DNA of 64,000 nucleotides from Candidatus Latescibacterota bacterium (lineage in GTDB: Bacteria; Latescibacterota; UBA2968; UBA8231), in NCBI GenBank assembly GCA_965248265.1, contig CBDFJF010000001.1, positions 832,001 to 896,000 on the forward strand, written 5' to 3'. The notes beneath the pieces were generated by a model that was not told the DNA's origin, did no database searches, and worked only from the letters and a program-made list of their open reading frames with translations. The position numbers were made by a program, and so were the translations under genes. Positions within the stretch are counted from its first letter, which is position 1; the number at the start of each line of letters is the position of its first letter. Shown here in pieces: positions 1 through 64,000 of this stretch.

Positions 1-135
1 GTACATCGACCGAAGGAGAGCCCGATATGCGGTACGTCACAAACGGCGCTGGCGCCACACCCCGGATCGAAGTTGAAGGGGTCTTGAGTAGTCGCAAAGA
101 CCGCGATTGGACGCGGGAGGAGCGGCACGAAAGTC

Positions 136-1281
136 GTGTATAGAGACGTCTACACCCGGCTCGGTGTTACGCCGGCCATCAACGGCATCGGCAACAAGAC
201 CACCCTCGGCGGCTCGACGCCCAGCGCAAGGGCCGCTCTGGCGATGGCCGAGGCCGACTACTACTACTGCGACATGCCCGAGCTCATGGAGCAGACCGGC
301 AAGCGCGTCGCGGAGCTTCTGGGAGTCGAGGCCGCGTTCATCACGTCGGGGTGCGCCTCGGCTATCGTCCATGCGGCGGCGGGTGTCATGGCCGGAACGA
401 AGAAGGACGATGTCGGCAAGCTCCCCGACACGACGGGGACGAAGAAGCAGTTCGTTTTCCAACGCAAGCAGCGGTATTTTTACGACAGGTGCTACGAGGT
501 CCCCGGCGGCGAGCTCGTGATTGTCGGCGACGAGGCCGGCTGTGCGCGGGAGCAGGTGGAAGCAGCGATTACCAACAAGACCGCGGGCATCGGGTACGTC
601 GACAAGACGCGCAGAGAGCCCGATCCTTCGGTCGTGTCCATCGACGAGGCCATGGAGATCGGACGGCGTCACGGTGTGCCCGTTATCGTTGATGCCGCAT
701 ATCAGACGTTCCCCTTACAAAAATTCCGGTGGATTGCAGGGGCCGCCGATCTTGTGTGTTTCGGCGGAAAGTACGTGGGGGCTGCCAGCTCCGCTGGCTT
801 CCTGTGCGGTCGGGCCGACCTCGCTCACGCCGCATCGCGGCAGGGCTTCGTGGCCTCGCAGTCGGGCGACCGGCCCCGCTCCTTCGGTAGGTCGATGAAG
901 GTAGACCGCCAGGAGATCGTCGGCATGGTCGTCGCCCTCGAAGAGTGGCTGACCATGGACCACGAGGACAGGGTACTCAGATATCTTTCCTACGCGAAGA
1001 TCATCCAGGACGCGGTTGACGACGTCGCTGACATCACCACGCAGGTCAACCGCCTCGAAAAGCACGCCGCTGCCAGCTTGACGGTCAAGCTCGAGCCCGC
1101 CGCGCTGGGCATGACCGGCCACACTGTTGCAGAGCGTCTTGTCGCCGACACTCCGAGAATACTCGTCGGCCACGGTGACAGCTGGATCACGGTCGCCCTG
1201 CACACCCTCCACGACGGCCATCCGGAGGTGATTGCGGAGCGTCTCCGCGCTATATTGCAGGGCGTAAAATGTAAAGCGTAA
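136..1281 (+). CDS. SelA/DgaE-like PLP-dependent transferase
   Basis: 381 aa. N-terminal YTRLGVTPAINGIGNKTTLGGS, VPVIVDAA, PLP-lysine region VCFGGKY and GRSMKVDRQEIVG are typical of SelA-like fold-type I enzymes. GGAGG upstream. Confidence 0.8.
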   Translation: MYRDVYTRLGVTPAINGIGNKTTLGGSTPSARAALAMAEADYYYCDMPELMEQTGKRVAELLGVEAAFITSGCASAIVHAAAGVMAGTKKDDVGKLPDTTGTKKQFVFQRKQRYFYDRCYEVPGGELVIVGDEAGCAREQVEAAITNKTAGIGYVDKTRREPDPSVVSIDEAMEIGRRHGVPVIVDAAYQTFPLQKFRWIAGAADLVCFGGKYVGAASSAGFLCGRADLAHAASRQGFVASQSGDRPRSFGRSMKVDRQEIVGMVVALEEWLTMDHEDRVLRYLSYAKIIQDAVDDVADITTQVNRLEKHAAASLTVKLEPAALGMTGHTVAERLVADTPRILVGHGDSWITVALHTLHDGHPEVIAERLRAILQGVKCKA

Positions 1282-1369
1282 AAACTCCTCCGCGAAGGCC
1301 TCTCCTCGGCCAAAGCCTTCCCCGCCACCCCCCAACGCGTTACCGTCTGCTGAAGTGGGCTATATTACC

Positions 1370-3631
1370 TCAATCGTTGTTAGCATCGCTCATCTGCGAC
1401 TCATCCAGGACTTCCTGCAGCTTGTCCAGACCCAACCGTTCATGTTCGATGATCCTGGATAGGATTCGCGCGCCCTTCTTCAGGTTGGGCTTCTCCTGAA
1501 AGTCTTGCCCCTGCGCGAGCTCGTGCAGCTCCTTCACGGCATCAGTGACAGCTTCGTACTGCTCAACAGCCTCACGCAAAGGCCCCCTGGCCCCCTCGGG
1601 GAAGTAAGGCTCGATTTCCTTCAGATAGACGACTGCCGAATTGCGCGAAGTCTCAAGAAACGACGTGTGATATTTGACAGCGGAAACATCGATCGTCTCC
1701 TTCCGGAAGCCGTCCAGCCACATTTCCCAGGCGGCCAGACCGTACGCCGTCGCGTCCTCGAAGTTGGCCGGGCGTTTTCCCTGTGAGGCCTCGATCGCAC
1801 GGCGGATGACCTCCCGATGCGCCTTGAGGTCGTCGAATGGCTTCGATCCCGGCTCGACCACCATCACACAGAACCATTGGAGGCTACCTGCGTGACCGAA
1901 GTCGTCCCATCCGATCGTGAACTTTCCGAGATCATTGTGATGCCCGATGTAGGTTCCGGCAGCTTCATCGTAGCCGATAATGAGACTCCACATGTATGGT
2001 TTTTTGCCCGACTCTTCCATCTCTTTGTTGAACGCATTCATAACGATGGCGGGGATCCCGGCATCGATCGAAACGCGGACGGCGTCCCAGGCCTCCACCT
2101 TTCTTTGCGCATGCTCGTCGGGAGTGACGGGTTCCTTGTGTGGACCTATTTGTCCGCTCTGGTGGGCAGAGATGACCCTTACGTCAGGTAGCGTCCCCCA
2201 GAAGTAGTCCCACTCGTAGTTCTCCCTGTGCCAGATCCTGCCGCCGCCCTCATACATACTGAAGACAAATCCCAGACCCAGATATCCCCGGATGTATTCT
2301 GTCGACCAATCCCTTCCGGCCGCTTGCAAGGCCGGTGGCAGGACAGACAAGATCGATCCCCCGTAATTTTCCTCGGGCGCGATGTCGAGTTCCACCCGCT
2401 TTCCTCCGGAAGGGCGACTACCGGGAGCCCCTGTCCCGATTTCTTCTCTCAGAGCAGTCGGCTCAAACTGAGGGTCGATCCGACGCAAGGCTTCCTCCAC
2501 GTGTCTTACTGCTGCCATTTCGTTCTGCATCGCGCCGGCCAACAGACTGCTTGCCTGGATCCGAGTTTCGGGAGTGAATCCTCCCGACTTGCTCGCGTCG
2601 TCGCTGAGCGTGTGAAGCCGGCCAGCCATCTCGGCTACGCGGTCGTAGTGCCCGGCAGCATCTGTAAGAAGGTCCGCCGCTGCAGGAAAGACTTCGACGA
2701 GTTCCCGAAGATAGTCGGCGACGTACCGCCGGTTGGAGGCCAACCATCCCGCGTGCTCGCGAGAGTCGTTCGCGAATCCCTCGCTTCTCGGAGACCGCTG
2801 TTCCGGATCGGGCTCCGCTCCGGATTTCATGGCATCGAGCCAGAGGTCGAAGGCGGCTATCCCGCGAGCGTCCACTTTGAACGACGCTTTGTCCGCATCG
2901 TAACGCTTCCCGTTAGCAAGGGCGACGGCATTCCGAAGGGCCTTGATGTGAATACCCGAATGGTCCCCCGGCTCCGGCCCCTGGTAGACGAGAACCAGGA
3001 AGCGCCCGTTTTGTCCGATCTCATCGTGGCGGTAATCGAACTCACTACGTCGGCGGCGAACGACGTAAGTTTCCTTTGCCTCGTCGTACCCGACCAGCAG
3101 ACCCCAGTCTCGGGCTTCATCTGGTTCGTCATCCTCATACATCGGAACCCACGCAGCCACTGGCACGCCTCGGTCGATGCTGGCCCGAACGGCGTCCCAC
3201 GCCTCAGTCATGACCCTCTTGCTCTCTGCCTCATCTGCATCTTCGCGCGCCTGGAAGCGTCGGATGCGGCAGCCAAGATCCTCCTCGAATCGGGACTCGA
3301 AGACCAGCCACCAGTCTAGGTTTCCCTCCTGCCAGACTGCTCCACCACCCTTCCTCATTTCGAAGCTGAAGCCGTTCCCCATGACACCCTGGAGCCGTGG
3401 GACCGACCATTCCGTTTCACCGGCCGCCTGGAGCATGTCGTGCAAGGCGGCAATGATGCGCGTCCATACTCTTGTCCGTTCGACATCCAAGACCTTGCGC
3501 GATAGCTTCTGCTTTGACTCGGATGCCATTTCTGTCTCTTCTGCGCTCAGTGTGACAGCCAGCGTAGTGGCTGCAAGCGCCAGGACAACGAGGACGCCGA
3601 GAAGGCTCCTCTTCCTGTCTGTGCTCCCCAT
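1370..3631 (-). CDS. Secreted protein with two tandem BtrH/C39-peptidase-like domains
   Basis: Start moved to ATG 3631 (GGAGGTG RBS), followed by a signal peptide. Internal duplication: AWDAVRASIDRGVPV..WGLLVGYDEAKETY vs AWDAVRVSIDAGIPA..WSLIIGYDEAAGTY; GIAAFDLWLDAM vs GLAAWEMWLDGF. Confidence 0.6.
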   Translation of the reverse strand: MGSTDRKRSLLGVLVVLALAATTLAVTLSAEETEMASESKQKLSRKVLDVERTRVWTRIIAALHDMLQAAGETEWSVPRLQGVMGNGFSFEMRKGGGAVWQEGNLDWWLVFESRFEEDLGCRIRRFQAREDADEAESKRVMTEAWDAVRASIDRGVPVAAWVPMYEDDEPDEARDWGLLVGYDEAKETYVVRRRRSEFDYRHDEIGQNGRFLVLVYQGPEPGDHSGIHIKALRNAVALANGKRYDADKASFKVDARGIAAFDLWLDAMKSGAEPDPEQRSPRSEGFANDSREHAGWLASNRRYVADYLRELVEVFPAAADLLTDAAGHYDRVAEMAGRLHTLSDDASKSGGFTPETRIQASSLLAGAMQNEMAAVRHVEEALRRIDPQFEPTALREEIGTGAPGSRPSGGKRVELDIAPEENYGGSILSVLPPALQAAGRDWSTEYIRGYLGLGFVFSMYEGGGRIWHRENYEWDYFWGTLPDVRVISAHQSGQIGPHKEPVTPDEHAQRKVEAWDAVRVSIDAGIPAIVMNAFNKEMEESGKKPYMWSLIIGYDEAAGTYIGHHNDLGKFTIGWDDFGHAGSLQWFCVMVVEPGSKPFDDLKAHREVIRRAIEASQGKRPANFEDATAYGLAAWEMWLDGFRKETIDVSAVKYHTSFLETSRNSAVVYLKEIEPYFPEGARGPLREAVEQYEAVTDAVKELHELAQGQDFQEKPNLKKGARILSRIIEHERLGLDKLQEVLDESQMSDANND

Positions 3632-3764
3632 AGCACCTCCTCGAATCCATCTCGTGAAATAATCCCAGGACAGGCAGTATACACGGAGTGACAGTCCGCA
3701 GCTCGTCCAGAAGCGACACCCACGGCATGTGCGTACGTTACGAAATGCCGGCAAGGAAAATTGT

Positions 3765-4370
3765 ATGCACACGCGAAATATACTACCCATAGAGACGGAT
3801 CGATTGACCCTCCATTCATTAGGGATCGAGTTTCTGCGTTCGATATCCGAGAGTAGTATTGAAAAGGCGCAGGCCCTAGTCGACTATCACGTCCCACTGA
3901 ATTGTTCCCTTCTTGGCCATCGACAGATAGATCGTCGTCTGAGGATGATAGAGGTTGACCCTTCCCAGCATCCTTGGATGTATCGATCCATAGTAAGGAA
4001 GAATGACAAACAAATGGTTGGGTTCATTAGCTTTCACAGCAAGGCGCCAGACCCCGAAATTTCGGCGTATACCGAACTGGGGGCACAGCTTGGCTACACC
4101 ATTGAGCCAGAATGTCGCCAGAGGGGATATGCTAAGGAAAGTGCTATTGGGATGATGGAGTGGGCGCACTCAAATTTCGGTGTTCGAAGTTTTGTTCTGA
4201 CTATTAGCCCCGAAAACCATCCGTCTCTGAAAATGGCAGAATCCATGAACTTTAGGATTGTCGGGGAGCAAGATGATTATTCTGACGGGCTGGAGTTAGT
4301 AATGAAGGCTGAGATCGGTGAGATCCTCAGAACTAAGAGGGTATATCAAGGTGCCGCGGAAGAGTACTGA
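3765..4370 (+). CDS. GNAT acetyltransferase, RimJ/RimL type
   Basis: IETDRLTL, LGYTIEPECRQRGYAKES acetyl-CoA motif, ISPENHPSLKMAESMNF. More AT-rich than its flanks. Confidence 0.85.
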   Translation: MHTRNILPIETDRLTLHSLGIEFLRSISESSIEKAQALVDYHVPLNCSLLGHRQIDRRLRMIEVDPSQHPWMYRSIVRKNDKQMVGFISFHSKAPDPEISAYTELGAQLGYTIEPECRQRGYAKESAIGMMEWAHSNFGVRSFVLTISPENHPSLKMAESMNFRIVGEQDDYSDGLELVMKAEIGEILRTKRVYQGAAEEY

Positions 4371-4515
4371 CCCCCATGGCCTTGCGGCGGCTTCCCACAG
4401 CGAGACATGATGCTCTGACATGTCAGTGAAAATTGCAGAAACTATCTCCCTGCCAGGAGTGATAATCCGCCGGGCAGTCATTGATGCAGATATCGGCAAA
4501 GATTAGGAGGCCACG

Positions 4516-5521
4516 ATGCCTAAGCCGACAATCGCTGCGACGAAGAGCGAAGCGGAGTTTAACGAGAGACAGAAGTCAGACCGCGAGGGATTCAGGGCAT
4601 TTCTCGGCAGTTGTCGGGAGGGCGAGGAATACACAAGTGCAAATCCTGGATACGCTCTTGGACGTGCGTACTTCCAGTACTACCTGGATCGACGACCATC
4701 GAAGATTGCGGCACAGGCACTGTCGTTCGCCTTCTGGATTTGGCGGCGCTTGACGGGCGTTTCCGATGATGTACGCCAAGCAGTGGGCCAGATATCAGAG
4801 GAGCCATCCGCATCAAAGGAGATTCAGCAGGTCTGGACCGAAGTCTGGAGAAACATAGAGGGAGGCATCATCAGCCCGTTCCAGAGGGATGGTAGACTTG
4901 GGGAAGGTTTTTCATTGATAGAGACCCTTGCGGAGAGGCTGACCTCTCCGACGGCGGAAGCCAATCTGCTCCACTGTACCATGCTCGCACGATTGAAGCA
5001 TGACGAGAATATGCAGATTGCGCGGAGGAACGCCGAACGCATCCTCGAACTGGATACGAGCGAGTGTCACGAACACATCGCCCGACACGCCCGCGGCTGC
5101 CTCTATGAGTGCGACAATCTGAACATCGGACAGGCGGCTCCGACTTTTAGATCGCCCGACATGGAGGGTAACCTGATAGACCTCGCAGACTTCCAGGGCA
5201 GCGTCGTGTTACTGAACTTCTAGTCGACAACGTGCCCGTTCTGTCCTGCCGAGTTTCCTCATCTCAGGGAGTGCGAGCAGAGGTATCCGGACAGGGTGCG
5301 TGTCATCGGACATCGGCGCGCTCCGAGGTCGCCTTGATGACGGGGATCTAGCCTGGCCCCAGATCTGTCAAGGAGCTGGTTGGCATGATGATGCCCCCCG
5401 GACTCTCTACAATGTTTTCGGTGTCCCCCATACATACGTGATTAGCAGCACCGGGACGATCGCCGCCAGGAGGGTTTGGCGAAAAGAAATCACAGAGATG
5501 GTGGCCTCCCTGCTAACGTAA
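4516..5521 (+). pseudogene. TlpA/redoxin-like thiol-disulfide oxidoreductase, disrupted
   Basis: GQAAPTF..DLADFQGSVVLLNF, then TAG (5221-5223) at the usual Trp, then STTCPFC (CxxC). A frameshift near 5310 resumes as WPQIC..YNVFGVPHTYVI. Confidence 0.8.
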
Positions 5522-5595
5522 GGCCACTTATTGCGTTATCTCCTCACTACGGAGTGTCAATCCGCACGGCTCCGTCCTCCCTGTAGGAGCTGTCA

Positions 5596-5715
5596 GTGCG
5601 CATGGCAATAATGTCAGATATCCACGGAAACGCGGTCGCCCTTGATGCTGCCTCGAAGACTGTCAACAAGCCGGAGGCGTTGACGAATACTGGTTCCTGG
5701 GTGATCTCGTGGATC
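5596..5715 (+). pseudogene. Metallophosphoesterase (YfcE-like) N-terminal remnant
   Basis: AGGAG plus GTG; VRMAIMSDIHGNAVALDA, frameshift, GVDEYWFLGDLVD, then similarity ends. Confidence 0.7.
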
Positions 5716-5768
5716 CTCGAGTACGACCTGATGCGCCGAGAGCGCGCACCTGCTATATATGGTAGTAT

Positions 5769-8516
5769 ATGAGCATGATGTCCTGGATTTGCCCTATCAA
5801 GAGCGGAGTCATCTGTCTTCTGGCTGCCTTGTTGCTGGTAGCCAGGAGTGCCAGTGGAGTCGTGGAATTTGTCTGCGCCGGCACAGGTGATGCCCCTGCC
5901 CACGACGGTTCCGCGGCTAAACACCTCGCCGCAGCGGCCTCCCCTCAAACCCTCAGAGCCCTCGTCATCTTCGCCGAGTTTGAACAGACCGGCTCCCGCC
6001 ACGGCGTGCCTGGCTTTGCGGTGAACCTGTTCGACCGTGAACGACCCGGTAGTCTGACGCATTTCTACAGCACCATGTCACACGGCCAGTTCCTGGTTGA
6101 GGGCTTCGTGCTGCCGCGCCGTTACGAATCAGACAGTCCCGCGTCGGCATACGTCGCCGCTGCCGACGATCAACGCGGCCTCTACGGCCAGTTCGTGCGG
6201 GAGATTCTGCGCAAGGCGGATGGTGATTTCAACTTCGCGGAGTTCGACAACGACGGGCCCGACGGCCTGGCCAATTCCGGTGACGATGACGGCTTCGTCG
6301 ACTACATCTTCGTCAACGTGGAGTCGACCCCGCCCCGGTTCTTCATCGGCAACGCCACTGGAATTGGCGGCCTGGGCATGGACGACCCGTATGTATCTGA
6401 AGACCTGGGCGTCAACGGCGAGCCCATTCAGGTCCCCCGATATACATCAGGCGGCTCGGTGCTGCGGGAAGGCAACTTCGAACAAACAGTCGGAATCATG
6501 GCTCACGAACTCGGCCACCATCTGGGCTTGCCCGATCTCTTTGACCGCTCCTATCCCAGTCCGGCCGAAGACAGCGCCGGCATCGGCCGCTGGGGCCTGA
6601 TGGCCTGGGGCACCGGTGGCTGGAATGGGCATGACGGACCGAATCCCTTCAGTGCCTGGAGCCTGGAGCAGCTGGGCTGGATTGGAGTTGACAATGAACG
6701 CCTGGTGGAGGTCAGCGGCGAGCACAAGGTCGCGGCCTTTACACCCCTGGGAGAGGGAGGCCATGTCTACAAGCTGGCAACCCGGAATCCCTTCGAGTAC
6801 TTCCTGGTGGAGCATCGCCGGCCCGTCACGAATTATTACGAGCGCAATCTGCCAGGCGACGGACTCTTGGTCTGGCATGTTCGCAACCTCCGCCGTGGCA
6901 ATCGCCTCGAGCGGGAGAAGCGCGTCGATCTGGTCTGCGCCGACGGGCTCTATGAAGACGGCGGGTTTCCGAACGGCAGCGTAGCTGCCCCGTTCTCGGG
7001 CGGTGACAATCTCGACTTCTGGTCTCACGACCCGGACTACGCAGGGTCGCATGCCGGAAACCTTGGCGATGCGACAGACCTGTTCGATGGCGTTCACTAC
7101 AAGGAGTTTTCCCCCACCTCCAATCCCCCGACCTTGCCGGGTATCGGTGTCTTTAACATCCGCCGCGAAGACGGGCTCCTGGCCGCCGACCTGCACCGTG
7201 ACACGCGCCATCGCTCGGGAACCATCGAAACGAATGAGGTCTGGCGCGACAGCATCATCGTCGTCGGGGATGTTGTTGTAGCTGCTGGGGCGAGACTGAC
7301 CATCAAGCCCGGTACGGTCGTTGTCTTCGATCTCGAGTACAACGGTGGCGGCCTGGATGCAGAGCGCAGCGAGCTGGTCATCGATGGCAAGCTCATCGTC
7401 GGTGAATTGGGTAGGCGACCGGTCGTATTCACCTCTGCAGCCCCCTTGCCCAGGCGCGGCGACTGGTACGGCATCGTCGTCCACTTCCAGGGCGAGATCG
7501 ACATCCGCAACGCCCTCATCGAGTACGCCCACGAGGGAATCTCCGGTGGAGGTTGGAATCGTCCGCACATACTGCAGGCCGTGACCGTTCGCCAGGCGCG
7601 CCTGACCGGCATCCACCTGGTACGGATGAGACAACCCCTCACGCTTTCGGAGCTCGAGGTCAGTGAGTCGGGCGCCGGAGTGCGAATCCAAGGTTCCGGC
7701 CCGGTGCGGGTGACCGATTCCCGCTTTGCCGACAATGCCACCGTTGGCTTCGTGCAGATCGGCGGGTCGCTGCAGCTGCTCAACAGCGAATTCGTCGACA
7801 ATGGTATCGAGAATGCGGACGGGGCTAATGTGGTCCTCGAACGTACTGTCGGCCGTATCGCCGATAATCAGTTCAGCGGTGGAGTGGGGATCCGCATCAT
7901 CGAGAGCCGCGACCTCGCCGTCGATGGCAACACGCTGAACCGCCATACGGTTGGCCTGTTATCGTCCAATTCACAACCGCGCGTAGAAGGCAATCGCATG
8001 GTTGCCAACGAGCTCGCCGTGCGGGTTGAAGGGCCCTTGGTGCCAGTTCGTGTTTCGCTGAACACGGTTGAGGACACGGAGCGCCTGCTGGACAACCAGG
8101 CCTCGCGTCAGGTCAATGCCGCCAACAATTGGTGGGGGGGAGAGGATGAGTTGTCGATCGGCCAACGCATGGATGGGGCCGTTGAATGGCGTCCGTTTCT
8201 CAACTTCGATCCCAGTCTGCCGCTGGACTTCGCCTTGAAACAGAACTACCCCAACCCCTTCAACAGCGGCACCACGATCGAGTACACGGTCGGCACCAGC
8301 ATCCTGGGGACGGGATCCAGCACCGTATTGGACATCTTCACAATCACCGGCAGCCTCATCCGCCGCCTCGTCGATGAGCCGACCCTGCCCGGCCACCACG
8401 CGGTCTCCTGGGATGGCCGTGACCGGCGCGGTCATGCAGTCGCCAGCGCCGTCTACTTCTACCGCTTGCGGATCGGCGAGCATACGGAAACACGGCGGCT
8501 CTTGCTGTTGAAGTGA
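5769..8516 (+). CDS. M6 (immune inhibitor A-like) metalloprotease with right-handed beta-helix and FlgD-Ig C-terminal domain
   Basis: HELGHHLGLPD zinc motif, GIGRWGLMAWG, EYFLVE, parallel beta-helix repeats, LKQNYPNPFN..WDGRD..VYFYRL..ETRRLLLLK tail, signal peptide. Confidence 0.88.
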   Translation: MSMMSWICPIKSGVICLLAALLLVARSASGVVEFVCAGTGDAPAHDGSAAKHLAAAASPQTLRALVIFAEFEQTGSRHGVPGFAVNLFDRERPGSLTHFYSTMSHGQFLVEGFVLPRRYESDSPASAYVAAADDQRGLYGQFVREILRKADGDFNFAEFDNDGPDGLANSGDDDGFVDYIFVNVESTPPRFFIGNATGIGGLGMDDPYVSEDLGVNGEPIQVPRYTSGGSVLREGNFEQTVGIMAHELGHHLGLPDLFDRSYPSPAEDSAGIGRWGLMAWGTGGWNGHDGPNPFSAWSLEQLGWIGVDNERLVEVSGEHKVAAFTPLGEGGHVYKLATRNPFEYFLVEHRRPVTNYYERNLPGDGLLVWHVRNLRRGNRLEREKRVDLVCADGLYEDGGFPNGSVAAPFSGGDNLDFWSHDPDYAGSHAGNLGDATDLFDGVHYKEFSPTSNPPTLPGIGVFNIRREDGLLAADLHRDTRHRSGTIETNEVWRDSIIVVGDVVVAAGARLTIKPGTVVVFDLEYNGGGLDAERSELVIDGKLIVGELGRRPVVFTSAAPLPRRGDWYGIVVHFQGEIDIRNALIEYAHEGISGGGWNRPHILQAVTVRQARLTGIHLVRMRQPLTLSELEVSESGAGVRIQGSGPVRVTDSRFADNATVGFVQIGGSLQLLNSEFVDNGIENADGANVVLERTVGRIADNQFSGGVGIRIIESRDLAVDGNTLNRHTVGLLSSNSQPRVEGNRMVANELAVRVEGPLVPVRVSLNTVEDTERLLDNQASRQVNAANNWWGGEDELSIGQRMDGAVEWRPFLNFDPSLPLDFALKQNYPNPFNSGTTIEYTVGTSILGTGSSTVLDIFTITGSLIRRLVDEPTLPGHHAVSWDGRDRRGHAVASAVYFYRLRIGEHTETRRLLLLK

Positions 8517-8537
8517 GGGCGGCCGCCACGGCATCGC

Positions 8538-8558
8538 CGACGCGCGCCATGCGCGTCG
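8538..8558 (+). terminator. GC-rich hairpin after the protease gene
   Basis: CGACGCGC-gccat-GCGCGTCG perfect 8-bp stem, 21 nt after the stop; no U-tract. Confidence 0.35.
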
Positions 8559-8559
8559 C

Positions 8560-8949
8560 AGCAGGACGGTGTGGAGGTGCACATCGATGCGCGTCCCGAT
8601 CCAATACGCTCTCTAAGCCGGCTGCCACCGACGCCAAATATGGAGCACACCGTTAAGATCCGGCTAGCCCCGGGCAGCACGAAAGAGGAGACCTTCGTTC
8701 TCGATCTTGAGCCGCTCCAAGAGCTTGGGGTACAGGCACTCGGTGTTTTCACCGAGAGTGGCCACAGCTGCGAGATCGCTATTCCTCTTGAGTACATCGA
8801 ACAGCGACAGGGAGGACTGGGACAGAATCCGTATCAACGTTACAGTCAGAGACAAGGATAGCGATGGAGAGTTTTGTCAGCTCTGGTGGCGTCCTCCATG
8901 GAGCCAGTTCGACAGCTACCCCGGATCTGGGACGTTCGTCCGAAAGTGA
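8560..8949 (+). pseudogene. C-terminal CBM9-like sugar-binding domain remnant
   Basis: DGVEVHIDARPDPIRS..EIAIP../..QLWWRPPW..YPGSGTFVRK, homologous to the tail of the gene at 26453-28391. No 5' part; frameshift near 8812. Confidence 0.7.
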
Positions 8950-9273
8950 CAGGCTATAGTCGCCAGACTGCTGGAATTGACCTTCGGCCAACTCGCTCGC
9001 CGATACAGTCTGATGCTCGGTTTTACCCGATATTCGACGAAACGACCAAAGAGTTCGTGTATCAACTGGTTTTCCTGGGATTACGCGAACCTTTTGTTTG
9101 CATACAAGTAGTTAAACGACATGAAGAATCAGTAAAGGCAACTGACGCGAGCCTAAAAGCCCCTTGAGGTGAAATAGAGTATGCAGCCTTGGGTGATGAT
9201 CTCGACACTCATACTTGGCCTATCTGGAATGGCTTGCTTGATGTGAATCGCCCCGGGTTTTTCGGAGACTCGG

Positions 9274-10505
<1,232 letters not shown>

Positions 10506-10842
10506 GACTCCAATCCTCTCAAGAAATGGAGCCTCCGGCAACCCCGGGGCGATTCAATGTGGGGTATTGTCAAGAACCAGAAGTATGCCGTTTGGATAGG
10601 TCATCTAATTGTCAGCTTGCACATGGGCATGTACTTCATAGGTAGTGGTAGCTGGTTCATTGCACTCGGGACTCTGTCATTTGCAGCGGCGGGCTTTGTT
10701 TTTCCTGTAAAGGATAGCCAATACAGATTTTGGCTTTGGTTCTCACTAGCCCTTCCACCTGGTCTTGTATATCTGTTTTTCATGGGTCTGTGGGTGGTAG
10801 TTCTGCTTGGGTTTAAGCACTGACTCGACCGCCGTTAACATC

Positions 10843-10933
10843 GTTTAACACACGGTTGCCACTGCGCCGCATTCGCGGCTTGGCCCTTCGGGCAACCTGC
10901 TCCGCAGGTTCGGCAATCGGTAAAACGTTAGAC
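10843..10933 (+). repeat. attC recombination site
   Basis: R'' GTTTAAC (RYYYAAC) to R' GTTAGAC (GTTRRRY), 91 bp, imperfect palindrome (CGGTTGCC/GGCAATCG), 19 nt after a stop codon. Confidence 0.8.
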
Positions 10934-10994
10934 GACAGCGAGAAAACGAGGTACGAATCAGCCAACTGACGGGGCAAGCATGGCAATCTTCGGC

Positions 10995-11023
10995 TTGACT
11001 GCGTCACTCAGTAATTCTACTCT
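10995..11023 (+). promoter_or_regulatory. Sigma70 promoter of the TA operon (near-leaderless)
   Basis: TTGACT-17 bp-TACTCT ends 6 nt before ATG 11030; no RBS visible. Confidence 0.6.
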
Positions 11024-11029
11024 CAATGT

Positions 11030-11263
11030 ATGGACAGCTACCAACACATAATCACGGTCGAACCCGGCAAGCGTGGAGGGAAGCCGTGTATCCGTGGTCT
11101 GCGGATCACCGTCTACGAGGTTCTTGAGTACCTGGCTTCTGAGATGACTGAAGAGGAGATCCTCGCTGACTTCCCGGATCTCACCAAGGACGACCTGAAG
11201 GCCTGCCTCGCCTTCGCAGCCGATCGAGAGCGTAGGTTGTCGTCCTCTCCTCCGGCAGCGTGA
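11030..11263 (+). CDS. DUF433 antitoxin (VapB45-like)
   Basis: ITVEPGKRGGKPCIRGLRITVYEVLEYLA..EEILADFPDLTKDDLKACLAFAA. Confidence 0.9.
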   Translation: MDSYQHIITVEPGKRGGKPCIRGLRITVYEVLEYLASEMTEEEILADFPDLTKDDLKACLAFAADRERRLSSSPPAA

Positions 11264-11592
11264 AGCTGCTTTTTGACCATAACCTTCCGCCGCGCCTTGC
11301 GGCCACTTTGCAGCTCGATTTTCCGGGTTCGATTCACGTTCGTGACGTAGGCCTTCAGACCTCAACCGACGTAGAGATCTGGGATTACGCTGCAGAGCAC
11401 GATTTCACGATAGTTTCGAAGGACTCGGACTTCCACCACCTCAGCTTCGTCCAAGGTGCTCCTCCTAAGACTATTTGGATCCGACTCGGTAACTGCACGA
11501 CATTGGATATTGAGCAGTTGCTTCATGGGAGTCACGCGGAGGTTTTCGAGTTTGGTGAGGATTCAGATCTTTCGTTTCTCATCCTCGCCTGA
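11260..11592 (+). CDS. DUF5615 PIN-like toxin (VapC45-like)
   Basis: MKLLFDHNLPPRL..DVEIWDYA..IVSKDSDF..PPKTIWIRLGN; GTGA overlap with the antitoxin. Confidence 0.9.
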   Translation: MKLLFDHNLPPRLAATLQLDFPGSIHVRDVGLQTSTDVEIWDYAAEHDFTIVSKDSDFHHLSFVQGAPPKTIWIRLGNCTTLDIEQLLHGSHAEVFEFGEDSDLSFLILA

Positions 11593-11671
11593 GCCAGTCC
11601 AAAAATCTGCTTCTCTTCGTCGGTTTGAGTTGCTTGACAACGTCCACCACTGGGACAGACCCGATTGACCC

Positions 11672-12001
11672 ATGTTAGGCTGGATATTTGCATTCGCTAC
11701 CGTTGGTCTCCTCGGAATCCTGGTCAAGATCTGGCAGGATCACGTAAAAAACCAACAACAGTTGGTTGCGATTCGAGAGCTCGTGCGGCAGAAGACACAG
11801 GGCCACCTGGATGCAATCAAGTCCATCCATGATGAGATCGCCGAGCTCGAAGAGCAAATCGCCGTCTCGCGCGACGAACTGAGTGTTCTTGAGGAGAATG
11901 TCTTGCATAGTCGCGAACAGCTCGCTGACCTGGAAGAGCAACTGGAGCGTCGTCTGCCACGGCATCGAGTCGAACGGGATGACGAAGACGAGGGGACGTG
12001 A
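11672..12001 (+). CDS. Small membrane-anchored coiled-coil protein
   Basis: N-terminal TM helix followed by heptad-like E/L/Q-rich sequence. Confidence 0.6.
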   Translation: MLGWIFAFATVGLLGILVKIWQDHVKNQQQLVAIRELVRQKTQGHLDAIKSIHDEIAELEEQIAVSRDELSVLEENVLHSREQLADLEEQLERRLPRHRVERDDEDEGT

Positions 12002-12002
12002 T

Positions 12003-12305
12003 ATGACTGAGACGTGGGTGGTTGCGTGCGTGCTGGTGATGGTAGTCTGCGCACTCTCCAAGGGTTACACGACCAAGAAGACGACTGAGCGCAGGCGGGA
12101 GATTGCCCTATTGGAAGCGGAAGAGAGGCGCGCTCGTGAGGAGCGTGACAAGGCCTCCGTCGTCAAGGAGAGCTCAGAGGCGCGCAGAAACCAAACGCAA
12201 TATGAATGTAAAAGAAAGCAGACCGAACGGGAGGAGCTTCAAGCTAGAATCGAAGAGGTCCAGAGTCTCATTCAAAGGCCGGGGCAGCAAGACGACGAAG
12301 AGTAA
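12003..12305 (+). CDS. Small membrane-anchored coiled-coil protein
   Basis: ATG one base after the upstream stop, with GAGGGG RBS; hydrophobic N-terminus then a charged coiled coil. Confidence 0.55.
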   Translation: MTETWVVACVLVMVVCALSKGYTTKKTTERRREIALLEAEERRAREERDKASVVKESSEARRNQTQYECKRKQTEREELQARIEEVQSLIQRPGQQDDEE

Positions 12306-12387
12306 GTCCGCGATTGTCAAAGTTCGACCCACGGATTGGAAGTCTGATGAGCGCCAGGATGAGTGGAGACACATTGTCAACTGTGAC

Positions 12388-14157
12388 CTATCTCTGCCCG
12401 AGATCGCCTTGCCATAGCAGCTGCATCTCTTCGCACGTCTGCAAGAGGTCGTCCAGCTTGCCCTCGGCCTCTACCCGGCCTGCTTTGAGCACGATGATGT
12501 TGTCTGCGCACCTGTACGCAGCACGACGATGAGACACAACCAGCATAGTAGCATCCGGTAACGCGAAGACGCGCTCCCACAATGCCCGTTCTGTTTCCAC
12601 ATCCAGGGCACTGGAGAGATCGTCGAAAACCAACAGCTCGGGATCGCGGGCGAACATCCGGGCGGCAGCGGCGCGCTGGACCTGGCCGCCCGAGAGCTTG
12701 ACGCCGCGAGGACCGACTATCGTCTCCAGCCCGCTCTCCAATTCAGCGACGTCCTTCTCCATGACACCCGCATGGATTGCAGCTTCCAGCTTCTCGTCGT
12801 CCACCTTGAGGCCCATCAGGATGTTGCTGCGCAGCGTATCGCTGAAGAGCCACGGGGTCCGAGGCGTGTGGGCACAACGTGGCGGCACGAGAAAGGTTCG
12901 GAGGTCTGCCACCGTCTCTCCGTTCCATCGGACGTCACCCGAGTCCATGGGAAGCAGTCCCAGCAGGACCTCCAGCAGGGTAGTCTTGCCTGAGCCGATC
13001 CGTCCTGTGACGACCGTAAAGCTACCCCGTAGTAGGCTCAGACTAACGCTGTTGATGCCCTGGTCCGACTCTGGGTGAGTATAGCTCAGGCCCTCCACCA
13101 TAAGGCTCTCCAACCGGTGTTGTGGAGTCTTCGGGATAGAGGGCTCCTCCGGAATGGGGCCCCGCAGACGCATTTTCCCGCCTTGGGTCAATGCGTCCAT
13201 TGGTGAATTCGGAATCAGTTCGGATAATCGTTCTAATGAAACGCGGGCTCTTCGCAGAGCTGCGAGAAACGCACCGGCCCTCTGCAACGCCCAGTTCATC
13301 GATTCCGTGCCCACAATGCTGACGAACAATGCGAAATCGCCGACAGTGAAGGACCCGTTGCGCATTTGTCCCGCCGCGAGAAGAAGCACCACCCCCGTCA
13401 TTATCGTCACGAGCCCGCCGGTCAGTGCCCCCATTAATCCGTCGACAAGCCCCTCCTTCATGTCTGCGCTCCGCCGCCGGTTGCTGAGTTGGTCGAAGTG
13501 ATTCCGTGCTCGCTCTTCAGCTCCGGCGACCTGCAAGACCTGGACGGCACCCAGCAGCTCGCCCAGCGCCCCGGAAACTCTCCCGGTTGCCTCACGACTC
13601 CTTTGCCTGAACACATCGATACGGCGGCCAAGAACCTTCGTGATCAAGAAAACGGCGATGCTGGGAAGAAGAGCTACAACAGTGATCACGGAATCTATGG
13701 ATGCCATCACATAGACTCCGACGCCAAGGCTTACAGCAGACCCGATGAAGAGTGTGCCTAGAAATATCGGCTCAACAGTTTCTGTTGCGTCGTCCCTGAA
13801 GCGATTGAGCATCTCGCCAGCACTCGGTCCCGCGCGCTGGGGCCGATCTGACAGGATGGTATTGAGGAGGTTTCTTTGAAGTCGGGCGTGGAGCAGATTT
13901 TTCAAGAATTCATTGAGGTTCCAAAAGCCATTCTGGAACACGAGCAGAATAACCAGGTTCAACACGGCCATGAATGCGAGCAGCGTGTACACATCGAAAC
14001 CAACCTGGGCGTTGCCGGTAATCGTATCGAAGATCGCTTTGAGCAATAGTCCCGTGACGACCCCCGAGCTTTGATAGCCAACCGCGACCACGGTCACTCC
14101 GATATGACCGAATATATTTTGTCGGATCAGGTGCCACAGGCAGTGCCTGGTTTTCAT
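12388..14157 (-). CDS. ABC exporter subunit (fused TMD-NBD)
   Basis: Walker A GRIGSGKTT, signature LSGGQ, degenerate Walker B LVFDD, H-loop SHR; ATGA overlap with its partner. Confidence 0.92.
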   Translation of the reverse strand: MKTRHCLWHLIRQNIFGHIGVTVVAVGYQSSGVVTGLLLKAIFDTITGNAQVGFDVYTLLAFMAVLNLVILLVFQNGFWNLNEFLKNLLHARLQRNLLNTILSDRPQRAGPSAGEMLNRFRDDATETVEPIFLGTLFIGSAVSLGVGVYVMASIDSVITVVALLPSIAVFLITKVLGRRIDVFRQRSREATGRVSGALGELLGAVQVLQVAGAEERARNHFDQLSNRRRSADMKEGLVDGLMGALTGGLVTIMTGVVLLLAAGQMRNGSFTVGDFALFVSIVGTESMNWALQRAGAFLAALRRARVSLERLSELIPNSPMDALTQGGKMRLRGPIPEEPSIPKTPQHRLESLMVEGLSYTHPESDQGINSVSLSLLRGSFTVVTGRIGSGKTTLLEVLLGLLPMDSGDVRWNGETVADLRTFLVPPRCAHTPRTPWLFSDTLRSNILMGLKVDDEKLEAAIHAGVMEKDVAELESGLETIVGPRGVKLSGGQVQRAAAARMFARDPELLVFDDLSSALDVETERALWERVFALPDATMLVVSHRRAAYRCADNIIVLKAGRVEAEGKLDDLLQTCEEMQLLWQGDLGQR

Positions 14158-15920
14158 GCCTGTGCCTCCTCAAGCCCGGTCCTGAGAAGGCCGGCAAACC
14201 GTGAAGAGGGATCACTGGCGAGGGTGGAGCGCTCGCCATGCTCAAGTATCGCCCCATTCTCGATAACGACTATTTCGTCTACGCGCTGGACGGTCGCCAG
14301 GCGGTGGGCGATCACCAATCCCGTGCGGCCCTTCAGCAACCGGTTCACCGCTTGTTGTATGAGGGCTTCCGTAGCGGGGTCGAGGCGAGACGACGCTTCG
14401 TCCAGAATCACACAGTCAGGGTCTCGCAGAAAAACGCGGGCGAAGGCCAGAAGCTGGGACTCGCCTGCTGAAATCTGCTCACCGTCTGCGCTGAGCTCGG
14501 TGTCCAAGGCGTTGGGAAGGGTGTTGTACCAGTCGCTCAACCCCAAGGACTCAAGCGTGTCGACAATACTGCCGTCGCTGATGGCTGGGTCAAACAGCGT
14601 GAGGTTGTCACGAACCGTAGCCTGGAACAGCTGCACGTCCTGAGTGACCAAGCCCACTCGCGCCCTGAGGTCCTTGACTCGCAGGTGGCGGAGGTCCGCA
14701 TCTCCGAACCGGACTATGCCTTTGTCCGGATCATGAAATCGGAAGACTAACCGGGACATCGTAGTCTTGCCGCTTCCTGTGCGGCCAAGCAGACCAAGCG
14801 TCCTCCCCGCCTCAAGGCGAAAGGAAACGTCGCGAAGAACTCGGACACCCGGCTTGTATGAGAACGATACATCGCTGAACTCGAGTGACAATGGCCCCTG
14901 CGGCAGGCCTCCACCATCTCCGTCTGCAACCTTGGAAGTGGTATCCAGCAGTTCCTTGATTCTCAGGATGCTGGCGCTGGACCGCTGCAAGTCAGCAAAC
15001 TCTCTCATCAGGTGAATGATGGGGAGTCCTATCATTGTCAGATAGTGCAGAACCAGATAGACCGTGCCTATTGTGATATCGCCACGCTTGAACAAGTAGG
15101 CGCCGACGGCAAGCCCTGCGACCATCCTCATGCTGTTGATGGTATTGGAAAGGTTGAATGCGAAACCGCTGATGATCATGGCTCGCGTCTGAGAGACAAT
15201 CCGTGTGCGAGCCGCCTCGTAAAAACGGCGCATCGTGAACGGGAGTGCACCCGCTTTTTGAATATCCGCCACCCCAGATAGTTGCTCACCCAGAAAGCCG
15301 TACAGATCGGCTCGTGCCACACTCTCACTCTGCCAGAAAGGTGAAACGAACTTGGTGATCCGAGACTGCAGGACCAGGAAGAAGATGGCGAAGCCCAGAA
15401 TTGCCAGGCCGAATCGCCAGTCCTCTGCCCAGGAGACCACCACCAGCGCCGCGAGCAGCAAGAGAGCACCAACGATCTGGATGAAGAACTGGGAGAAAAA
15501 GTTTGCCAGTCTCTCGATATCACCGTCGATACGCTCCAGCAGCTCGCCCGGGGTATGCGCGCTGTGGAAACTCATGTCTAGTTTGAGCACGTGCAGTGTC
15601 AGATCGGACCGCAGCTGGTTCGTCGCCCTCCAAGCCAGGTCGCGGCCGAAGTAGATGACGAATGCGCTCAACACCCGGGAAGTTAGACCCGCGCACAAGA
15701 ATATCAGCGCAGCGAGGTAGAGTGACTCGAGAGCACCCTTTTCTTGTGCGGTGTCGATGAAATAACGAACGATCTGCGGGGTTGCGATTTGCAGCCCGGT
15801 GCCGGCAAACAGCAACGCGGCGAGAAGCATTACCAAGGCACGGTACGGCCGTAGGTACTTGCCCTGCAGAGCTGCGTAGAGCTTGAGTGACTTAAGCATT
15901 CGATCAGCCGTGAGACTCAT
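14154..15920 (-). CDS. ABC exporter subunit (fused TMD-NBD)
   Basis: Walker A GRTGSGKTT, degenerate signature ISAGESQ, Walker B ILDE, IAHRL. Confidence 0.92.
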   Translation of the reverse strand: MSLTADRMLKSLKLYAALQGKYLRPYRALVMLLAALLFAGTGLQIATPQIVRYFIDTAQEKGALESLYLAALIFLCAGLTSRVLSAFVIYFGRDLAWRATNQLRSDLTLHVLKLDMSFHSAHTPGELLERIDGDIERLANFFSQFFIQIVGALLLLAALVVVSWAEDWRFGLAILGFAIFFLVLQSRITKFVSPFWQSESVARADLYGFLGEQLSGVADIQKAGALPFTMRRFYEAARTRIVSQTRAMIISGFAFNLSNTINSMRMVAGLAVGAYLFKRGDITIGTVYLVLHYLTMIGLPIIHLMREFADLQRSSASILRIKELLDTTSKVADGDGGGLPQGPLSLEFSDVSFSYKPGVRVLRDVSFRLEAGRTLGLLGRTGSGKTTMSRLVFRFHDPDKGIVRFGDADLRHLRVKDLRARVGLVTQDVQLFQATVRDNLTLFDPAISDGSIVDTLESLGLSDWYNTLPNALDTELSADGEQISAGESQLLAFARVFLRDPDCVILDEASSRLDPATEALIQQAVNRLLKGRTGLVIAHRLATVQRVDEIVVIENGAILEHGERSTLASDPSSRFAGLLRTGLEEAQA

Positions 15921-15959
15921 GGTCTTTGATCACGACATCAGTGATCATAGGCAAACAGG

Positions 15960-16587
15960 TTCGGACGGCACTATAACAATGGCAAGGGTGGGATATGGGA
16001 TAACTTCCTCTGATGGCGTCTATCGCATGCGCCTGATGCCGGGCACGTACACTTTATCCCTCTGGTCTGCAGACAGCGGCGAATTTCGTCTCAAACCATC
16101 AGCGATGTTCAAGTTTTGGAAGATACGAACCTGGATATCACGCTGCAGGCTGGTGGCTTCGTCCTCTCTGGACGCGTCACTGATAAAGATGGGGCAAGTC
16201 ATGGCGGACAGGACAATAGTCGTCGCTCACAGACTGCCGACTAATTCTATGTCTGAGATCGATATCTCGGCCTACGACGAAAGCACAGGCAGCTTTTCTA
16301 CTAGCATCACCGATCCGGGCGGTACCTACTCGCTGGTGCTCCCGTTGGGGACCTACGATTTCACCCTTAACGACCACAGCCCGGCTCATTTTCCTCCTGT
16401 CGGTCCCCAATTCCCCGAACAGCACATTGCCAATGTTGTCGTCGAAAGGACCACGCCAGGCCGGGGCCTACACCCTGCACTGGGACGGCCGAAACGACCA
16501 AGGATACGAACTGGCCAGCAGCGTCTATCTGTATCGCCTGCAGGATGTAAGCAGGTGGAGACACGGAAGCTCCTCTTGCTGAGATAG
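15960..16587 (+). pseudogene. Collapsed remnant of a large secreted protein (carboxypeptidase-regulatory-like repeats plus FlgD tail)
   Basis: SSDGVYRMRLMPGTYTL and TDPGGTYSLVLPLGTYDF repeats, then in another frame AGAYTLHWDGRNDQGYELASSVYLYRL, frameshift, KQVETRKLLLLR*. Confidence 0.7.
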
Positions 16588-16801
16588 TAGCATGTGCCTG
16601 CAGAGACGGCTACGTTGACGCAGAGTGCCCGTCGTTGACAGAATCCGATGGACATCTCCTTGTGCCTGTTTTAGAAGGCATCGACTTTCTTGGTGAGGAG
16701 GCACACGATTGGAGGGCCCCTGTGAGTCGTAAGTTTGCTGACATTGCAACGCTGAAAGATTCAACGCGCATATCTCCAGTCCGTTTGCCAAGGGTGTTGC
16801 T

Positions 16802-17830
16802 GTGAAAGCAGCTGTTCGACAAGTGTACGGGCCTCCAGAAGTCTTGAAGCTCGAAGATGTTGCTACTCCGTCGCCATCGGATAGCGAGATCTTGATACGC
16901 GTCTGTGCCGCGTCGATCAACCTGGGTGACTGGGAGCTACTAACCGGACGTCCCCTTTTCATCAGCGTACTGGCTCACTTGTTTTCTCGTGAACAGCAGT
17001 ACAAATTCACGCCCACAAGCGTGACGGCGGAAAAGGGCGGCATCTTCCCACCCAAAGCCAAGATCCTAGGGACGGACATTGCAGGGCGTGTAGAAGCCGT
17101 GGGTAAGAGCGTCACTCAGTTTCAAGTGGACGACGAGGTCTTTGGGATGGCAGAGGGATTCGGTGCTTTTGCTGAATATGTGTGCGTCTCTGAGACGGCT
17201 CCGATGGTCAACAAACCCGCGAGTATGTCCTTTGAGCAAGCGGCGGCCCTACCGCAGGCAACACACATCGCCCTGCAAGCGATCCGTGACAAGGCGCAGG
17301 TTCAGCCCGACCAAACAGTTCTGATCAATGGTGCAGGTGGTGGTGCGGGAACTCTGGCCGTGCAGCTAGCCAAAATGTACGGCGCTGAAGTTGCCGGGGT
17401 TGACGGGCCTACGAAACTCGAGATGCTGAGATCAATTGGCGCGGATCACGTAATTGACTACACGCAGGTAGACTTCAATCGCAACGGGGAACGGTACGAC
17501 GTCATCCTCGACATGGCGGGGTACAGAAATGTATTTCGGTCTCGTCGGTCTTTGACTGCGTCCGGTATCTATCTTCTGGGTGGCGGGTCTGGTACGGCGA
17601 CCTGGCAGTCCGCGTTACTCGGGCCCGTAATCTCAACCTTGGGCAGCAGCAGGATAGCATTCCTTTTGGCCGAATCGCGGCGCGAAGACTTAGTTGATAT
17701 CGGAGAGCTGTTTGAAGAGGGTAAGGTGATACCGGTTGTCGATCGCTGTTACCCACCTTGTGATGCGGGAGAAGCTCTCCGGCGTGTGGGCGAAAAACAG
17801 GGAATTGGCAAAGTCATCATCGTCCCGTAG
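16802..17830 (+). CDS. NAD(P)-dependent MDR-family oxidoreductase (quinone reductase-like alcohol dehydrogenase)
   Basis: YGPPEVLKLEDV, ILGTDIAGRVEAVG, VLINGAGGGAG, GADHVIDY, GKVII. Confidence 0.9.
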   Translation: MKAAVRQVYGPPEVLKLEDVATPSPSDSEILIRVCAASINLGDWELLTGRPLFISVLAHLFSREQQYKFTPTSVTAEKGGIFPPKAKILGTDIAGRVEAVGKSVTQFQVDDEVFGMAEGFGAFAEYVCVSETAPMVNKPASMSFEQAAALPQATHIALQAIRDKAQVQPDQTVLINGAGGGAGTLAVQLAKMYGAEVAGVDGPTKLEMLRSIGADHVIDYTQVDFNRNGERYDVILDMAGYRNVFRSRRSLTASGIYLLGGGSGTATWQSALLGPVISTLGSSRIAFLLAESRREDLVDIGELFEEGKVIPVVDRCYPPCDAGEALRRVGEKQGIGKVIIVP

Positions 17831-17892
17831 CGATGCTGACCGATTCTGATCGAAAGCAGACATTGGACGGCCGCTTAACTATGAGATATAAA

Positions 17893-18040
17893 CTGGCCCC
17901 CTTCCATTCGCGTCGCGCTCGTGGTGGGGAAGGGTACGCAGGAGGATCAAAGATTCCTTGAGACAGTTGCGATCAACAGAGGAATCCCAATGAAGAACTT
18001 CACGGAGGAAGACAAGGCAATAGAATGGCTCAGCAGGTAA
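17893..18040 (+). pseudogene. STAS/SEC14 (SpoIIAA-like) cassette gene, 3' remnant
   Basis: RVALVV..QRFLETVAINRGIPMKNFTEEDKAIEWLSR*; the stop TAA forms part of the following attC inverse core. Confidence 0.65.
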
Positions 18041-18153
18041 CAGGCAGTTTGTGCTTCAGTCGCCTCGCTCCTTCCGGCCTGACGGCAACCCCGGCTCCAC
18101 CGTCCATCCCAACCCCACTCACGCCGAGTTCACAAACTGCCGAGACGTTAAAG
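18035..18153 (+). repeat. attC recombination site
   Basis: ..GGTAAC-AGGCAGTTTGTG ... CACAAACTGCC-GAGAC-GTTAAAG; 11-bp perfect inverted repeat just inside the core boxes; both cores slightly non-consensus. Confidence 0.7.
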
Positions 18154-18218
18154 AAATTAAAAAGAACGAGTCGGAAGTTGCTGCGAGGACAGTGGGTCGA
18201 CCACGATCATGAGTCTTT

Positions 18219-18422
18219 TCAGATGCCTTGGTTCGTAGGGATAAACACATCTTCGATGTGTAACTCAAATGCCCCGGCGATCTTGAATGCCAACGGCAGA
18301 CTTGGGTCATACTTGCCGTTTTCAATAGAGTTGATCGTCTGTCGTGAGACATGCACAAGAGCGGCAAACTCTGCTTGCGAGAGATTTCTGCTTTTTCTCA
18401 GACTCCGGATTTCGTTTTTCAA
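18219..18422 (-). CDS. XRE-family HTH regulator
   Basis: TTG start with GGAGGT RBS; KNEIRSLR..LSQAEFAALVHVSRQTINSIENGKYDPSLPLAFKIA. Confidence 0.92.
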   Translation of the reverse strand: MKNEIRSLRKSRNLSQAEFAALVHVSRQTINSIENGKYDPSLPLAFKIAGAFELHIEDVFIPTNQGI

Positions 18423-18799
18423 CGATACCTCCACTGAATAATCCTTAAGGAGATACCCCAAGTCCCAATCATGAAAGGGAAAACCCAAATAAGCGAAATA
18501 CGGCTAAGGCCAGCATGCTCTTCGAGAATACCGTACAGCATGGAGACCAAACCCGTGACGACAATGGCTATGCCAAAGCTCAGATGTGTGATCCGTTGCT
18601 GCAGCTCGTCCATTCGACTCAGCTCTCGTATGAAGGCAATGGTAGCGAGAACGATTGGCACGCCGGACGAAAGTAGGACAGGTATCAACCATGAGGAGTC
18701 GGGATAAGCAAAGCGAAATTTGACGGAACCGAAAATGGTCAGGCCGTAGAGGAGCATCGAGCCCCCGAACTCGAAAAAGTATCTTCTTGAGTTGAACAT
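18419..18799 (-). CDS. Small 4-TM membrane protein coupled to the XRE regulator
   Basis: Hydrophobic helices with RMDELQQRI motif; stop overlaps the XRE start. Confidence 0.8.
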   Translation of the reverse strand: MFNSRRYFFEFGGSMLLYGLTIFGSVKFRFAYPDSSWLIPVLLSSGVPIVLATIAFIRELSRMDELQQRITHLSFGIAIVVTGLVSMLYGILEEHAGLSRISLIWVFPFMIGTWGISLRIIQWRYR

Positions 18800-18822
18800 A
18801 CCCTGTGTCTCCTGTCAGAAAA

Positions 18823-18886
18823 TGTAAAGGTTCCTTGACATATAGAATGAGCGCTTTAGCATCTGGTTTGTCAAGGAAGTTTGACA
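18823..18886. promoter_or_regulatory. Two palindromic operators, probably bound by the XRE regulator
   Basis: TGTAAAG-gttc-CTTGACA (18823-18840) and TGTCAAG-gaag-TTTGACA (18869-18886) upstream of the operon. Confidence 0.65.
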
Positions 18887-18917
18887 TTCAAACTGAGGCA
18901 GGCACTAACGAAACTTC

Positions 18918-18970
18918 GTTTAACAGCATGGTTCACGCTGCGGCGCTACCGCGCCTGGGCTTACGGCGAT
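18918..18970 (+). repeat. Left half of an attC site
   Basis: GTTTAAC-AGCATGGTTCACGCTGCGGCGCTACCGCGCCTGGGC resembles the 10843 site. AACTTCGTTTAAC nearly complements GTTAAAGAAATT at 18147. Right arm missing. Confidence 0.6.
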
Positions 18971-19001
18971 CCAACTGCCCCATTGGGCAAGTCCCCGACT
19001 T

Positions 19002-20369
19002 TCAACGCCTCGTCCAACCGACCTCGCCGCCGGTCGCAGGTAAGCCAGTCGCGTTCTTGGCTGCGGTGATTTCCGCCATGCCGTACAGGTCGCCGCTGCG
19101 TTCGAGGAGCACACCCGCCGAGCCATCCGGAAACCTGAAGAACCGAGGTTCTGGTCTGCCCACCACCAGCTCTGTGAGACTCGTCGGTTGCAGGGCGTCG
19201 TCCAGGAGATTGACCCGGAGCACGTCCGGGGGAATGCCAGCCGTTGTGTCCCTAACCGTGTAGACGGTGCCGGAGATCAGATCGCCGAAGAGGATATCGA
19301 TCGACCTGAAGGACACGGAGCTGCCAACCGGCCCCGTAGCAGCTACATAAGCTTGAGTCTCGCGTCCCCACTGCGCGAGCGGTTGAATGAACCCCGCTTC
19401 GCCGACGGGAGCCTCATCCACCGCATTGCCGCTCGAATCGATATAGAACATCCCCTCCCTGACCCGTCCGTCCGCAGCATTCCGACCCCAGCCGAAATTC
19501 TCGATCGTAGCGGTATCCAACAGATCAGACAGCAGGACTCGGTTCAACTCTTCGGCAATGTCCTTGCCAATGTCTACGAACTCTACATACGAATTCCCAT
19601 CCCGCTGAGAGACTTCAAGCCTCTGCACGTTTCGTATACCCTTGGCCAGAATGGTCCAGTCTCCGGTTTGAGAGTCAATCCGAACGATCTTGCCCAGATG
19701 TGAGATATCGTCCTGGGGGAACGTGCGCCCGTCCTCGAAAGGGGCAGCGTTGTCGCCAACGGCCAGCAGGATCGAACCATCGTCCAGTACGACAAGTCCC
19801 CCACTCTTGTGACCGTTGGGATTGAGTTCAAAAGCTCGAATGGGCCGCGGATCGGAAAGGCTCGTGCCATCAAAGTCGTAGCTGTAAATGACCTGGTAGG
19901 CGGAGCCATCGGCTCTTGGCGAAACGGCCACCGGTATCCCCCCGGGTGTCGTGGAAGAGATAAAGACCACATAAAGGAGGTCACCCGCATGATTCGGGGC
20001 AGCATTGAGAATCCGCTCAGTGGCCAGCGACGGTTCCGCAGGTGCATCTTCGGGGGTCAGCAGCGTGTAGATGGCACCGTTCACATCCCGCCGATAAAGG
20101 AAACCCTCCTGGTCGATCAGGATCAGGTCACCGCCGACCGCAACCGGCGACGTGGCGTTGGTTCTCTTCCCCCAGGCACTGCTCGCGGGCATGGTGCCCG
20201 AGTATGTCAGGCGGATGTAGATGTCTGAATCATCGACGGCCGCCGGTATCAAGGGGGCAGGCGGCCGATCAGCCCTTACCAGACCACCCGACTTTTCCCC
20301 GGTGCCACAATTCGGAAGGCCTGCGAGTAGTGCAATGACGGAGACAAGGCCTAATAGGCGTGTTCTCAT
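19002..20369 (-). CDS. PQQ-dependent glucose/sorbosone dehydrogenase-family beta-propeller protein
   Basis: HKSGGLV..GSILLAVGD, HLGKIVRID, AKGIRNVQR, DIGKDIAEELN, NFGWG; signal peptide. Confidence 0.7.
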   Translation of the reverse strand: MRTRLLGLVSVIALLAGLPNCGTGEKSGGLVRADRPPAPLIPAAVDDSDIYIRLTYSGTMPASSAWGKRTNATSPVAVGGDLILIDQEGFLYRRDVNGAIYTLLTPEDAPAEPSLATERILNAAPNHAGDLLYVVFISSTTPGGIPVAVSPRADGSAYQVIYSYDFDGTSLSDPRPIRAFELNPNGHKSGGLVVLDDGSILLAVGDNAAPFEDGRTFPQDDISHLGKIVRIDSQTGDWTILAKGIRNVQRLEVSQRDGNSYVEFVDIGKDIAEELNRVLLSDLLDTATIENFGWGRNAADGRVREGMFYIDSSGNAVDEAPVGEAGFIQPLAQWGRETQAYVAATGPVGSSVSFRSIDILFGDLISGTVYTVRDTTAGIPPDVLRVNLLDDALQPTSLTELVVGRPEPRFFRFPDGSAGVLLERSGDLYGMAEITAAKNATGLPATGGEVGWTRR

Positions 20370-21299
20370 GATTGAACTATGTACCAATGAGAAGGACTCG
20401 TCGCTTCGTATACCCACGTTGTCCTGATCTGATCGACACCATTACTCCCCAATCACAGCTATTGGCTCTTGCCCCACGCCCCGTCTCGCGTCCTTGAGCA
20501 AAACAGACTTTCTGTGCAAACCTGATTTTAGCACGCATTGCATTACCCAGGCTCAATCCTTGCCCGTAAATGTACGGATATCCCTATCCCCTTGAACTGG
20601 ATATATTGCTTCCGGGCTCGATGTGGCAGCATACGACGTGGCACTATGAAAGTATTAGGTTGGACGCTTGCATAGTCGGCGGTAGATAAGCACAGCACTC
20701 CTTCGCCACGCCTTGACGCTCTACCACCACGGACTAACTCGTCACTATGGCTGGCTGCGTACCCAAACTCACCGTAATACCCGACCCACCCGTCGAACTC
20801 TGGCTCCATCACGAGGACGGCAGCTGGACCCAGTTCGATCTGTTGGGCAGGCCGCAGTAGTACTTCGAGCCATGTTCGGACGATGGCGTGTTGGGGTGGG
20901 CCTTGAGTCATGCGAAGGGGTCAGTCACCTCCTTAGGTTTCGGTAGCAGCAACGCCATTTCGTCCGCGCAGATGACGCCGATTTCGAAGCCAGCACGCCG
21001 CCGGGCAGCTCACCGGGGTCGTGGGTCCGCCAGTGCTGCAGACCGGGGAGCAGCTCATCCATAGCCGTCTTGTTGCGTGCGACACTCACGTGTGCGAAAC
21101 CTACAAAATCCAGGGGCCGAACAACAAACCGCCGGGGCACGTAGACACCACCGACAAAGCTTGAGCCCACTTTCGGCCCTCCTTGGCTTCCTGATAGTCA
21201 ATGGCCGCTAATGATGAGGATATCCGAAGTACGAGCCCGATTGGCCGCGCTGTTTTCCGCGAGCGCTGTCCCCTACCTGTGCGCCGGAGCCCTGAGCGT

Positions 21300-21420
21300 G
21301 GGCTTTGAGAAGGGTGAAGAGAATTTTATCTTCACGCAGGAAGTGATGGGCGTCGCGAAGGCGTGTATCAAGGCGGAGGAGTCGGCGAGTAGAGGCGGAG
21401 AGTTTCTGAGAATCGAATAG
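21300..21420 (+). pseudogene. Gfo/Idh/MocA oxidoreductase C-terminal remnant
   Basis: GEENFIFTQEVMGVAKACIKAEESASRGGEFLRIE* ends 15 nt before the next gene. Confidence 0.4.
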
Positions 21421-21435
21421 AAAGGGCGCTGCATT

Positions 21436-23031
21436 ATGAACCGGGATCCCAACATCTTCCTCGAAGCCGTCGAGACCCACGTCGCCACGGCGATCGAGCA
21501 TTGCCGCGACCGCTGGGGCCACGACACCGGGTTGCTCGCGGACGGGTACTCGCTATCCGACGCGGCGCCGCGGCGCTGGGAGGATGCGGTCGTCTCCAAT
21601 CTGAGTTGCCAGCAGAATCTGCTCCGTGCACTAGATGGGCTCGTCGCCGTGCGCGGCGCTGATTCGGGGGAGCGCAACGCCTCCGAGGAGTGGATCGGCA
21701 GCGCCCTCAGGCGACTCGTCAACGATGACAGTGACTTGCTCTACTGGGGTGGTCACTCCGCGTGGGACCTGGCGTCAGAGCGGCCGTTGCGCGGCAATCA
21801 CGAGCTCAAGTGCGCCTACCCTTTTTACGACTTCCTGTATCGCACTGATGCTGGCGTCGTGACCCGCTTCGTCGACGCTCTCTGGCATGCGCACATCCGG
21901 GACTGGTCGAGCCTGCTGTTCAATCGCCACGGAGAGTACGAGCCGTGGGATCGGACCATCCGCTGGCGCGAAGGTGTCTTCGCCAGTACCGAGCTACCGA
22001 TTGTCGAGAACACATCGCTTTCTTTCATCAATACAGGTTCGGATCTCATCTATGCGGCGAGCGAGATCTACCGCCTGACGGGTGAGCGCGCCCCCTTCCA
22101 ATGGGCGCTCCATCTGCTTTCCCGTTATGAGTCGATCCGCCATCCGCAGACCGGTCTGGCCGGCTACCAGTTCAACCACCGTGAGCCCTGTCGCGTGCGG
22201 CAGTCCTTCACAGGCGCCCTCGGCGAAGACCTCCGGGTCAATGAAACCACCGTCATCGGCAACTACGTCATCGGCACGCGCTACGGCCGCGTCGCTGTCA
22301 CTCTCTTGAACATAGCCGAGGCGTTTGCCAATGCTGACCAGCTCGACGCAGAGGAGGCGGCGCCGTTGATAAGCTTGGTGAGCCGCGACCTGCGGGCTCT
22401 GACAGCGCACTGTTGGTCAGATGAGGAGGGGTACTTCCAACCAGCTCTCAACGATGGCACCCGGCTGACACCGGAGCACACTGCGGACGTCGGCTACTGC
22501 CAGCCTGTGAAACTGAGACCCTTACAGGCGAACGGCCTCCTCTTCCTCGCCTATGCGCGCGCTTTCCACGTCACCAGCGAGGACGAGTTCCACATGATGG
22601 CCCTACGCTTGGGCGAGGCGATGGGGTGGGGACGACTGGATGAAGGCGCGGTCGATTTCCGGGCCCTACCGCGGGTGACGCCGCACACGATGGATCGCTC
22701 CGTAATGGGTTCTGAGGATGGACGTGCCCATGGTGGGCAGAACGATGTCTGCGCACTGGAGGGTGTGCTCGATCTGTATCGAGCCACCGGTGAGGGCGAT
22801 CTGCTGCAATCGGCGATCTCCCTCGGACAGCGTATAGCCGACGATCAGGTGATAGACGGTCTGTTCGCGTCCGTCGGGAGTGGGCGGGATGACACCACCG
22901 GGATCGATAGCGCCGCCCCTGTCGCCTTGATGCGACTCGCAGATGCGATTGCCGGCAATGACACTGCAATCCCTGTCTTCTATCCAAACGTCAGCCAGTT
23001 CGACCCGAAGGTCATCATCGCTCGGCGGTAG
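21436..23031 (+). CDS. Polysaccharide lyase family 2-like (PelW-type pectate lyase)
   Basis: LLADG, SNLSCQQNLLRALDGL, LLYWGGH, HELKCAYPFY, AHIRDWSSLLFNRHG, LSFINTGSDLIYA, HPQTGLAGYQF; no signal peptide. Confidence 0.75.
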   Translation: MNRDPNIFLEAVETHVATAIEHCRDRWGHDTGLLADGYSLSDAAPRRWEDAVVSNLSCQQNLLRALDGLVAVRGADSGERNASEEWIGSALRRLVNDDSDLLYWGGHSAWDLASERPLRGNHELKCAYPFYDFLYRTDAGVVTRFVDALWHAHIRDWSSLLFNRHGEYEPWDRTIRWREGVFASTELPIVENTSLSFINTGSDLIYAASEIYRLTGERAPFQWALHLLSRYESIRHPQTGLAGYQFNHREPCRVRQSFTGALGEDLRVNETTVIGNYVIGTRYGRVAVTLLNIAEAFANADQLDAEEAAPLISLVSRDLRALTAHCWSDEEGYFQPALNDGTRLTPEHTADVGYCQPVKLRPLQANGLLFLAYARAFHVTSEDEFHMMALRLGEAMGWGRLDEGAVDFRALPRVTPHTMDRSVMGSEDGRAHGGQNDVCALEGVLDLYRATGEGDLLQSAISLGQRIADDQVIDGLFASVGSGRDDTTGIDSAAPVALMRLADAIAGNDTAIPVFYPNVSQFDPKVIIARR

Positions 23032-23192
23032 CGCAGCTGTCGCCCGGCGGACCGTCGTCGATGTGGGCGCGCCTTGAGGCGTCTGCTGGACGGCGCCCAA
23101 CGTGCTACACAAACTGAATCCCGGATTGACCTGGCGGGAAATCGGGCCGGATGCTCCGAGGCGCTCGTCAGAGGCGAAGAAGTGCCAGTCGG

Positions 23193-24395
23193 TCACTGGC
23201 TGGCAGTCTGGAAGCGCTCCCACGCTTCGCCGGCCGCCGCGGCCTGGTGTTCCAGCTCAGTGCGCCAACCAACAACTTCCCCGGCTTTGATGCGAGCGAT
23301 ATCAAAGCTGGCATAACGATCTTCGAGGGTATCGCCCAGCTTCTGGGTTTCAGCCCATCGATCCCACGCTGTCTTCATCCACTCGTGTGGCAGAGCGTCC
23401 CGCACGGCGGGATCGAGTTGCCAGGCGGTTCGCGCATCAGCCACCGATGGCTCCTCCGTGGACGGGCCCGACCACTTCGACCAACCGACTACGAGGGTAT
23501 TGCGCTCGCGATGCGGGACAGCGTGCCCGGTGTGGACGGTGGCTCCATTGCGGATGAGTGCCTCTCCGGCCTTGATTCTGATCGCGACCTGGCCTGGCAA
23601 CGGGTCGTTCCCATTCCAACTGGGTGTGTGCGGTACCCCTTTGTCCTTCATCGTCTGCGGGAGGAGCACGTCATGTTCGAGCGGCGTGCGCCAGCGATGG
23701 TGGCTACCCGGTATGAGCTCGTGGGCCTCGTCGTCGGCCAGGGCCAGGAACATGCTCACGCCGTTGCGCTCCTCAATCGACTTGAGGTTATCCGCGCGGA
23801 TTTCTTCCCACCGGCGTTTCTCGGTCTCCTCGGAGTAGTCCTCAGGGTCTTCGCCGCGGTCGTCCCGCTGCGAAAAATAGCTCTTCCCGGTGCCCCACCA
23901 CGTCACGTCCCGGTGCCAACTGGGCCCATTCTCATGCAGCCGGGGATTACACCACAGGAGCATGGAGCCCATTGCCAATTCCTCGGGACCAAGCCCGTCA
24001 CACCAGGAGTTGACGAAGCTGAGGAATTCCGGCGAGCCATGGAACTGGGCAAAGCTGGGCTCTTTGAATGCGGGATGGATGAGGCCGCGGATTGCCCAGG
24101 GCTCCTCCTCTTTCGCGCGGTGCACGTAGCCTTTGGAGCAGTCGATCTTGCTGTAGCCACGCTGCGGAGCGCAGGCCTCGGTGACGCGACGACCCGCCTC
24201 TCGCAGGATGGGAATCCACGGGCTGCCGACAAAGTCGGTGATGATGACAAAACCGTGCTCCCGCAGGTGGGCAAGCCTTTCCGGCGTGGCTCCGGGAGCA
24301 GCGAGCTCGGGCTTGGAGTCGGCGAAAGCTGACGCGCGATAGGGCGCTGAGACCGGCTCAGGCTCCGCCGGCGACAGTGACTGATTGCTGTTCAT
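23193..24395 (-). CDS. Phytanoyl-CoA dioxygenase (PhyH) family protein
   Basis: LREHGFVII, WHRD, LIPGSH, IKAGEALI..VHTG, RNTL. Confidence 0.8.
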   Translation of the reverse strand: MNSNQSLSPAEPEPVSAPYRASAFADSKPELAAPGATPERLAHLREHGFVIITDFVGSPWIPILREAGRRVTEACAPQRGYSKIDCSKGYVHRAKEEEPWAIRGLIHPAFKEPSFAQFHGSPEFLSFVNSWCDGLGPEELAMGSMLLWCNPRLHENGPSWHRDVTWWGTGKSYFSQRDDRGEDPEDYSEETEKRRWEEIRADNLKSIEERNGVSMFLALADDEAHELIPGSHHRWRTPLEHDVLLPQTMKDKGVPHTPSWNGNDPLPGQVAIRIKAGEALIRNGATVHTGHAVPHRERNTLVVGWSKWSGPSTEEPSVADARTAWQLDPAVRDALPHEWMKTAWDRWAETQKLGDTLEDRYASFDIARIKAGEVVGWRTELEHQAAAAGEAWERFQTASQ

Positions 24396-24444
24396 GCTAA
24401 TCCCTATGAGGAACCCTCATATATGATGAAGCGGCAAGCATTGT

Positions 24445-24790
24445 GGCTATCCGGTTGACTCACCATCATACAACATGTTGTATGTGGTCGGTTCGTGTTG
24501 GCTGGCGAGTCCCAGGAGCGACTGAAAGGCGGCCATCGGTGCGCGTCGGCGATTGAAACGGAATACGTATTCGTCGAGGTAACGCTGCAGGTGTTGCTCA
24601 CCGACGCCGTGGTGCGTACCAACCAACCATGTCTTGAGGTTCGAGAACACCCTGTGGACGCGCGGGAAGTGCTTAGCTGCGTTCTTTCCGTGTCGTTGCA
24701 GTTGAACCGCAGAAATGCCTGGCGTGTGGGTGGCGACCAAGCTCCACCACCATATACTACATTGTGGTGTGGTGAGTCAACCGGATAGGC
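24445..24790 (-). mobile_element. Internally deleted IS1595-family element (MITE-like, 346 bp)
   Basis: 21-bp IRs G(G/C)CTATCCGGTTGACTCACCA at both ends. Residual ORF VATHTPGISAVQLQR is fused to VHRVFSNLKTWLVGTHHGV..HLQRYLDEYVFRFNRR. Confidence 0.85.
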
Positions 24791-24894
24791 AGAAAGGGCC
24801 TATCATCGGGCTGCCGAGCGATTAGCTGTTCGATAATCCGATGGTCAAGGTGTCATTCCCACCCGCTGTTTTCGGAGTACATTAGTTTGACATG

Positions 24895-25065
24895 GCTGGC
24901 CAGCCGGTGGTAGCCCTCGTGAGAGGTTCGCGCGGGGCCGGCACGCACTCCGTGCACTGGGATGGCCGCGACGATGACGGCCGCGAGCTGGCCTCTGGCG
25001 TTTACCTGTACCGGCTGGTCGCCGCGGGGCAGGTCGAGACTCGCAAACTGCTGCTCGTACGTTGA
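24895..25065 (+). pseudogene. FlgD-Ig C-terminal domain remnant
   Basis: VVALVRGSRGAGTHSVHWDGRDDDGRELASGVYLYRLVAAGQVETRKLLLVR* with no upstream gene body. Confidence 0.8.
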
Positions 25066-25158
25066 GCAGAGCGTGGCGGTAATCACCTGACCAATGTAGG
25101 CACCCGGCGAGGTTGCGGCGCATTTATTGATTAATACACTCAAGATGGGGGAAAAATC

Positions 25159-25956
25159 TTGACACGAATTATCTTAACAATAGCTCTTGGCGTATCACTC
25201 ACCACCCAGCTATTCGCTGGCGAAAGTCACGAGCACAAGTCTGATGGGGGGACATGTGAGAGCTTTGGTCCGCAGACTCCACGCGATATCGATAGTGTTG
25301 AAGGCGAAAACAGTATCACATTTCCCCTGGCTCCACTTGCTTCAAGCATGAGTTTGTGCAACATACATTTCCACCAAAATGCGGAGCATAAGGCGAACGA
25401 CTTTTCCATCTATGCCGGTGAAGGCCATGATGGCTATGGTAGTGGTTATCAGTGCAGTATGAGTAGTAGCCTTAGCAAAGCAGAATTAACACCAACCCAA
25501 GGGAAAATCTGTAGTGGCGAACATGGCGATTTGCAACCAGGTGACACAATTGAGGTGCATTGGGTGCACTCCACCTGCGACGTACAACCAGGGCCTACGC
25601 TTGGCGCTTGTGTATCTGAGGCTTGTGCCAATCCAGAACTGCGCGTAGAGACTCAGGTATTCACTTTGGTAAACGATCCAAATGCTCTCAAATTCAAGGA
25701 ATTGAAACTGGCTGAGGATTTACCTAAAGATACTGGCAAACCGGTTGAGTTCCTTGGTTCTACAACGGGGCCTAAGTTCTCGGACCAGGTCTGCTCTCCA
25801 TATCAGGTGACTTGGAGTGTTCGTCCAAAGTGTGCCAAGCTTGATATTAATTCCGTAGGTGAATGGTGCAAAGGCAATGTCTTCAAAGAAGATCATGCGC
25901 ACGGTGTTCGTAAACTAGTTACCAATCCCAAATTGCTCTCCAATATTAAGAAGTAG
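25159..25956 (+). CDS. Delta-class carbonic anhydrase-like periplasmic protein
   Basis: GPQTPRDID, LCNIHFHQNAEHK, GDTIEVHWVHSTC, GPTLGAC, GSTTGP, CSPYQVTW, DHAHGVR; signal peptide; AT-rich. Confidence 0.8.
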   Translation: MTRIILTIALGVSLTTQLFAGESHEHKSDGGTCESFGPQTPRDIDSVEGENSITFPLAPLASSMSLCNIHFHQNAEHKANDFSIYAGEGHDGYGSGYQCSMSSSLSKAELTPTQGKICSGEHGDLQPGDTIEVHWVHSTCDVQPGPTLGACVSEACANPELRVETQVFTLVNDPNALKFKELKLAEDLPKDTGKPVEFLGSTTGPKFSDQVCSPYQVTWSVRPKCAKLDINSVGEWCKGNVFKEDHAHGVRKLVTNPKLLSNIKK

Positions 25957-26019
25957 ATTGTGGATTAAGGTCAAATACGCCAGCGTACCGCAAGGGACAA
26001 TCACCCGGGAGACAACGTT

Positions 26020-26352
26020 ATGAGAGCGCTTGAACCCGCAGTGGCTATGCTCTGCCTCGCAATCGTCGTCACCTGTTCCGACCAGCCACCCTCAGTATCA
26101 GATGGTCCGGGAGTAAGGGAGAATCTATATATCATCGTCGACACAGACGGGAAGGCCTACCTGAACGGTGAGGCGATCACCCTCGCGGAGATGGAGAGGA
26201 GGGTGGCGGACAGCGCGTCGAGAGATAGGACAACCCTCATAATCATCCAGGGTGAGAGTAGGGGTGGCTTGGTTCATCCTATTCCGGCGAATCATGATAC
26301 GATGACGGAGTCGCGAGTTGGGTCCTCACAGCAACCCAACAGAACCCCCTAG
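26020..26352 (+). CDS. ExbD/TolR-like domain protein, probably truncated
   Basis: LYIIVDTDGKAYLNGEAITLAEMERRV..LIIIQGE; the C-terminus departs from the family. Confidence 0.5.
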   Translation: MRALEPAVAMLCLAIVVTCSDQPPSVSDGPGVRENLYIIVDTDGKAYLNGEAITLAEMERRVADSASRDRTTLIIIQGESRGGLVHPIPANHDTMTESRVGSSQQPNRTP

Positions 26353-26452
26353 GAGTTGAAGGTCGAGATCAGCATCAACCCGCCCGTCGGACAGGTAATC
26401 CGACGATCGCCAATAAGGCCCAAGAGGAATTCGATGTCAGAGCGAGGATGAC

Positions 26453-28391
26453 ATGCGATGTTTCAATGCGATGGTGAGCAGCAGACACCTCCGTAAGAGC
26501 CTGCAGAAGGCTTCCCTCATAGGGGTCGCAGCGATGGGGTTCCTCGTGTCGGGTTGTCCAATCGGGACATCCGCCCCCGCCCGTGTCGTCATAGTAGAGG
26601 AATCGGGGCCCAACCCCTGGACGGACCTGCCGTTTCGCAACGATCCGGATGACTTTCAGTTTATCATCGTAAGCGATCGCACAGGTGGCCATAGGCCGGG
26701 CGTGTTTCCCGATGGCGTACGCAAGGCCGACCTACTGCAACCGGAATTCGTGATGTCGGTCGGAGACCTGATCCAGGGTTATACAAAGGACGAAGTGGAA
26801 CTCGACCGGCAGTGGGACGAGATGGACACCTTCGTCAGCATGCTGAGCATGCCCTTTTTCTACGTACCCGGCAACCACGACATCACGAACGAAGTGATGG
26901 CGAGGATATGGAACGAGCGCTTCGGGCGATCATTCTACCACTTCATATACCGCGATGTCCTCTTTCTCTGCCTGAACACGGAAGACGGTGCACAATCCAC
27001 AATCGGGGACGACCAGGTCACCTACTTCCAAAATGTGTTGGCGGCCAACACTGATGTGCGATGGACACTGGTGTTCATGCACAAACCCCTGTGGGTGTAC
27101 GACGATTCGAGTGGGTGGGCGGACATTGAAGCGGCGATAACAGGCCGGCCTTATACCGTGTTCGCGGGGCATTTTCATTCGTACACGAAATACGAGCGAC
27201 TCGATCAACGCTACTTCATTCTAGCGACCACCGGTGGTTGGAGCAGACTGCGCGGCCCGGACGTTGGCGAATTCGATCATGTGGTCTGGGTGACGATGAC
27301 GGATGAAGGTCCGGTTATTGCGAATCTCCTGCTGGACGGGATTTGGGACGAAGATGTCTTCACGGAGCCAGAACGTGCGCTGGTTCTCGAACTGTCTCCG
27401 AAGCTGAAGGCCGTACAGGTGACGTCCTCCATCCTGCAAGAGACGGAGTACTTGGAGCCAGCGGGGGCGATGGTCCGACTGACCAACGACGCCGATATTC
27501 CGCTACACGTTCGCGGCCAGGTCGATCCACATCCTGAGTTGGTCGTCGAACCAGACGTTTTCGATAGAGTCGTACCCCCGAACTCTGTAGAGTTCGTGGA
27601 GATCAGCATCGATGCCACGGAGCCGTTGTTGCTGGACGATTTCCGCTCGCTCCTTCTGTCCTACACGACTCGCTTCGATCGACCCGAACGGGGCCCACTC
27701 GAGCTCGAAGGAACCCAAACAATCATGGTCGGACGGCGCGAGCAGCATTTCTCATGCAAACGTCGAACGCTGCCAGTGGTCGTGGATGGCCGGCTCGACG
27801 AGTGGAGTGAATGGCCGTTTGAAGTGCGGGAACCAGCGCAGCTGCGCTTTCAACACGAGTCGTGGCAGGGTCCTGAAGATAGCTGGTTCCGGTTCGCGGT
27901 GGAGTACGACGAGAGCTATCTGTATGTGGCTGTAGAGGCGTTCGATGACACGATAGTGAGTCCGAATGACAAGACGCTGTGGGACTTCGAACCACCCTGG
28001 GAGCACGATGCAATCGAAGTGCACCTGGACGCCAGGCCGGATCCGATGAGATCGGCAAATCGCGGCGAAGATGAACTTAGAGAGTATCTCAAGGTAGCTG
28101 TCAGCCCTCGCGAAACAGGAGAGGAGAGGGTGCTGTTTGAACCCGATCTGATGCCGGAGGGCTTGCAGGTAGCGGCCATCATAACGAAAACCGGACACGC
28201 CGCGGAGGTTGCTATCCCAACAAGCTAGCTATCTCAACGAACGGCAACAGCAGCCGTGGAAGGTCGTCCGACTGTTCGTGGCCATCGATGATCAGGATGA
28301 GGAACCCTACGGTCCTGTCGCCCAATTGTTGTGGCGGCCGCACTGGCAGACGCCCGAGTCGTTCGACGGTTCGGGTACCTTCGAGCGCTGA
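26453..28391 (+). pseudogene. Metallophosphoesterase lipoprotein with C-terminal CBM9-like domain, frameshifted near the end
   Basis: SDRTGG, VGDLIQG, PGNHD, FMHKP, FAGHFH. A 4-bp duplication (AAGCTAGCTATC, 28222-28233) creates TAG at 28226-28228; the last ~53 codons continue in another frame to 28391. Confidence 0.8.
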
Positions 28392-28411
28392 GGTGATGCC
28401 GCGTTTGAGAT

Positions 28412-28667
28412 TTACCGTCATCGGATTCACAATCAAGATATGGGAGGAGAATACGGTAGAGCCGGATCTTTGGGGTCTGATGGTTGACGCAAAACATCAA
28501 GGACGTTCGTACGCACGGAAAGCGGTCGAGCTGGCGATCGAGGAGATGTGGGATTTCTTGCTGAAGATGGCAGCGCAAGAAGGTTCTATGAGAAGATCGG
28601 TTTCGAGGTCGGCAGAAAACAGGCTTTTGATGGCTGGGAAGAGCTAATCGCCTACAAAGTGCTTTGA
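28412..28667 (+). pseudogene. GNAT acetyltransferase 3' remnant (cassette-like)
   Basis: LWGLMVDAKHQGRSYARKA, frame break, FYEKIGFEVG..AYKVL*. Confidence 0.65.
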
Positions 28668-28681
28668 ATCGGTACCCCGTC

Positions 28682-28730
28682 AGGTAAAAACACGTTGCCG
28701 CTACGGCGCTTTGCGCCTTGGCCCTCGGCA
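28682..28730 (+). repeat. Degenerate left half of an attC site
   Basis: GGTAAAAACACGTTGCCGCTACGGCGCTTTGCGCCTTGGCCCTCGGCA aligns by eye with TAACACACGGTTGCCACTGCGCCGCATTCGCGGCTTGGCCCTTCGGGCA at 10846; follows the GNAT stop. Confidence 0.55.
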
Positions 28731-28830
28731 CCGGTGACCGTCGGATCCTATATCTGACGGTCGGTCCTCGGTCATGAACGAAGTGTACAAGATGAAGGTA
28801 GTTTCCCGAGATTGCATAGTGCCGGCAGAA

Positions 28831-28975
28831 ATGCAATCACCAGATAAAGGAACCTGTGGCCCAGGTTGAGTTGGGCGAACGCTTCATCGTTGAAACAATC
28901 AATATACCGAACGGCATCACACGTACGCCTGATGAAGTCGATCCCGAGGCGCCCCATGAACGAGGCGAAACACGG
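28831..28975 (+). pseudogene. Possible acetamidase/formamidase N-terminal remnant
   Basis: EPVAQVELGERFIVETIN resembles the family N-terminus; similarity ends abruptly. Confidence 0.35.
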
Positions 28976-29165
28976 TGGAATGGAATATTCCGCGATCCCA
29001 TTGATAGACAAAGTGGATGTTCAACGGCGGCTGTCAGAACCGTGGTCGCAGCCGCGCTGTAGCCAGCGACGCCGGACCCGGTTACGGTCTCGGCTGGTGC
29101 AGTGTGCTCCGGCATTTCATTTTCTCTCGTCAGTACGATTCGAGCTCAGAACAAGGGGACGGAAA

Positions 29166-30011
29166 ATGGAGCGAGCAACCGAATATCGCCACGTAGCGGT
29201 GCGACCACTTGCCGGTGCGCTCGGAGCCGAGATCGAGGGAGTCGATCTGGCGAGGCCACTGCCAGATGAAGCCGTCGCGGAAATACATCAGGTGTTTCTC
29301 GAATACCTAGTGGTCTTTTTCCGAGCACAAACGCTTTCCCCCGCCAACCTGCTCGCATTCTCCAAGCGCTTCGGCAATCCCATGGAGTATCCTCAGGTCG
29401 GGGGTCTGCCCGAATGCCCGCAAGTTACCGCGGTGACGAAGCTGGAGCACGAAACCATCAATTTTGGGGGCGCCTGGCACTCCGACACGTCGTATCTGCC
29501 CTGTCCGCCGATGGCGAGCATGCTCTACGCGGTCGAACTGCCACCCGCCGGAGGTGACACCATATTCGCTAACCAGTACACGGCGTACGAGACGCTGTCT
29601 CCGGGTCTCAAGGCAGCACTCGATGGCCTGGTCGGCGTCAACAGCTCGCTAAAGGCCGACTCGGCGAAGACGCGTGTCGATCGGATGCGCGACACGGGGT
29701 CCGAGTTGAGAGTTCTGGTCAGCGAGCATCCTGTCATCCGCACGCATCCCGAGACAGGGCGCCGGGCACTCTACGTCAACGTCGGCCACACGACCCACTT
29801 CAAAGGCTGGACGGAAGACGAAAGCGCGTCCCTACTCGGATATCTCTTCAAGCACCAGATCGCGGCGGAACTCACGTGCCGCTTTCGCTGGCAGCCCGGT
29901 TCGCTCTCGTTCTGGGACAATCGCTGCACGCAACACTATCCAGTGAACGACTACCAGGGATTCAAGCGCGTCATGCACCGCGTCACGCTGGAAGGTGACG
30001 TGCCTCGTTAG
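29166..30011 (+). CDS. TauD/TfdA alpha-ketoglutarate-dependent dioxygenase
   Basis: LGAEIEGVDL, WHSDTSY, GGDT, HPVIRTHPETGRRALYVN, WDNRCTQH, RVMHRVTL; start ATG 29166. Confidence 0.92.
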   Translation: MERATEYRHVAVRPLAGALGAEIEGVDLARPLPDEAVAEIHQVFLEYLVVFFRAQTLSPANLLAFSKRFGNPMEYPQVGGLPECPQVTAVTKLEHETINFGGAWHSDTSYLPCPPMASMLYAVELPPAGGDTIFANQYTAYETLSPGLKAALDGLVGVNSSLKADSAKTRVDRMRDTGSELRVLVSEHPVIRTHPETGRRALYVNVGHTTHFKGWTEDESASLLGYLFKHQIAAELTCRFRWQPGSLSFWDNRCTQHYPVNDYQGFKRVMHRVTLEGDVPR

Positions 30012-30140
30012 GTAGAAGTTCTGCGACAGTACAGCAGGGGGCTCCCCGATTGGGCGTCGGGAAGCTCACGATTGCAGATAGATGGCGGCTTGCCCAGCCG
30101 CGGAACAGTGTGATGACTCGTCAGATGAGGTGAGACAAGC

Positions 30141-30923
30141 GTGAATGGTCCGCTTTCAGCAACCCAGGTGGCATCTTTCCAACGAGACGGTTTTCTCGTC
30201 GTCGAGGACGTGTTGAGCGCGGACGAGGTCGCGACACTCGCCGAGCGAGCGGATCTGATCGCGGCGGGAAAAGCCGACCACATACGCGAAGAGAGCGTCC
30301 AGCTGGAGCCCGTCTTCCTCTCGGGGGAGAGGGCGGTCGAGGACCAGGTGCTCTCGGTGCGCAAGCTCTCCAACATCGCCGTCTACGACCCGGTGATGTG
30401 GGAGCACGCGACCCATCTCAAAATCGTCGACATCATCGCCGCGCTGCTGGGTACCGACGACCTGAAGATGTACGGCGACCAGCTCTTCATGAAGGCGCCG
30501 GAGATCGGCCGTGCCAAGGGATGGCATCAGGATTCGGCCTCGTGGCGCGACATCCTGCCCATGGATCTGGTGTCGGCGTGGACGGCCATCGACACAGCCA
30601 CCCTCGATAACGGCTGCCTGCACTTCGCCCCCGGGACCCATCGCTGGGGCATGCTGAACGGGCGCCAACTCGAGCCCTTCCTTCCAGATCTCGACAGTGG
30701 CCGCTGGCCCAGCGTGCCGGTGCCGCTGCGTGCGGGCAGCGTCAGCTTTCACCACAGCCTCACCCTGCACAGCAGCGGCCCCAATCAAACCGCCACGCGC
30801 CGTCGCGGGTACGCCGTCCACTACATGCGGGCGACGTCGATCAAGGACGAGGTGGTGACGGACGCCCCGAAGATGCCGCCGTTCAAGCAGGTGCGCGGCA
30901 ACTCGTTTCCGGGCCGCGTGTAG
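30141..30923 (+). CDS. Phytanoyl-CoA dioxygenase (PhyH) family protein
   Basis: FQRDGFLVV, GWHQD, WTAID..NGCL..PGTH, FHHSLTLHSSGPN..RRR. Confidence 0.92.
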   Translation: MNGPLSATQVASFQRDGFLVVEDVLSADEVATLAERADLIAAGKADHIREESVQLEPVFLSGERAVEDQVLSVRKLSNIAVYDPVMWEHATHLKIVDIIAALLGTDDLKMYGDQLFMKAPEIGRAKGWHQDSASWRDILPMDLVSAWTAIDTATLDNGCLHFAPGTHRWGMLNGRQLEPFLPDLDSGRWPSVPVPLRAGSVSFHHSLTLHSSGPNQTATRRRGYAVHYMRATSIKDEVVTDAPKMPPFKQVRGNSFPGRV

Positions 30924-30956
30924 GCACGCACACATCGCGTGTAGGCACGCACACAC
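30915..30956 (+). repeat. 21-bp tandem duplication over the PhyH stop codon
   Basis: CGCGTGTAGGCACGCACACA(T/C) twice. Confidence 0.85.
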
Positions 30957-30987
30957 GTCAGGTCGCAGGTCGGCACCAGACCTCACC

Positions 30988-31706
30988 TCACCGCCCAGCC
31001 AGCGCCGTCAGAGCCGCCAAAACCTGAATCCGGCCCTTGTCCGCCAGGGTGCGGTCTATCTTCTCGTTCAGCCAGTCGTGCCTCCCCAGGGACCTCAAAT
31101 CCATGATCTCGTGGCCCCCGGCCTTCAAGACGCTCAACGGCAGGGTCGCCAACAAGCGACGCGCCTCCTCTAACTCCGGACCGGTCACCCCGGACGCCTG
31201 TTGAACAGGTAGTGATGGTGTATTTCAACGTTGCTGAAACCCTCGTCGATCCAAATGTCAGGGTTCGCCCTCGTCGGAACGAGCGGTCCGTGCTGTTGTT
31301 CGCTCAATCGCACCAGGTCGCCGACCTCGTGGAACTGCTCGTCTACATCGGCCACGAGGATGCGGATCGTCAGGGGCCACTCCACGTCCGCGACCCCCCC
31401 CGCCGTACTGAATGAGACGCCCCGGATCGGCTGTACCGCTCCCAGGTCCAGCGTGAAGATCGAAGGGGCCTTTTCCTGCCAGCCCACGGTCGACTTGTGG
31501 ACCCAGAAGTAGCCCTCCGTGTACTCACCGTCTGTCAGCTGCTCGAGATCATCGGGGTCGGTGCAGTGCCCGTAGTTGGGACTCGGGTCTATCGTGTAGC
31601 TCGCCCCGAGCGCGATGTTATCGCTCGGGCGGTCTACGTACTCCGCGGCCCGTGCCCACGCCAGTGCAACTATCAGCGACGTCGCTGCCGCCAACGTCGG
31701 TCTCAT
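30988..31706 (-). pseudogene. Secreted discoidin/F5-8-like protein with its centre deleted
   Basis: Signal peptide, NIALGASY..QLTDG..TLDLGAVQPIRGVSF, then an out-of-frame C-terminal helix ..GRIQVLAALTALAGR*. Confidence 0.6.
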
Positions 31707-31823
31707 GGCTTGTCCTCGCTTTCTGATGAGGGCTTCTTCCTCAGTAATCTCAAACTGCATGGTTCAGGCCGCCTTCGGTGGACCCACGAGCGCACGGGAA
31801 GCGGCTCCGGCAAGCCGGACCGT

Positions 31824-33758
31824 TTACAGATTCTGCAGCGCCCACTCCCAGACCAAGATCACGATCTTCGGGCTCCACTCGCCGATGATGAACCCCAGGA
31901 ACAGCGGCTTCAGCGTGTTGTAGAGCCGCGGTCCGCCCCAGCGCAGGACGGCGGTCTTGATCGCCCAGGCGAAGAGGATGCTGAGAAACATCTTGTAGAC
32001 CGCCAGGCTCACAGGAAAGCCGATCGGGTGGAAGGGCCACCAGGCGAAGCGCTGGCGGGCGAACATCAACAGCCCCATCATCAGCGCTCCGATGCCGGTA
32101 TGGCCCCAGTAAGACCAGTTTGCCTCCGTGTTTGTCTCCAGCCGGGCGGCCGCGTCCTGCCACTGGTAGTACCCCTGCTCCTTCAGCGTGTGCGTGATGT
32201 TCAGGCCCCCGTGCTCGTAGGCGGTGCCCAGAAAGACGGCCATGCCACCGCAGATCGACACCGCGATGGCGATCAGCATGCTGGCGAGGAGCATCCGGCG
32301 GTGCCTCTTGATGGTCTCATCCACTACTTTGAGGCTCTGCGCCGCGCAGGCCATCACCAGGATGATCATGTCTGCCGCCCAGGCGTAGGTGAACGCGAGG
32401 GCGACGATCCCCTTCGGTCCCAGGGCGCGGGTCCCCAAGCCGCCGACGATGGCGTCGGAGGCGATGATGGGACAGGCGAACCAGGGGATGCCCCCTTCGC
32501 AGACGACGCGGGTGATCCCCAGGTAGAGGAGGAAGGCCAGCCCAAGGTAGAGGGGCGCTATCCAGGCCGGCACGCCGAGGAGCCAGAGCCAGACGCAGAT
32601 GAAGGAGAAGCTGCCGACGAAGAGGAGGACGGCGGTGCGGTAGGACATGATCTCGTCCGGCTCGCTGGCGTCCACCTCCGACGAGAGACCCAGGGCGCAG
32701 CGCACGACGGCGACGATGTGACTCCGCCCGTTCCACAGGCCGACCACCACTAGCGCGATGAAGGCGCCCAGCCCCTCGAAGGAGAAAACCGTCGGCGTGC
32801 GCGTCCACGGACTCATCAGCGGGTCCGCCTCGCCACCTCCCATCAAAGTGGAGATGACCTGGTAAGCCATATAGACGAAGTAGTAGAAGCAGATCCCCAG
32901 GGTGACGTCGCGGCGGATGAAATAGGCGAAGCCGATCATCATGAAATTGATGCCCAGGCGCACCCGCACGACCTCGCGGAATAGGTAGACGTACTGGCCG
33001 CCGACGTAGATCGGTTCGAGGGGGAAATACTTCATGAGGCCGTTGTTGATCCCGATGATGAAGGGGACGATGAAGCCGGCCCAGAAGATCCAGTTGCGAA
33101 ACAGGGGTTTGATCAGACCGGGGCGCGAGCCTTCGTCGGCGTCGTCCTGGATCATGGCGATGGGCAGCTGCATCATCGGGTAGACGAGCCGCTCGTTGTC
33201 GATCCACTGCTTGCGCAGGATGACGGCGGCCGAGACCATGGCAACCCAGAGGCACATCGCCATCGGCGCCCAGCCGATCAACAGGACCGGCAGCCACATC
33301 CCCCACGGCACGGTGCCGTCGCCGGACCCTTCGTAGAAACCGCGGATGTCCTGGGGGTAATGGGAGGGCACCACCCAGTCCGGAATGAAGGGGATCACGG
33401 CCTCCGCCCAGGCGTTCTCCGGGGAGATGTAGTAGGCCATGGAGGTGATGTGGGGCAGCAAGTAGTCGGGCAGGCCGTTGGTGGCGACGCCGGAGCCGAC
33501 GATCCACATCACGTAGACCTGGGCCAGCTCGGACGGCGTCAGCACCCAGTCGCGGTTGAGGAGTCCCAGCAGGGGGTTCACGAGCAGCGCCATCAGGAAC
33601 AGCATGAGGTTGGCGCCGATGGCGTAGTGCCAGGTGGACCAAGCCCCGACGTGGAGCACGTAGGTGGAGTAGTTGAACCCCGCCCCGACGACGATGCACC
33701 CGAGGGTGCCGACGATGAGTCCGCGGTAGGTGCAGCCGAAGGCGCGGGGTGTGTCCAT
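31824..33758 (-). CDS. Polytopic membrane protein, DUF6785/DUF6784-like putative transporter
   Basis: Many TM helices; SPENAW, RKQWIDNERLVYP, ITRVVCEGG, WWPFHPIG, KTAVLRWGG..KPLFLG. Confidence 0.8.
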   Translation of the reverse strand: MDTPRAFGCTYRGLIVGTLGCIVVGAGFNYSTYVLHVGAWSTWHYAIGANLMLFLMALLVNPLLGLLNRDWVLTPSELAQVYVMWIVGSGVATNGLPDYLLPHITSMAYYISPENAWAEAVIPFIPDWVVPSHYPQDIRGFYEGSGDGTVPWGMWLPVLLIGWAPMAMCLWVAMVSAAVILRKQWIDNERLVYPMMQLPIAMIQDDADEGSRPGLIKPLFRNWIFWAGFIVPFIIGINNGLMKYFPLEPIYVGGQYVYLFREVVRVRLGINFMMIGFAYFIRRDVTLGICFYYFVYMAYQVISTLMGGGEADPLMSPWTRTPTVFSFEGLGAFIALVVVGLWNGRSHIVAVVRCALGLSSEVDASEPDEIMSYRTAVLLFVGSFSFICVWLWLLGVPAWIAPLYLGLAFLLYLGITRVVCEGGIPWFACPIIASDAIVGGLGTRALGPKGIVALAFTYAWAADMIILVMACAAQSLKVVDETIKRHRRMLLASMLIAIAVSICGGMAVFLGTAYEHGGLNITHTLKEQGYYQWQDAAARLETNTEANWSYWGHTGIGALMMGLLMFARQRFAWWPFHPIGFPVSLAVYKMFLSILFAWAIKTAVLRWGGPRLYNTLKPLFLGFIIGEWSPKIVILVWEWALQNL

Positions 33759-34031
33759 GCGAGCAAGTAGAGGTCGGGTGGGCCCGGCTCCTGGTGCGCA
33801 GAAGATTGCGGCCGAGCGCAGCGTTCGCAACCGGTCGCGAAGACCAGCCGTAAGCCGGACGATAATCGGTCAGATCAACCCGACACTATAGCCACAGAGG
33901 AGCTGCTCTACAAGGCGGGGAGCCTTGGCGAAGTTGGACCGCACGGACTCTGCCGTTCACATTGGCAGAGGCACGGCACACGAACGTCCCACGGTTCCTA
34001 TGTCCGATGCTCCCCCCTGCAGATTTGATAC

Positions 34032-34922
34032 ATGGCCAACATAGAGCCCGTTAAGGAATCGCATGTTCCTCATTTGACTACGCTTGTTGACTATCATTTG
34101 GGGACTTTGGTGCCGGGCTGGGCCGTGACACCCGACTATATGGCCAGTCGGCTCCGTCGCGACCCCGACGAGGTGATCACTGACGCTTGGATCCAAGAGC
34201 GAAGGACTCTGGTTGCCATGGACGAAGACCGTCTTTTGGCGGCGATTCATCTGCATCGATATGGAGACGATACGCCAAACAAGGGTGTTGGTGATGCCTC
34301 TTGGTTGCTGTTTTGGCCAGGCGAGACAGATGCAGCCTCCTCCTTACTTACCAGCGCACAAGCTGCCATGGCTGATTGGCATGTGGAGACTGAATGGATC
34401 TTTGGAACAGGATTGCCGGTGCCATTGTGCAACGGTGTGCCAGATACTTGGCCGCATATAGCCGATTTCATTCAGAATGCGGGCTATTGCGATACCGATT
34501 CTGAGGAGGCGCTGTACTTTGGTCCTGCCGAACCTACCAGTGCCCCACCAGACCCTCCAATCGAGGGGATGGTCATACACCAAGACGATGGCGAGTTCGG
34601 GGCTCGCTTCAGGGTCTTTTCAGGCGACAAGGCCATCGGTGGCTGCGAGTGTGTCGTGGACATGACTCGCGGTGGACAATTGCCGGCCCTTCGTGCATGG
34701 ACCGAGCTATCAGAAGTCGAGGTCGACGAGGCGTATCGCAACAAAGGTGTCGGCCGCTGGATGCTGCAACACGTCGCACAATGGCTTGCAGACCATCAGT
34801 ACAAGCACGTCGTGCTCTGTGTTGCCAAGGATGCCGAGTTACGGGGTGCAGGCAGGTTGTACCAGCGCCTTGGCTGGGAGCCGAGGGCAGTTAAGAAGCG
34901 AGGTTGGGTCAGGCGGCATTGA
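34032..34922 (+). CDS. GNAT acetyltransferase (two-domain)
   Basis: C-terminal EVEVDEAYRNKGVGRWML..LYQRLGW. Confidence 0.8.
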   Translation: MANIEPVKESHVPHLTTLVDYHLGTLVPGWAVTPDYMASRLRRDPDEVITDAWIQERRTLVAMDEDRLLAAIHLHRYGDDTPNKGVGDASWLLFWPGETDAASSLLTSAQAAMADWHVETEWIFGTGLPVPLCNGVPDTWPHIADFIQNAGYCDTDSEEALYFGPAEPTSAPPDPPIEGMVIHQDDGEFGARFRVFSGDKAIGGCECVVDMTRGGQLPALRAWTELSEVEVDEAYRNKGVGRWMLQHVAQWLADHQYKHVVLCVAKDAELRGAGRLYQRLGWEPRAVKKRGWVRRH

Positions 34923-35081
34923 GCTCCACCAAGACCCTGCGGGAATCAGATCCACGATAGATATCATCGAGTACTATCCGTTTCGCGTTAGGCTGGTGGT
35001 TGTGTGCGTCGGCTGGGTGAACGTCGTTTGCTCAGTCTGAGGTCCGTAGCCGTGCCCCGTGTATCCGATGTGACCATGTGT

Positions 35082-35963
35082 TCACGCCTGGCCGAAGAAA
35101 ATCGGCTGCGTCCAGGCACTGCGTCCCGCGTCGCCGTAGCACTCGAAACGGACGTACAACGCCGTGTCCGGGACGTGGACTTCCAGCGAGTTGCCATCGG
35201 TGACGGCAACGCCCGCACTGCCCTCACGCCAGGCGGCGATGCGACCGGCGTTGGCGGCTCGCACACGGATGTGATAACCGTCCACTTCGATTTCGTCAAT
35301 CGTCACCCCGGTAGAGCAGTAGAAGCGTCCGGCCCGCAGCATCTCCATGACCCCATCGACAGTCCGATCGCGGACGTACCCGACGATCCAGGCACGGCCG
35401 GCGTCCGACGGTCTGTGGTAATCGTCGCTGGCAAGGCCCCACACGCGATGACCGGCGGTGAGCAGAATATCCCACTTGTCCGTGGCCAGCGGTGATCCCT
35501 TGCCCATGATGCCGCCCGCGTTGTAGATCTCGATGCCGTGGTATCCTTGCAGAGCCTCCAATTGCTCGATGGGGTTGTGGCTGTGGCGGACGCCGTCGTT
35601 GGGGTGGTTCAGTACAGCAAAGCCGCCGTCGGCATTGATCTGATCGATGACGGTTTGGCGATCCTCGAGCGGCTCCACATGGCAGTTAGCTCCAACGTGA
35701 AGGATGTGGCACCCATTCTTGCTCACCTCGTTGCCGGGCAACAGCACCATCCCGCAGTCGTCCCATTGGGCGATCTCTCCCTGGCTCCAGGTGCGGTCAT
35801 GCTCGGTCAGAGCTAGGAAGCCGTATCCGAACTGAGCATAGCGAGTACAAATCGACGAGGGATTGTCGCGTGGTCGAGGGTGGTTGTGGAGGTTTCCGCG
35901 CAGCCAGCGACCGCCGCAAAGGTCGTCGTAGGGATTTTGCCGTTTGTCGTGCATCTTAGTCAC
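35082..35963 (-). CDS. PHP-domain metallohydrolase (CehA/McbA-like)
   Basis: WLRGNLHNH, ALTEHD, PGNEV, LNHP, IEIYN, ASDDYH, GRFYCSTG, AWTQPIF. Confidence 0.85.
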   Translation of the reverse strand: MTKMHDKRQNPYDDLCGGRWLRGNLHNHPRPRDNPSSICTRYAQFGYGFLALTEHDRTWSQGEIAQWDDCGMVLLPGNEVSKNGCHILHVGANCHVEPLEDRQTVIDQINADGGFAVLNHPNDGVRHSHNPIEQLEALQGYHGIEIYNAGGIMGKGSPLATDKWDILLTAGHRVWGLASDDYHRPSDAGRAWIVGYVRDRTVDGVMEMLRAGRFYCSTGVTIDEIEVDGYHIRVRAANAGRIAAWREGSAGVAVTDGNSLEVHVPDTALYVRFECYGDAGRSAWTQPIFFGQA

Positions 35964-36203
35964 CTTTCGTTTATCGAAAGCCAGTCAAAGGCCTTTGCCT
36001 CTGCCAAGGTTCCCCCGACAGCTGCACCCTGTGCATTGTTGCCTGTCTCAATCCGACGGGCGAGATTTCGCTCCAATAGTGCACTGTGGACAGGGTCTTG
36101 GCCTCGGTGAACTTAGTGTGCCGTCCACCGCCGTCCACTATATTCAATCCAAATGCCTGATTAATGCTCGCAGACGAGCATCGTTGTAGCAGGACAATAA
36201 CCG

Positions 36204-36237
36204 GTCGCGTCTTGGCAATCCGTTGCCAAGATGCGAC
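36204..36237. repeat. Strong palindrome (REP-, terminator- or operator-like)
   Basis: GTCGCGTCTTGGCAA-tccg-TTGCCAAGATGCGAC: 15-bp stem with one G-T pair. Confidence 0.6.
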
Positions 36238-36414
36238 GCAGAATCCGCCAATGTCAGCCAGGTTGACGCAGTGCCAGCGTCCGAGATTCCTTAGTAGGAG
36301 CTACTAATCAAGCTCTGAGAGCACACCCTGGCGTTCTTGGCCGCCCTGGTCGGACGCATGTGAGGCAGCATCAACATGGACTTCTAAAATGTTCAGTTTT
36401 GATGGACGGGAGAT

Positions 36415-36490
36415 ATGACGACAGGCGGACTCGTCATCCGCGCATTTGCGCCTCACGATTGGGTTGCGCTCTGCGAGTTGTACGAACCGG
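36415..36490 (+). pseudogene. GNAT N-terminal remnant
   Basis: GGGAG plus MTTGGLVIRAFAPHDWVALCELYE, then lost. Confidence 0.4.
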
Positions 36491-36840
36491 CTGAAGGGGG
36501 TTGCACCCCCGATTCTTGTCGGTAACGGCCTCCGACTCTGCGATCATCAAAATGTTGCCCTTAACACTTGCGTCACCGCCACTTCGCACGCGAGGCAGGG
36601 CAAAACGCCCCTGTCTGACCCACCTCTATGTGTAGCTTTTTCAGAATCCCAGTTCCTCGTCCCAGATGTCGAGCCCTTGATCAATTGGCGCTTTCATGGA
36701 CGAAGCCACATTGGCGTACTGCTTCTATTCACTAACTACCGCCTGCAGTCGGCTGGTCCGGGGTGCCTCTTGTGCGTAGTGTTCAAAGGCAACGCATCGG
36801 CTCCAACCACCGTAGCAATAGCCCCGCAGCAATAGCCACC

Positions 36841-37851
36841 GTGCAAACCAATCGGCCTCGCATCGTCGTCACACATTGGGCGCACAGGGCCGTTCTCGAT
36901 CTACTGGCTTCACACGGTCAGGTGATTGCCAACGACACGCGAGAGCGCTGGACACAGGACGATTTGATCGACCGAGCTGGCGACGCGACGGCATTGCTCG
37001 CGTTCATGCCTGACCGGATTGACGACGCATTCCTGCAGGCGTGCCCGCGCTTGAAGATCGTCGCCGCCGCGCTCAAAGGCTACGACAACATCGACGTCAA
37101 AGCCTGCGCGCAACGCGATGTCTGGGTGAGCATCGTGCCTGACCTGCTCACAGAGCCAACCGCGGAACTGGCCATCGCGCTCTTACTGGGATTGATCCGC
37201 AACGTTCTTCCGGGTGACCGCTTCGTGCGGTCTGGGACGTTCCGTGGCTGGCGACCGCTGCTGTACGGCGCGACGTTGTGCGAGGCGACTCTGGGTATCA
37301 TCGGGATGGGTGCTGTCGGACGCGCTATCGCGCGAAGACTTCATGCCCTGGGGGCGGCCGTCGCGTACCATGACCCCGAGCCGCTGGATTCAGACACCGC
37401 GCAAACACTGCACGCACAACCGCTCGCCCTCGATGCGTTGCTCGACCGGGCCGATATGCTCATCGTCTCGGCACCGCTGACGGCGGCATCGCAGCACCTG
37501 CTCGACGAACGTCGACTTCGCCGGCTCAAACGCGGGGCGTATGTCGTCAATATCGGACGCGGCTCAGTCGTGTCCGAGCAGGCGGTTGCCGAACTGCTAC
37601 GCGAAGGACATCTGGCTGGCTATGCAGCCGATGTGTTCGAACTGGAAGATGCCTCGCGCCCCGATTGCCCAACCGACATTCCCGCCGCCCTGCTGACGCA
37701 GGCGGACAAGACGTTGTTCACACCGCACCTCGGGTCTGCCGTCGATTCGGTACGCCGTGATATCGCCTTCGAAGCGGCATACTCCATCGTCGACGTACTC
37801 GAAGGCCGCACACCGCGGCACGCGATCACTCCTCGGGAATGGCGGTCGTGA
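36841..37851 (+). CDS. ptxD: NAD-dependent phosphite dehydrogenase
   Basis: AFMPD, ALKGYDN (phosphite-binding Lys), VPDLLTEPTAELA, GWRPLLYG, GMGAVG, NIGRGSVV, GYAADVFELED, FTPHLGSAV..R: PtxD-specific motifs within the D-2-hydroxyacid dehydrogenases. Confidence 0.88.
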   Translation: MQTNRPRIVVTHWAHRAVLDLLASHGQVIANDTRERWTQDDLIDRAGDATALLAFMPDRIDDAFLQACPRLKIVAAALKGYDNIDVKACAQRDVWVSIVPDLLTEPTAELAIALLLGLIRNVLPGDRFVRSGTFRGWRPLLYGATLCEATLGIIGMGAVGRAIARRLHALGAAVAYHDPEPLDSDTAQTLHAQPLALDALLDRADMLIVSAPLTAASQHLLDERRLRRLKRGAYVVNIGRGSVVSEQAVAELLREGHLAGYAADVFELEDASRPDCPTDIPAALLTQADKTLFTPHLGSAVDSVRRDIAFEAAYSIVDVLEGRTPRHAITPREWRS

Positions 37852-37896
37852 TGGCAACACAGCGCGACGAGCCAACAGGAGGAGGAGACGCCGTCA

Positions 37897-38057
37897 TGAG
37901 CGCCCGTGAGACATTTCTCGCGCTCAGACGGCTTGGCAAGCGTGTAGAAATGCGAGAGTACCGCCGGGAGCAGCACGTCATGACCTGGTCAGCTGGTGAC
38001 ACCAGGGACTACTATGCCAGTGTGCTGAGATGGTTCGGGGAGTTCCTGCGAGCGTAG
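37897..38057 (+). pseudogene. S9 prolyl-oligopeptidase C-terminal remnant
   Basis: ETFLALRRLGKRVEMREYRREQH..VLRWFGEFL*. Confidence 0.65.
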
Positions 38058-38135
38058 AGACCGGTTTTTCCAGTTAGGTTGTTGCCGACCATCAGATAAT
38101 GAGAACGATGGCCGCCCCGGGTGTGACTGGCCAGG

Positions 38136-40847
38136 TCAATCTCCTCCGTACCGCACCCATACCTCTGTCACGCGCGGTGTCGATAGGCTGTTGTAGGCGC
38201 CGAGAGCGAGTCGATACTGAATCCATCCTCCGGCCGGGTGCCGCGGTATGATATCACCGTTGGCGAGCCAGCTATCCACGCCATCGCCGCCGAACCAGGG
38301 CGAGATCTCGAGTTCCTGTTCCGATGAGCTGAACCGGACCTGGGCATGGACCCAGGTTCTAGGTGGGACCTGCGCCTCCCATCCGATCTGACGCGCGCCG
38401 GTTCGGGTCGGGAGCTTGAATGGTGGTGATACGTAGTATTCCTCCGGGCCGCGGTCGGCGATATTGCCGATACCGATCGCGTTCATGCCGTGCGGGCCGG
38501 CGGTCGGAAGGTGGGTCACCCGATCAGTGCTGAGCCCCTCCGGACCGTTCCACATGATCCATGACTGACCCCTGTGGTCGCCCCAGACCTTGTGGTTGGC
38601 AATGGCGAGGTCGGTCTTGCCATCGTTGTCGAAATCGGCGGCGATGCATCCCGATGCTGAGTGGGTGAAGAAACGCGAGCGATCGGAGGCCGAAAAACCC
38701 CGGCCCTCTCGGTTCCAATAAAGGTATGAGTCGAGATCGCGCTCACGGCTGCTGGCATAAGAACAGACGAATAGATCGAGAAGGCCGTCGCCGTCGAAGT
38801 CGGCAAGGCACATTGAATTCACCGTTTCTGCCGGCAAGAGCATGTGCCGATCCTCGCGCAACCCCTCCGGCCCGTTCCAGTAGATGTAGACGTAGGAATC
38901 CTTGGGGGATTCGGGCGACTGGTGGTGGCCGCCGATGAGTAGGTCGAGGTAGCCGTTGTTGGTGAGGTCGGCGGCGCGAGCACAGGCGGCACGGAAAACG
39001 GAGAGCACCTGACAGTTGTCCATGCTGAAGCCGTCCGGACCACCCCAGAGGATGAAGCTGCGGTCGGCCGTGATCTGCGGTACGACGATGTCGAGCCACC
39101 CGTCGTTGTTCAGATCGGCTAGGTAGATCCAGCGGGGCTCGTCGTAGACGACGCCGTCGAGCTCCATACGGATCCGCACCGGGTTCAGGTCGAATCCCGA
39201 GCTGCTGCCGTAGAAGACCAGCAGATCCGGAAAGCCGAAGCCCCCGAAAACAACGTCGAGGTATCCGTCGCGGTTGAGGTCGGCGCAGCAGACTCCGTGG
39301 GCATGCACGGTGGGCAGGACGATATCGGGATCCGAAAATCCGTCCTGGCCGTTGAAGAAAACGTAGGAGCCGGGGTCCTCGCAGACGCTCGAGTACTCGG
39401 AGGCGTTGCAGGTGATCAGATCCACGTACCCATCGTCGTTGAGGTCGCAGGAGATCGCCTCGACGGCCCCGGAACTGGGGATCTGGTGACGTCGCTCAGC
39501 CGCGTAACCCTCCGGACCGCCGAAGTAGATGGTGGCCGGCACATCGTCTTGGGCCGTGCCACTGAAATGGTTCACGACGGCGACGACCGGATCTCCGCCT
39601 GCGGTTGGTCGGCCGATCAGGGCACTCCGCGCGTCGTGTGAGAGCAACCGGACCGGTGGCTCGAACTGCTCAGTGCTCGAGCACCGGTAGGCGAGAGACT
39701 CGGTCGTGAAGGATGCCCGGGTCCGGTTCTGACAGAAGACGACCTCGTCGCGGCCGTCACCATCTAGATCACTGACCGCCGTGTGGCAGGCGCGGTGGGT
39801 GGTGAGAGCAGCTCTGCGGTCCTCCGAATAGACAACGTCACTGCCCCAGTAGACGTAAGACCGTTCACTTTTGGAAGCCGGAGCGCGAGCAGCCACCACA
39901 AGATCAGTCCTGCCATTTCCGGTCAAGTCGCCCACGGCAGCGGCCATGGGGTGCTGGCATGCAAAGACGAGCGGCTCACCGAACTCACGGTTGTCCCGAA
40001 CCGGGACGAGCTCGAAGGTGTCAGTGCTGGGAGCGAACAGATGGGGCCTCACGAGCTGGATGATCCCCACGAGGGGGTGGGCGTCTCCGACGTACTCTGC
40101 CGCCGATACACCCTCAGGGGGCGTCCCGTCACCACCCGTCCCGCAGGGGGCGGCTCGCACCGGAACCGCGGAACACCTCTCCGGCCCGAGGCCATCCGGT
40201 CCCCCCCAGTACACGGTCAGGCACCCGTCTTGAGCGCGCACAGCGAGATCGGCGGCGCCATCACCGTCGAGATCACCCGCTGCGAGGCTCTCTCCAGCGA
40301 TCTCGAGATCTACGAACCGTTTCGGCTCGAATCCGAGCTCGTTCTGGTAGAAAACTCGGAGGCGACCGTTGCAGAGGAAAGCTAGATCGGGTCGACCGTC
40401 GCCGTCAAAGTCACCTGCGGCTACGGCGGTGCATTTGGGCACCGGCAGTTGCTGCTGGTACCTCTCGCTCCAACCCTGGGGTGATCCGAAGTAGACGATC
40501 GCGTTGAGCCCGAGGGTCGTCACCCCATTGTCGTGGCAACCGAGAACGAGGTCGTCGTGGCCGTCGCCGTTCAGGTCGGCAACTACGCCAGCCACAGCGC
40601 CTTCCGACGGCAGCTCGCATCTGTCTGCCCTGCCGAAGACATCGGTGTGGACGTAGGCGGGAGGTCGCTCCCAGTGCGCCTGGGAGTTGCAGAAGACCAG
40701 GTCGACGTAACCGTTGCCGTTCAAGTCGAATTGGTGAATGCGCTGCAGCACGCCACCCCGTGACACGTACAGGTTCTGGCCGCCATTCCCAAAGCTACCG
40801 CGCCGAAACCCTTCGAAACCACGTGTGACCCACACACCTTCAGTCAT
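38136..40847 (-). CDS. FG-GAP/VCBS repeat protein
   Basis: More than 10 repeats of DLNGDGxxDL type; start ATG 40847 with GGAGG; no evident signal peptide. Confidence 0.88.
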   Translation of the reverse strand: MTEGVWVTRGFEGFRRGSFGNGGQNLYVSRGGVLQRIHQFDLNGNGYVDLVFCNSQAHWERPPAYVHTDVFGRADRCELPSEGAVAGVVADLNGDGHDDLVLGCHDNGVTTLGLNAIVYFGSPQGWSERYQQQLPVPKCTAVAAGDFDGDGRPDLAFLCNGRLRVFYQNELGFEPKRFVDLEIAGESLAAGDLDGDGAADLAVRAQDGCLTVYWGGPDGLGPERCSAVPVRAAPCGTGGDGTPPEGVSAAEYVGDAHPLVGIIQLVRPHLFAPSTDTFELVPVRDNREFGEPLVFACQHPMAAAVGDLTGNGRTDLVVAARAPASKSERSYVYWGSDVVYSEDRRAALTTHRACHTAVSDLDGDGRDEVVFCQNRTRASFTTESLAYRCSSTEQFEPPVRLLSHDARSALIGRPTAGGDPVVAVVNHFSGTAQDDVPATIYFGGPEGYAAERRHQIPSSGAVEAISCDLNDDGYVDLITCNASEYSSVCEDPGSYVFFNGQDGFSDPDIVLPTVHAHGVCCADLNRDGYLDVVFGGFGFPDLLVFYGSSSGFDLNPVRIRMELDGVVYDEPRWIYLADLNNDGWLDIVVPQITADRSFILWGGPDGFSMDNCQVLSVFRAACARAADLTNNGYLDLLIGGHHQSPESPKDSYVYIYWNGPEGLREDRHMLLPAETVNSMCLADFDGDGLLDLFVCSYASSRERDLDSYLYWNREGRGFSASDRSRFFTHSASGCIAADFDNDGKTDLAIANHKVWGDHRGQSWIMWNGPEGLSTDRVTHLPTAGPHGMNAIGIGNIADRGPEEYYVSPPFKLPTRTGARQIGWEAQVPPRTWVHAQVRFSSSEQELEISPWFGGDGVDSWLANGDIIPRHPAGGWIQYRLALGAYNSLSTPRVTEVWVRYGGD

Positions 40848-41209
40848 CTCGCCTCCGGAACGGTGTGGGTTGAGTGGGGCACTTCGTGGGGGACCCGCAC
40901 CAGGCAATTTCGCTCAGGGCTTCTTGAAGCTGCGATAATCGTTTGCTCAGTCCGATTGACGGCAAGCACCTAGTTGCTGCTTGAGATCAGCTTTGCACCC
41001 GAGAGTCGACTTTCCTATCGAAGTCGGCACCAGGTTGTGGCAGAGGTCACTGCATCCCGCAGTAATCTCGAGACCATGCTCATGGCGTCCGGTAGCCGCT
41101 CAACGAAGGAGGCCTCGGCTACTTGACGGACCCACGATCCGTTTTATGAACTATCCGTTCCGCCATGCCCGGGCTTATCAGCCGAGCTTCGAATCTGCTC
41201 GGAAGCTGC

Positions 41210-42532
41210 TTACTCGCCGAAGTACCCGGCTTCACCTCGGGAATCGATGAACCCCTTCAGCCTGGCCTCGGCGAGATGGACCCCCCTCAGGAGCACCCCC
41301 CGCGAATCGAGACGACGTCTCGGCGCCTCCCGCAGCTCCATCGCGATCACCGTAGCGAGTTCGTCCGGGGCCGTTTCCGGCATCCCCTGCAGTACCAGGT
41401 GGTCCCCTGTCTGCTCGAAGTCGATGGGTTCGCCGCTGACCAGGAACCGTGCCGAGAGCACTTCGGTCTCCAGCCCCCTCATCTCGATCTGCTGTCCCTG
41501 CTGTCCCGGCCAGAGGTACAGGTGCAGGTAAAGGGTCCTCGCCCTGAAGGTGAAGATCCCGAGCTGCATCCACTCCGGACGCTGGATGCGCTCCGAGTTG
41601 TATACGGCTTCCCCGTTAGCCCGCATCCACTCGCCGACCCGCTTCAGAAGCCCGACGCACGGCTCCGGGACAGAGCCGTCCGCTTCGGGCCCGACGTTCA
41701 GCAGCAGGTTGGCCCCGCCGTTGGCGACCTGCCCCAGCATGCGCACGATCTGCACCGGGGTCTTCCAGTCATCGCCCGAGGCTCTATAGCCCCAGTTGTT
41801 GTTCGTCGTGAAGCACGCTTCCCAGGCGCGGTCGGACTCGGCATACGCCCAGATACGCTTTTCCGGCGTGTTGAAATCCTCCTTGCTCCAGGACCGGTTG
41901 TTGATCAGGATGTCCGGCTGAAGCTCGCGCACCATCGCGTTCATCTTTGCGCTCTCCCACCCCTCCTCGTCCAGCGGCGCGGCGCCATCGTACCACATCA
42001 CATCGATCTTGCCGTAGTTCGTGCACAGCTCCCTGACCTGACCGTGGATGAAGCTGACAAGACGCTGCCGCGCCGCCTCATCGGTCGCACATTGATGCCA
42101 GTCCGGATGGTGCCAGTCCATCAGCGAGTAGTAGAAGCCGACCCGCAGGCCCTCCGACCGACACGCGTCGACGTATTCGGCCACCAGATCGCGGCCCGCT
42201 GCCGCCTTCGCTGATGTGCAGTCGGTGAGTGGTGAATCGAACAGGCAGAAGCCTTCATGGTGCTTCGTCGTCATCACCATGTACTTCATCCCCGCTTCGC
42301 GGGCCAGGCGAGCCCACTCCCGCGCCGGGAACGGCTTGGGCCTGAACAGCCCGGCAAGCCGCTCGTACTCCTCTTCACGGGAACGTTGCGAGAGGGAGCG
42401 ATGGGGCGCTGGCCAGCCTTCAGCCCCGGAGAGGGCGTACAGCCCCCAGTGCACGAACATGCCGAACCGCGCCTCGTTGAACCATTCGAGCCTTCGAGCT
42501 CGATCTTCGTCTTCAGCAGTTTGGTCTGACAT
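41210..42532 (-). CDS. Alpha-L-fucosidase (GH29)
   Basis: WFNEARFGMFVHWGLY, GMKYMVMTTKHHEGF, GFYYS..DWHH, VMWYDG nucleophile, INNR, NLLLNVGP. Confidence 0.92.
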   Translation of the reverse strand: MSDQTAEDEDRARRLEWFNEARFGMFVHWGLYALSGAEGWPAPHRSLSQRSREEEYERLAGLFRPKPFPAREWARLAREAGMKYMVMTTKHHEGFCLFDSPLTDCTSAKAAAGRDLVAEYVDACRSEGLRVGFYYSLMDWHHPDWHQCATDEAARQRLVSFIHGQVRELCTNYGKIDVMWYDGAAPLDEEGWESAKMNAMVRELQPDILINNRSWSKEDFNTPEKRIWAYAESDRAWEACFTTNNNWGYRASGDDWKTPVQIVRMLGQVANGGANLLLNVGPEADGSVPEPCVGLLKRVGEWMRANGEAVYNSERIQRPEWMQLGIFTFRARTLYLHLYLWPGQQGQQIEMRGLETEVLSARFLVSGEPIDFEQTGDHLVLQGMPETAPDELATVIAMELREAPRRRLDSRGVLLRGVHLAEARLKGFIDSRGEAGYFGE

Positions 42533-42669
42533 CGCCGACAGTACCTCGGAGGATAGGGCGTTTGATGTTATGGATAGTATCAGCCGACAATCAGGTGGTG
42601 TCGATGGCAAGAACAAGGTGTCACGGACCCGGCAGGAACGGGCGTTTCGACCTGTCCCGGCTGACGCGC

Positions 42670-42875
42670 AAAGGCTGTCCCACGCGATCGGCCTACTCGA
42701 TGAATGGCAGCAGGCCGGCGTGAAACCCATCTGCTACCAGTACCCCATGCTCGACCTCACGGACGAAGCAGGGATTGGGAAGGTGATGGCGGCGATGCTG
42801 GCGTGGATGGCGCAGCAGGAACGCGAGATGATCCGGCGGCGCATCAAAGCGGGCCTGGCGGCTAGTAGAGCGAAG
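42670..42875 (+). pseudogene. Serine recombinase (resolvase) remnant
   Basis: LDLTDEAGIGKVMAAMLAWMAQQEREMIRRRIKAGLAASRA = resolvase helix E; catalytic N-terminus absent. Confidence 0.75.
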
Positions 42876-43208
42876 CCGAATACGCGATCCTGCCCTCACT
42901 GCGACCCTCAGTCAGCGGGACGAGGACGGCGACTGCGATGAACACAAGCAGGTGATGTATCCGTTTCATCGGTCAAAACCTCTCCTCTACTGTCCATCTA
43001 GTGCAGAAACCGCGATCCTCCCGAAATCCTTAGCCAAGAGATTGCCGTCGGTTCGGCAGAAGACGCCTTTCGCCGGAAGGCGGGAATCGCAGTCCTGATC
43101 CGATGGTCCACTGACCAACAACCTGTTCCCACTCGTGAAGCTACAGTCATTACTCCTGCAACGAAGGGGCCGGCGTGTACGAATGTCAAATCAAACACGA
43201 GTCTTATC

Positions 43209-43238
43209 TTGACATTGCTTTCTTTTACGGATTATCCT
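43209..43238 (+). promoter_or_regulatory. Sigma70 promoter upstream of the ankyrin gene
   Basis: TTGACA-18 bp-TATCCT, about 140 nt before the ATG. Confidence 0.65.
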
Positions 43239-43243
43239 TGTGG

Positions 43244-43378
43244 TGTGCTTCGGGGCGCATCCTGTCCGCGGAAAGGGCCGAGCCCACCCGTTTTTGAGTG
43301 GTTGCCTGCCATACTATAGCGAAACTCTTTTCTCGCCCGAAGATGCGGACGCCGGGCAGCCTTCGAAAGGAGTTCGCC
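43244..43378 (+). ncRNA. Candidate structured 5' leader RNA
   Basis: CGCATC(43256)/GATGCG(43342), GGGC/GCCT, CCAC/GTGG, GCCCG(43335)/CGGGC(43353), and a CCTT/AAGG hairpin over the RBS; not matched to a family I can name. Confidence 0.45.
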
Positions 43379-44581
43379 ATGTCTGCACGTCGTTCCCTGC
43401 CCCAGAGCCCCAACCTCGAACAGCTCAAGAAACAAGCCAAGGACGTGCTCCAGGCCTATCGCGCGGGTGATCCTGATGCGGTCGAGGAGTTCGGTGCTCA
43501 TCCTAGGTCCGTGACGGCGCCGGAAGCCAAACTCACGGATGCACAACTCGTGTTGTCTCGCAGCTACGAGTACGATAGCTGGCCCGAGTTACGGCGGGAA
43601 GTTGCGCGACGCCAGTTGCGGGCTGCTTTGTGGGAGAAGGACTCCCAGACTGTACGTGACGTGCTCGCCGAGGAGCCTTCGGTAGCTCGGGATCGCTTCC
43701 CTCACCCCATGTGGGGTGGCCAACCGAGCTCGCTGCAACTGGCAGCCGAGCGGGGTGACACAGAAATAATCCGGATGCTTCTGGATGGCGGTGCCGACCC
43801 AGGGGACGTTGGCGAGTACGGCTGGACCGCTCTTCAACTGGCCGCCCACTGGGGTCACGATGAAGTGGCTGCCCTCTTGCGTGAGCGCGGTACCGAGGTC
43901 GACATATTCTCGGCCTGTCTGCTGGGTGATGCGGAGGCTGTCGCGTCCATTCTGCAGAACGACCCGGATGCTGCAACCCGTCTTGGCCTTGATGGCGCGC
44001 CTCCGTTGCACTTTGCGACTACTACCAGTGTAGCAAAGCTCCTGCTCAATCACGACGCCGCCTTGACGTCGCGAGACAGCTACGGCAACACCCCCTTGGG
44101 GTCAGCAATTGCGCGCCAAGGGAAACGCTGTCGTCCGCTCGCGGAGTTCCTGTTAGGGCAAGACCCAGAGGCGGATGCCTGCCAGCTTGCGGCACTGGGT
44201 TGCCACGACGAACTGCGCCATATGATCGAGAATGATCCGGATGTCGTCGACTACGTTGGCAAAATCGGTGTTCACGGTGTCGAGGGCACACCGCTCCACG
44301 CCGCGATGAGATACGGCGAAGTCGAAGTTGTGCGGATGCTCATATCCCACGGCGCCGATGTCAACCGCAAGGCGAGTGCAGGACAGACACCGCTCCACCT
44401 GTGTCGAAGAGCAGAAATCGCACAGCTTCTCGTGGAGGCCGCCACAGATCCCGCAGCGACAGATGATGAGCACGGCACGACGCCCTTGGCGTGGGCCAGA
44501 GTCGCAGTGGACATTGGCGGAGCATCTCCCGATACAGCGGATCTCATCGCCTATCTCGAGCAGGTTACCCCCAACGCTTGA
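43379..44581 (+). CDS. Ankyrin repeat protein with a short N-terminal helical domain
   Basis: SLPQSPNLEQLKKQAKDVL..LTDAQLVLSRSYEYDSWPEL domain, then ankyrin repeats (GWTALQLAA, GNTPL, GTPLHAA, GQTPLH); AAGGAG RBS. Confidence 0.9.
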   Translation: MSARRSLPQSPNLEQLKKQAKDVLQAYRAGDPDAVEEFGAHPRSVTAPEAKLTDAQLVLSRSYEYDSWPELRREVARRQLRAALWEKDSQTVRDVLAEEPSVARDRFPHPMWGGQPSSLQLAAERGDTEIIRMLLDGGADPGDVGEYGWTALQLAAHWGHDEVAALLRERGTEVDIFSACLLGDAEAVASILQNDPDAATRLGLDGAPPLHFATTTSVAKLLLNHDAALTSRDSYGNTPLGSAIARQGKRCRPLAEFLLGQDPEADACQLAALGCHDELRHMIENDPDVVDYVGKIGVHGVEGTPLHAAMRYGEVEVVRMLISHGADVNRKASAGQTPLHLCRRAEIAQLLVEAATDPAATDDEHGTTPLAWARVAVDIGGASPDTADLIAYLEQVTPNA

Positions 44582-44737
44582 GGATGCCCTGGGAGTTGGT
44601 TTTGTGCCGGCTCCCAGCTTGCCAATGCTGCTTGCCGGACTCGTGCGCGCAGACCAGCCGCTGGTTCACGCGTCCGTATTTCTACGGATATTGCAGTCGC
44701 CTCAAACCAACTATATTGCAGGCAAACTGCCCCGACA

Positions 44738-44916
44738 ATGCGCAGAGGATCAGCCGCGAACTCATAGAGAGAGCAGCACGGCTCTACAAGACCAACACCG
44801 AGGCCAGGCAAGCCTTGGGGATTCACCCCACTGCGTTTGGAAGGGCTTGCAGAAGCTATGGCATTGAGACGCCCGCTGCGAGGAGAAGCAGAGTGAGAAA
44901 GCGGGCATCACAGTAG
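44738..44916 (+). pseudogene. Small HTH-like protein, start out of frame
   Basis: ATG CGC AGA GGA, then shifted RISRELIERAARLYKTNTEARQALGIHPTAFGRACRSYGIETP. Confidence 0.45.
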
Positions 44917-44966
44917 CAGTGCGATGGTCGCTCGTCCTTGAGGGCCCGCCAACAGACTGAGGTAAT

Positions 44967-46088
44967 ATGGACCGGAGTTATACCGTCGGAATGATCGGTG
45001 TCGGGCGAATGGGTACGACCCACGCGCGGGCGTACGACCTCAACCCGTCGACCGACCTCGTGTCCGGTGCCGACACCGACCCCGAGCTTCTGGCGCTGTT
45101 CCAGGAGCGCTTCGGGGTCTCGGGGTACCCGACATGGGACGAAATGTTCGCCGACAAGCAGCTCGACATCGCCGCGCCCGTGCTGCCGGTGGGTGCCAAC
45201 GCCGACGCCGTCGTCGCCTCGGCCCGAGCCGGGGTAAAGGCGATCTTTTGTGAGAAGCCGCTGACCGCCAGTCTCTCCGATGCCGACAGGATGGTCGAAG
45301 AATGCGAGTCGCGCGGGATCGTCTTTGCGGCGGGCTTGGTTCCTCGGAACTACCCCGAGATGTGGCAGGCACGCGAGATGATTGAATCTGGCGAGCTCGG
45401 CGCGGTCCAGAGCATCAACATCTACGAGAGGCTTGGCCAAGGCGGGTGTCACGGGATCAACATGGCACGCCACTTCGCCGGCGACGCAGAAGCCGACTGG
45501 GTCCTCGGCTGGACCAGCGGCGATGCTCACGGCGACACCGAGGAGGAGTTCGGGGCAGTTGGCGGGTACGTCCGCTTCGGGAATGGCGTCGAGGTATTCA
45601 CGCACAACAAAGAGCAGAACCCTCTGTCCGGTGCATCCAAAGTCCAGGTCATCTGCGACAAGGCGGTACTGTACCGTGACGACACCGGGATGCACATGTT
45701 ACGCAAGTCGGAGGCGGGTGTCGTCGAGGAGGTAGACGGTGTCTTCCCCGTTCGAAGCAAGGAGCGTTACTACGACGACGACGGCTGGACGGAGGTCTCA
45801 TTCGGCATGCAGGCGAGCGTCCAGGCCGTCGTTGACTCTCTAAACACAGGCGAAAAACTCAGGGCGACGACGGGAAACGACCTGCGGAAGTCACTCGAAA
45901 TCGTCATCGCGATGCGCGAGTCGGCCCGCCGGAGGCACACTCCAGTCAAGCTGCCATTAGAAGACCGAAGCCTGACGATGCGGCCGATGCTGCGCCGCTG
46001 GACGTTCAAGGTCACGACGATGGGTCGCGAGGCCTACATGCAGGACATGGCAGCCCACTGCGGGACACCGGGCACGCGACGGCAATAG
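44967..46088 (+). CDS. Gfo/Idh/MocA oxidoreductase
   Basis: VGMIGVGRMG, IFCEKPL, IESGELG, GGCH; GAGG RBS. Confidence 0.9.
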   Translation: MDRSYTVGMIGVGRMGTTHARAYDLNPSTDLVSGADTDPELLALFQERFGVSGYPTWDEMFADKQLDIAAPVLPVGANADAVVASARAGVKAIFCEKPLTASLSDADRMVEECESRGIVFAAGLVPRNYPEMWQAREMIESGELGAVQSINIYERLGQGGCHGINMARHFAGDAEADWVLGWTSGDAHGDTEEEFGAVGGYVRFGNGVEVFTHNKEQNPLSGASKVQVICDKAVLYRDDTGMHMLRKSEAGVVEEVDGVFPVRSKERYYDDDGWTEVSFGMQASVQAVVDSLNTGEKLRATTGNDLRKSLEIVIAMRESARRRHTPVKLPLEDRSLTMRPMLRRWTFKVTTMGREAYMQDMAAHCGTPGTRRQ

Positions 46089-46289
46089 GTAGCCCACCGT
46101 GCCTTTCGCAAATCTCCAAGAAGGTGGACGCCCATAAGTCGCCATCGGCGTCTTACGATGCCGTGTAATGACCCTCAGATTGGAAGTCCGCAGGTCGGAC
46201 GGCTCAATCTTGTACCGATCCTCAACCGCACTCCTGCTCGGGCTCCCGGTACATTGTTACTGTTCACTCCGCTACTTGTACAAGTTGCT

Positions 46290-46540
46290 CCTGTACAGGC
46301 CGATGGCCATCGTCAGCGGCGCCTATTTCGTCATCGAGCTTATACCGCAGCCGTTCAAGGCCCTCGCCTATCTCAATCCGCTGGCTTACGCGATCGACTC
46401 ATTCCGGGGTGCGTTAACGGGCACGACTCTCTTGCTTGATTCACTCGAGGAACAGATGGCTCTGTTGGCTGCAATGATTCTCGTGATCGGTGCGCTTTCC
46501 TTTCTCATTTTTCGGAAGATGGTAAAACGACTCGCGACAG
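46290..46540 (+). pseudogene. ABC-2 permease C-terminal remnant
   Basis: VSGAYFVIELIPQPFKALAYLNPLAYAIDSFRGAL plus the final TM helix. Confidence 0.7.
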
Positions 46541-46794
46541 GGCCTGCTGCTCTGACTTTGCCGCCCGTCGCATTGATGGTGCGATTACCGCTTGCGGCGA
46601 AGAGCAGCTCGTCGGGATGGTGTCAGGTTTTTCATTGAACCCGGGCAGGCGATGTCGACGACCAGCAGCCAGAATCGTCCGGTTTTGAGCGCCGTACGTC
46701 CTGAGCAACGCCGCAGTCGAGCTGGGTCACCGCAGCGCCCACTCTTCGAGCCCTCATGCTTGCGGAGGAACGAACCGGATGGGCGAGGAAGCGG

Positions 46795-48387
46795 TCATGG
46801 TGCAGCGCCGGGACCGTCACCGGATGGAGAACCGGCGAACTCGAAGCCGTACAGCTCAGCGTCTCGCAGTGAGAACTCGAGGCGCGCCAATCTGCCCTCG
46901 AGCATGCCCAGGTTGCTCTTCCAGCGCACTTCGTGGGCGACTGAGTCCCCGACGACGGGAACGCAATCCCGTCCGAAGAAGCCGGGATACGGCAGGCCCG
47001 ACGGGTCCAGCACGCGCACACTGAGCTCGCTGTCGACTCTGGCGTTGACGGTCAGCGAATCCCCTTCGAGGCGTATCAGTCGGGTTCTCAGGAGCCCACC
47101 CTCGGGGCCGGCATCCCGGGACACGAAGCCGTCCCGCCGCAGTATGGCCAGACCGATGGCCCTTTTGCCTGTCCTGAATCCCTCATCGTTTCCATCGTAA
47201 TAGACATAGTCCTTGTCCCCGACGCTGATACTCTCCGCCACGCCTGCCTGGGCATGGTCCCATAAGCCGGGTGTACTGCTTCGGTTGAGAAAGATGCCAG
47301 GCTGACGGATCCAGTTTTCCCCGTCCCGACTGGTGCACAACTCCGTCCAGAGGATCCTCACCGGGTTGCCGGTGTTCGTGAGCCTGTTCAGACCGGCCGG
47401 CACTTCGTCGTTCAGCGGCAAATCCTCGCGGCGGATACCTGTGAATGCCAGGTACAGTCCTCCGCGTACGGTCGGTCTCATCAGACCGAACTGCTCCAGC
47501 TCCGGCGCCTCCGGATCGCTGGTGACGATGCGGCGGACGGGGCTCCAGTGAAGCAGATCCGGGCTGGAGGTCTGTCCCATGACGCCCCGAAATCCCTCCC
47601 ACTTGTCGGGAGGACCATCGCGATAACCGTCTTCGACCCCGGCCTCCCACCCGATCGTCAACAGGTAACGCAGGCGCAGAGGGTCCCAGAACCCGGCCAG
47701 GCGCCCGGATAAGCGGCCGCTCGTGGCGATATAGACGGGATTGATGGGGTGGTCTTCGAAATGCAGTCCGTCGGCGGAGTACCGCGCCAGGAACGTGCGC
47801 CGGCGCCAGGCCGTGGGCGTGGGACGATAACGGCGGCCGAGGTACACCATGATGTATCGCATCTGCGGCTCCCGCCAGTCCGGACCGTGATCGATGAGCA
47901 CGAGATTGTCAGCCCGATCGGCTACGGCATTGTTCTTTTTCGAGCCGTTGATCTCGATCAGTCCGAGTTCGGGCTCGCGCCAATCGATGCCGTCATCGGA
48001 CTCGGCGTACGCGACATAGTCCGTGTCGGCCGCTTTCTCGTCCGGACCCGCTTTCCGCGATCTGCCGCAGAACCACATGCGAAAGCGACGAAAGTCCGGA
48101 TCGTAGATCACCCTGAAGTGTGTCTTGGTCTGCTGATACCAGCCGTGGCCACTGATGACCGGTTCCGGCCGTTTTTCCGGCTGGTGCACGGTGCGGGTCA
48201 GGCCTTCGCTCCTCTCGATCAGGTAATCGTCGATGAAGAGCTGCGGGCCGGGGATGAGCTTGTACTGTTCGCAATCAGACCCTGCATCACGGCATTCCCA
48301 CACCCGTGATGCCCTTTCGAGAGCGGGGAGGGGAGCGTGTGTGCCCGTATCCGCCGCAGGTAACTCTTGGTCGTCGGATTCGGCCAT
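46795..48387 (-). CDS. Uncharacterised GH32/GH130-like five-bladed beta-propeller protein
   Basis: QLFIDDYLI, FRMWF, AYAESDDGIDWREPELGL, SRDGENW, IGLAILRRDGFVS, LTVNA..LEFSLRDAELYGF. Confidence 0.7.
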   Translation of the reverse strand: MAESDDQELPAADTGTHAPLPALERASRVWECRDAGSDCEQYKLIPGPQLFIDDYLIERSEGLTRTVHQPEKRPEPVISGHGWYQQTKTHFRVIYDPDFRRFRMWFCGRSRKAGPDEKAADTDYVAYAESDDGIDWREPELGLIEINGSKKNNAVADRADNLVLIDHGPDWREPQMRYIMVYLGRRYRPTPTAWRRRTFLARYSADGLHFEDHPINPVYIATSGRLSGRLAGFWDPLRLRYLLTIGWEAGVEDGYRDGPPDKWEGFRGVMGQTSSPDLLHWSPVRRIVTSDPEAPELEQFGLMRPTVRGGLYLAFTGIRREDLPLNDEVPAGLNRLTNTGNPVRILWTELCTSRDGENWIRQPGIFLNRSSTPGLWDHAQAGVAESISVGDKDYVYYDGNDEGFRTGKRAIGLAILRRDGFVSRDAGPEGGLLRTRLIRLEGDSLTVNARVDSELSVRVLDPSGLPYPGFFGRDCVPVVGDSVAHEVRWKSNLGMLEGRLARLEFSLRDAELYGFEFAGSPSGDGPGAAP

Positions 48388-48618
48388 AACATCAGAACCT
48401 CGTTCCACGCTTGTCGCACACGTCGCCACCCGACGCGGACATCGTGCGCTGAGAGCGCCTGCCGTGAAGGTTTCCCGCAACCGTAGAGCCGAGGGGGACG
48501 ACTGTCAACCATTGACGTCGACCGACACGCCTGATTCGGGGGCAGTGAAGGCGCGTGCCCGTACAGGGGGGGTGGTTTGCTCCGTTGGCAAAGGCGCCCC
48601 AGGAAAGGCCACAAACAG

Positions 48619-49015
48619 ATGACCAAGTACGCGCTCGTCGTGCTTCTGATTGAGCTGCTGCTGGCTCTGGCGAGCACCCTGTGGGCTCGTGCTGAATTCC
48701 ATCTGGGGTCGTCGGAACCGAACACTTGGAAACGCTTCGTCGTCTCCAAAACGGATATTGATCCAGGACGAGCAAGGCGGAGTCAGCCGGGTTAGCACGG
48801 CGAACTTGCCCGAGGAGATCGGGGGCGGGGTCTACACAGTCGTGGACTCGGACGGCAGCGTGCTCCGGGAAAGCCCGGTGGACACCCTCGAGGAGGTGGG
48901 GCGAGGCACCCATCTGCTCGAGTACAATTATCGCGGCCCCGACCGGCCGTCCATGGAGGGCGGCGCGCTCCAGGCAGTCCGCATCGATCCGACAGTGAAC
49001 CTGGCCCTGACGGGC
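48619..49015 (+). pseudogene. Secreted protein 5' remnant
   Basis: Signal peptide MTKYALVVLL.., frameshift near 48750, ..GALQAVRIDPTVNLAL, then lost. Confidence 0.45.
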
Positions 49016-49410
49016 GTCCGGTGCGGCGATTTGCGCCGGCGTTGTTGGCGAGTGGCCACCCCCCACCCTACCGATGGAAACGCCGGGATGACGCGGGCTT
49101 GCTGGCGCCGCCCGGTCTCTACCTGGTTCAGGTCGAGCTCGACAGCGATCAGCGACCGAAGACGGCGACCGGAGCCGTCTCTGTGGCCTACTAGCCAGTA
49201 TCCGGCCATCGCGTCTTGACCATCGGGAGGCCGAATCCGGTGGTCAGTAGATGGGCGGCAAGCATTGGCAACTCTCCTAGTATCGTCGTCGACGTGGTTC
49301 TCATCGCCGTTCCCTCCACTTATGTTCTGACTATAGGTTGCAAGGGCTCGACGAAACGCACGATGCGGCCGAGGATCAATGCCTGTTGAGCCAATATCGA
49401 AAGGTACCGG

Positions 49411-50931
49411 ATGAGAACGCCGATTCAGTACCAGCCGAAGCCGTACGTCCTTCATTCCAACGTCATGATGTTCCACGACTGGCGCTACATCCACGAGGGC
49501 AATCCGGAGTGGTTCGACGCTGATGGGGGCAAGATCGAACGCTACCCCGGCGCGTTGCCCGACCCCGTCGTATTTCGGGGCCGGGAGATGCCCCTCGGCA
49601 TCAAGCTGCGGGCGTTGCCGGGTGAGACCTCCGAACCGATCGTCGAAGTGGAAGAGCCCTGGGAGGAGTTCCTGCGTCATCCCACGCTGATCTGCGACGA
49701 CGGGCTCTATCGCCTCTGGTACAGCAACCGCGAGTACATGTGCTACGCCGAGTCGGAAGATGGCGCCACCTGGCGCAAGCCCAAGCTCGGCATACGGGCG
49801 TTCGATGGTAGCACGAACAACAACATCGTCATGGGGACCGGTATTGCGCCGGAACCCGACTACTTCAACCTCGGCAACGTGTTCATCGATCCGACCGCCC
49901 CACTAGAGGAGAGATACAAGGCGTTCTATACCCGGAAGATCAATCAAGACACCATGAAGGCGTTCGCGGAGAAGTACCCGGAGGACATCAGCCCCCACTA
50001 TCAGGAAGGCGCCGACGCGGACCTGGAGAGGTCCGTGATGGCCATCGGCGGCGCGACCTCAGCGGACGGCATCGATTGGAAGCCGTACCCGCTGCCTCTC
50101 GGCGTTCACCGTGCCGACACGCAGAACCTGGCGTACTACGACTTCATGCTGAAGAAATACGTCGCCTACTTCCGCACCCACGTTTTCCGCCGCCGTTCTA
50201 TCGGACGCGCACAGACCGAGGAGTTCGGCCACTTCCCGTTGCCCGACACTATCCTCTGGCCCGACCCGGGCATGGACCCCTCGGAGGTTCATTACGGCAT
50301 CGGTCGGAAGTCGTACCCGGGAGCTCCGGACTACCACATGATGTTCAACCAGCAGTGGCGGGTCACGGAGGACAGCTGGACGCACCGCGTCTCCGTCAGC
50401 CCTGACGGCCTTCTGTGGGGCTTCGTGCCGCAGGCCGGGGACGTGATACCGCGCGGCGAGGGTCGCGCCTGGAACGCTGGGGCAATCCAGATCGGCGCCG
50501 GAATGGAGGAGCTGCCGGGCAACCGTGTAGGCTTCCCCGTCGCCGCGTACGACGTGCCTCACAAGCATCCGCGGATAAAGACCCTCGGCAAGATCGCCAT
50601 GGTTGCGTGGCCGAAGGACCGGGTTATCGCTCTCGAGGCAGACCAACACGGTGAGTTCACGACCAAGAAAGTGCAGGTCGAAGGCAATACCATGCGCATC
50701 AATGTGCGCACCAAACACGTCGGCCGGGCAGCCGTAGAGGTTTTCGGAGACGGTGACGAACCCGTCCGGGGCCGGTCTTTCGAGGACTGCGACCTGATCA
50801 GCGGCGACTATATGGACAGAGTTGTCACCTGGCGGGGGAACCCCAACCTGGGCCGTAAACCCGGAGAAACGTCACTGCGGCTGCGGGTGAAGCTGTCTTT
50901 CGGACAGCTCTTCAGCCTGCGCTTCGAATGA
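49411..50931 (+). CDS. Uncharacterised GH32/GH130-like five-bladed beta-propeller protein
   Basis: YRLWY, CYAESEDGATWRKPKLG, VFIDPTAP..RYK, SADGIDW, DTQN; same family as 46795-48387. Confidence 0.72.
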   Translation: MRTPIQYQPKPYVLHSNVMMFHDWRYIHEGNPEWFDADGGKIERYPGALPDPVVFRGREMPLGIKLRALPGETSEPIVEVEEPWEEFLRHPTLICDDGLYRLWYSNREYMCYAESEDGATWRKPKLGIRAFDGSTNNNIVMGTGIAPEPDYFNLGNVFIDPTAPLEERYKAFYTRKINQDTMKAFAEKYPEDISPHYQEGADADLERSVMAIGGATSADGIDWKPYPLPLGVHRADTQNLAYYDFMLKKYVAYFRTHVFRRRSIGRAQTEEFGHFPLPDTILWPDPGMDPSEVHYGIGRKSYPGAPDYHMMFNQQWRVTEDSWTHRVSVSPDGLLWGFVPQAGDVIPRGEGRAWNAGAIQIGAGMEELPGNRVGFPVAAYDVPHKHPRIKTLGKIAMVAWPKDRVIALEADQHGEFTTKKVQVEGNTMRINVRTKHVGRAAVEVFGDGDEPVRGRSFEDCDLISGDYMDRVVTWRGNPNLGRKPGETSLRLRVKLSFGQLFSLRFE

Positions 50932-50986
50932 TTCTTCGAACCAGCGCGCTCGTCAAGGAAGAATCGGTTGTGGCAGGTATAGTGGG

Positions 50987-51823
50987 TCACAACCCCACCT
51001 TATTCGCGAGGCCGCGCAGGTGGTCGGCGGAGGCCTTGATACCCTCCCTGTAGTCGATGTCCGTGTACCTCCCGTTCTTGTAAAAAATGGACACACCGCC
51101 GTTGAAGTGGGCAGTCTGGAGCATACAGAAGAGCCGTTCGTAGTCGACCCAGTCCTCAGTGCCGCCCTCTATGTTGTAGATCTTCGCGGCGACGCAACTG
51201 GTGTGAGGCAACACTTCCTCCATGAACTCGTAAGCCAGCTCGTTGGGCTTAAAGGTGCCGCTGCTGGTGTTGAAGTTGGGCCACCATTGGCCCGTGTCCA
51301 TGATCACAGAGACGTTGTCGCGGCCGATTTCCCTGCACGCGCGAACGACGTCCTCGCCGCGAGGCCTCCCCGTTTTGTAGTTGTGGTTGCACAGGCCGAC
51401 CATGATCGCCTTCTCAGCTGCGTGATCGGCTATCTCCTGAAAGCTGCGTACCTGCGTCGCCCAGGTCTCCTCCGGCCGCGGGTCGTCTTCAGGGGGCGGG
51501 CCGACGACGATACGCAGCATCGGGGAGCCCAGCAGCACGGCCGTATCCACGTGCCTCTTGGCTTCGGCCACCAACCGGTCCACCCGCTCCGGCGGGCCCA
51601 TTAGCGATCCGGCCGTGGTGAGATGGCCGATGGCGAGACCACCTTCGACCGCCCGGTACTTCAGCTTGCTGATATACTCGTAGTCGCTGCGCCCGATGCC
51701 CTTCTTCATGTGGTAGTCCACGTGGTCCAATCTGATCTCGGCGGCCAGATCCGTCAGCTCAACGGCATCGATGAAGCCGCCCTTCCGGTCAGAAACCGCC
51801 GTCAGCAATCCGATCTTGATCAC
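50987..51823 (-). CDS. Sugar phosphate isomerase/epimerase (xylose isomerase-like TIM barrel)
   Basis: GTG start with GGAGGAG; AVLLGSPMLRI, GLCNH, MDTGQW, AKIY, VDYERL. Usual metal-binding Glu/His residues appear substituted. Confidence 0.75.
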   Translation of the reverse strand: MIKIGLLTAVSDRKGGFIDAVELTDLAAEIRLDHVDYHMKKGIGRSDYEYISKLKYRAVEGGLAIGHLTTAGSLMGPPERVDRLVAEAKRHVDTAVLLGSPMLRIVVGPPPEDDPRPEETWATQVRSFQEIADHAAEKAIMVGLCNHNYKTGRPRGEDVVRACREIGRDNVSVIMDTGQWWPNFNTSSGTFKPNELAYEFMEEVLPHTSCVAAKIYNIEGGTEDWVDYERLFCMLQTAHFNGGVSIFYKNGRYTDIDYREGIKASADHLRGLANKVGL

Positions 51824-52191
51824 GTGCGCTCCTCCCGTTGTGTCGTGGTGACTCACCTCGGCAACCGCCGAGTTTCCGCCCAGAACTTCACGAGCATGAC
51901 TCCCACATTGGCACTGCTGAGGAACGTCAGCGTTGACTCGCCGGCGCGCAACCGGGCAGGCCTTGTACTCGGCGTTGTCAGCAGAGGACACAACGTTACA
52001 ACCAATGCTACCCAAGGACCGGACATGGCCCCGCTTGCCACAGTTCCAACACGCACCCCAGATTGTCTCCTACGCATCAACATTTCACCGGAAACGTTAG
52101 CGGCAATGCCAGGGGTGATGAGGGTTGAATGAGATGGTTGAAAGTGCGATTGCGGTCAGACTGGCCGAAGAAAGAGACGTTGAGGCCTTAA

Positions 52192-53163
52192 ATGCCCATT
52201 GCGAGCGAACAAGTTGAGCGGATTCACGACGATGCCATCGTCGTCGTCGACCACGACCACCGTCCGATCGGGTCGGATCTACCGTTGATGGTAGCAGGCG
52301 GGGTAACCGCCAAGGTGTATCAGGTGACCTGTGACGTCAACGCGGTAGCAGGCTACGAGGCCTCGCGCGAGCACGGTGAGGGCTGGCTGCGGCTGGCGGC
52401 TGGCGGTATGGCCGACGCGCTCGAGCAGATCGAGCGTCACGCCGATATTTGTACGCTGGCGAAAACGACGGACGACGTGCGCCAGGCGAAGGCCCAAAAT
52501 CGAGTCGCTATCCTGCTCGGCGCTGAGGGAGCGCGGTGGCTCGAGTCCTCCCTAGAGCCGCTCCGCCTGTTCTACCGTCTCGGACTGCGCGAACTGCAGC
52601 TGACCTGGGCATTCCCGAATCCCCTCGTCCCAGATGGAAGTCTGAGCGAGTTCGGGCGCGAAGTGGTGGCCGAGTGCGGGCGTCTCGGCATCATCGTCGA
52701 CGTCACCCACATTCCCCGGCCGGCGTTCGCCCAGGTCATCGCCGAGGCGCAGAAACCTATCATCGTCTCCCACGGCGCCGCGAACGGAGTGACCACGGAT
52801 CTGGACGATCACCAGATACGGGATCTCGCCGCCACGGGCGGCCTGCTCGGCATCCACTTCTACATCACCTACCTGGGACCCGACCCGACACCGGATGACG
52901 TGGTTCGCCAGATAGACTACGTCGTTGAGTTGGTCGGCATCGAGCACGTTGCTCTCGGCGTCGATTTCTTCCCCACGGAAGGACCTTGGTACGATCTTCA
53001 GGTCGCACAGGGAGCCAGGAACCTGCAGTGGGCGGTGGACGACATGAGTCAGATGCCGGCCATCACCCGAGCTTTGCTCGAGCGCGGGTATTCGGAGGCC
53101 GACATACACCGCATACTGGGCGGCAACTTCCTCAGGGTGTGCGACACCACCTTCGTGGGCTGA
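52192..53163 (+). CDS. Membrane dipeptidase (peptidase M19)
   Basis: DHDH, LGAEG, LGLRELQLTW, IVDVTH, VSHG, HVALGVDF, ILGGNFLRV. Confidence 0.88.
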   Translation: MPIASEQVERIHDDAIVVVDHDHRPIGSDLPLMVAGGVTAKVYQVTCDVNAVAGYEASREHGEGWLRLAAGGMADALEQIERHADICTLAKTTDDVRQAKAQNRVAILLGAEGARWLESSLEPLRLFYRLGLRELQLTWAFPNPLVPDGSLSEFGREVVAECGRLGIIVDVTHIPRPAFAQVIAEAQKPIIVSHGAANGVTTDLDDHQIRDLAATGGLLGIHFYITYLGPDPTPDDVVRQIDYVVELVGIEHVALGVDFFPTEGPWYDLQVAQGARNLQWAVDDMSQMPAITRALLERGYSEADIHRILGGNFLRVCDTTFVG

Positions 53164-53179
53164 GAGCCGGGAGACAGGC

Positions 53180-54139
53180 ATGATTATCGACAGTCACATC
53201 CATGTGTTCGACCGGCGGGTAGCGGGCGCCGCAGACAACTTCCCGCTGTGGCCCGGGAACGAGTGGGGCGGCGATGAGGCGAATCTCCTGCGGCAGATGG
53301 ACGAGGCCGGCATCGACAAAGCGTTTCTGATCAGTTACACGCCGGTTGACGTCATGGCTCACTACACCCCCCAACGCCGGGATCACATGGTGGCCGTTTT
53401 CCAGCACTACCTGCGCCGGGACTATTTCATCGAGGTATGGCAACGGCATCCGGACCGTTTCTCCTGGTTCGCCGATTCGATTGATCCCCGCGTGCCCGGT
53501 TACGTTGAGAGAGCGGCACAGGATCTGGATCAGGGCGCAGCCGGCTTGAAGATGCTGCCGTTGTTCGTCGACACGGAAATGGGTGACCCGCGCTGGCGGC
53601 CGGTGTTCGAACTGCTGCGCGAACGGGACAAGCCCTGCATCATTGACCTCTCCTGGTGGTACGCGGATCGCTCCTACTTCGCTCCCAGCGTGTACGGGAA
53701 ATACACCTCTTTCACCGATTACGTAGAGGAATTCGGCAAGCTCGTCGCCGATTTCCCCGACCTACGGATCCAGCTTGCCCACTACGGCACGCCGAGGTTG
53801 GTCGACCGCGGCGATGCATCCAGGACAATTCACTACGACCGACTCGACGAAGTGATCGCCTTCATGCGCGAGCACCCGAGTCTGCACTGCGATCTGGGAG
53901 CCTACCAGCACCTGATCGCGCCGGAGGATCCCTTTCCATTCGAGTCATCCTTGAAGGTCGTGGAGTCACTTGTGAAGGGGTTGGGCGCCGACCGCATTCA
54001 CTGGGGCACGGATTGGCCGTACCTGAAGCTGCATCCCTATCCGGATCTGCTCCGGGCCATTCGCGAAGCACCCTTCCTGAGCAGGGTGGAAGCCGACCAG
54101 GTTATGGGCCTCAACGCGCTGCGCTTCCTGGAAGGGTGA
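53180..54139 (+). CDS. Amidohydrolase_2 family protein
   Basis: IIDSHIH, MDEAGIDKA, GLKM, QLAHYG, RIHWGTDWP, GLNALRF. Confidence 0.88.
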   Translation: MIIDSHIHVFDRRVAGAADNFPLWPGNEWGGDEANLLRQMDEAGIDKAFLISYTPVDVMAHYTPQRRDHMVAVFQHYLRRDYFIEVWQRHPDRFSWFADSIDPRVPGYVERAAQDLDQGAAGLKMLPLFVDTEMGDPRWRPVFELLRERDKPCIIDLSWWYADRSYFAPSVYGKYTSFTDYVEEFGKLVADFPDLRIQLAHYGTPRLVDRGDASRTIHYDRLDEVIAFMREHPSLHCDLGAYQHLIAPEDPFPFESSLKVVESLVKGLGADRIHWGTDWPYLKLHPYPDLLRAIREAPFLSRVEADQVMGLNALRFLEG

Positions 54140-54244
54140 TCCAGTTGGAACGTTAGTCCTGCAATTTGACCATCGTTCACAGAGTGTGATTTGGATCTAT
54201 TTGAGTCGAGATAGCGCAGGGATGCGCTGCAGGCAGCATCACTG

Positions 54245-54380
54245 AGTCCTGGACCGTCGTGCGCGGCGATGGTTACAGCTACGACCTGGGCTACCAGATG
54301 CCCACTGAGCTGCCGGATAGTCGAATCTTCGCGGCCTACTGGTTCTGCACCAAGGAACAGGACGACCCCATCGAGGAAGT
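54245..54380 (+). pseudogene. Sialidase/BNR-family C-terminal remnant
   Basis: RGDGYSYDLGYQMPTELPDSRIFAAYW resembles the DLGYP..ELxDGxIxxxYY terminus. Confidence 0.5.
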
Positions 54381-54575
54381 CCAGATCGACGCCACATCGC
54401 TGGAACCTTCTTCAGAATGGACTGAGAGACCAAATCACCTCATAATCCCAGACAGAGCGGAAAGCGACAACCGACACATGTCCCGCCAGGAGGACGAGTT
54501 TTGGCGGCGCTCACGCCGGCGGCACTATAGTTCGTACGCGAGACGGAGGCTGATATCCGCAACCGGGATGACATT

Positions 54576-56033
54576 GTGGCAATCAGTACAGGAACCCCGA
54601 TATCCAGGCTACCGGATACCGGCACGATATCGTTGTGCGTGGTCCTGGGCTTTGTGCTGTTGGGAGTGGGATGCACTACATCGACCAGGTTTGCGGGAAC
54701 TCCCCCACCAGGGCGACCGGTGGGCAGCTTGTGGAAGGTCGGTAGTCCGATAGTCTGGTACATGCAAGGCCCTGGGGCGGGCGGCGAGGAGAGTATCTGG
54801 ATCGACGGATCCCTACCCCCGAAACAAGAACAGGAGGAATCCGGTCCCCCTCGATTCGAAAAGATATCGCCGGCGGTCGCTGAGAAACTGGCTGAGGGCG
54901 GTTTCAACCTGATGTTCTGCCGGAATGTCGAGGACCTGGACAGCGCTCACGCTCACGGGCTGCGTGGGATGCTGTATGTTCACGAGGGGGAGCCGCCCTG
55001 GCGGAATGTGTTCGACACCAGTGCGCTGGATGACCCGGAGTGGCTTGCGAAACTCGACGCGCTCTTGGAGAAGGTGAAGGACCATCCCGCGATGTACGCC
55101 TACAACGTCTACGATGAGCCCGGAGCCAAGGAGTTTCCGGCGTTGGGCAAGATGGTGGCCTACGTCCGCCAGCGCGATCCCAAGCACATGATCTACATCA
55201 ATCTGTTCCCCACCTACGCCAGCGCTGCGGCGCAGGGCACCTCTGGCGATAAGGTGACCGCCTACAGGGAGTACCTCCGCCAGTTCATAGAGGTCGTGAA
55301 ACCCGACCTGATCAGCTATGACCACTACCACATGAGATACACCGACAGACCATTCGATGGGGGCGACTACTTCCTGAACCTGGCCCTGGTCCGGGAGGCG
55401 GCGGTGGAGAACGGCCTGCCCTTCCTCAACGTCATCCAGGCTGCCGCCATGGGTCCGGGCTGGCGCACCCCCAACGGCGACGAGGGAAGATTCCTGGCCA
55501 CCACAACTCTGGCCTACGGGGGTCAGGGTATCTGCCAGTTTGTCTACAACGCTTATGAAGGGGCAGAGCATTGGGGAGGGATTGAGAATCCCGATCGTAC
55601 GCTGACGCCTCTGGGCAAGGCCGTGCGCCAGATCCACCCCGAGTTTGTCGCCATCGGCGAGAAGCTGCAGCCGCTGACGTCTCTGGGGGTATATCATCTG
55701 GGCACCGTTCCCGAGGGCGGGGTGAAGCTGCCGGCCGACGCCAGCTTTACCGTGGATCCCCCGGTGGCTGCGGACACGGAGAGGGGGATTCTTCTGGGCT
55801 ACTTCGGTACCACCGACGACCCCACGCATGTGCTGGTCGTGAACCTGGATTACACCCGGGAGGTGACCACGACCGTCGTCGGCCCTGGCCCAATGGAGCT
55901 GTTCGACGCCGAGGAGCGGAAGTGGAACAAGGCCTCCGACCAGTCGCGGGCGACTGTGAGCCTGATGCCCGGTGGCGGTAAACTCCTGCGCCTACGGGCA
56001 ACACATCGGCTGAAAGCAAGGAGGCCAAAATGA
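54576..56033 (+). CDS. Putative glycoside hydrolase (TIM-barrel, clan GH-A-like) lipoprotein
   Basis: LLGVGC lipobox, GGFNL, HPAMYAYNVYDEP, YINLFP, ISYDHY, LAYGGQGI. Confidence 0.6.
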   Translation: MAISTGTPISRLPDTGTISLCVVLGFVLLGVGCTTSTRFAGTPPPGRPVGSLWKVGSPIVWYMQGPGAGGEESIWIDGSLPPKQEQEESGPPRFEKISPAVAEKLAEGGFNLMFCRNVEDLDSAHAHGLRGMLYVHEGEPPWRNVFDTSALDDPEWLAKLDALLEKVKDHPAMYAYNVYDEPGAKEFPALGKMVAYVRQRDPKHMIYINLFPTYASAAAQGTSGDKVTAYREYLRQFIEVVKPDLISYDHYHMRYTDRPFDGGDYFLNLALVREAAVENGLPFLNVIQAAAMGPGWRTPNGDEGRFLATTTLAYGGQGICQFVYNAYEGAEHWGGIENPDRTLTPLGKAVRQIHPEFVAIGEKLQPLTSLGVYHLGTVPEGGVKLPADASFTVDPPVAADTERGILLGYFGTTDDPTHVLVVNLDYTREVTTTVVGPGPMELFDAEERKWNKASDQSRATVSLMPGGGKLLRLRATHRLKARRPK

Positions 56034-56791
56034 GACTGATGCTGGCGGGCTGCGAGTACTCTGGAACGACAACTCTGTCCTACGCGATAGCAAAGTGGGT
56101 TAGGGAAAATATGGGCGAGCGCATCGGTTATCACGACCACTGGAAGCTGCCGCATATTAACCACGCACCAATCCAGACGCAGGCGGAGTTGGACGAGGTA
56201 TTCGAGGCATGGGCCGAGGGACGGGGAGAGGACCCTACCTATTCGGGTCTGACTCCGCATGAGCAGGAGCTCTTCAACGCCCTGACGCCCAGGATAAAGG
56301 AGTGCTTTCAGCGATACCATATAGAGTACCACATAAGTCAGGACTTCTACTCTCAGCCGCACCACAACATCATCGGGATGCAATATGATGAAGCCGTGTA
56401 CGCACCGCTGTACTACGGCTATGGAGGGCCGGGCCAGTATGCCGATCGCGAGCTAGTCGCCCGTCGAACTGAGGAAAAGATCATGAGGGCTGCCCCCGAC
56501 ACTGTTCTCGTCCTGACGAAGGCGGCGCCGGAGGTCATTGCTGCGCGGATGAGCGAATCCCCCCACCCTCATACTGTATTGCAGGAGAAGGACATTGAAT
56601 ACGTGTTGGAGAAGTTTGAGGACCAGTACGAGAGATCGCTGATAATGAGCAAGTTCACAGTCGACACCAGCACTGCGACCGTCGAGGAGTCGCTATCGGA
56701 GTTTGTCAGCAAGTACGAGCCGCTCCTGACCGACGCCGACCGCACGCGGATCCTGGTCCACAAGGCTAGGCAGAAGGGTGAATGGATTTGA
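56030..56791 (+). CDS. P-loop nucleotide kinase-like protein
   Basis: MRLMLAGCEYSGTTTL (Walker A lacking Lys), VLVLTKAAPEVIAARM, VDTS; ATGA overlap with the upstream gene. Confidence 0.7.
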   Translation: MRLMLAGCEYSGTTTLSYAIAKWVRENMGERIGYHDHWKLPHINHAPIQTQAELDEVFEAWAEGRGEDPTYSGLTPHEQELFNALTPRIKECFQRYHIEYHISQDFYSQPHHNIIGMQYDEAVYAPLYYGYGGPGQYADRELVARRTEEKIMRAAPDTVLVLTKAAPEVIAARMSESPHPHTVLQEKDIEYVLEKFEDQYERSLIMSKFTVDTSTATVEESLSEFVSKYEPLLTDADRTRILVHKARQKGEWI

Positions 56792-56906
56792 CCTCCATCT
56801 CGACCCTTGCGGTTTGCCCTCGATTGCCGCGCAGGTCTGTCCGCGGCCCCCTGGGATGTCCCGGCTGGAGTGCACGATGCGCCGATGGCACCATGGCGCG
56901 GTAGCT

Positions 56907-57250
56907 TCAGGTCCGCTTTACCTCCATGTAAGTGCCCAGGATCTCACTCTGGCCTGAATCATTGATGTCCGTCCGCGCATAGGCAACCAGTAGGGTGTCC
57001 GGCGCCACTTCTTCAACGCAGTCGTAGTTACAGGCGTCGTAGGCCTGTGGCCCGCGGTGAAAGCAGAAGTGTCCGATCCACGTGTGCCCCTGGTCCAGGC
57101 TGAACGCCAGCCAGTCTCCGGTCCGCCCGCAGGTCACGGCTATCACGCCGTTGGCCATCAGACACGCATTGGGCCACACGCCGCGGTCGGTGATCGGGTC
57201 GGCGTGACTCCAGCTCTTTCCCCCGTCGATGGACCGGCTCAGGTACCTCG
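56907..57250 (-). pseudogene. Sialidase (Asp-box) 3' remnant
   Basis: Asp-boxes SRSIDGGKSW and SLDQGHTW, EVAPDTLLVAY; no start. Confidence 0.7.
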
Positions 57251-57254
57251 GAGT

Positions 57255-57591
57255 CGTAGTGCCACACCAGTTCCTGACGAAGGATTCTGGCAAGACATGG
57301 GAGCACTTCCAGACTGTCGTGATGTCACCGGGAATGAGAGCGGTCGATCGAGTTATTGACACACCGCCAGCATATGTCAGAGCCTCCGGAGTTGCTCCTG
57401 AACAGGGTCCGTTTCCGGCCGCAGGGCACCGCACGGTGCGGCACCCGCGTGTTCGCTTCATTGACGACAAGGCTTACCTACGGTATGACGATCGTCGCTA
57501 CACCCAACCCCACTCGAAATCGAGCTATTTCGGTTACAAACTCCGGATACTCCCTGTCTCCTGGTTCTATGAAGGAGATGCGTCGCTGTAG
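57255..57591 (+). pseudogene. Sialidase (Asp-box) 3' remnant
   Basis: LTKDSGKTWEHF, HPRVRFIDDKAYLRYD, KLRILPVSWFY. Confidence 0.65.
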
Positions 57592-57781
57592 TCTCGGCCT
57601 ACACAACCATCCGGCTACCTGACCGCTGACCATAGAGGGCCAACGCCTTGTCTGTGCCTTGGGAGCATCGTCGACAGAATCCGATGGTCGCCAGCCCCTT
57701 GTGATTGCTCAGCCCCAATCCCACATTCCTGACGGAAACAATCCTTTCCTGACACCCTCTTGGTGGATTCGCAGCGTACCT

Positions 57782-60700
57782 ATGACAAAACAGGTCATCT
57801 TTACAGGCTTTATTCTAATCAGCCTGGCGACAGTCGATGCCGAGCTGCCCAACTCCCCCGCGCAGTCCCCACGCTTCGAGAAGATCCCGACAGGGTTCGA
57901 TTTATACGCGATCCTTCAAGATCGGGACGGTTTTTGGTGGTTGGCCACGCAAAGTGGACTGGTCAAGTACAACGGCTACGATTTCCACCGTTACTCCGCT
58001 GGCGAGCACTCCATCACCGGAAACTTCGTGAACGCCCTCTACGAGGACAGCGAGGGTATCCTTTGGATCGGCACGACAAGCGGGCTCTGCTCTTATGACA
58101 AGGCGACCGATAGGTTCACTCAATACAAGCACGATCCCCGGCAGCCCGAAAGCATCAGCCACGACAACATCCTGATGCTCCAGGCGATCGTCGAGGATCG
58201 CGATGGAGCGATATGGGTCGGGACCTCAGACGGGTTGAACCGCTACGATAAGAGTGAGAAGCGCTTCACCCGTTACAGCAGCGACCCGACCGACGCCGCA
58301 AAGCTCATCGATAACTTCATAGGCGCGATAATCCGGGACCGACATGGCTTCCTGTGGGTCGGCACGGTCCACGGCCTGCATAAGTTCGATCCCACCAAGG
58401 GCATCGTTGTCGAGCGATACCCGAGCCAGCGTGACGACCCGATGAGCCTGCATGGCGGCAACGTCACCGCCCTCATGGAGGACAGCGGCGGAACGATCTG
58501 GGTGGGAACCCATGAGGACGGGCTGCAGAAGCTCGATCCTGTCACTCGGACCGTGACCCACTATGTCGCCGGCTCCGAGCGCGCATCCAGCCTGAGTAGC
58601 AATTTTGTCTTTTCGATGATCGAGTTCACGGACGGCAAGCTGTGGATCACGACGTTTGGGGGCGGACTCAACATATTCGACCCCGACACCGAGACGTTTT
58701 CGCCCTACCAGTACAACTCCGAGGTCAACGACCCCGATGGCATCAGCAGCAACGATCTCGTGGCCATCGTCATGGACAACTCGGGCGCAGTATGGATCGC
58801 CACCCTGGGCGGCGAGATCAATCGATACGACCCGGCGGGGCAGAGGTTCAAGACAGTGCGGCATGTGCCGGGTGTACATAACAGTGTGAGCAAAGGATCG
58901 TATATCGGCCAGATCATCGAGGACCGCACCGGCGTGGTGTGGATTGCCGTAGGGGGGGCGGGGCTGGACCGCTACGACCGCACGACCGGCGCGTTTACGC
59001 ACTACCGCCACGTTCCGGACGACCCCGAGAGCCTGCCGGAATCCTACGGGCACGCGCTCATCGAGGACACGCAGGGAAACCTATGGATGACGTCGATGAA
59101 TTGGATCGTCCTCGTCGACCGGGAGACGGGCAAAGCAAAAAAGACCTATCCTGCCAAGGCCTGGCCACACAGCCCCATCGAGGACCGCGGCGATCCGGAT
59201 ATCCTCTGGTTTGGCACCGGCGGCTTGGGGCTGCTGAAGTTTCACAAGCCCACGGGAGAAACGACCTATTTCGAACCGGATCCTTCATCCGAGACGAGCG
59301 TCAGCGTTGGCGTCGTCCTCTCCATCTACCAGGACGATGAGGGCTTCATCTGGGTTACGTCGCTGGGAGGCGGACTCGACCGATTTGACCCGCGTACCGG
59401 GAAGGTTGTAGCCAAGTACAAGCACGACCCCGACGATCCGAGCACACTCGCCAGCAACACCCTGTACCAATTTTTCAGGGATGCCTCGGGTACCTATTGG
59501 ATCGGCAGTGAAGCCGGACTGAACCGTTTCGATCCCAACACCGGAACGTTTCGCCGCTTTTCCGAGCGCGATGGCACGTTTCCGATGAGCTCGGCGGGGC
59601 AGATCGCGGAGTACCCGAGAGGCCAGCTATGGATAGGCGGTGACGGGGGAATCGTCCGCTTCGATCCCGAGACCGGCGATGCTCGGCTCTACAGAGTGGA
59701 CTTTCACATCGGGGCTTTTCGGCCACTGGTCACCAAGGACGGTGAGCTCTGGTTCTATGAAGACAACATCATCATCCGCTTTCACCCCGAGGCGATCACG
59801 GATGAGACCACCTCCACCTCTATCCCGGTGTACATTACCGCGCTCACGCAGCGCGGCAAGCCACTCAATCTGGGCGCTGCGTCCGAGAAAAGCCGATCGA
59901 TCCATCTCGATTGGCGAAACAACTTCTTCGAGTTCGAGTTCGCCGGGTTGGACTACCAGAGGGTCGGTGACATTCAGTACCGCTATCGGCTCGAAGGCGT
60001 CGACAAGAATTGGTACGAAGCCGGCACCACACGGCGTGGCCGCTACACCGGCTTGCAGGGAGGAACCTATGCGCTCCAGGTTATGGCGACCAACAAAGAC
60101 GGCCAATGGAGTGACCGCATGGCCGAGCTGAGCGTCGTCGTAGACCGACCACCCTGGCAAACCTGGTGGTTCAGGATTGTTGCAGGTGTATCTGTTTTGG
60201 CTTTGGCGTTTGGCGGGTACAAAAGAAGGATAAGAAATATTGAGACCCAAAAGAAACAACTTGAAATTCAGGTAGCAGAACAAACCAAAGAGATACGAGA
60301 TACGCAGGTGCAGTTGGTGCAATCAGAAAAGATGGCGGCGTTGGGAAAGCTTACTGCAGGCATTGTTCATGAAATTAATACGCCGGTTGGTGCACTCAAA
60401 AGTACAGTGGACACCATGAGTCGATGTGGCGCTAAGATAAATCAAATTTTGGATAACAGTAACACCCTTGCTGAACTCAAAGATAACAGTGTCTATCAGA
60501 AGTCTCTTCAAATCCTCGAAGAAAATCGTCAGGTCGCATCATCGGCCGGTGAAAGAATTGTGAAAGTTGTAACTAGCTTGCGAAATTTTACCAGACTGGA
60601 TGAAGCCGAATTCGAAAAGGCAGACATCCATGAAGGATTGGATAGCGCCTTGACGCTAATCCAACATGAAATGAAAGACCGAGTGAGCGTTGAAAAAAAT

Positions 60701-61075
60701 TATGGTGATATTCCCGAGATTCGATGTTATCCAGCCGAGCTTAATCAAGTTTTCATGACTTTATTGCGGAATGCAGCGCAAGCGATTGAAAACAAGGGTA
60801 CCATCGCCATCAAAACATCTACAGATGAGAAAAATGTGTATGTGAAAATTTCAGATTCGGGAAAAGGTATGCCCCCAGAAAAAATGAAGACGCTTTTCGA
60901 ACTAGGTTTTACAACAAAGGACACCAGAGTCGGGTTGGCCATGGGTTTGAGTAATGCGTACAACATTATTCAAAACCATAAAGGTGAATTAAGGGTAGAA
61001 AGTGAAGTAGGCAAAGGCAGCACTTTTACGATTAATTTGCCGATGGATTTGAAGGAAACTTTCAAACCTGTGTAA
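57782..61075 (+). CDS. Sensor histidine kinase with periplasmic beta-propeller (Reg_prop) and Y_Y_Y domains
   Basis: Repeated EDxxGxxWxGT, YRYRLEG..GTY, PPWQTWWF TM; H-box HEINTP, N-box ELNQVFMTLLRNA, G1 DSGKGM, FTTK, G2 GLAMGL. Confidence 0.92.
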   Translation: MTKQVIFTGFILISLATVDAELPNSPAQSPRFEKIPTGFDLYAILQDRDGFWWLATQSGLVKYNGYDFHRYSAGEHSITGNFVNALYEDSEGILWIGTTSGLCSYDKATDRFTQYKHDPRQPESISHDNILMLQAIVEDRDGAIWVGTSDGLNRYDKSEKRFTRYSSDPTDAAKLIDNFIGAIIRDRHGFLWVGTVHGLHKFDPTKGIVVERYPSQRDDPMSLHGGNVTALMEDSGGTIWVGTHEDGLQKLDPVTRTVTHYVAGSERASSLSSNFVFSMIEFTDGKLWITTFGGGLNIFDPDTETFSPYQYNSEVNDPDGISSNDLVAIVMDNSGAVWIATLGGEINRYDPAGQRFKTVRHVPGVHNSVSKGSYIGQIIEDRTGVVWIAVGGAGLDRYDRTTGAFTHYRHVPDDPESLPESYGHALIEDTQGNLWMTSMNWIVLVDRETGKAKKTYPAKAWPHSPIEDRGDPDILWFGTGGLGLLKFHKPTGETTYFEPDPSSETSVSVGVVLSIYQDDEGFIWVTSLGGGLDRFDPRTGKVVAKYKHDPDDPSTLASNTLYQFFRDASGTYWIGSEAGLNRFDPNTGTFRRFSERDGTFPMSSAGQIAEYPRGQLWIGGDGGIVRFDPETGDARLYRVDFHIGAFRPLVTKDGELWFYEDNIIIRFHPEAITDETTSTSIPVYITALTQRGKPLNLGAASEKSRSIHLDWRNNFFEFEFAGLDYQRVGDIQYRYRLEGVDKNWYEAGTTRRGRYTGLQGGTYALQVMATNKDGQWSDRMAELSVVVDRPPWQTWWFRIVAGVSVLALAFGGYKRRIRNIETQKKQLEIQVAEQTKEIRDTQVQLVQSEKMAALGKLTAGIVHEINTPVGALKSTVDTMSRCGAKINQILDNSNTLAELKDNSVYQKSLQILEENRQVASSAGERIVKVVTSLRNFTRLDEAEFEKADIHEGLDSALTLIQHEMKDRVSVEKNYGDIPEIRCYPAELNQVFMTLLRNAAQAIENKGTIAIKTSTDEKNVYVKISDSGKGMPPEKMKTLFELGFTTKDTRVGLAMGLSNAYNIIQNHKGELRVESEVGKGSTFTINLPMDLKETFKPV

Positions 61076-61477
61076 ACTTCATCGGGATTTTTTAGCCGTT
61101 AGGTTGAGCGGCCGTGTACACATAGGAACCACTTGTGATCGCAACGGTTGGTTGCGCGTCAATCCACCGTTCACCAGGTACGTACGCCAGATGAGCGGAT
61201 TACGGCAACATGCGTCAGGGCCGCGTCGTTGGGCATCGAGGGCGCAGAAGCGCTGGCTCGAGGAGAACGCGAGATTGGGTTGGACGAAGATGCGATTGCC
61301 GAATCAGCTCGGGGCCGGGCATCGCACTGTCAGGACGATGCTCGGTTCGTCGGAGAACGAGCGAGAAGGACCCGCAATTGCGCCTCGAGCGCAGCTAGCC
61401 GAACATTGCGTTCGAATACACTTTCGCATCACATAGCTGAGAGTGGGGCAGATCGCCCCCTGAGGACCGCGAGCAAA

Positions 61478-62986
61478 GTGTCCGGACCCGCCACTGAGAT
61501 CACCGAATTCATCGATCGCACCCTTGCCGGACGCACCTCGACGGCGGGCGGGTTCCGCTTCGGCGTGCTGGCCGACCTGCACATCTGGGGGTCCAACCAG
61601 CTGTGGGCAGATGAAGAGGTGCGCGAGTGTCTGGAGCGCTGCCGCGACGGTGGGGCGGCCTTCGTGTTCGTGGTCGGCGACCTGGGGACCACGGAGACGG
61701 AGGTCCCGCGAGAGGGAGGTAGGGCGCGCCTTCCAGATGTATTCAACGAGTGCATCGCCGCGGTTGAGGGGTGTCCCCCCGTCTTCTTCAGTATGGGCAA
61801 CCACGAACCGGACGGAGAGGGCAAGAGCTCCTGGTTGCGGGCGCTGTATCCGGGGGTCTTCCCCGACCTTGAGGGCAGCGCGAACGAGCGCTTCTTCTAC
61901 TACTCCTTCGACTTTGGGGGCTGCCACTTCGTCGCCCTCGACAGCCACGGCACGGTGCCGGACGCGCCGCCGATGTGTATCGGTGGCGGCCCCACCCATT
62001 TCGCGCGACTGCCTGAAGAGGAGCTGGCCTGGCTGAGGCAAGATCTGGAGCGGCACAGCGGCCGGCTCACCTTCGTTTTCATGCACGAGCCGGTCGTGCA
62101 GATCACACACAACCGACCCTGGCACCTCCTGCAGAATCGCGGCCGCCTCCTCGGTGAGTTGCAGCGCTCCCCCGACGTCCAGTGGGTCTTCCAGGGGCAC
62201 ATCCACCACCTCAGCCAGGTGTGCGGCTATGGTCTGAACCTGTGTCATGTGGGACGCCGCGTCCCGCAGCTCGTCGAGGTTGACGGGGAAACCGCCGAGC
62301 TCTTCGACTTGCTCCCGGGCGGCGTCACCACGCCAGTACAGTTCACCCGCGTTGAGGACTACGAGCGGGATCGCTGGGCCCGGCGAGACGGGCGCGTCGT
62401 CTACCGCCTCGCGGAGCAAGGTCCGCAGAGCGACCGAGGGCTCTTTGAATGCGCCACCCTCGTCGGAGCGGATGGAGAAGTCACACCGCCCGAGGGACAG
62501 GGGACGATGATTCGGGTGTCGCAGGCGCTAGAGAGAAAGGAGCCGGGCCAGGTCCAGGACCTGTATGGCTACCTGGCCATGGACTTCATCCTGCCGATCT
62601 ACGACGGCATGACGTTCGAGTATCAGGTCCACTGGTCGGCCGGGGCGCCCCACGACCATTTCGCTCTGGTGCCGATCATCAACACGGCCGGCGGCGAGGA
62701 GTATGGGATGCTGCACGACCAGGAGGGCCTGCCGATCGATACGCACCCTGAGCGCCCCCTGGACAGCTACTACAACCTGGGATCGAACGACGGACGCTAC
62801 TGCGCCCCCAGCCTGGAAGGTCGAGCCACCGGCGTCTGGTGGCCCCGCGTCTGCGACCTGTCATACCTGGCCGGTAGCTGGATCGTCGGCGTCGTCGCTT
62901 GCGCGACCCCACCCCTGGAGAAGGCCGTCGAGGCGGGCGCGCTCCGGTTCTACCTGAGCGACATCAGTCTCACGTGGCGGGCGTAA
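61478..62986 (+). CDS. Calcineurin-like metallophosphoesterase with C-terminal extension
   Basis: LADLH, VGDLG, MGNHE, VALDS, FMHEP, FQGHIH. Start uncertain: the ORF is open from 61148 but its first ~110 codons look unrelated. Confidence 0.8.
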   Translation: MSGPATEITEFIDRTLAGRTSTAGGFRFGVLADLHIWGSNQLWADEEVRECLERCRDGGAAFVFVVGDLGTTETEVPREGGRARLPDVFNECIAAVEGCPPVFFSMGNHEPDGEGKSSWLRALYPGVFPDLEGSANERFFYYSFDFGGCHFVALDSHGTVPDAPPMCIGGGPTHFARLPEEELAWLRQDLERHSGRLTFVFMHEPVVQITHNRPWHLLQNRGRLLGELQRSPDVQWVFQGHIHHLSQVCGYGLNLCHVGRRVPQLVEVDGETAELFDLLPGGVTTPVQFTRVEDYERDRWARRDGRVVYRLAEQGPQSDRGLFECATLVGADGEVTPPEGQGTMIRVSQALERKEPGQVQDLYGYLAMDFILPIYDGMTFEYQVHWSAGAPHDHFALVPIINTAGGEEYGMLHDQEGLPIDTHPERPLDSYYNLGSNDGRYCAPSLEGRATGVWWPRVCDLSYLAGSWIVGVVACATPPLEKAVEAGALRFYLSDISLTWRA

Positions 62987-63232
62987 GGTGCAGCCCTTCT
63001 CGATGTTACGGTGCGATCTGTCGCATCGGCTCCTCGGCCAGTTCTGTGAAGCCGGCGAGATCCCTTCTCGACTTCCTCTGCTTCAAGATCAGTTGAGGAA
63101 ACGCCATTTCGCTTCGCCCTTCGCGCATACCTCACATTGTCGCTCAGGTCCCGGGGGGCGCACAAGCCGACACACGGCGGCTGCCGCGAGATCGCGCGAT
63201 CATCCTCGGGCAAAGTCGAGAAAGGATTCGCC

Positions 63233-64000
63233 ATGATCCACCTTCGCCGTGTTGCCTCGAATAAGGAATTCTACACAGGCGCCGTCATCGAAATCAGCGG
63301 TCCGCGCAACAACCGCTTCATCCTCTGGCCTGAGGAGAAATGGGCCTGGGAGGAGGTGGACGGATCGGGCGGCGGCTTCATGCACGAGAACAACATCCTC
63401 GATTTCCGGCAGGAGAATGTGGGCGGCGCCATCTCCTACCGGCTCGACGTGGGGCCACAAGGATGCCGAACGCTCGTGCGCGTCATTCCCGGCGAGGATA
63501 CGGTCGTCATCGAGCACGAGATCGACAACCGGGGGCAGGGGTGGGTAGAGGGCGGCTCTCCCTGCTTCCAGATCGGGTATGCGCGCGACTTCCAATCGTG
63601 GGGATTCGAGCAGGCAAAGCGCTCGTTCGTGTGGACGCAGGAGAACGGCTTCACCTGGATCAGCGACACGCGCAGGACCGGGAAGACGAAAAACCGGGGG
63701 CGCAAGACGTTCTGTCAGGATTATCACCTGACCGATCCGACGACGGACTCGATTTTCGGACGGTCACCGGACCTTGCCGTCAGCCCGATGATCGGGGCCG
63801 TCTCGCGGGATGGCGCGCTGCTCGTCGGCTGCGCTGGCGACGAGGCGTCGGACGACGTCTGCCACGCGTTGCTCAACTGCCTTCACGTATTTGTCCGGCG
63901 TCCTGTGGGCCCTGGGAAGAAGAGGACCTTCAGCTACACCCTCTACTTTCTCGAGAACGACATCGGCCAGCTGGTTCGCCGGGCGGGGGCGGATTATCCG
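63233..64000 (+). CDS. Hypothetical protein, runs off the window end
   Basis: AAAGGA RBS plus ATG; open frame MIHLRRVASNKEFY..NCLH..YFLENDIGQLVRR to the end of the window; absent from the ORF track because it has no stop. Confidence 0.7.
   Translation, partial: MIHLRRVASNKEFYTGAVIEISGPRNNRFILWPEEKWAWEEVDGSGGGFMHENNILDFRQENVGGAISYRLDVGPQGCRTLVRVIPGEDTVVIEHEIDNRGQGWVEGGSPCFQIGYARDFQSWGFEQAKRSFVWTQENGFTWISDTRRTGKTKNRGRKTFCQDYHLTDPTTDSIFGRSPDLAVSPMIGAVSRDGALLVGCAGDEASDDVCHALLNCLHVFVRRPVGPGKKRTFSYTLYFLENDIGQLVRRAGADYP

What the first reader, a model, noticed from the sequence alone, without database searches (positions are those of the whole stretch)
1..64000. Gene collage: intact single genes joined almost entirely by scraps of other genes
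Seen: about 20 spacers translate as 25-150 aa ends of recognisable families. Examples are phosphoesterase 5596, CBM9-like 8560, FlgD tails 16460 and 24895, STAS 17893, Gfo 21300, GNAT 28412 and 36415, S9 37897, resolvase 42670, ABC-2 46290, and sialidase 54245, 56907 and 57255. Genes normally found in operons stand alone (ptxD, tauD-like, sensor kinase), orientation is mixed, and base composition changes from gene to gene. Inference: this is a capture zone where roughly 1-3 kb foreign fragments are repeatedly integrated with bits of their donor neighbours, then trimmed by deletion. I saw no integrase and no shared junction motif for most joins, so known integron or IS mechanisms explain only part of it.
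Basis: partly seen in the sequence, partly recalled or inferred. Interest (0 to 1): 0.8.

Follow-up and report, generated by a model that had tools for sequence, protein, structure and literature searches.

The report
Gene-exchange zone littered with gene scraps
In this stretch of an uncultured bacterium's chromosome, single genes recently shared with related bacteria sit between broken leftovers of other genes, which is a real and unusually fine-grained case of fast gene gain and loss but not a new kind of genetic element.

Summary
In 16-17 of 30 spacers of at least 60 bp I found about 20 supported gene fragments. The window (G000:C1:832001-896000, a 7.3 Mb Candidatus Latescibacterota-like genome) has 79% coding density against a genome median of 87%, and unusually uneven base composition.

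The new result concerns origin. About 12.2 kb (19%) of the window lies in ten gene-sized patches that are 88-96% identical in DNA to genomes of at least five other genera, whereas rpoB/rpoC are only 68-81% identical across the family. The flanks of these patches are never shared. One further gene, a delta carbonic anhydrase, has relatives only in other phyla. Three 20 kb control regions are collinear with relatives at 66-79% and have no such patch. Independent contigs from four sequencing runs cross several junctions without a mismatch, so this is not an assembly chimera.

The pattern is not one discrete locus. The 20 kb on either side look the same, and the genome holds 416 paralog-detectable fragments. 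Mobile-element genes are present (an IS3 with 13 identical copies, an IS1595 remnant, a resolvase remnant).

Best reading: a large accessory zone of rapid gene gain and deletional decay. The way DNA is integrated remains unresolved.

The parts
3729..4370 (+). GNAT acetyltransferase ORF (213 aa), probably intact, lying in a 'spacer'
   Evidence: Pfam Acetyltransf_3, E 8.8e-15, profile positions 45-138 of 138
5125..5223 (+). N-terminal AhpC/TSA-like fragment at the end of ORF 4516-5223
   Evidence: Pfam PF00578, profile positions 1-32 of 124, E 7.5e-4, below the cut-off
5769..8516 (+). Intact M6 peptidase / beta-helix gene (915 aa). No high-identity match in relatives
   Evidence: Pfam; 64-70% DNA matches only
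8550..8946 (+). C-terminal fragment (aa 493-622 of 622) of a metallophosphoesterase/CBM9-type protein, with an internal frameshift
   Evidence: blastx to own paralog C1:741118-742986, E 1.7e-19, in two frames
9244..10556 (-). Intact IS3-family insertion sequence (OrfA 10188-10541, OrfB 9274-10188) with a frameshift pseudoknot, 39-nt terminal inverted repeats and a 3-bp target duplication
   Evidence: Pfam rve and HTH_Tnp_1; Rfam ALIL, 101 bits; inverted repeats; 13 copies at 100% identity in the genome; flanks read
11030..11592 (+). Intact DUF433 + DUF5615 (PIN-like) gene pair, a putative toxin-antitoxin module
   Evidence: Pfam E 9e-25 and 2.6e-34
12063..12299 (+). 5'-truncated copy (aa 21-99 of 100) of a small own-genome gene
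   Evidence: blastx E 3e-9
15880..16584 (+). C-terminal piece of a secreted protein: a CarboxypepD_reg domain plus a conserved FlgD-like tail, frameshifted within the tail
   Evidence: Pfam E 5.5e-8; tail blastx E 1e-10 in two frames
16757..17880 (+). Patch: intact Zn-dependent alcohol dehydrogenase gene (16802-17830), 94% and 93% identical to two genomes of genus g9. GC3 is 0.59
   Evidence: boundary alignment; dN/dS 0.10-0.14, dS 0.18
17885..18037 (+). Weak SpoIIAA/STAS-like C-terminal fragment
   Evidence: Pfam PF11964, profile positions 65-106 of 106, E 0.0064, below the cut-off
19021..20408 (-). Patch: intact 471-aa gene (19002-20417, weak GSDH hit), 93.5% identical to G026 (genus g18)
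   Evidence: dN/dS 0.36
20836..21146 (.). Two short fragments: + strand aa 12-45 of 339, and - strand aa 60-129 of 205
   Evidence: blastx E 8e-5 each
24441..24794 (-). Internally deleted IS1595-type element: 44-nt inverted repeats around the last ~48 residues of the transposase domain
   Evidence: inverted repeats; Pfam DDE_Tnp_IS1595, profile positions 106-153 of 153, E 2e-13; 85% identical to G023; raised depth in runs
24835..25062 (+). Orphan FlgD_ig-type C-terminal tail (last ~77 aa of large secreted proteins)
   Evidence: blastx E 3e-19; Pfam FlgD_ig E 1.1e-8
25159..25956 (+). Intact delta carbonic anhydrase gene, GC 0.49, of cross-phylum origin
   Evidence: Pfam CA_like E 1e-73; 56 of 56 relatives lie in other phyla, best 72-74% aa identity; GC
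26453..28388 (+). Metallophosphoesterase + CBM9 gene whose last ~53 codons are displaced into another frame at ~28229
   Evidence: Pfam; blastx of 28230-28388; sequence reproduced with 0 differences in 3 runs
28360..28644 (+). Weak internal GNAT fragment
   Evidence: Pfam Acetyltransf_1, profile positions 58-90 of 116, E 0.0028
30108..30919 (+). Patch: intact PhyH dioxygenase gene (30141-30923), 96% identical to G026 (g18) and 88% to G024 (g17)
   Evidence: dN/dS 0.18, dS 0.10
30967..31760 (-). Remnant of an ~871-aa family gene: N-terminal ~170 aa plus C-terminal 66 aa, with ~1.9 kb deleted between them and 4 extra bases at the joint. 91-94% identical to own C2:1881587-1884202 and to G026
   Evidence: dN/dS 0.54
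31802..33957 (-). Patch: intact DUF6785/DUF6784 membrane protein gene (31824-33830) with 127 bp upstream. 91% identical to 4 genomes of genus g21 and 88-91% to a fifth. GC3 is 0.91
   Evidence: dN/dS 0.25
35029..36040 (-). Intact 293-aa gene (35082-35963), a 92% duplicate of own C1:365264-366277
36178..36493 (+). 90% copy of the upstream region plus the first 26 codons of the GNAT gene at own C1:698214
37761..38054 (+). Weak peptidase S9 C-terminal fragment
   Evidence: Pfam, profile positions 165-210 of 213, E 0.049
42672..42875 (+). Resolvase (serine recombinase) fragment
   Evidence: Pfam PF00239, profile positions 78-142 of 145, E 1.7e-7; blastx
44743..44874 (+). Internal fragment (aa 39-82 of 120) of a small own-genome gene
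   Evidence: blastx E 5e-12
46168..46638 (+). C-terminal fragment of an ABC-2 permease
   Evidence: Pfam ABC2_membrane, profile positions 168-209 of 211, E 6e-6
48601..49191 (+). Remnant of a ~750-aa family gene: N-terminal ~140 aa plus C-terminal 62 aa, with the middle deleted
   Evidence: blastx to C2:2428510-2430786 and four other paralogs
54220..54441 (+). C-terminal fragment (~60 aa), 89% DNA identity to the end of an intact 463-aa gene in G011 and to G008
   Evidence: dN/dS 0.56
54605..56001 (+). Patch: intact 485-aa gene (54576-56033), 90% identical to G011 (g12). Its last 10 codons come from the next patch's leader
   Evidence: the G011 homolog is split into two ORFs
56003..56789 (+). 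Patch: intact 253-aa gene (56030-56791), 90% and 88% identical to G023 and G008 (g9)
   Evidence: dN/dS 0.24
56909..57251 (-). C-terminal ~110 aa of a BNR-repeat protein, 90% DNA identity to the 3' end of an intact 366-aa gene in G008
57274..57570 (+). C-terminal fragment (aa 276-375 of 377) of a second protein of that kind
   Evidence: blastx E 7e-41
57837..61085 (+). Patch: sensor histidine kinase (ORF 57659-61075, likely start 57782), 95% identical to G023 (g9). The identity begins just after the signal peptide
   Evidence: Pfam; the G023 copy is split into two ORFs; dN/dS 0.24

Best explanation
The window is part of a large accessory zone, at least 104 kb (C1:812-916 kb) and probably the low-density stretch C1:640-940 kb. 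In this zone genes are gained from other Latescibacterota genera, and occasionally from other phyla, and are lost by deletion faster than the debris is cleared.

Shown:
1. Gene-sized segments here diverged from copies in other genera far more recently than the genomes themselves did.
2. Each segment sits in a different context in each genome.
3. The intact genes are under purifying selection.
4. The DNA between them is rich in truncated, frameshifted and internally deleted genes and dead mobile elements.
5. An IS3 is currently active.

Inferred (the mechanism I commit to): DNA from co-occurring relatives enters the cell and is joined into the chromosome with little or no homology. The genome has a ComEC uptake channel, and it has Ku, so joining may be by end joining at breaks. 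At other joins, homology with members of the very large paralog families that fill this zone may help. Selection keeps the useful reading frame. Deletions of roughly 0.1-2 kb then erode everything else, both the resident genes that were hit and whatever came in alongside. Promoter-less 3' ends are tolerated longest, which would explain the excess of C-terminal fragments (126 C-terminal against 80 N-terminal genome-wide).
For: Recent exchange:
- Ten patches totalling about 12.2 kb are 88-96% identical to genera g9, g12, g17, g18 and g21.
- rpoB/rpoC are only 68-81% identical in the 72 of 76 family genomes that matched.
- dS of the patches is 0.10-0.34 and dN/dS of the intact genes is 0.10-0.36.

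Context:
- Three 20 kb control regions are collinear with relatives at 66-79%, with 0 of 60 kb at 88% or more. One 1.8 kb gene reaches 85%.
- The window shares no flanks with its best matches.
- The DUF6785 gene lies in conserved synteny within genus g21 but not here.

Other support:
- Cross-phylum delta carbonic anhydrase.
- Decay: 20 supported fragments, two internal-deletion remnants and frameshifts; 416 partial hits among 2,515 gaps genome-wide.
- Mobile DNA: IS3 in 13 identical copies with a target duplication, an IS1595 remnant and a resolvase remnant.
- Both 20 kb flanks show the same pattern.
- Junction-spanning contigs with 0 differences in up to 3 runs: 24765-29532, 29504-31051, 20073-23020, 33709-35120.
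- Ku and ComEC are present.
- Published precedent: Ku/LigD end joining can capture heterologous DNA into genomic breaks (PMC6379672, abstract). HGT concentrates in hotspots, many of them without recognisable mobile elements (PMC5635113, abstract).
Against: - No actual donor is in hand. The matching genomes may be co-recipients, so neither direction nor true junctions are known.
- No conspecific genome exists in the collection (genus g1 has one species), so turnover within the species is not shown.
- About 80% of the window has no high-identity match. The first 16 kb and 36.5-54 kb have none, so much of the window may be old or native.
- The patch ends fall within 0-180 bp of ORF ends at 16 of 16 boundaries. 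That is tidier than random fragment capture predicts, and here it needs selection plus trimming in both lineages to explain it.
- The end-joining step rests on one deletion joint with 4 extra bases and on the mere presence of Ku. LigD was not sought.
- The four runs are one sample, possibly the source of the assembly, so they are not independent of it.
- Depth ratios between runs differ about twofold between 16-23 kb and 25-29 kb. This could mean that part of the zone is present in only some cells.
- The controls were searched less widely than the window (two of the three against 5 genomes only).
Confidence: 0.6

Rival explanations
1. A dedicated gene-unit capture or mobilisation process is at work. 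Single genes with about 20-130 bp of flank move between genomes as units, and an undescribed system or a specialised use of end joining inserts them without an integrase or repeats. The scraps are failed or truncated insertions.
For: All 16 boundaries of the 8 intact-gene patches lie within 180 bp of ORF ends. In five g21 genomes the DUF6785 gene has a conserved context, none of which accompanies the window copy. Fragments show a 3' bias of 126 to 80, or 115 to 76 without the tail families, p = 0.006. Ku is present. Six reverse-transcriptase ORFs are present, four of them in the same low-density zone.
Against: No repeat family or inverted repeat is shared by the junctions. No recombinase lies in the window other than IS remnants. 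Terminator-like and promoter-like sites are not enriched (14 against 13.7 expected, 6 against 7.2 expected) and none sits at a patch end. A 13.3 kb block at 99% identity shows that long pieces move too. Selection plus independent trimming in two lineages can also produce gene-tight boundaries, and the comparators are not proven donors.
Confidence: 0.15
2. Paralog-anchored homologous recombination. The zone is built from very large gene families, and incoming or ectopic DNA recombines at conserved family segments. This shuffles genes and leaves chimeric or truncated family members.
For: The families are large: more than 60 PhyH paralogs, at least 13 members of the 871-aa family, 85 proteins with the FlgD-like tail, and more than 10 DUF6785 copies. 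In G026 the PhyH gene and the 471-aa gene lie between 871-family genes. Many scraps are conserved family ends. The sensor-kinase identity starts exactly after the signal peptide.
Against: Most patches (ADH, the 471-aa gene, the 253-aa gene, the 485-aa gene) have no family sequence at their edges in the window. Orphan tails are not hybrid genes. Paralog DNA identity is mostly 65-80%, which is low for RecA-dependent exchange (recalled, not tested here).
Confidence: 0.12
3. Ordinary in situ decay of a vertically inherited region, with no special gene influx.
For: Pseudogene fragments are genome-wide (416), an IS has expanded, and coding density is lowered. About 80% of the window has no high-identity foreign match.
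Against: The patches are 88-96% identical to other genera against 68-81% for rpoB/rpoC. One gene is of cross-phylum origin. The window has no synteny with relatives while the controls are collinear.
Confidence: 0.06
4. Assembly or binning chimera: the collage was created by the assembler from several organisms.
For: The genome is a metagenome-type assembly with 4.4% estimated contamination. Several patch genes have raised depth and variant letters in the runs, so close copies exist in other organisms of the same sample. Contigs of the runs break inside those genes.
Against: Contigs assembled separately from up to three runs cross many junctions with 0 differences. The patches are 4-12% diverged from every other genome and not identical to any. 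The window lies inside a 3.18 Mb contig that also carries collinear core regions.
Confidence: 0.04

Closest known systems
Chromosomal hotspots of horizontal gene transfer / plasticity zones (Oliveira et al. 2017, PMC5635113; abstract read)
   Same: Transferred genes are concentrated in one region, turnover is rapid, few or no recognisable self-mobile elements are present, and the gene content is strain- or lineage-specific.
   Different: Classical hotspots are intervals between two conserved core genes and are thought to use homologous recombination at those flanks. Here no collinear core gene appears within 20 kb on either side, the zone is at least 104 kb long, and the grain is single genes drawn from several genera.
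NHEJ (Ku/LigD) capture of heterologous DNA into chromosomal breaks (Dupuy et al. 2019, PMC6379672; abstract read)
   Same: Integration independent of homology and of an integrase. Ku is encoded in this genome. One deletion joint carries 4 extra bases and no clear microhomology.
   Different: That work is an experimental demonstration in Sinorhizobium. Here no insertion junction with a known donor has been examined, and LigD was not sought.
Pseudogene-laden genomes in early genome erosion (IS expansion, falling coding density; general knowledge, and PMC8092579 seen only in a search listing)
   Same: An identical-copy IS expansion, hundreds of gene fragments, frameshifts, and internal deletions of about 2 kb.
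   Different: Such genomes decay genes in place and gain little. This region is also gaining genes, the genome is large (7.3 Mb), and the intact genes are under purifying selection.
Integron cassette arrays
   Same: A series of mostly unrelated single genes of foreign origin placed side by side.
   Different: There is no integron integrase and no attC-like repeat family. Orientation is mixed (20 strand switches among 44 genes), the genes carry their own upstream regions, and they are up to 3.4 kb long.
Recombination units in tandem paralog clusters (Tsuru and Kobayashi 2008, PMC2568036; search listing only)
   Same: Evolutionary units that do not coincide with whole ORFs in clusters of paralogs. 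Conserved gene ends may serve as sites of exchange.
   Different: That case lies within one species and one tandem family. Here many families and several genera are involved.

Membership tests
Integron / cassette array | An integron-type tyrosine recombinase (IntI) next to the array | tested here: not met
   18 PF00589 matches in the genome (15 over the cut-off), none in C1:832001-896000. The nearest are C1:703299 and C1:1106899.
Integron / cassette array | attC-type imperfect inverted repeats at cassette ends | tested here: not met
   Repeat search of the whole window: no direct or inverted family recurs at junctions. No dedicated attC model was available, so weak sites could have been missed.
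Integron / cassette array | Co-oriented, mostly promoter-less cassettes | tested here: not met
   20 strand switches among 44 called genes. Patches include 27-127 bp of upstream sequence.
tRNA-associated genomic island / integrative element | A tRNA or tmRNA target, an integrase and flanking direct repeats | tested here: not met
   0 tRNA or tmRNA genes in the window, no integrase, no flanking repeats.
IS / composite transposon | A transposase with terminal inverted repeats and a target duplication that brackets the cargo | tested here: inconclusive
   One complete IS3 (1,313 bp, 3-bp duplication, 13 identical copies) and one IS1595 remnant. They account for about 1.7 kb and bracket no cargo in the window.
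HGT hotspot (sense of Oliveira et al. 2017) | A concentration of recently transferred genes with rapid turnover | tested here: met
   19% of the window is in patches at 88% identity or more, against 0 of 60 kb in controls. There are 20 supported fragments.
HGT hotspot (sense of Oliveira et al. 2017) | An interval bounded by conserved core genes, compared across strains of one species | not testable with these tools
   No second genome of the species or genus is in the collection (genus g1 has one genome). The 20 kb flanks are also non-collinear.
NHEJ-mediated DNA capture | Ku and LigD encoded in the genome | tested here: inconclusive
   Ku is present (C2:402828-403370, 151.8 bits). LigD was not searched.
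NHEJ-mediated DNA capture | Insertion junctions with 0-4 bp of microhomology or filler bases, and no target duplication | tested here: inconclusive
   Only one joint could be read against an intact copy: the internal deletion at 31198/31203, which has 4 extra bases. No insertion junction has a proven donor.
In situ reductive decay | Fragments whose intact orthologs sit at the same position in relatives | tested here: not met
   Intact counterparts of the fragments at 56909-57251 and 54256-54441 lie in unrelated contexts in G008, G023 and G011.

The most novel reading that the evidence does not exclude
Among co-occurring genera of this Latescibacterota family the unit of exchange is the single gene. 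Pieces bounded within roughly 0-130 bp of one reading frame are taken up and inserted with no homology, repeats or integrase, by Ku-dependent end joining or by a process not yet described. A copy made from a transcript is not excluded, given the 3'-biased fragments and the six reverse transcriptases. The result is chromosome zones that work as a shared, constantly re-dealt gene pool, with the scraps being aborted or eroded insertions.
Probability: 0.15. Interest if true: 0.8.

Novelty: new member of a known kind. Interest (0 to 1): 0.5.

Why it matters
How bacteria integrate foreign genes when no mobile element or flanking homology is visible remains largely unanswered. Here an almost complete genome of an uncultured phylum shows gene-by-gene mosaicism with at least five other genera, at 4-12% divergence. 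That is recent enough for donors, empty sites and intermediate states to still exist in the same communities. If long reads from such communities are mined, the true junctions could show whether end joining, paralog-anchored recombination or something new does the work.

Two practical points follow. Single-gene phylogenies and 'contamination' estimates for these lineages will be misleading in such zones. Gene callers will also report many fragments there as small genes.

Tried and rejected
Integron reading: rejected. There is no IntI, no attC-like repeat family, and orientation is mixed.

tRNA-island reading: rejected.

Gene-transfer-agent lead: an HK97-type capsid (PF05065) was found in 7 of 76 family genomes and not in G000. 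There is therefore no conserved agent of that type. Other capsid types were not searched.

Transcript-derived copies: terminator-like sites numbered 14 against 13.7 +/- 3.9 in shuffles, and promoter-like sites 6 against 7.2 +/- 3.0. None lies at a patch end. The scan gives no support, but it is crude.

Donor-neighbour test: blastn found no shared flank for any of 13 patches or duplicates. tblastx added only short, low-identity hits grouped by sum statistics, or hits to 871-family paralogs. Its output was very long and was cut.

Pfam and own-proteome searches gave nothing for 5587-5769 ('phosphoesterase') or 21145-21417 ('Gfo'). By eye the first begins with a motif typical of metallophosphoesterases. 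That motif is recalled, not tested.

No conclusion on habitat is drawn from them. I did not try to identify the sample or host of the coded runs or of the genome.

Positions 60001-64000 were not searched against relatives, apart from the locus alignment that carries the kinase patch to 61085.

Structure prediction, fold search, complex prediction, the search for homologous proteins, the search of protein representatives and the protein-atlas search were not used, because the question is genomic and not about any one protein.

(a directory listing to look for local databases) was wasted. Supplements of papers were not opened. The lateral-transfer tables of PMC8163846, which I could not see, may bear on exchange among these lineages.

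Full report
WHERE THE WINDOW LIES. The window is G000:C1:832001-896000 of a 7.32 Mb, two-contig genome with 59.5% G+C. The genome is estimated 92% complete with 4.4% contamination. Public records that carry close relatives of one of its genes are titled Candidatus Latescibacterota MAGs, and a few are labelled Gemmatimonadaceae. Its genus has no other genome in the collection. The family has 76 genomes in 18 genera.

GENE MAP. No gene caller was installed, so I called genes with a codon-usage log-odds model trained on the genome's long ORFs and annotated them with Pfam.

Intact genes include:
- an M6 peptidase, an ABC exporter pair, a Zn alcohol dehydrogenase and a pectate lyase;
- three PhyH/TauD-type dioxygenases;
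- a delta carbonic anhydrase;
- two metallophosphoesterases;
- a DUF6785/DUF6784 membrane protein;
- GNAT acetyltransferases, a 2-hydroxyacid dehydrogenase, an FG-GAP protein and a fucosidase;
- an ankyrin-repeat protein, a GFO/IDH/MocA oxidoreductase and an M19 peptidase plus amidohydrolase pair;
- a Reg_prop/Y_Y_Y sensor kinase.

- Between confident genes there are 30 gaps of at least 60 bp, 16.2 kb in all.
Pfam adds the resolvase, ABC-2, FlgD_ig, CarboxypepD_reg and IS1595 pieces.
- Two fragments are special. 30967-31760 keeps the first ~170 and last 66 residues of an ~871-aa family protein. 48601-49191 keeps the first ~140 and last 62 residues of a ~750-aa family protein. Both are genes with their middle deleted.
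- The metallophosphoesterase gene at 26453 has its last ~53 codons in another frame.
- Some 'spacers' hold intact small genes: a DUF433/DUF5615 pair and GNAT genes.

IS IT MORE THAN BACKGROUND?
- Coding density is 79.0% against a median of 86.9%, the 6.6th percentile of 900 overlapping windows. The median gap is 161 bp against 54 bp. There are 24 gaps of at least 150 bp, the 95th percentile. Strand switching is ordinary.
- Genome-wide, 547 of 2,515 gaps hit one of 4,178 own proteins of at least 200 aa at E <= 1e-5, and 416 of these hits are partial. The window's bin has 9 against a mean of 3.6. Three of 115 bins have more and five others tie.
- The 1 kb G+C content varies more than in 94% of windows. 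Gene GC3 runs from 0.59 to 0.91, against a genome mean of 0.727 +/- 0.052.
- So the window is an enriched example of a genome-wide condition. It lies inside a broad low-density stretch, C1:640-940 kb.

FOREIGN ORIGIN. DNA searches of the family genomes show gene-sized patches of very high identity. I aligned them to fetched loci.

| Patch | Window coordinates | Identity | Best match |
|---|---|---|---|
| Alcohol dehydrogenase | 16757-17880 | 94% / 93% | two g9 genomes |
| 471-aa gene | 19021-20408 | 93.5% | G026, g18 |
| PhyH | 30108-30919 | 96% / 88% | G026 / g17 |
| 871-family remnant | 30967-31759 | 91-94% | G026 and an own paralog |
| DUF6785 | 31802-33957 | 91% / 88-91% | four g21 genomes / a fifth |
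| C-terminal fragment | 54256-54441 | 89% | G011 and G008 |
| 485-aa gene | 54605-56001 | 90% | G011, g12 |
| 253-aa gene | 56003-56789 | 90% / 88% | g9 |
| BNR-protein fragment | 56909-57251 | 90% | G008 |
| Sensor kinase | 57837-61085 | 95% | G023 |

- Together the patches cover about 12.2 kb, 19% of the window.
- As a yardstick, a 4.5 kb rpoB/rpoC stretch of G000 is only 68-81% identical to the 72 of 76 family genomes that matched.
- Synonymous divergence of the patches is 0.10-0.34. dN/dS is 0.10-0.36 for intact genes, 0.54-0.56 for two remnants, and 0.06 for the BNR fragment, which must therefore have been truncated late.
- The delta carbonic anhydrase (G+C 0.49) has 56 detectable relatives among 185,579 species genomes. 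None is a Latescibacterota, and the best are Gamma- and Zetaproteobacteria at 72-74% amino-acid identity.

CONTEXT IS NEVER SHARED.
- The five g21 loci are collinear with one another over about 14 kb at 84-98%. Their similarity to the window stops at the ends of the one gene, and their flanking genes match G000 elsewhere at only 67-80%.
- The same holds for every other patch.
- Neighbouring pieces of the window map far apart in the same genome. In G023, for example, the kinase, the 253-aa gene and the BNR fragment lie at 0.31, 1.47 and 0.81 Mb of one contig.
- The intact counterparts of the two high-identity fragments are full-length genes of 366-463 aa in G008, G023 and G011.
These genomes may not be the donors.

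CONTROLS AND EXTENT.
- Three 20 kb control regions of G000 are collinear with relatives over many kb at 66-79%. They have no patch at 88% or more, and one 1.8 kb gene at 85% (family-wide; against five genomes).
- The 20 kb on each side of the window behave like the window: scattered paralog hits and one patch each, at 89% and 90%.
- Elsewhere, G000 and G026 share 13.3 kb at 99.1% identity, although their rpoB is only 75% identical. Long and very recent transfers therefore occur too.

NOT AN ARTEFACT.
- Contigs built separately from four public runs of one sample cover 16001-36000.
- Pieces with 0 differences cross many junctions: 24765-29532 in three runs, and 29504-31051, 20073-23020 and 33709-35120 in one run among the pieces listed.
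- Contigs break, depth rises and variant letters appear inside the alcohol dehydrogenase, the DUF6785 gene and the IS1595 remnant. This shows that close copies exist in other organisms of that sample.
- The sample may be the assembly's own source, so this excludes assembler chimeras but is not independent evidence. Raw long reads were not available.

MOBILE AND RECOMBINATION GENES.
- In the window: a complete IS3 with 39-nt inverted repeats, a frameshift pseudoknot, a 3-bp target duplication and 13 copies at 100% identity; an internally deleted IS1595 element; and a resolvase fragment.
- The window has no tRNA, no tyrosine recombinase, and no repeat family shared by junctions.
- Elsewhere in the genome: Ku, ComEC, 15 tyrosine recombinases over the cut-off, and six 449-aa reverse-transcriptase ORFs, four of them in C1:647-726 kb. 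There is no HK97-type capsid.

MECHANISM.
- Shown: recent, repeated, gene-sized exchange with several genera, insertion into non-homologous contexts, purifying selection on the intact genes, decay of the rest by frameshifts and deletions of up to about 2 kb, and current IS3 activity.
- Inferred: the route of entry and the joining chemistry.
- I favour homology-poor joining. End joining is possible because Ku is present and one deletion joint has 4 extra bases without clear microhomology. Joining may sometimes be helped by the large paralog families. Selection on the ORF and deletional trimming would follow.
- One feature remains unexplained. All 16 boundaries of the 8 intact-gene patches lie within 180 bp of ORF ends. 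If the kinase starts at 57782, all lie within 127 bp.
- Fragments are also 3'-biased genome-wide: 126 C-terminal against 80 N-terminal, p = 0.002. Without the tail families it is 115 against 76, p = 0.006.
- Trimming under selection, and better tolerance of promoter-less 3' ends, can explain both features. A process that moves genes as units cannot be excluded, and that is my novel reading at 15%.

COMPARISON WITH WHAT IS KNOWN.
- The closest known kind is the HGT hotspot or plasticity zone (PMC5635113, abstract). The differences are that this zone is very large, has no collinear core genes within 20 kb, and is mosaic gene by gene.
- Capture of foreign DNA by bacterial NHEJ has been shown experimentally (PMC6379672, abstract).
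- Lateral transfer among symbiont MAGs that include Latescibacterota has been analysed at community level (PMC8163846, passages only).
- My three literature searches on these themes found no description of such scrap-laden mosaics in this phylum. The term sets were Latescibacteria/sponge/HGT; sponge/symbiont/pseudogenes/coding density/transposase; and gene remnants/intergenic/HGT/illegitimate recombination. That covers only the held open-access library.

VERDICT. It is wrong or unsupported on donor-neighbour scraps, on the absence of recombinases and on a discrete capture locus. This is a new and striking member of a known kind, and I score its interest at 0.5.

Noticed in passing
G000:C2:1878445-1891725 (locus L100) versus G026:C10 (locus L086 3359-16646): A 13.3 kb block is 99.1% identical between two genomes whose rpoB is only 75% identical. 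Further 0.2-1.6 kb pieces at 95-99% are scattered to other places in G000. This points to very recent large-scale exchange, or to a shared element, in a cluster of 871-aa family genes.
   Followed up: partly
G000:C1:647745-726240, C2:784615 and C2:3892011: Six reverse-transcriptase ORFs of 449 aa (probably group II intron proteins; two share one score and four another). Four lie in the low-density zone upstream of the window. One lies 1.1 kb from the GNAT gene whose 5' end is duplicated at window 36178-36493.
   Followed up: no
window 10834-10938: A ~100 bp non-coding element with 6 other copies at 79-85% in G000 and copies at 80-85% in several other genomes, including another family of the class. 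It has no Rfam match and could be a small repeat or a structured RNA.
   Followed up: partly
window 25159-25956: A delta-class carbonic anhydrase with low G+C (0.49) whose detectable relatives are all outside the phylum, mostly iron- and sulfur-oxidising or marine Proteobacteria.
   Followed up: yes
L091 5180-8543 (G023) and L093 5147-6674 (G011): The high-identity counterparts of the window's intact sensor kinase and 485-aa gene are each split into two ORFs in the other genome. The exchanged genes are therefore decaying there.
   Followed up: partly
window 30920-30960: A ~19-bp motif occurs twice in tandem exactly in the short spacer between the PhyH patch and the 871-family remnant.
   Followed up: no
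window 16001-36000 in runs X9-X12: Contig depth ratios between runs differ about twofold between 16-23 kb and 25-29 kb. Part of the zone may be present in only a fraction of the population, or the libraries may differ in G+C bias.
   Followed up: no
whole genome G000: The paralog families are very large: more than 60 PhyH-type dioxygenases, at least 13 members of the 871-aa family, more than 10 DUF6785 genes, and 85 proteins of at least 200 aa that end in the FlgD-like tail.
   Followed up: partly
window 11030-11592: An intact DUF433 + DUF5615 (PIN-like) pair, a putative toxin-antitoxin module, lies 470 bp from the IS3.
   Followed up: no

Follow-up and report, generated by a model that had tools for sequence, protein, structure and literature searches.

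A widespread candidate leader RNA with two predicted pseudoknots accompanies an N-terminal protein module fused to varied C-terminal domains

Autoregulatory leaders of ribosomal-protein genes can contain pseudoknots that include the ribosome binding site, as in the E. coli alpha-operon/S4 double pseudoknot, rpsO/S15 and the L20 operator. Here we analyse a leader located in a 64,000-nt stretch of a Candidatus Latescibacterota genome (hereafter the window), upstream of a gene whose product begins with a helical module. As in ribosomal-protein leaders, nested or long-range pseudoknots contain the Shine-Dalgarno (SD) sequence or the start region. The RNA is also carried by the mRNA of its binder, as proposed below, and one protein would control several cistrons. 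Ribosomal proteins are, however, known RNA binders and their leaders mimic rRNA, whereas the present module is near neutral, is not known to bind RNA and occurs fused to a wide range of unrelated C-terminal domains. Neither sequence nor model searches relate those leaders to the one described here.

Riboswitches and related motifs offer further points of comparison. The ZTP (pfl) riboswitch also consists of two sub-domains separated by a variable linker and joined by a pseudoknot, with the expression platform beside the 3' sub-domain. Its helix order and conserved nucleotides are nevertheless different, no Rfam match was obtained for our leader, and ZTP controls purine and folate genes whereas no metabolic theme is seen here. 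The SAM-II, preQ1-II/III and guanidine-III riboswitches likewise act on translation and hold the SD sequence within a conserved fold. Each of these is a single H-type knot, 35-100 nt long, that contains the SD sequence, whereas the leader studied here, again with no Rfam match, has two knots and an SD sequence placed in a separate helix of 10-13 bp. The yjdF, nadA and pnuC orphan motifs were, before their validation, found exclusively upstream of one gene family and showed strong covariation, as here; the family is in our case one N-terminal domain instead of a whole protein, and it is spread over many phyla and reaches 16 copies in a genome. Finally, fourU and ROSE thermometers pair a U-rich strand with the SD sequence as our leader does, but in short, weak hairpins, in contrast to a 10-13-bp helix of -13 to -15 kcal/mol that is part of a 120-nt knotted fold.

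Positions of the features are collected in Table 1. The promoter-like site has 10/12 matches and is the only one between 42700 and 43700 (shuffles: 0.2 +/- 0.5), in agreement with the sigma70 promoter recognised in an earlier note on this DNA. In related loci, -35 and -10 boxes recur at a fixed distance upstream of hairpin P0, and the distance from the end of a -10-like hexamer to model position 1 is 7-9 nt in 35/49, 17/29 and 17/32 calls for the alignments named A5, A4 and A8 below. These conserved boxes lead us to predict a transcript start just upstream of the first helix, which is also the outcome of the start-site check suggested in that note. A promoter/terminator scan of the locus (42700-43700) showed no terminator-like site. 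The product of the gene has a helical N-terminal part and, after it, ankyrin repeats (Pfam Ank_2, E 1.2e-39, 135.2 bits for a cut-off of 27.3).

Table 1. Features of the leader and of the gene that it precedes, in window coordinates
Feature	Position	Strand	Description	Support
Promoter-like site	43209..43238	+	sigma-70-like; -35 TTGACA 43209-43214, 18-nt spacer, -10 TATCCT 43233-43238
Whole leader motif	43244..43381	+	138 nt, predicted 5' end to start codon	CM R2 and CM R1 matches
P0	43245..43258	+	5'-terminal hairpin; GUGC 43245-43248 with GCGC 43255-43258, loop UUCGGG
PK0, 5' arm	43251..43254	+	CGGG in P0 loop; partner 43287-43290
PK, 5' arm	43264..43269	+	GUCCGC; partner 43345-43350
P1	43275..43285	+	hairpin GGGC-CGA-GCCC
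PK0, 3' arm	43287..43290	+	CCCG, directly 3' of the invariant A after P1
Variable linker	43291..43318	+	longer in the window than in most copies; length and sequence not conserved
P3, 5' strand	43319..43332	+	anti-Shine-Dalgarno pyrimidine tract, GCGAAACUCUUUUC
P2	43335..43357	+	hairpin, GCCCG 43335-43339 with CGGGC 43353-43357	loop carries GCGGAC 43345-43350, the PK 3' arm
P3, 3' strand	43365..43377	+	GAAAGGAGUUCGC; includes extended Shine-Dalgarno sequence (about 43366-43371)
Gene	43379..44581	+	N-terminal module and ankyrin repeats, 400 aa, ATG at 43379
N-terminal module coding region	43379..43633	+	aa 1-85, four predicted helices

The leader RNA measures ~120 nt, most copies falling between about 117 and 135 nt, and has six covarying helices, of which two are pseudoknots. 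The window copy is matched by the covariance models R2 (E 3.8e-18, contig 875244-875381) and R1 (E 3.1e-20). In the 5' domain, the loop of P0 forms PK0 with the strand right after P1. In the 3' domain, P2 is stacked within the long helix P3. PK, in which GUCCGC pairs with the GCGGAC of the P2 loop, ties the 5' domain to the 3' domain.

This topology keeps some pairings of the earlier note and replaces others. Its GCCCG/CGGGC hairpin is conserved as P2, with GCCUG/CAGGC or GCUCG/CGAGC in other copies. The note had also put the loop of this hairpin in a pseudoknot or a switch; a long-range pseudoknot does form, but its conserved partner is GUCCGC and not CGCATC. Pairing of CGCATC (43256-43261) with GATGCG (43342-43347) is peculiar to the window copy and is conserved neither in paralogues nor in relatives. 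In place of the proposed GGGC/GCCT stem, the conserved hairpin is GGGC/GCCC. The CCAC/GTGG stem lies in a window-specific insert, with its GUGG strand in the variable linker, and it competes with conserved pairings; CCAC overlaps the 3' arms of P1 and PK0. Paralogues and relatives do not conserve this stem. Finally, the CCTT/AAGG mini-hairpin drawn over the ribosome binding site is not conserved among them either, and the site is instead covered by P3 through the pyrimidine tract.

Folded alone, the window leader gives a minimum free energy of -54.1 kcal/mol, against -54.8 +/- 4.0 kcal/mol for shuffled sequences (z = 0.17), so that its fold is not special. By itself this value is uninformative, and the structural evidence is comparative only. 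Three alignments were used. In the in-family alignment (A5, 91 distinct sequences), 95.7% of cells are paired, versus 36-55% when the partners are slid. Both sides change in 29 of the 34 pairs (311 cells), and none of 500 shuffles is as good. The corresponding values are 92.1% and 20/34 pairs for the other families of the same phylum (A4, 31 sequences), and 93.8% and 27/34 pairs for many phyla (A8, 74 sequences), with 0/500 shuffles in each case. The covariation check proposed in the earlier note thus finds conserved, strongly covarying leaders upstream of homologues. A blind stacked-pair scan of another alignment, A3, also yielded spurious purine/pyrimidine helices.

Helix by helix, P0 is 98.4% paired in A5, with variants that include GCUC/GAGC, GCGC/GCGC, GCGU/ACGC and GCUU/AAGC. 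P1 is paired in 99.7-100% of cells (variants GGGU/ACCC, AGGC/GCCU and GGAC/GUCC). P2 is paired in 97.6-99.2%, and all five of its pairs covary in A5. PK is paired in 98.5-99.8% of cells and shows the compensated variants GUUCGC/GCGAAC, GUCCAC/GUGGAC, GCUCGC/GCGAGC, GUCUGC/GCAGAC, AUCCGC/GCGGAU, GCCUGC/GCAGGC and GCCCGC/GCGGGC. The inner pairs of PK0 covary as well (AAGG/CCUU, CAGG/CCUG, GCAGG/CCUGC, ACGGG/CCCGU, GCCGG/CCGGC). Since PK and PK0 are absent from the covariance model behind the alignments, their covariation was not fitted to the model. U-G pairs are frequent, as at one P3 pair of A5 with 54 UG, 26 UA and 10 CG, and agree with an RNA of the + strand. From this comparative evidence, we conclude with high confidence that window 43244-43381 is a real structured cis-regulatory leader.

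Small ribozymes often contain double pseudoknots, and the presence of two knots here could therefore point to a self-cleaving ribozyme. Alternatively, there may be no RNA element at all, the conserved region being a DNA operator or an upstream ORF; one upstream frame has GASCPRKGP in common between two paralogues. We regard this whole group of explanations as very improbable. No ribozyme family of Rfam 15 matches, and the helix order is unlike that of HDV-like ribozymes. A peptide or a DNA site is excluded by indels whose lengths are not divisible by three, and by compensatory changes that involve G-U pairs and span about 80 nt. This brings the operator and upstream-ORF versions close to refuted.

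The link of the RNA to translation comes from P3. In the window, 43319-43332 pairs with 43365-43377 over 13 bp, interrupted by one bulge, for a duplex energy of -14.8 kcal/mol; the isolated 3' domain has a folding energy of -22.0 kcal/mol. Across copies, P3 has 10-13 bp and about -13 to -15 kcal/mol, and 9 of the 10 pairs of its core change on both sides in A5. Pairing of the tract with the SD sequence is seen in all copies examined, despite differing sequences, and duplexes of each tract with its own partner average -12.9 kcal/mol versus -10.4 kcal/mol when cross-paired. The tract resembles the 16S rRNA tail and its partner SD sequence is unusually long. In many copies P3 also covers the spacer or the AUG. 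Thus, the leader probably gates translation through the Shine-Dalgarno sequence. It combines, as riboswitches do, a conserved structured domain showing covariation with an expression platform overlapping the SD sequence. At the stabilities given above, P3 is not the short, marginally stable SD hairpin of an RNA thermometer.

With the closed state so strongly favoured thermodynamically, the leader might function with no effector: it would keep translation constitutively low and/or protect the mRNA by its 5' hairpin, while RNA and module co-duplicate as a cassette. The location of P0 at the predicted 5' end and the within-genome family expansion, up to 16 copies, are consistent with this explanation. 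We nonetheless find it unlikely, as two pseudoknots and near-invariant sequence across many phyla far exceed the needs of simple attenuation, and purifying selection of this kind is not accounted for by co-inheritance alone.

We explored the distribution of the leader with a covariance model trained on the window's genome and on its family. The leader was found in 49 of the 76 genomes of the family; the order-level search covered the same 76 genomes and adds no range. Among loci of many phyla picked by protein similarity alone, 74 of the 76 testable ones have the leader, and so do 79 of 80 metagenome loci picked by the pattern of the 5' domain. One match (L013, E 0.659) was taken as a chance match. 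Copies occur in loci labelled Acidobacteriota, Verrucomicrobiota, Gemmatimonadota, Chloroflexota, Actinomycetota, Proteobacteria, Planctomycetota and others. The earlier note had mentioned similar leaders before other genes with the module, and these are indeed present among relatives and in many phyla.

Rfam 15 (4227 models) gave no match at E <= 10 for window 42800-43800. With 14 leaders of many phyla it returned only CRISPR-DR29 (E 0.33) and mir-679 (E 0.55), both at chance level and outside the leaders. The novelty put forward in the earlier note therefore holds against Rfam. In an abstract-level search of the literature, RNA and module both appear undescribed; an unnamed candidate may figure in a supplement or in another paper. 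Judged from these comparisons, the leader is a new, widespread class of predicted 5' leader RNA absent from Rfam 15.

The leader is strongly associated with the module. In five genomes, 39 of 40 leaders adjoin module genes, and a leader is present at 39 of the 45 module genes. For the 126 leaders that make up all A4 and A5 hits, a module ORF directly follows in 105, or in 114 if broken or downstream copies are counted. Of the metagenome or viral loci that were chosen by RNA pattern alone, 74 could be tested and 71 of these encode the module (81 covariance-model matches minus L265, L229 and L266, cut on the 3' side by the contig end, and minus four with <200 nt downstream). Where the first gene after the leader is SnoaL-like or a small FliG_C-like ORF, it is followed by a module gene in the same orientation. 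Some module genes have no leader (5/9 in genome G014, 1/17 in genome G065, and that of locus L135). The core reading of the earlier note, an undescribed cis-regulatory RNA paired with an N-terminal module, thus stands in both directions, in protein-picked and in RNA-picked sets. These counts support a candidate cis-regulatory RNA that is inherited together with an N-terminal module carrying varied C-terminal domains.

The module, of ~85 aa, has the consensus LPxxPxLExLKxQAK...AQxVxAREYGFxSW and is predicted by AlphaFold2 with a pLDDT of 92.4. At E <= 0.001, searches retrieved 10,443 cluster representatives. No significant match was found in NCBIfam or the PDB, and none above cut-off in Pfam, where the module of L035 reached 20.7 bits against 23.7 with PF20066 (Glyoxalase_8, profile positions 7-56). 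Family and fold searches revealed no resemblance to known RNA-binding folds or families. Over the 85 aa, the net charges of 29 members lie between -6 and +6, so that the module is not basic. Its fusion to varied C-terminal domains, noticed in the earlier note, is real: partners include ankyrin, LRR, FliM, FliG, sigma-54 AAA+, BFN nuclease, APH, methyltransferase and T2SSE ATPase domains, and kinase-type proteins also carry the module at their N-terminus. Among the downstream genes we found neither a common pathway nor a metabolic or transport theme that would indicate a ligand.

The two options of the earlier note, a domain binding its own leader or a riboswitch, still lead. As in autogenous leaders, the RNA lies on the mRNA of its candidate binder, the module. 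We tentatively propose, at somewhat less than even confidence, that the module protein is the effector. The folded leader would block 30S binding, and the RNA would in this way gate translation initiation. Module-bearing proteins would bind the folded leader and stabilise its closed state, which would place every module gene of the cell under negative feedback. The effector would act at the near-invariant core, GUCCGCGG-nAAGGG...CCCACC together with GCGGAC. Promoter, leader and module would travel as a single cassette that receives different C-terminal domains by fusion. In its full form, which we consider more doubtful, the fresh N-terminal domain of such a portable cassette would bind its own or a sister mRNA leader and stop initiation, so that any fused C-terminal domain would inherit this homeostatic control.

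PK, P1 and P2 are near-invariant in sequence, although other Watson-Crick pairs are tolerated, and two copies behind upstream ORFs (L005, L170) have kept only the 3' half, that is P2 with the GCGGAC loop and P3. Both observations are hints of possible protein recognition. The same invariant core is common to all paralogues of a genome. This sharing, and the GCGGAC loop retained in 3'-half-only copies, could also suit another trans-acting factor, such as a protein, a small RNA pairing with the loop, or the ribosome, with the module genes as its regulon. We consider such a factor quite improbable: no candidate was seen, and it would need to co-occur with the module across many phyla. Against feedback by the module protein stand its charge and its lack of resemblance to RNA-binding proteins, the module genes that have no leader or, as with L170, only its 3' half, and a P3 so stable that the opening of the gate lacks an explanation. 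About 30 near-invariant nucleotides lie in and around the junctions, and the two sub-domains are joined by a pseudoknot across the variable linker. These features are equally typical of small-molecule aptamers.

They also speak for a riboswitch, in which the double-pseudoknot core would be an aptamer for a small molecule, a second messenger or an ion. The ligand would lock PK and PK0, leaving the tract free to capture the SD sequence (off); without ligand, the tract would be taken up by upstream purine runs (GGnAAGGG, AAGGGAG) as transcription proceeds (on). Such complementary runs are present and this switch pairing is feasible, at about -8 kcal/mol, but it does not covary (own -7.99, cross-paired -7.94 kcal/mol). 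The N-terminal module would act in the same signalling pathway. Its N-terminal position and its fusion to FliM-, FliG- and T2SSE-ATPase-type domains fit this idea. Regulatory domains of sigma-54 activator AAA+ proteins are usually N-terminal, FliM-, FliG- and T2SSE-ATPase-type proteins are often under second-messenger control, and several validated riboswitch classes are also tied to a single gene family. On the other side, the downstream genes have no metabolic or transport theme, the expression platform is integral to the fold and the same in all phyla instead of varying, and P3 is very stable. We thus rate a riboswitch as possible, though on the unlikely side.

If our interpretation is true, a large and phylogenetically broad class of structured cis-regulatory RNA, abundant in metagenomes, has been missing from Rfam 15. 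The leader would also give a first handle on an unannotated protein domain of more than 10,000 cluster representatives. The result would be new biology in either case, as a new riboswitch ligand or as a new RNA-binding domain with feedback control. Should the cassette reading be true, RNA and protein domain would form a pair co-inherited across many phyla, the module would be a new RNA-binding fold, and the leader would represent the first autoregulatory class tied to a domain and not to a protein.

The N-terminal part of the ankyrin product, from residue 1 to about residues 85-110, matched no Pfam family in a Pfam search; ankyrin repeats begin at about residue 115 (Pfam Ank_2, E 1.2e-39). From 29 aligned members, AlphaFold2 predicts that this ~85-residue module is composed of four helices (pLDDT 92.4). 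Its net charge ranges from -6 to +6. A full HMMER scan retrieved 10,443 cluster representatives at E <= 0.001, of which 5,494 also pass E <= 1e-10. In 147 of 150 proteins among the matches listed, the best module stretch begins at or before residue 20, and many of these proteins (P0122-P0270) carry two or three tandem N-terminal copies; a FliM-like paralogue of the window's genome (L002) has two. C-terminal partners include ankyrin, LRR, FliM, FliG, sigma-54 AAA+, BFN nuclease, APH, methyltransferase, T2SSE ATPase, HEAT and TPR domains.

The ankyrin gene is preceded by a 650-nt non-coding stretch reaching back to a divergent alpha-L-fucosidase gene. No functional link of this gene or of the GFO/IDH/MocA oxidoreductase gene to the ankyrin gene is evident. 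A resolvase remnant, covering only positions 104-142 of the 145 of the Pfam profile, is located in the non-coding stretch, on the fucosidase side of the leader's promoter. The sigma70 promoter described in the earlier note was recovered by a pattern scan that yields 0.2 sites on shuffled sequences.

Features of the ankyrin gene region and helices of the window copy of the leader
Feature	Position	Strand	Remarks
alpha-L-Fucosidase gene	41210-42730	-	PF01120, E 2.7e-81
Serine recombinase (resolvase) remnant	42753-42875	+	inside ORF 42216-42941; Pfam Resolvase, E 9.7e-7
Sigma-70-like promoter site	43209-43238	+	TTGACA-18-TATCCT; pattern scan; sole site in 1 kb
P0	43245-43248 with 43255-43258	+	
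PK0	43251-43254 with 43287-43290	+	
PK	43264-43269 with 43345-43350	+	
P1	43275-43285	+	
P3	43319-43332 with 43365-43377	+	13 bp, one bulge, -14.8 kcal/mol
P2	43335-43339 with 43353-43357	+	
SD	about 43366-43371	+	
Ankyrin gene	43379 (ATG) to 44581	+	400 aa
GFO/IDH/MocA oxidoreductase gene	44967-46088	+	PF01408, E 2.2e-19

In the 7.3-Mb genome of the window (2 contigs), five further genes start with the module (37-53% identity). Four of them have, in their upstream regions, the conserved blocks of the window leader, namely GUCCGCGGnAAGGG-loop-CCCACC, a pyrimidine tract, GCCnG...GCGGAC...CnGGC, a purine-rich Shine-Dalgarno (SD) sequence and ATG; the fifth keeps the 3' half only. A first covariance model, R1, built with P1 and P2 only, recovered five full leaders in this genome (E 1e-11 to 2e-20) and one degenerate orphan copy. 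This orphan (L012, G000:C2:1565248-1565373, + strand, E 1.3e-6) has a compensated P1 (AGGC/GCCU) but has lost both its PK 3' arm and its start codon, and it is not followed by a module ORF.

R1 and a second model, R2, detected the motif widely in the window's family, which makes up the whole order: 49 of its 76 genomes and 14 of its 18 genera have it, with as many as 16 copies in one genome. Across the phylum, 60 of 151 sampled genomes gave a match, spread over six of 14 families (f1, 38/63; f2, 4/30; f3, 14/19; f5, 1/1; f7, 1/1; f8, 1/5); the eight remaining families had none in 31 genomes. A protein-first set of 550 relatives was obtained with the peptide pattern [DN]AQLVxARE[YH] and one genome per species. 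Similar leaders, which the earlier note expected before other module genes, are indeed present: 74 of the best 80 of these 550 relatives carry a complete leader that runs up to the gene start (E 1.8e-7 to 1.2e-22). Of the other six, four offer less than 100 nt of upstream sequence, and a full leader is missing from two (L135, L170). By record title, the best 80 loci belong to Acidobacteriota, Verrucomicrobiota, Gemmatimonadota, Chloroflexota, Actinomycetota, Proteobacteria, Planctomycetota, Armatimonadota-type and other lineages. Sampling the phylum of one such locus under strict filters gave one copy each in 8 of 81 genomes. Metagenome stretches matching a 19-base pattern of the 5' domain numbered at least 120, and R2 confirmed the motif at 79 of 80 metagenome loci among the matches listed and at two of three IMG/VR matches. 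One IMG/VR contig filed as viral carries a full-length leader near its end (L337:9049-9177, + strand, E 7e-16) and a second a partial one (L336:184-259). The motif is broad but patchy in its distribution and expanded in the window's family.

Six helices are visible in the aligned matches, in the order P0-PK0-P0'-PK-P1-P1'-PK0'-linker-P3-P2-PK'-P2'-P3'-AUG. P0 is a hairpin at the extreme 5' end. In PK0, NNNGG from the 3' part of the P0 loop pairs with CCNNN directly 3' of P1, a small hairpin. In PK, GUCCGC pairs with GCGGAC in the loop of P2, a 5-bp hairpin, and in P3 the tract immediately 5' of P2 pairs with the SD region 3' of it. P2 is the GCCCG/CGGGC hairpin of the earlier note, whose idea of a pseudoknot with this loop was correct; the conserved partner strand lies 8 nt further 3' than proposed, and its remaining small stems lack conservation.

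In the window's family (A5, 91 distinct sequences) 95.7% of cells are paired versus 36-55% when slid, with both-side changes at 29 of 34 pairs; the values are 92.1% versus 42-52% and 20/34 in other families of the phylum (A4, 31 sequences), and 93.8% versus 40-51% and 27/34 in many phyla (A8, 74 sequences), the alignments being fitted by R2 to P0, P1, P2 and P3 and hence favouring these four helices. PK is paired in 98.5-99.8% of cells although absent from the model, with compensated variants GUUCGC/GCGAAC, GUCCAC/GUGGAC, GCUCGC/GCGAGC, GUCUGC/GCAGAC, AUCCGC/GCGGAU, GCCUGC/GCAGGC and GCCCGC/GCGGGC. PK0, also absent from it, is paired in 75-89% of cells, and its inner pairs are of many types (GC 28, AU 23 and CG 10 at one pair in A5). 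None of 500 shuffles reached the observed counts in any set, a figure that is not a probability because the control takes no account of relatedness. More weight rests on the slid controls and on the large number of independent pair types. Folded alone, the window leader is about as stable as shuffled sequence (z = 0.17). G-U pairs, often seen in the helices, are compatible with a plus-strand RNA; a ribozyme, or a reading other than RNA, is hardly to be expected. Seven loci (L144, L145, L151, L155, L165, L176, L197) share a sub-type in which the tract reads ACCUUGAUGC and its pairing partner GCAGAAAGGU; here the outer pairs of P3 covary around an internal 2x2 mismatch, and the SD is of a weaker AAAGG type.

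Module ORFs were called with an HMM of five own-genome modules (E < 1e-3). Among 126 leaders of A4 and A5, 105 have a module ORF starting at the last three bases of the model. Nine more have the module in displaced or broken form: about 29 extra residues (2), an in-frame TAA (2), a frameshift (3) or a small FliG_C/MgtE_N-like ORF in between (2). The last 12 have no module within 600 nt, and three of these are of a SnoaL-like type. In that operon variant (G042:C1:4411393-4412815), the leader precedes a 336-residue SnoaL-like gene, and a module gene follows at a distance of about 1 kb. In the FliG_C/MgtE_N-like variant (L106, L115, L092), a 64-96-residue ORF comes before the module gene, which in L092 was not found within 600 nt. 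The in-frame TAA lies just before the module's conserved Leu-Pro in two different genera (L022:1623-1640, L102:293-310) and the frame continues; it could reflect a pseudogene, a sequencing error or read-through. Starting from the RNA, 78 model matches on pattern-selected metagenome or viral loci left 74 with enough downstream sequence; the module is encoded at 71 of these, in 66 cases directly in frame. In five genomes examined in both directions, 39 of 40 leaders adjoin module genes, and 39 of the 45 module genes come with a leader (G065, 16/17; G042, 5/5; G014, 4/9; G131, 4/4; G135, 10/10). Two module genes directly behind another ORF (L005:1385-1494, + strand, own genome; L170:430-510) retain only the tract, P2 with its GCGGAC loop and the SD, and the 5' PK partner is missing. 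The loop sequence may serve some role besides the pseudoknot.

Related loci have TTGAC-type -35 and TAnnnT-type -10 boxes upstream of the motif. The called -10-like hexamer ends 7-9 nt 5' of model position 1 in 35/49 (A5), 17/29 (A4) and 17/32 (A8) sequences, with 46, 2 and 42 sequences, respectively, having no called hexamer. Because of this spacing, the motif seems to span the whole 5' UTR from the predicted start.

As judged from the alignments, the conserved knotted fold buries an extended SD and often also the spacer or the AUG. Tract:SD duplexes are more stable within their own leader (-12.9 kcal/mol) than when cross-paired (-10.4 kcal/mol). The fold would block initiation, and the invariant core of the leader would be the place where an effector acts; a leader working without any effector is improbable. 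The core is aptamer-like and the module sits in a regulatory position, as a small-molecule riboswitch would have it, but the genes have no common theme and the putative switch helix lacks covariation. We consider a riboswitch rather unlikely. Control by another trans factor appears very improbable. We tentatively propose that the effector could be the module-bearing proteins themselves, acting by feedback. This reading is favoured because RNA and domain are co-inherited across phyla whatever follows, operon variants still include a module gene, helix sequences are conserved beyond the needs of pairing, and copies with the 3' half only retain the GCGGAC loop. Against feedback count the neutral charge of the module, its lack of an RNA-binding signature, the leaderless module genes and the unexplained opening of the very stable P3.

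In line with the novelty put forward in the earlier note, neither the window leader, even at E <= 10, nor 14 diverse leaders matched any Rfam 15 model. Full-text searches of the literature, and word searches inside papers, turned up no description of the motif, and the word ankyrin does not occur in the discovery papers among the matches listed; there is a rather small chance that the motif has already been described elsewhere. Its kind, a structured translational leader, is itself known. The tie to a protein domain may set the motif beyond ordinary leaders of this kind.
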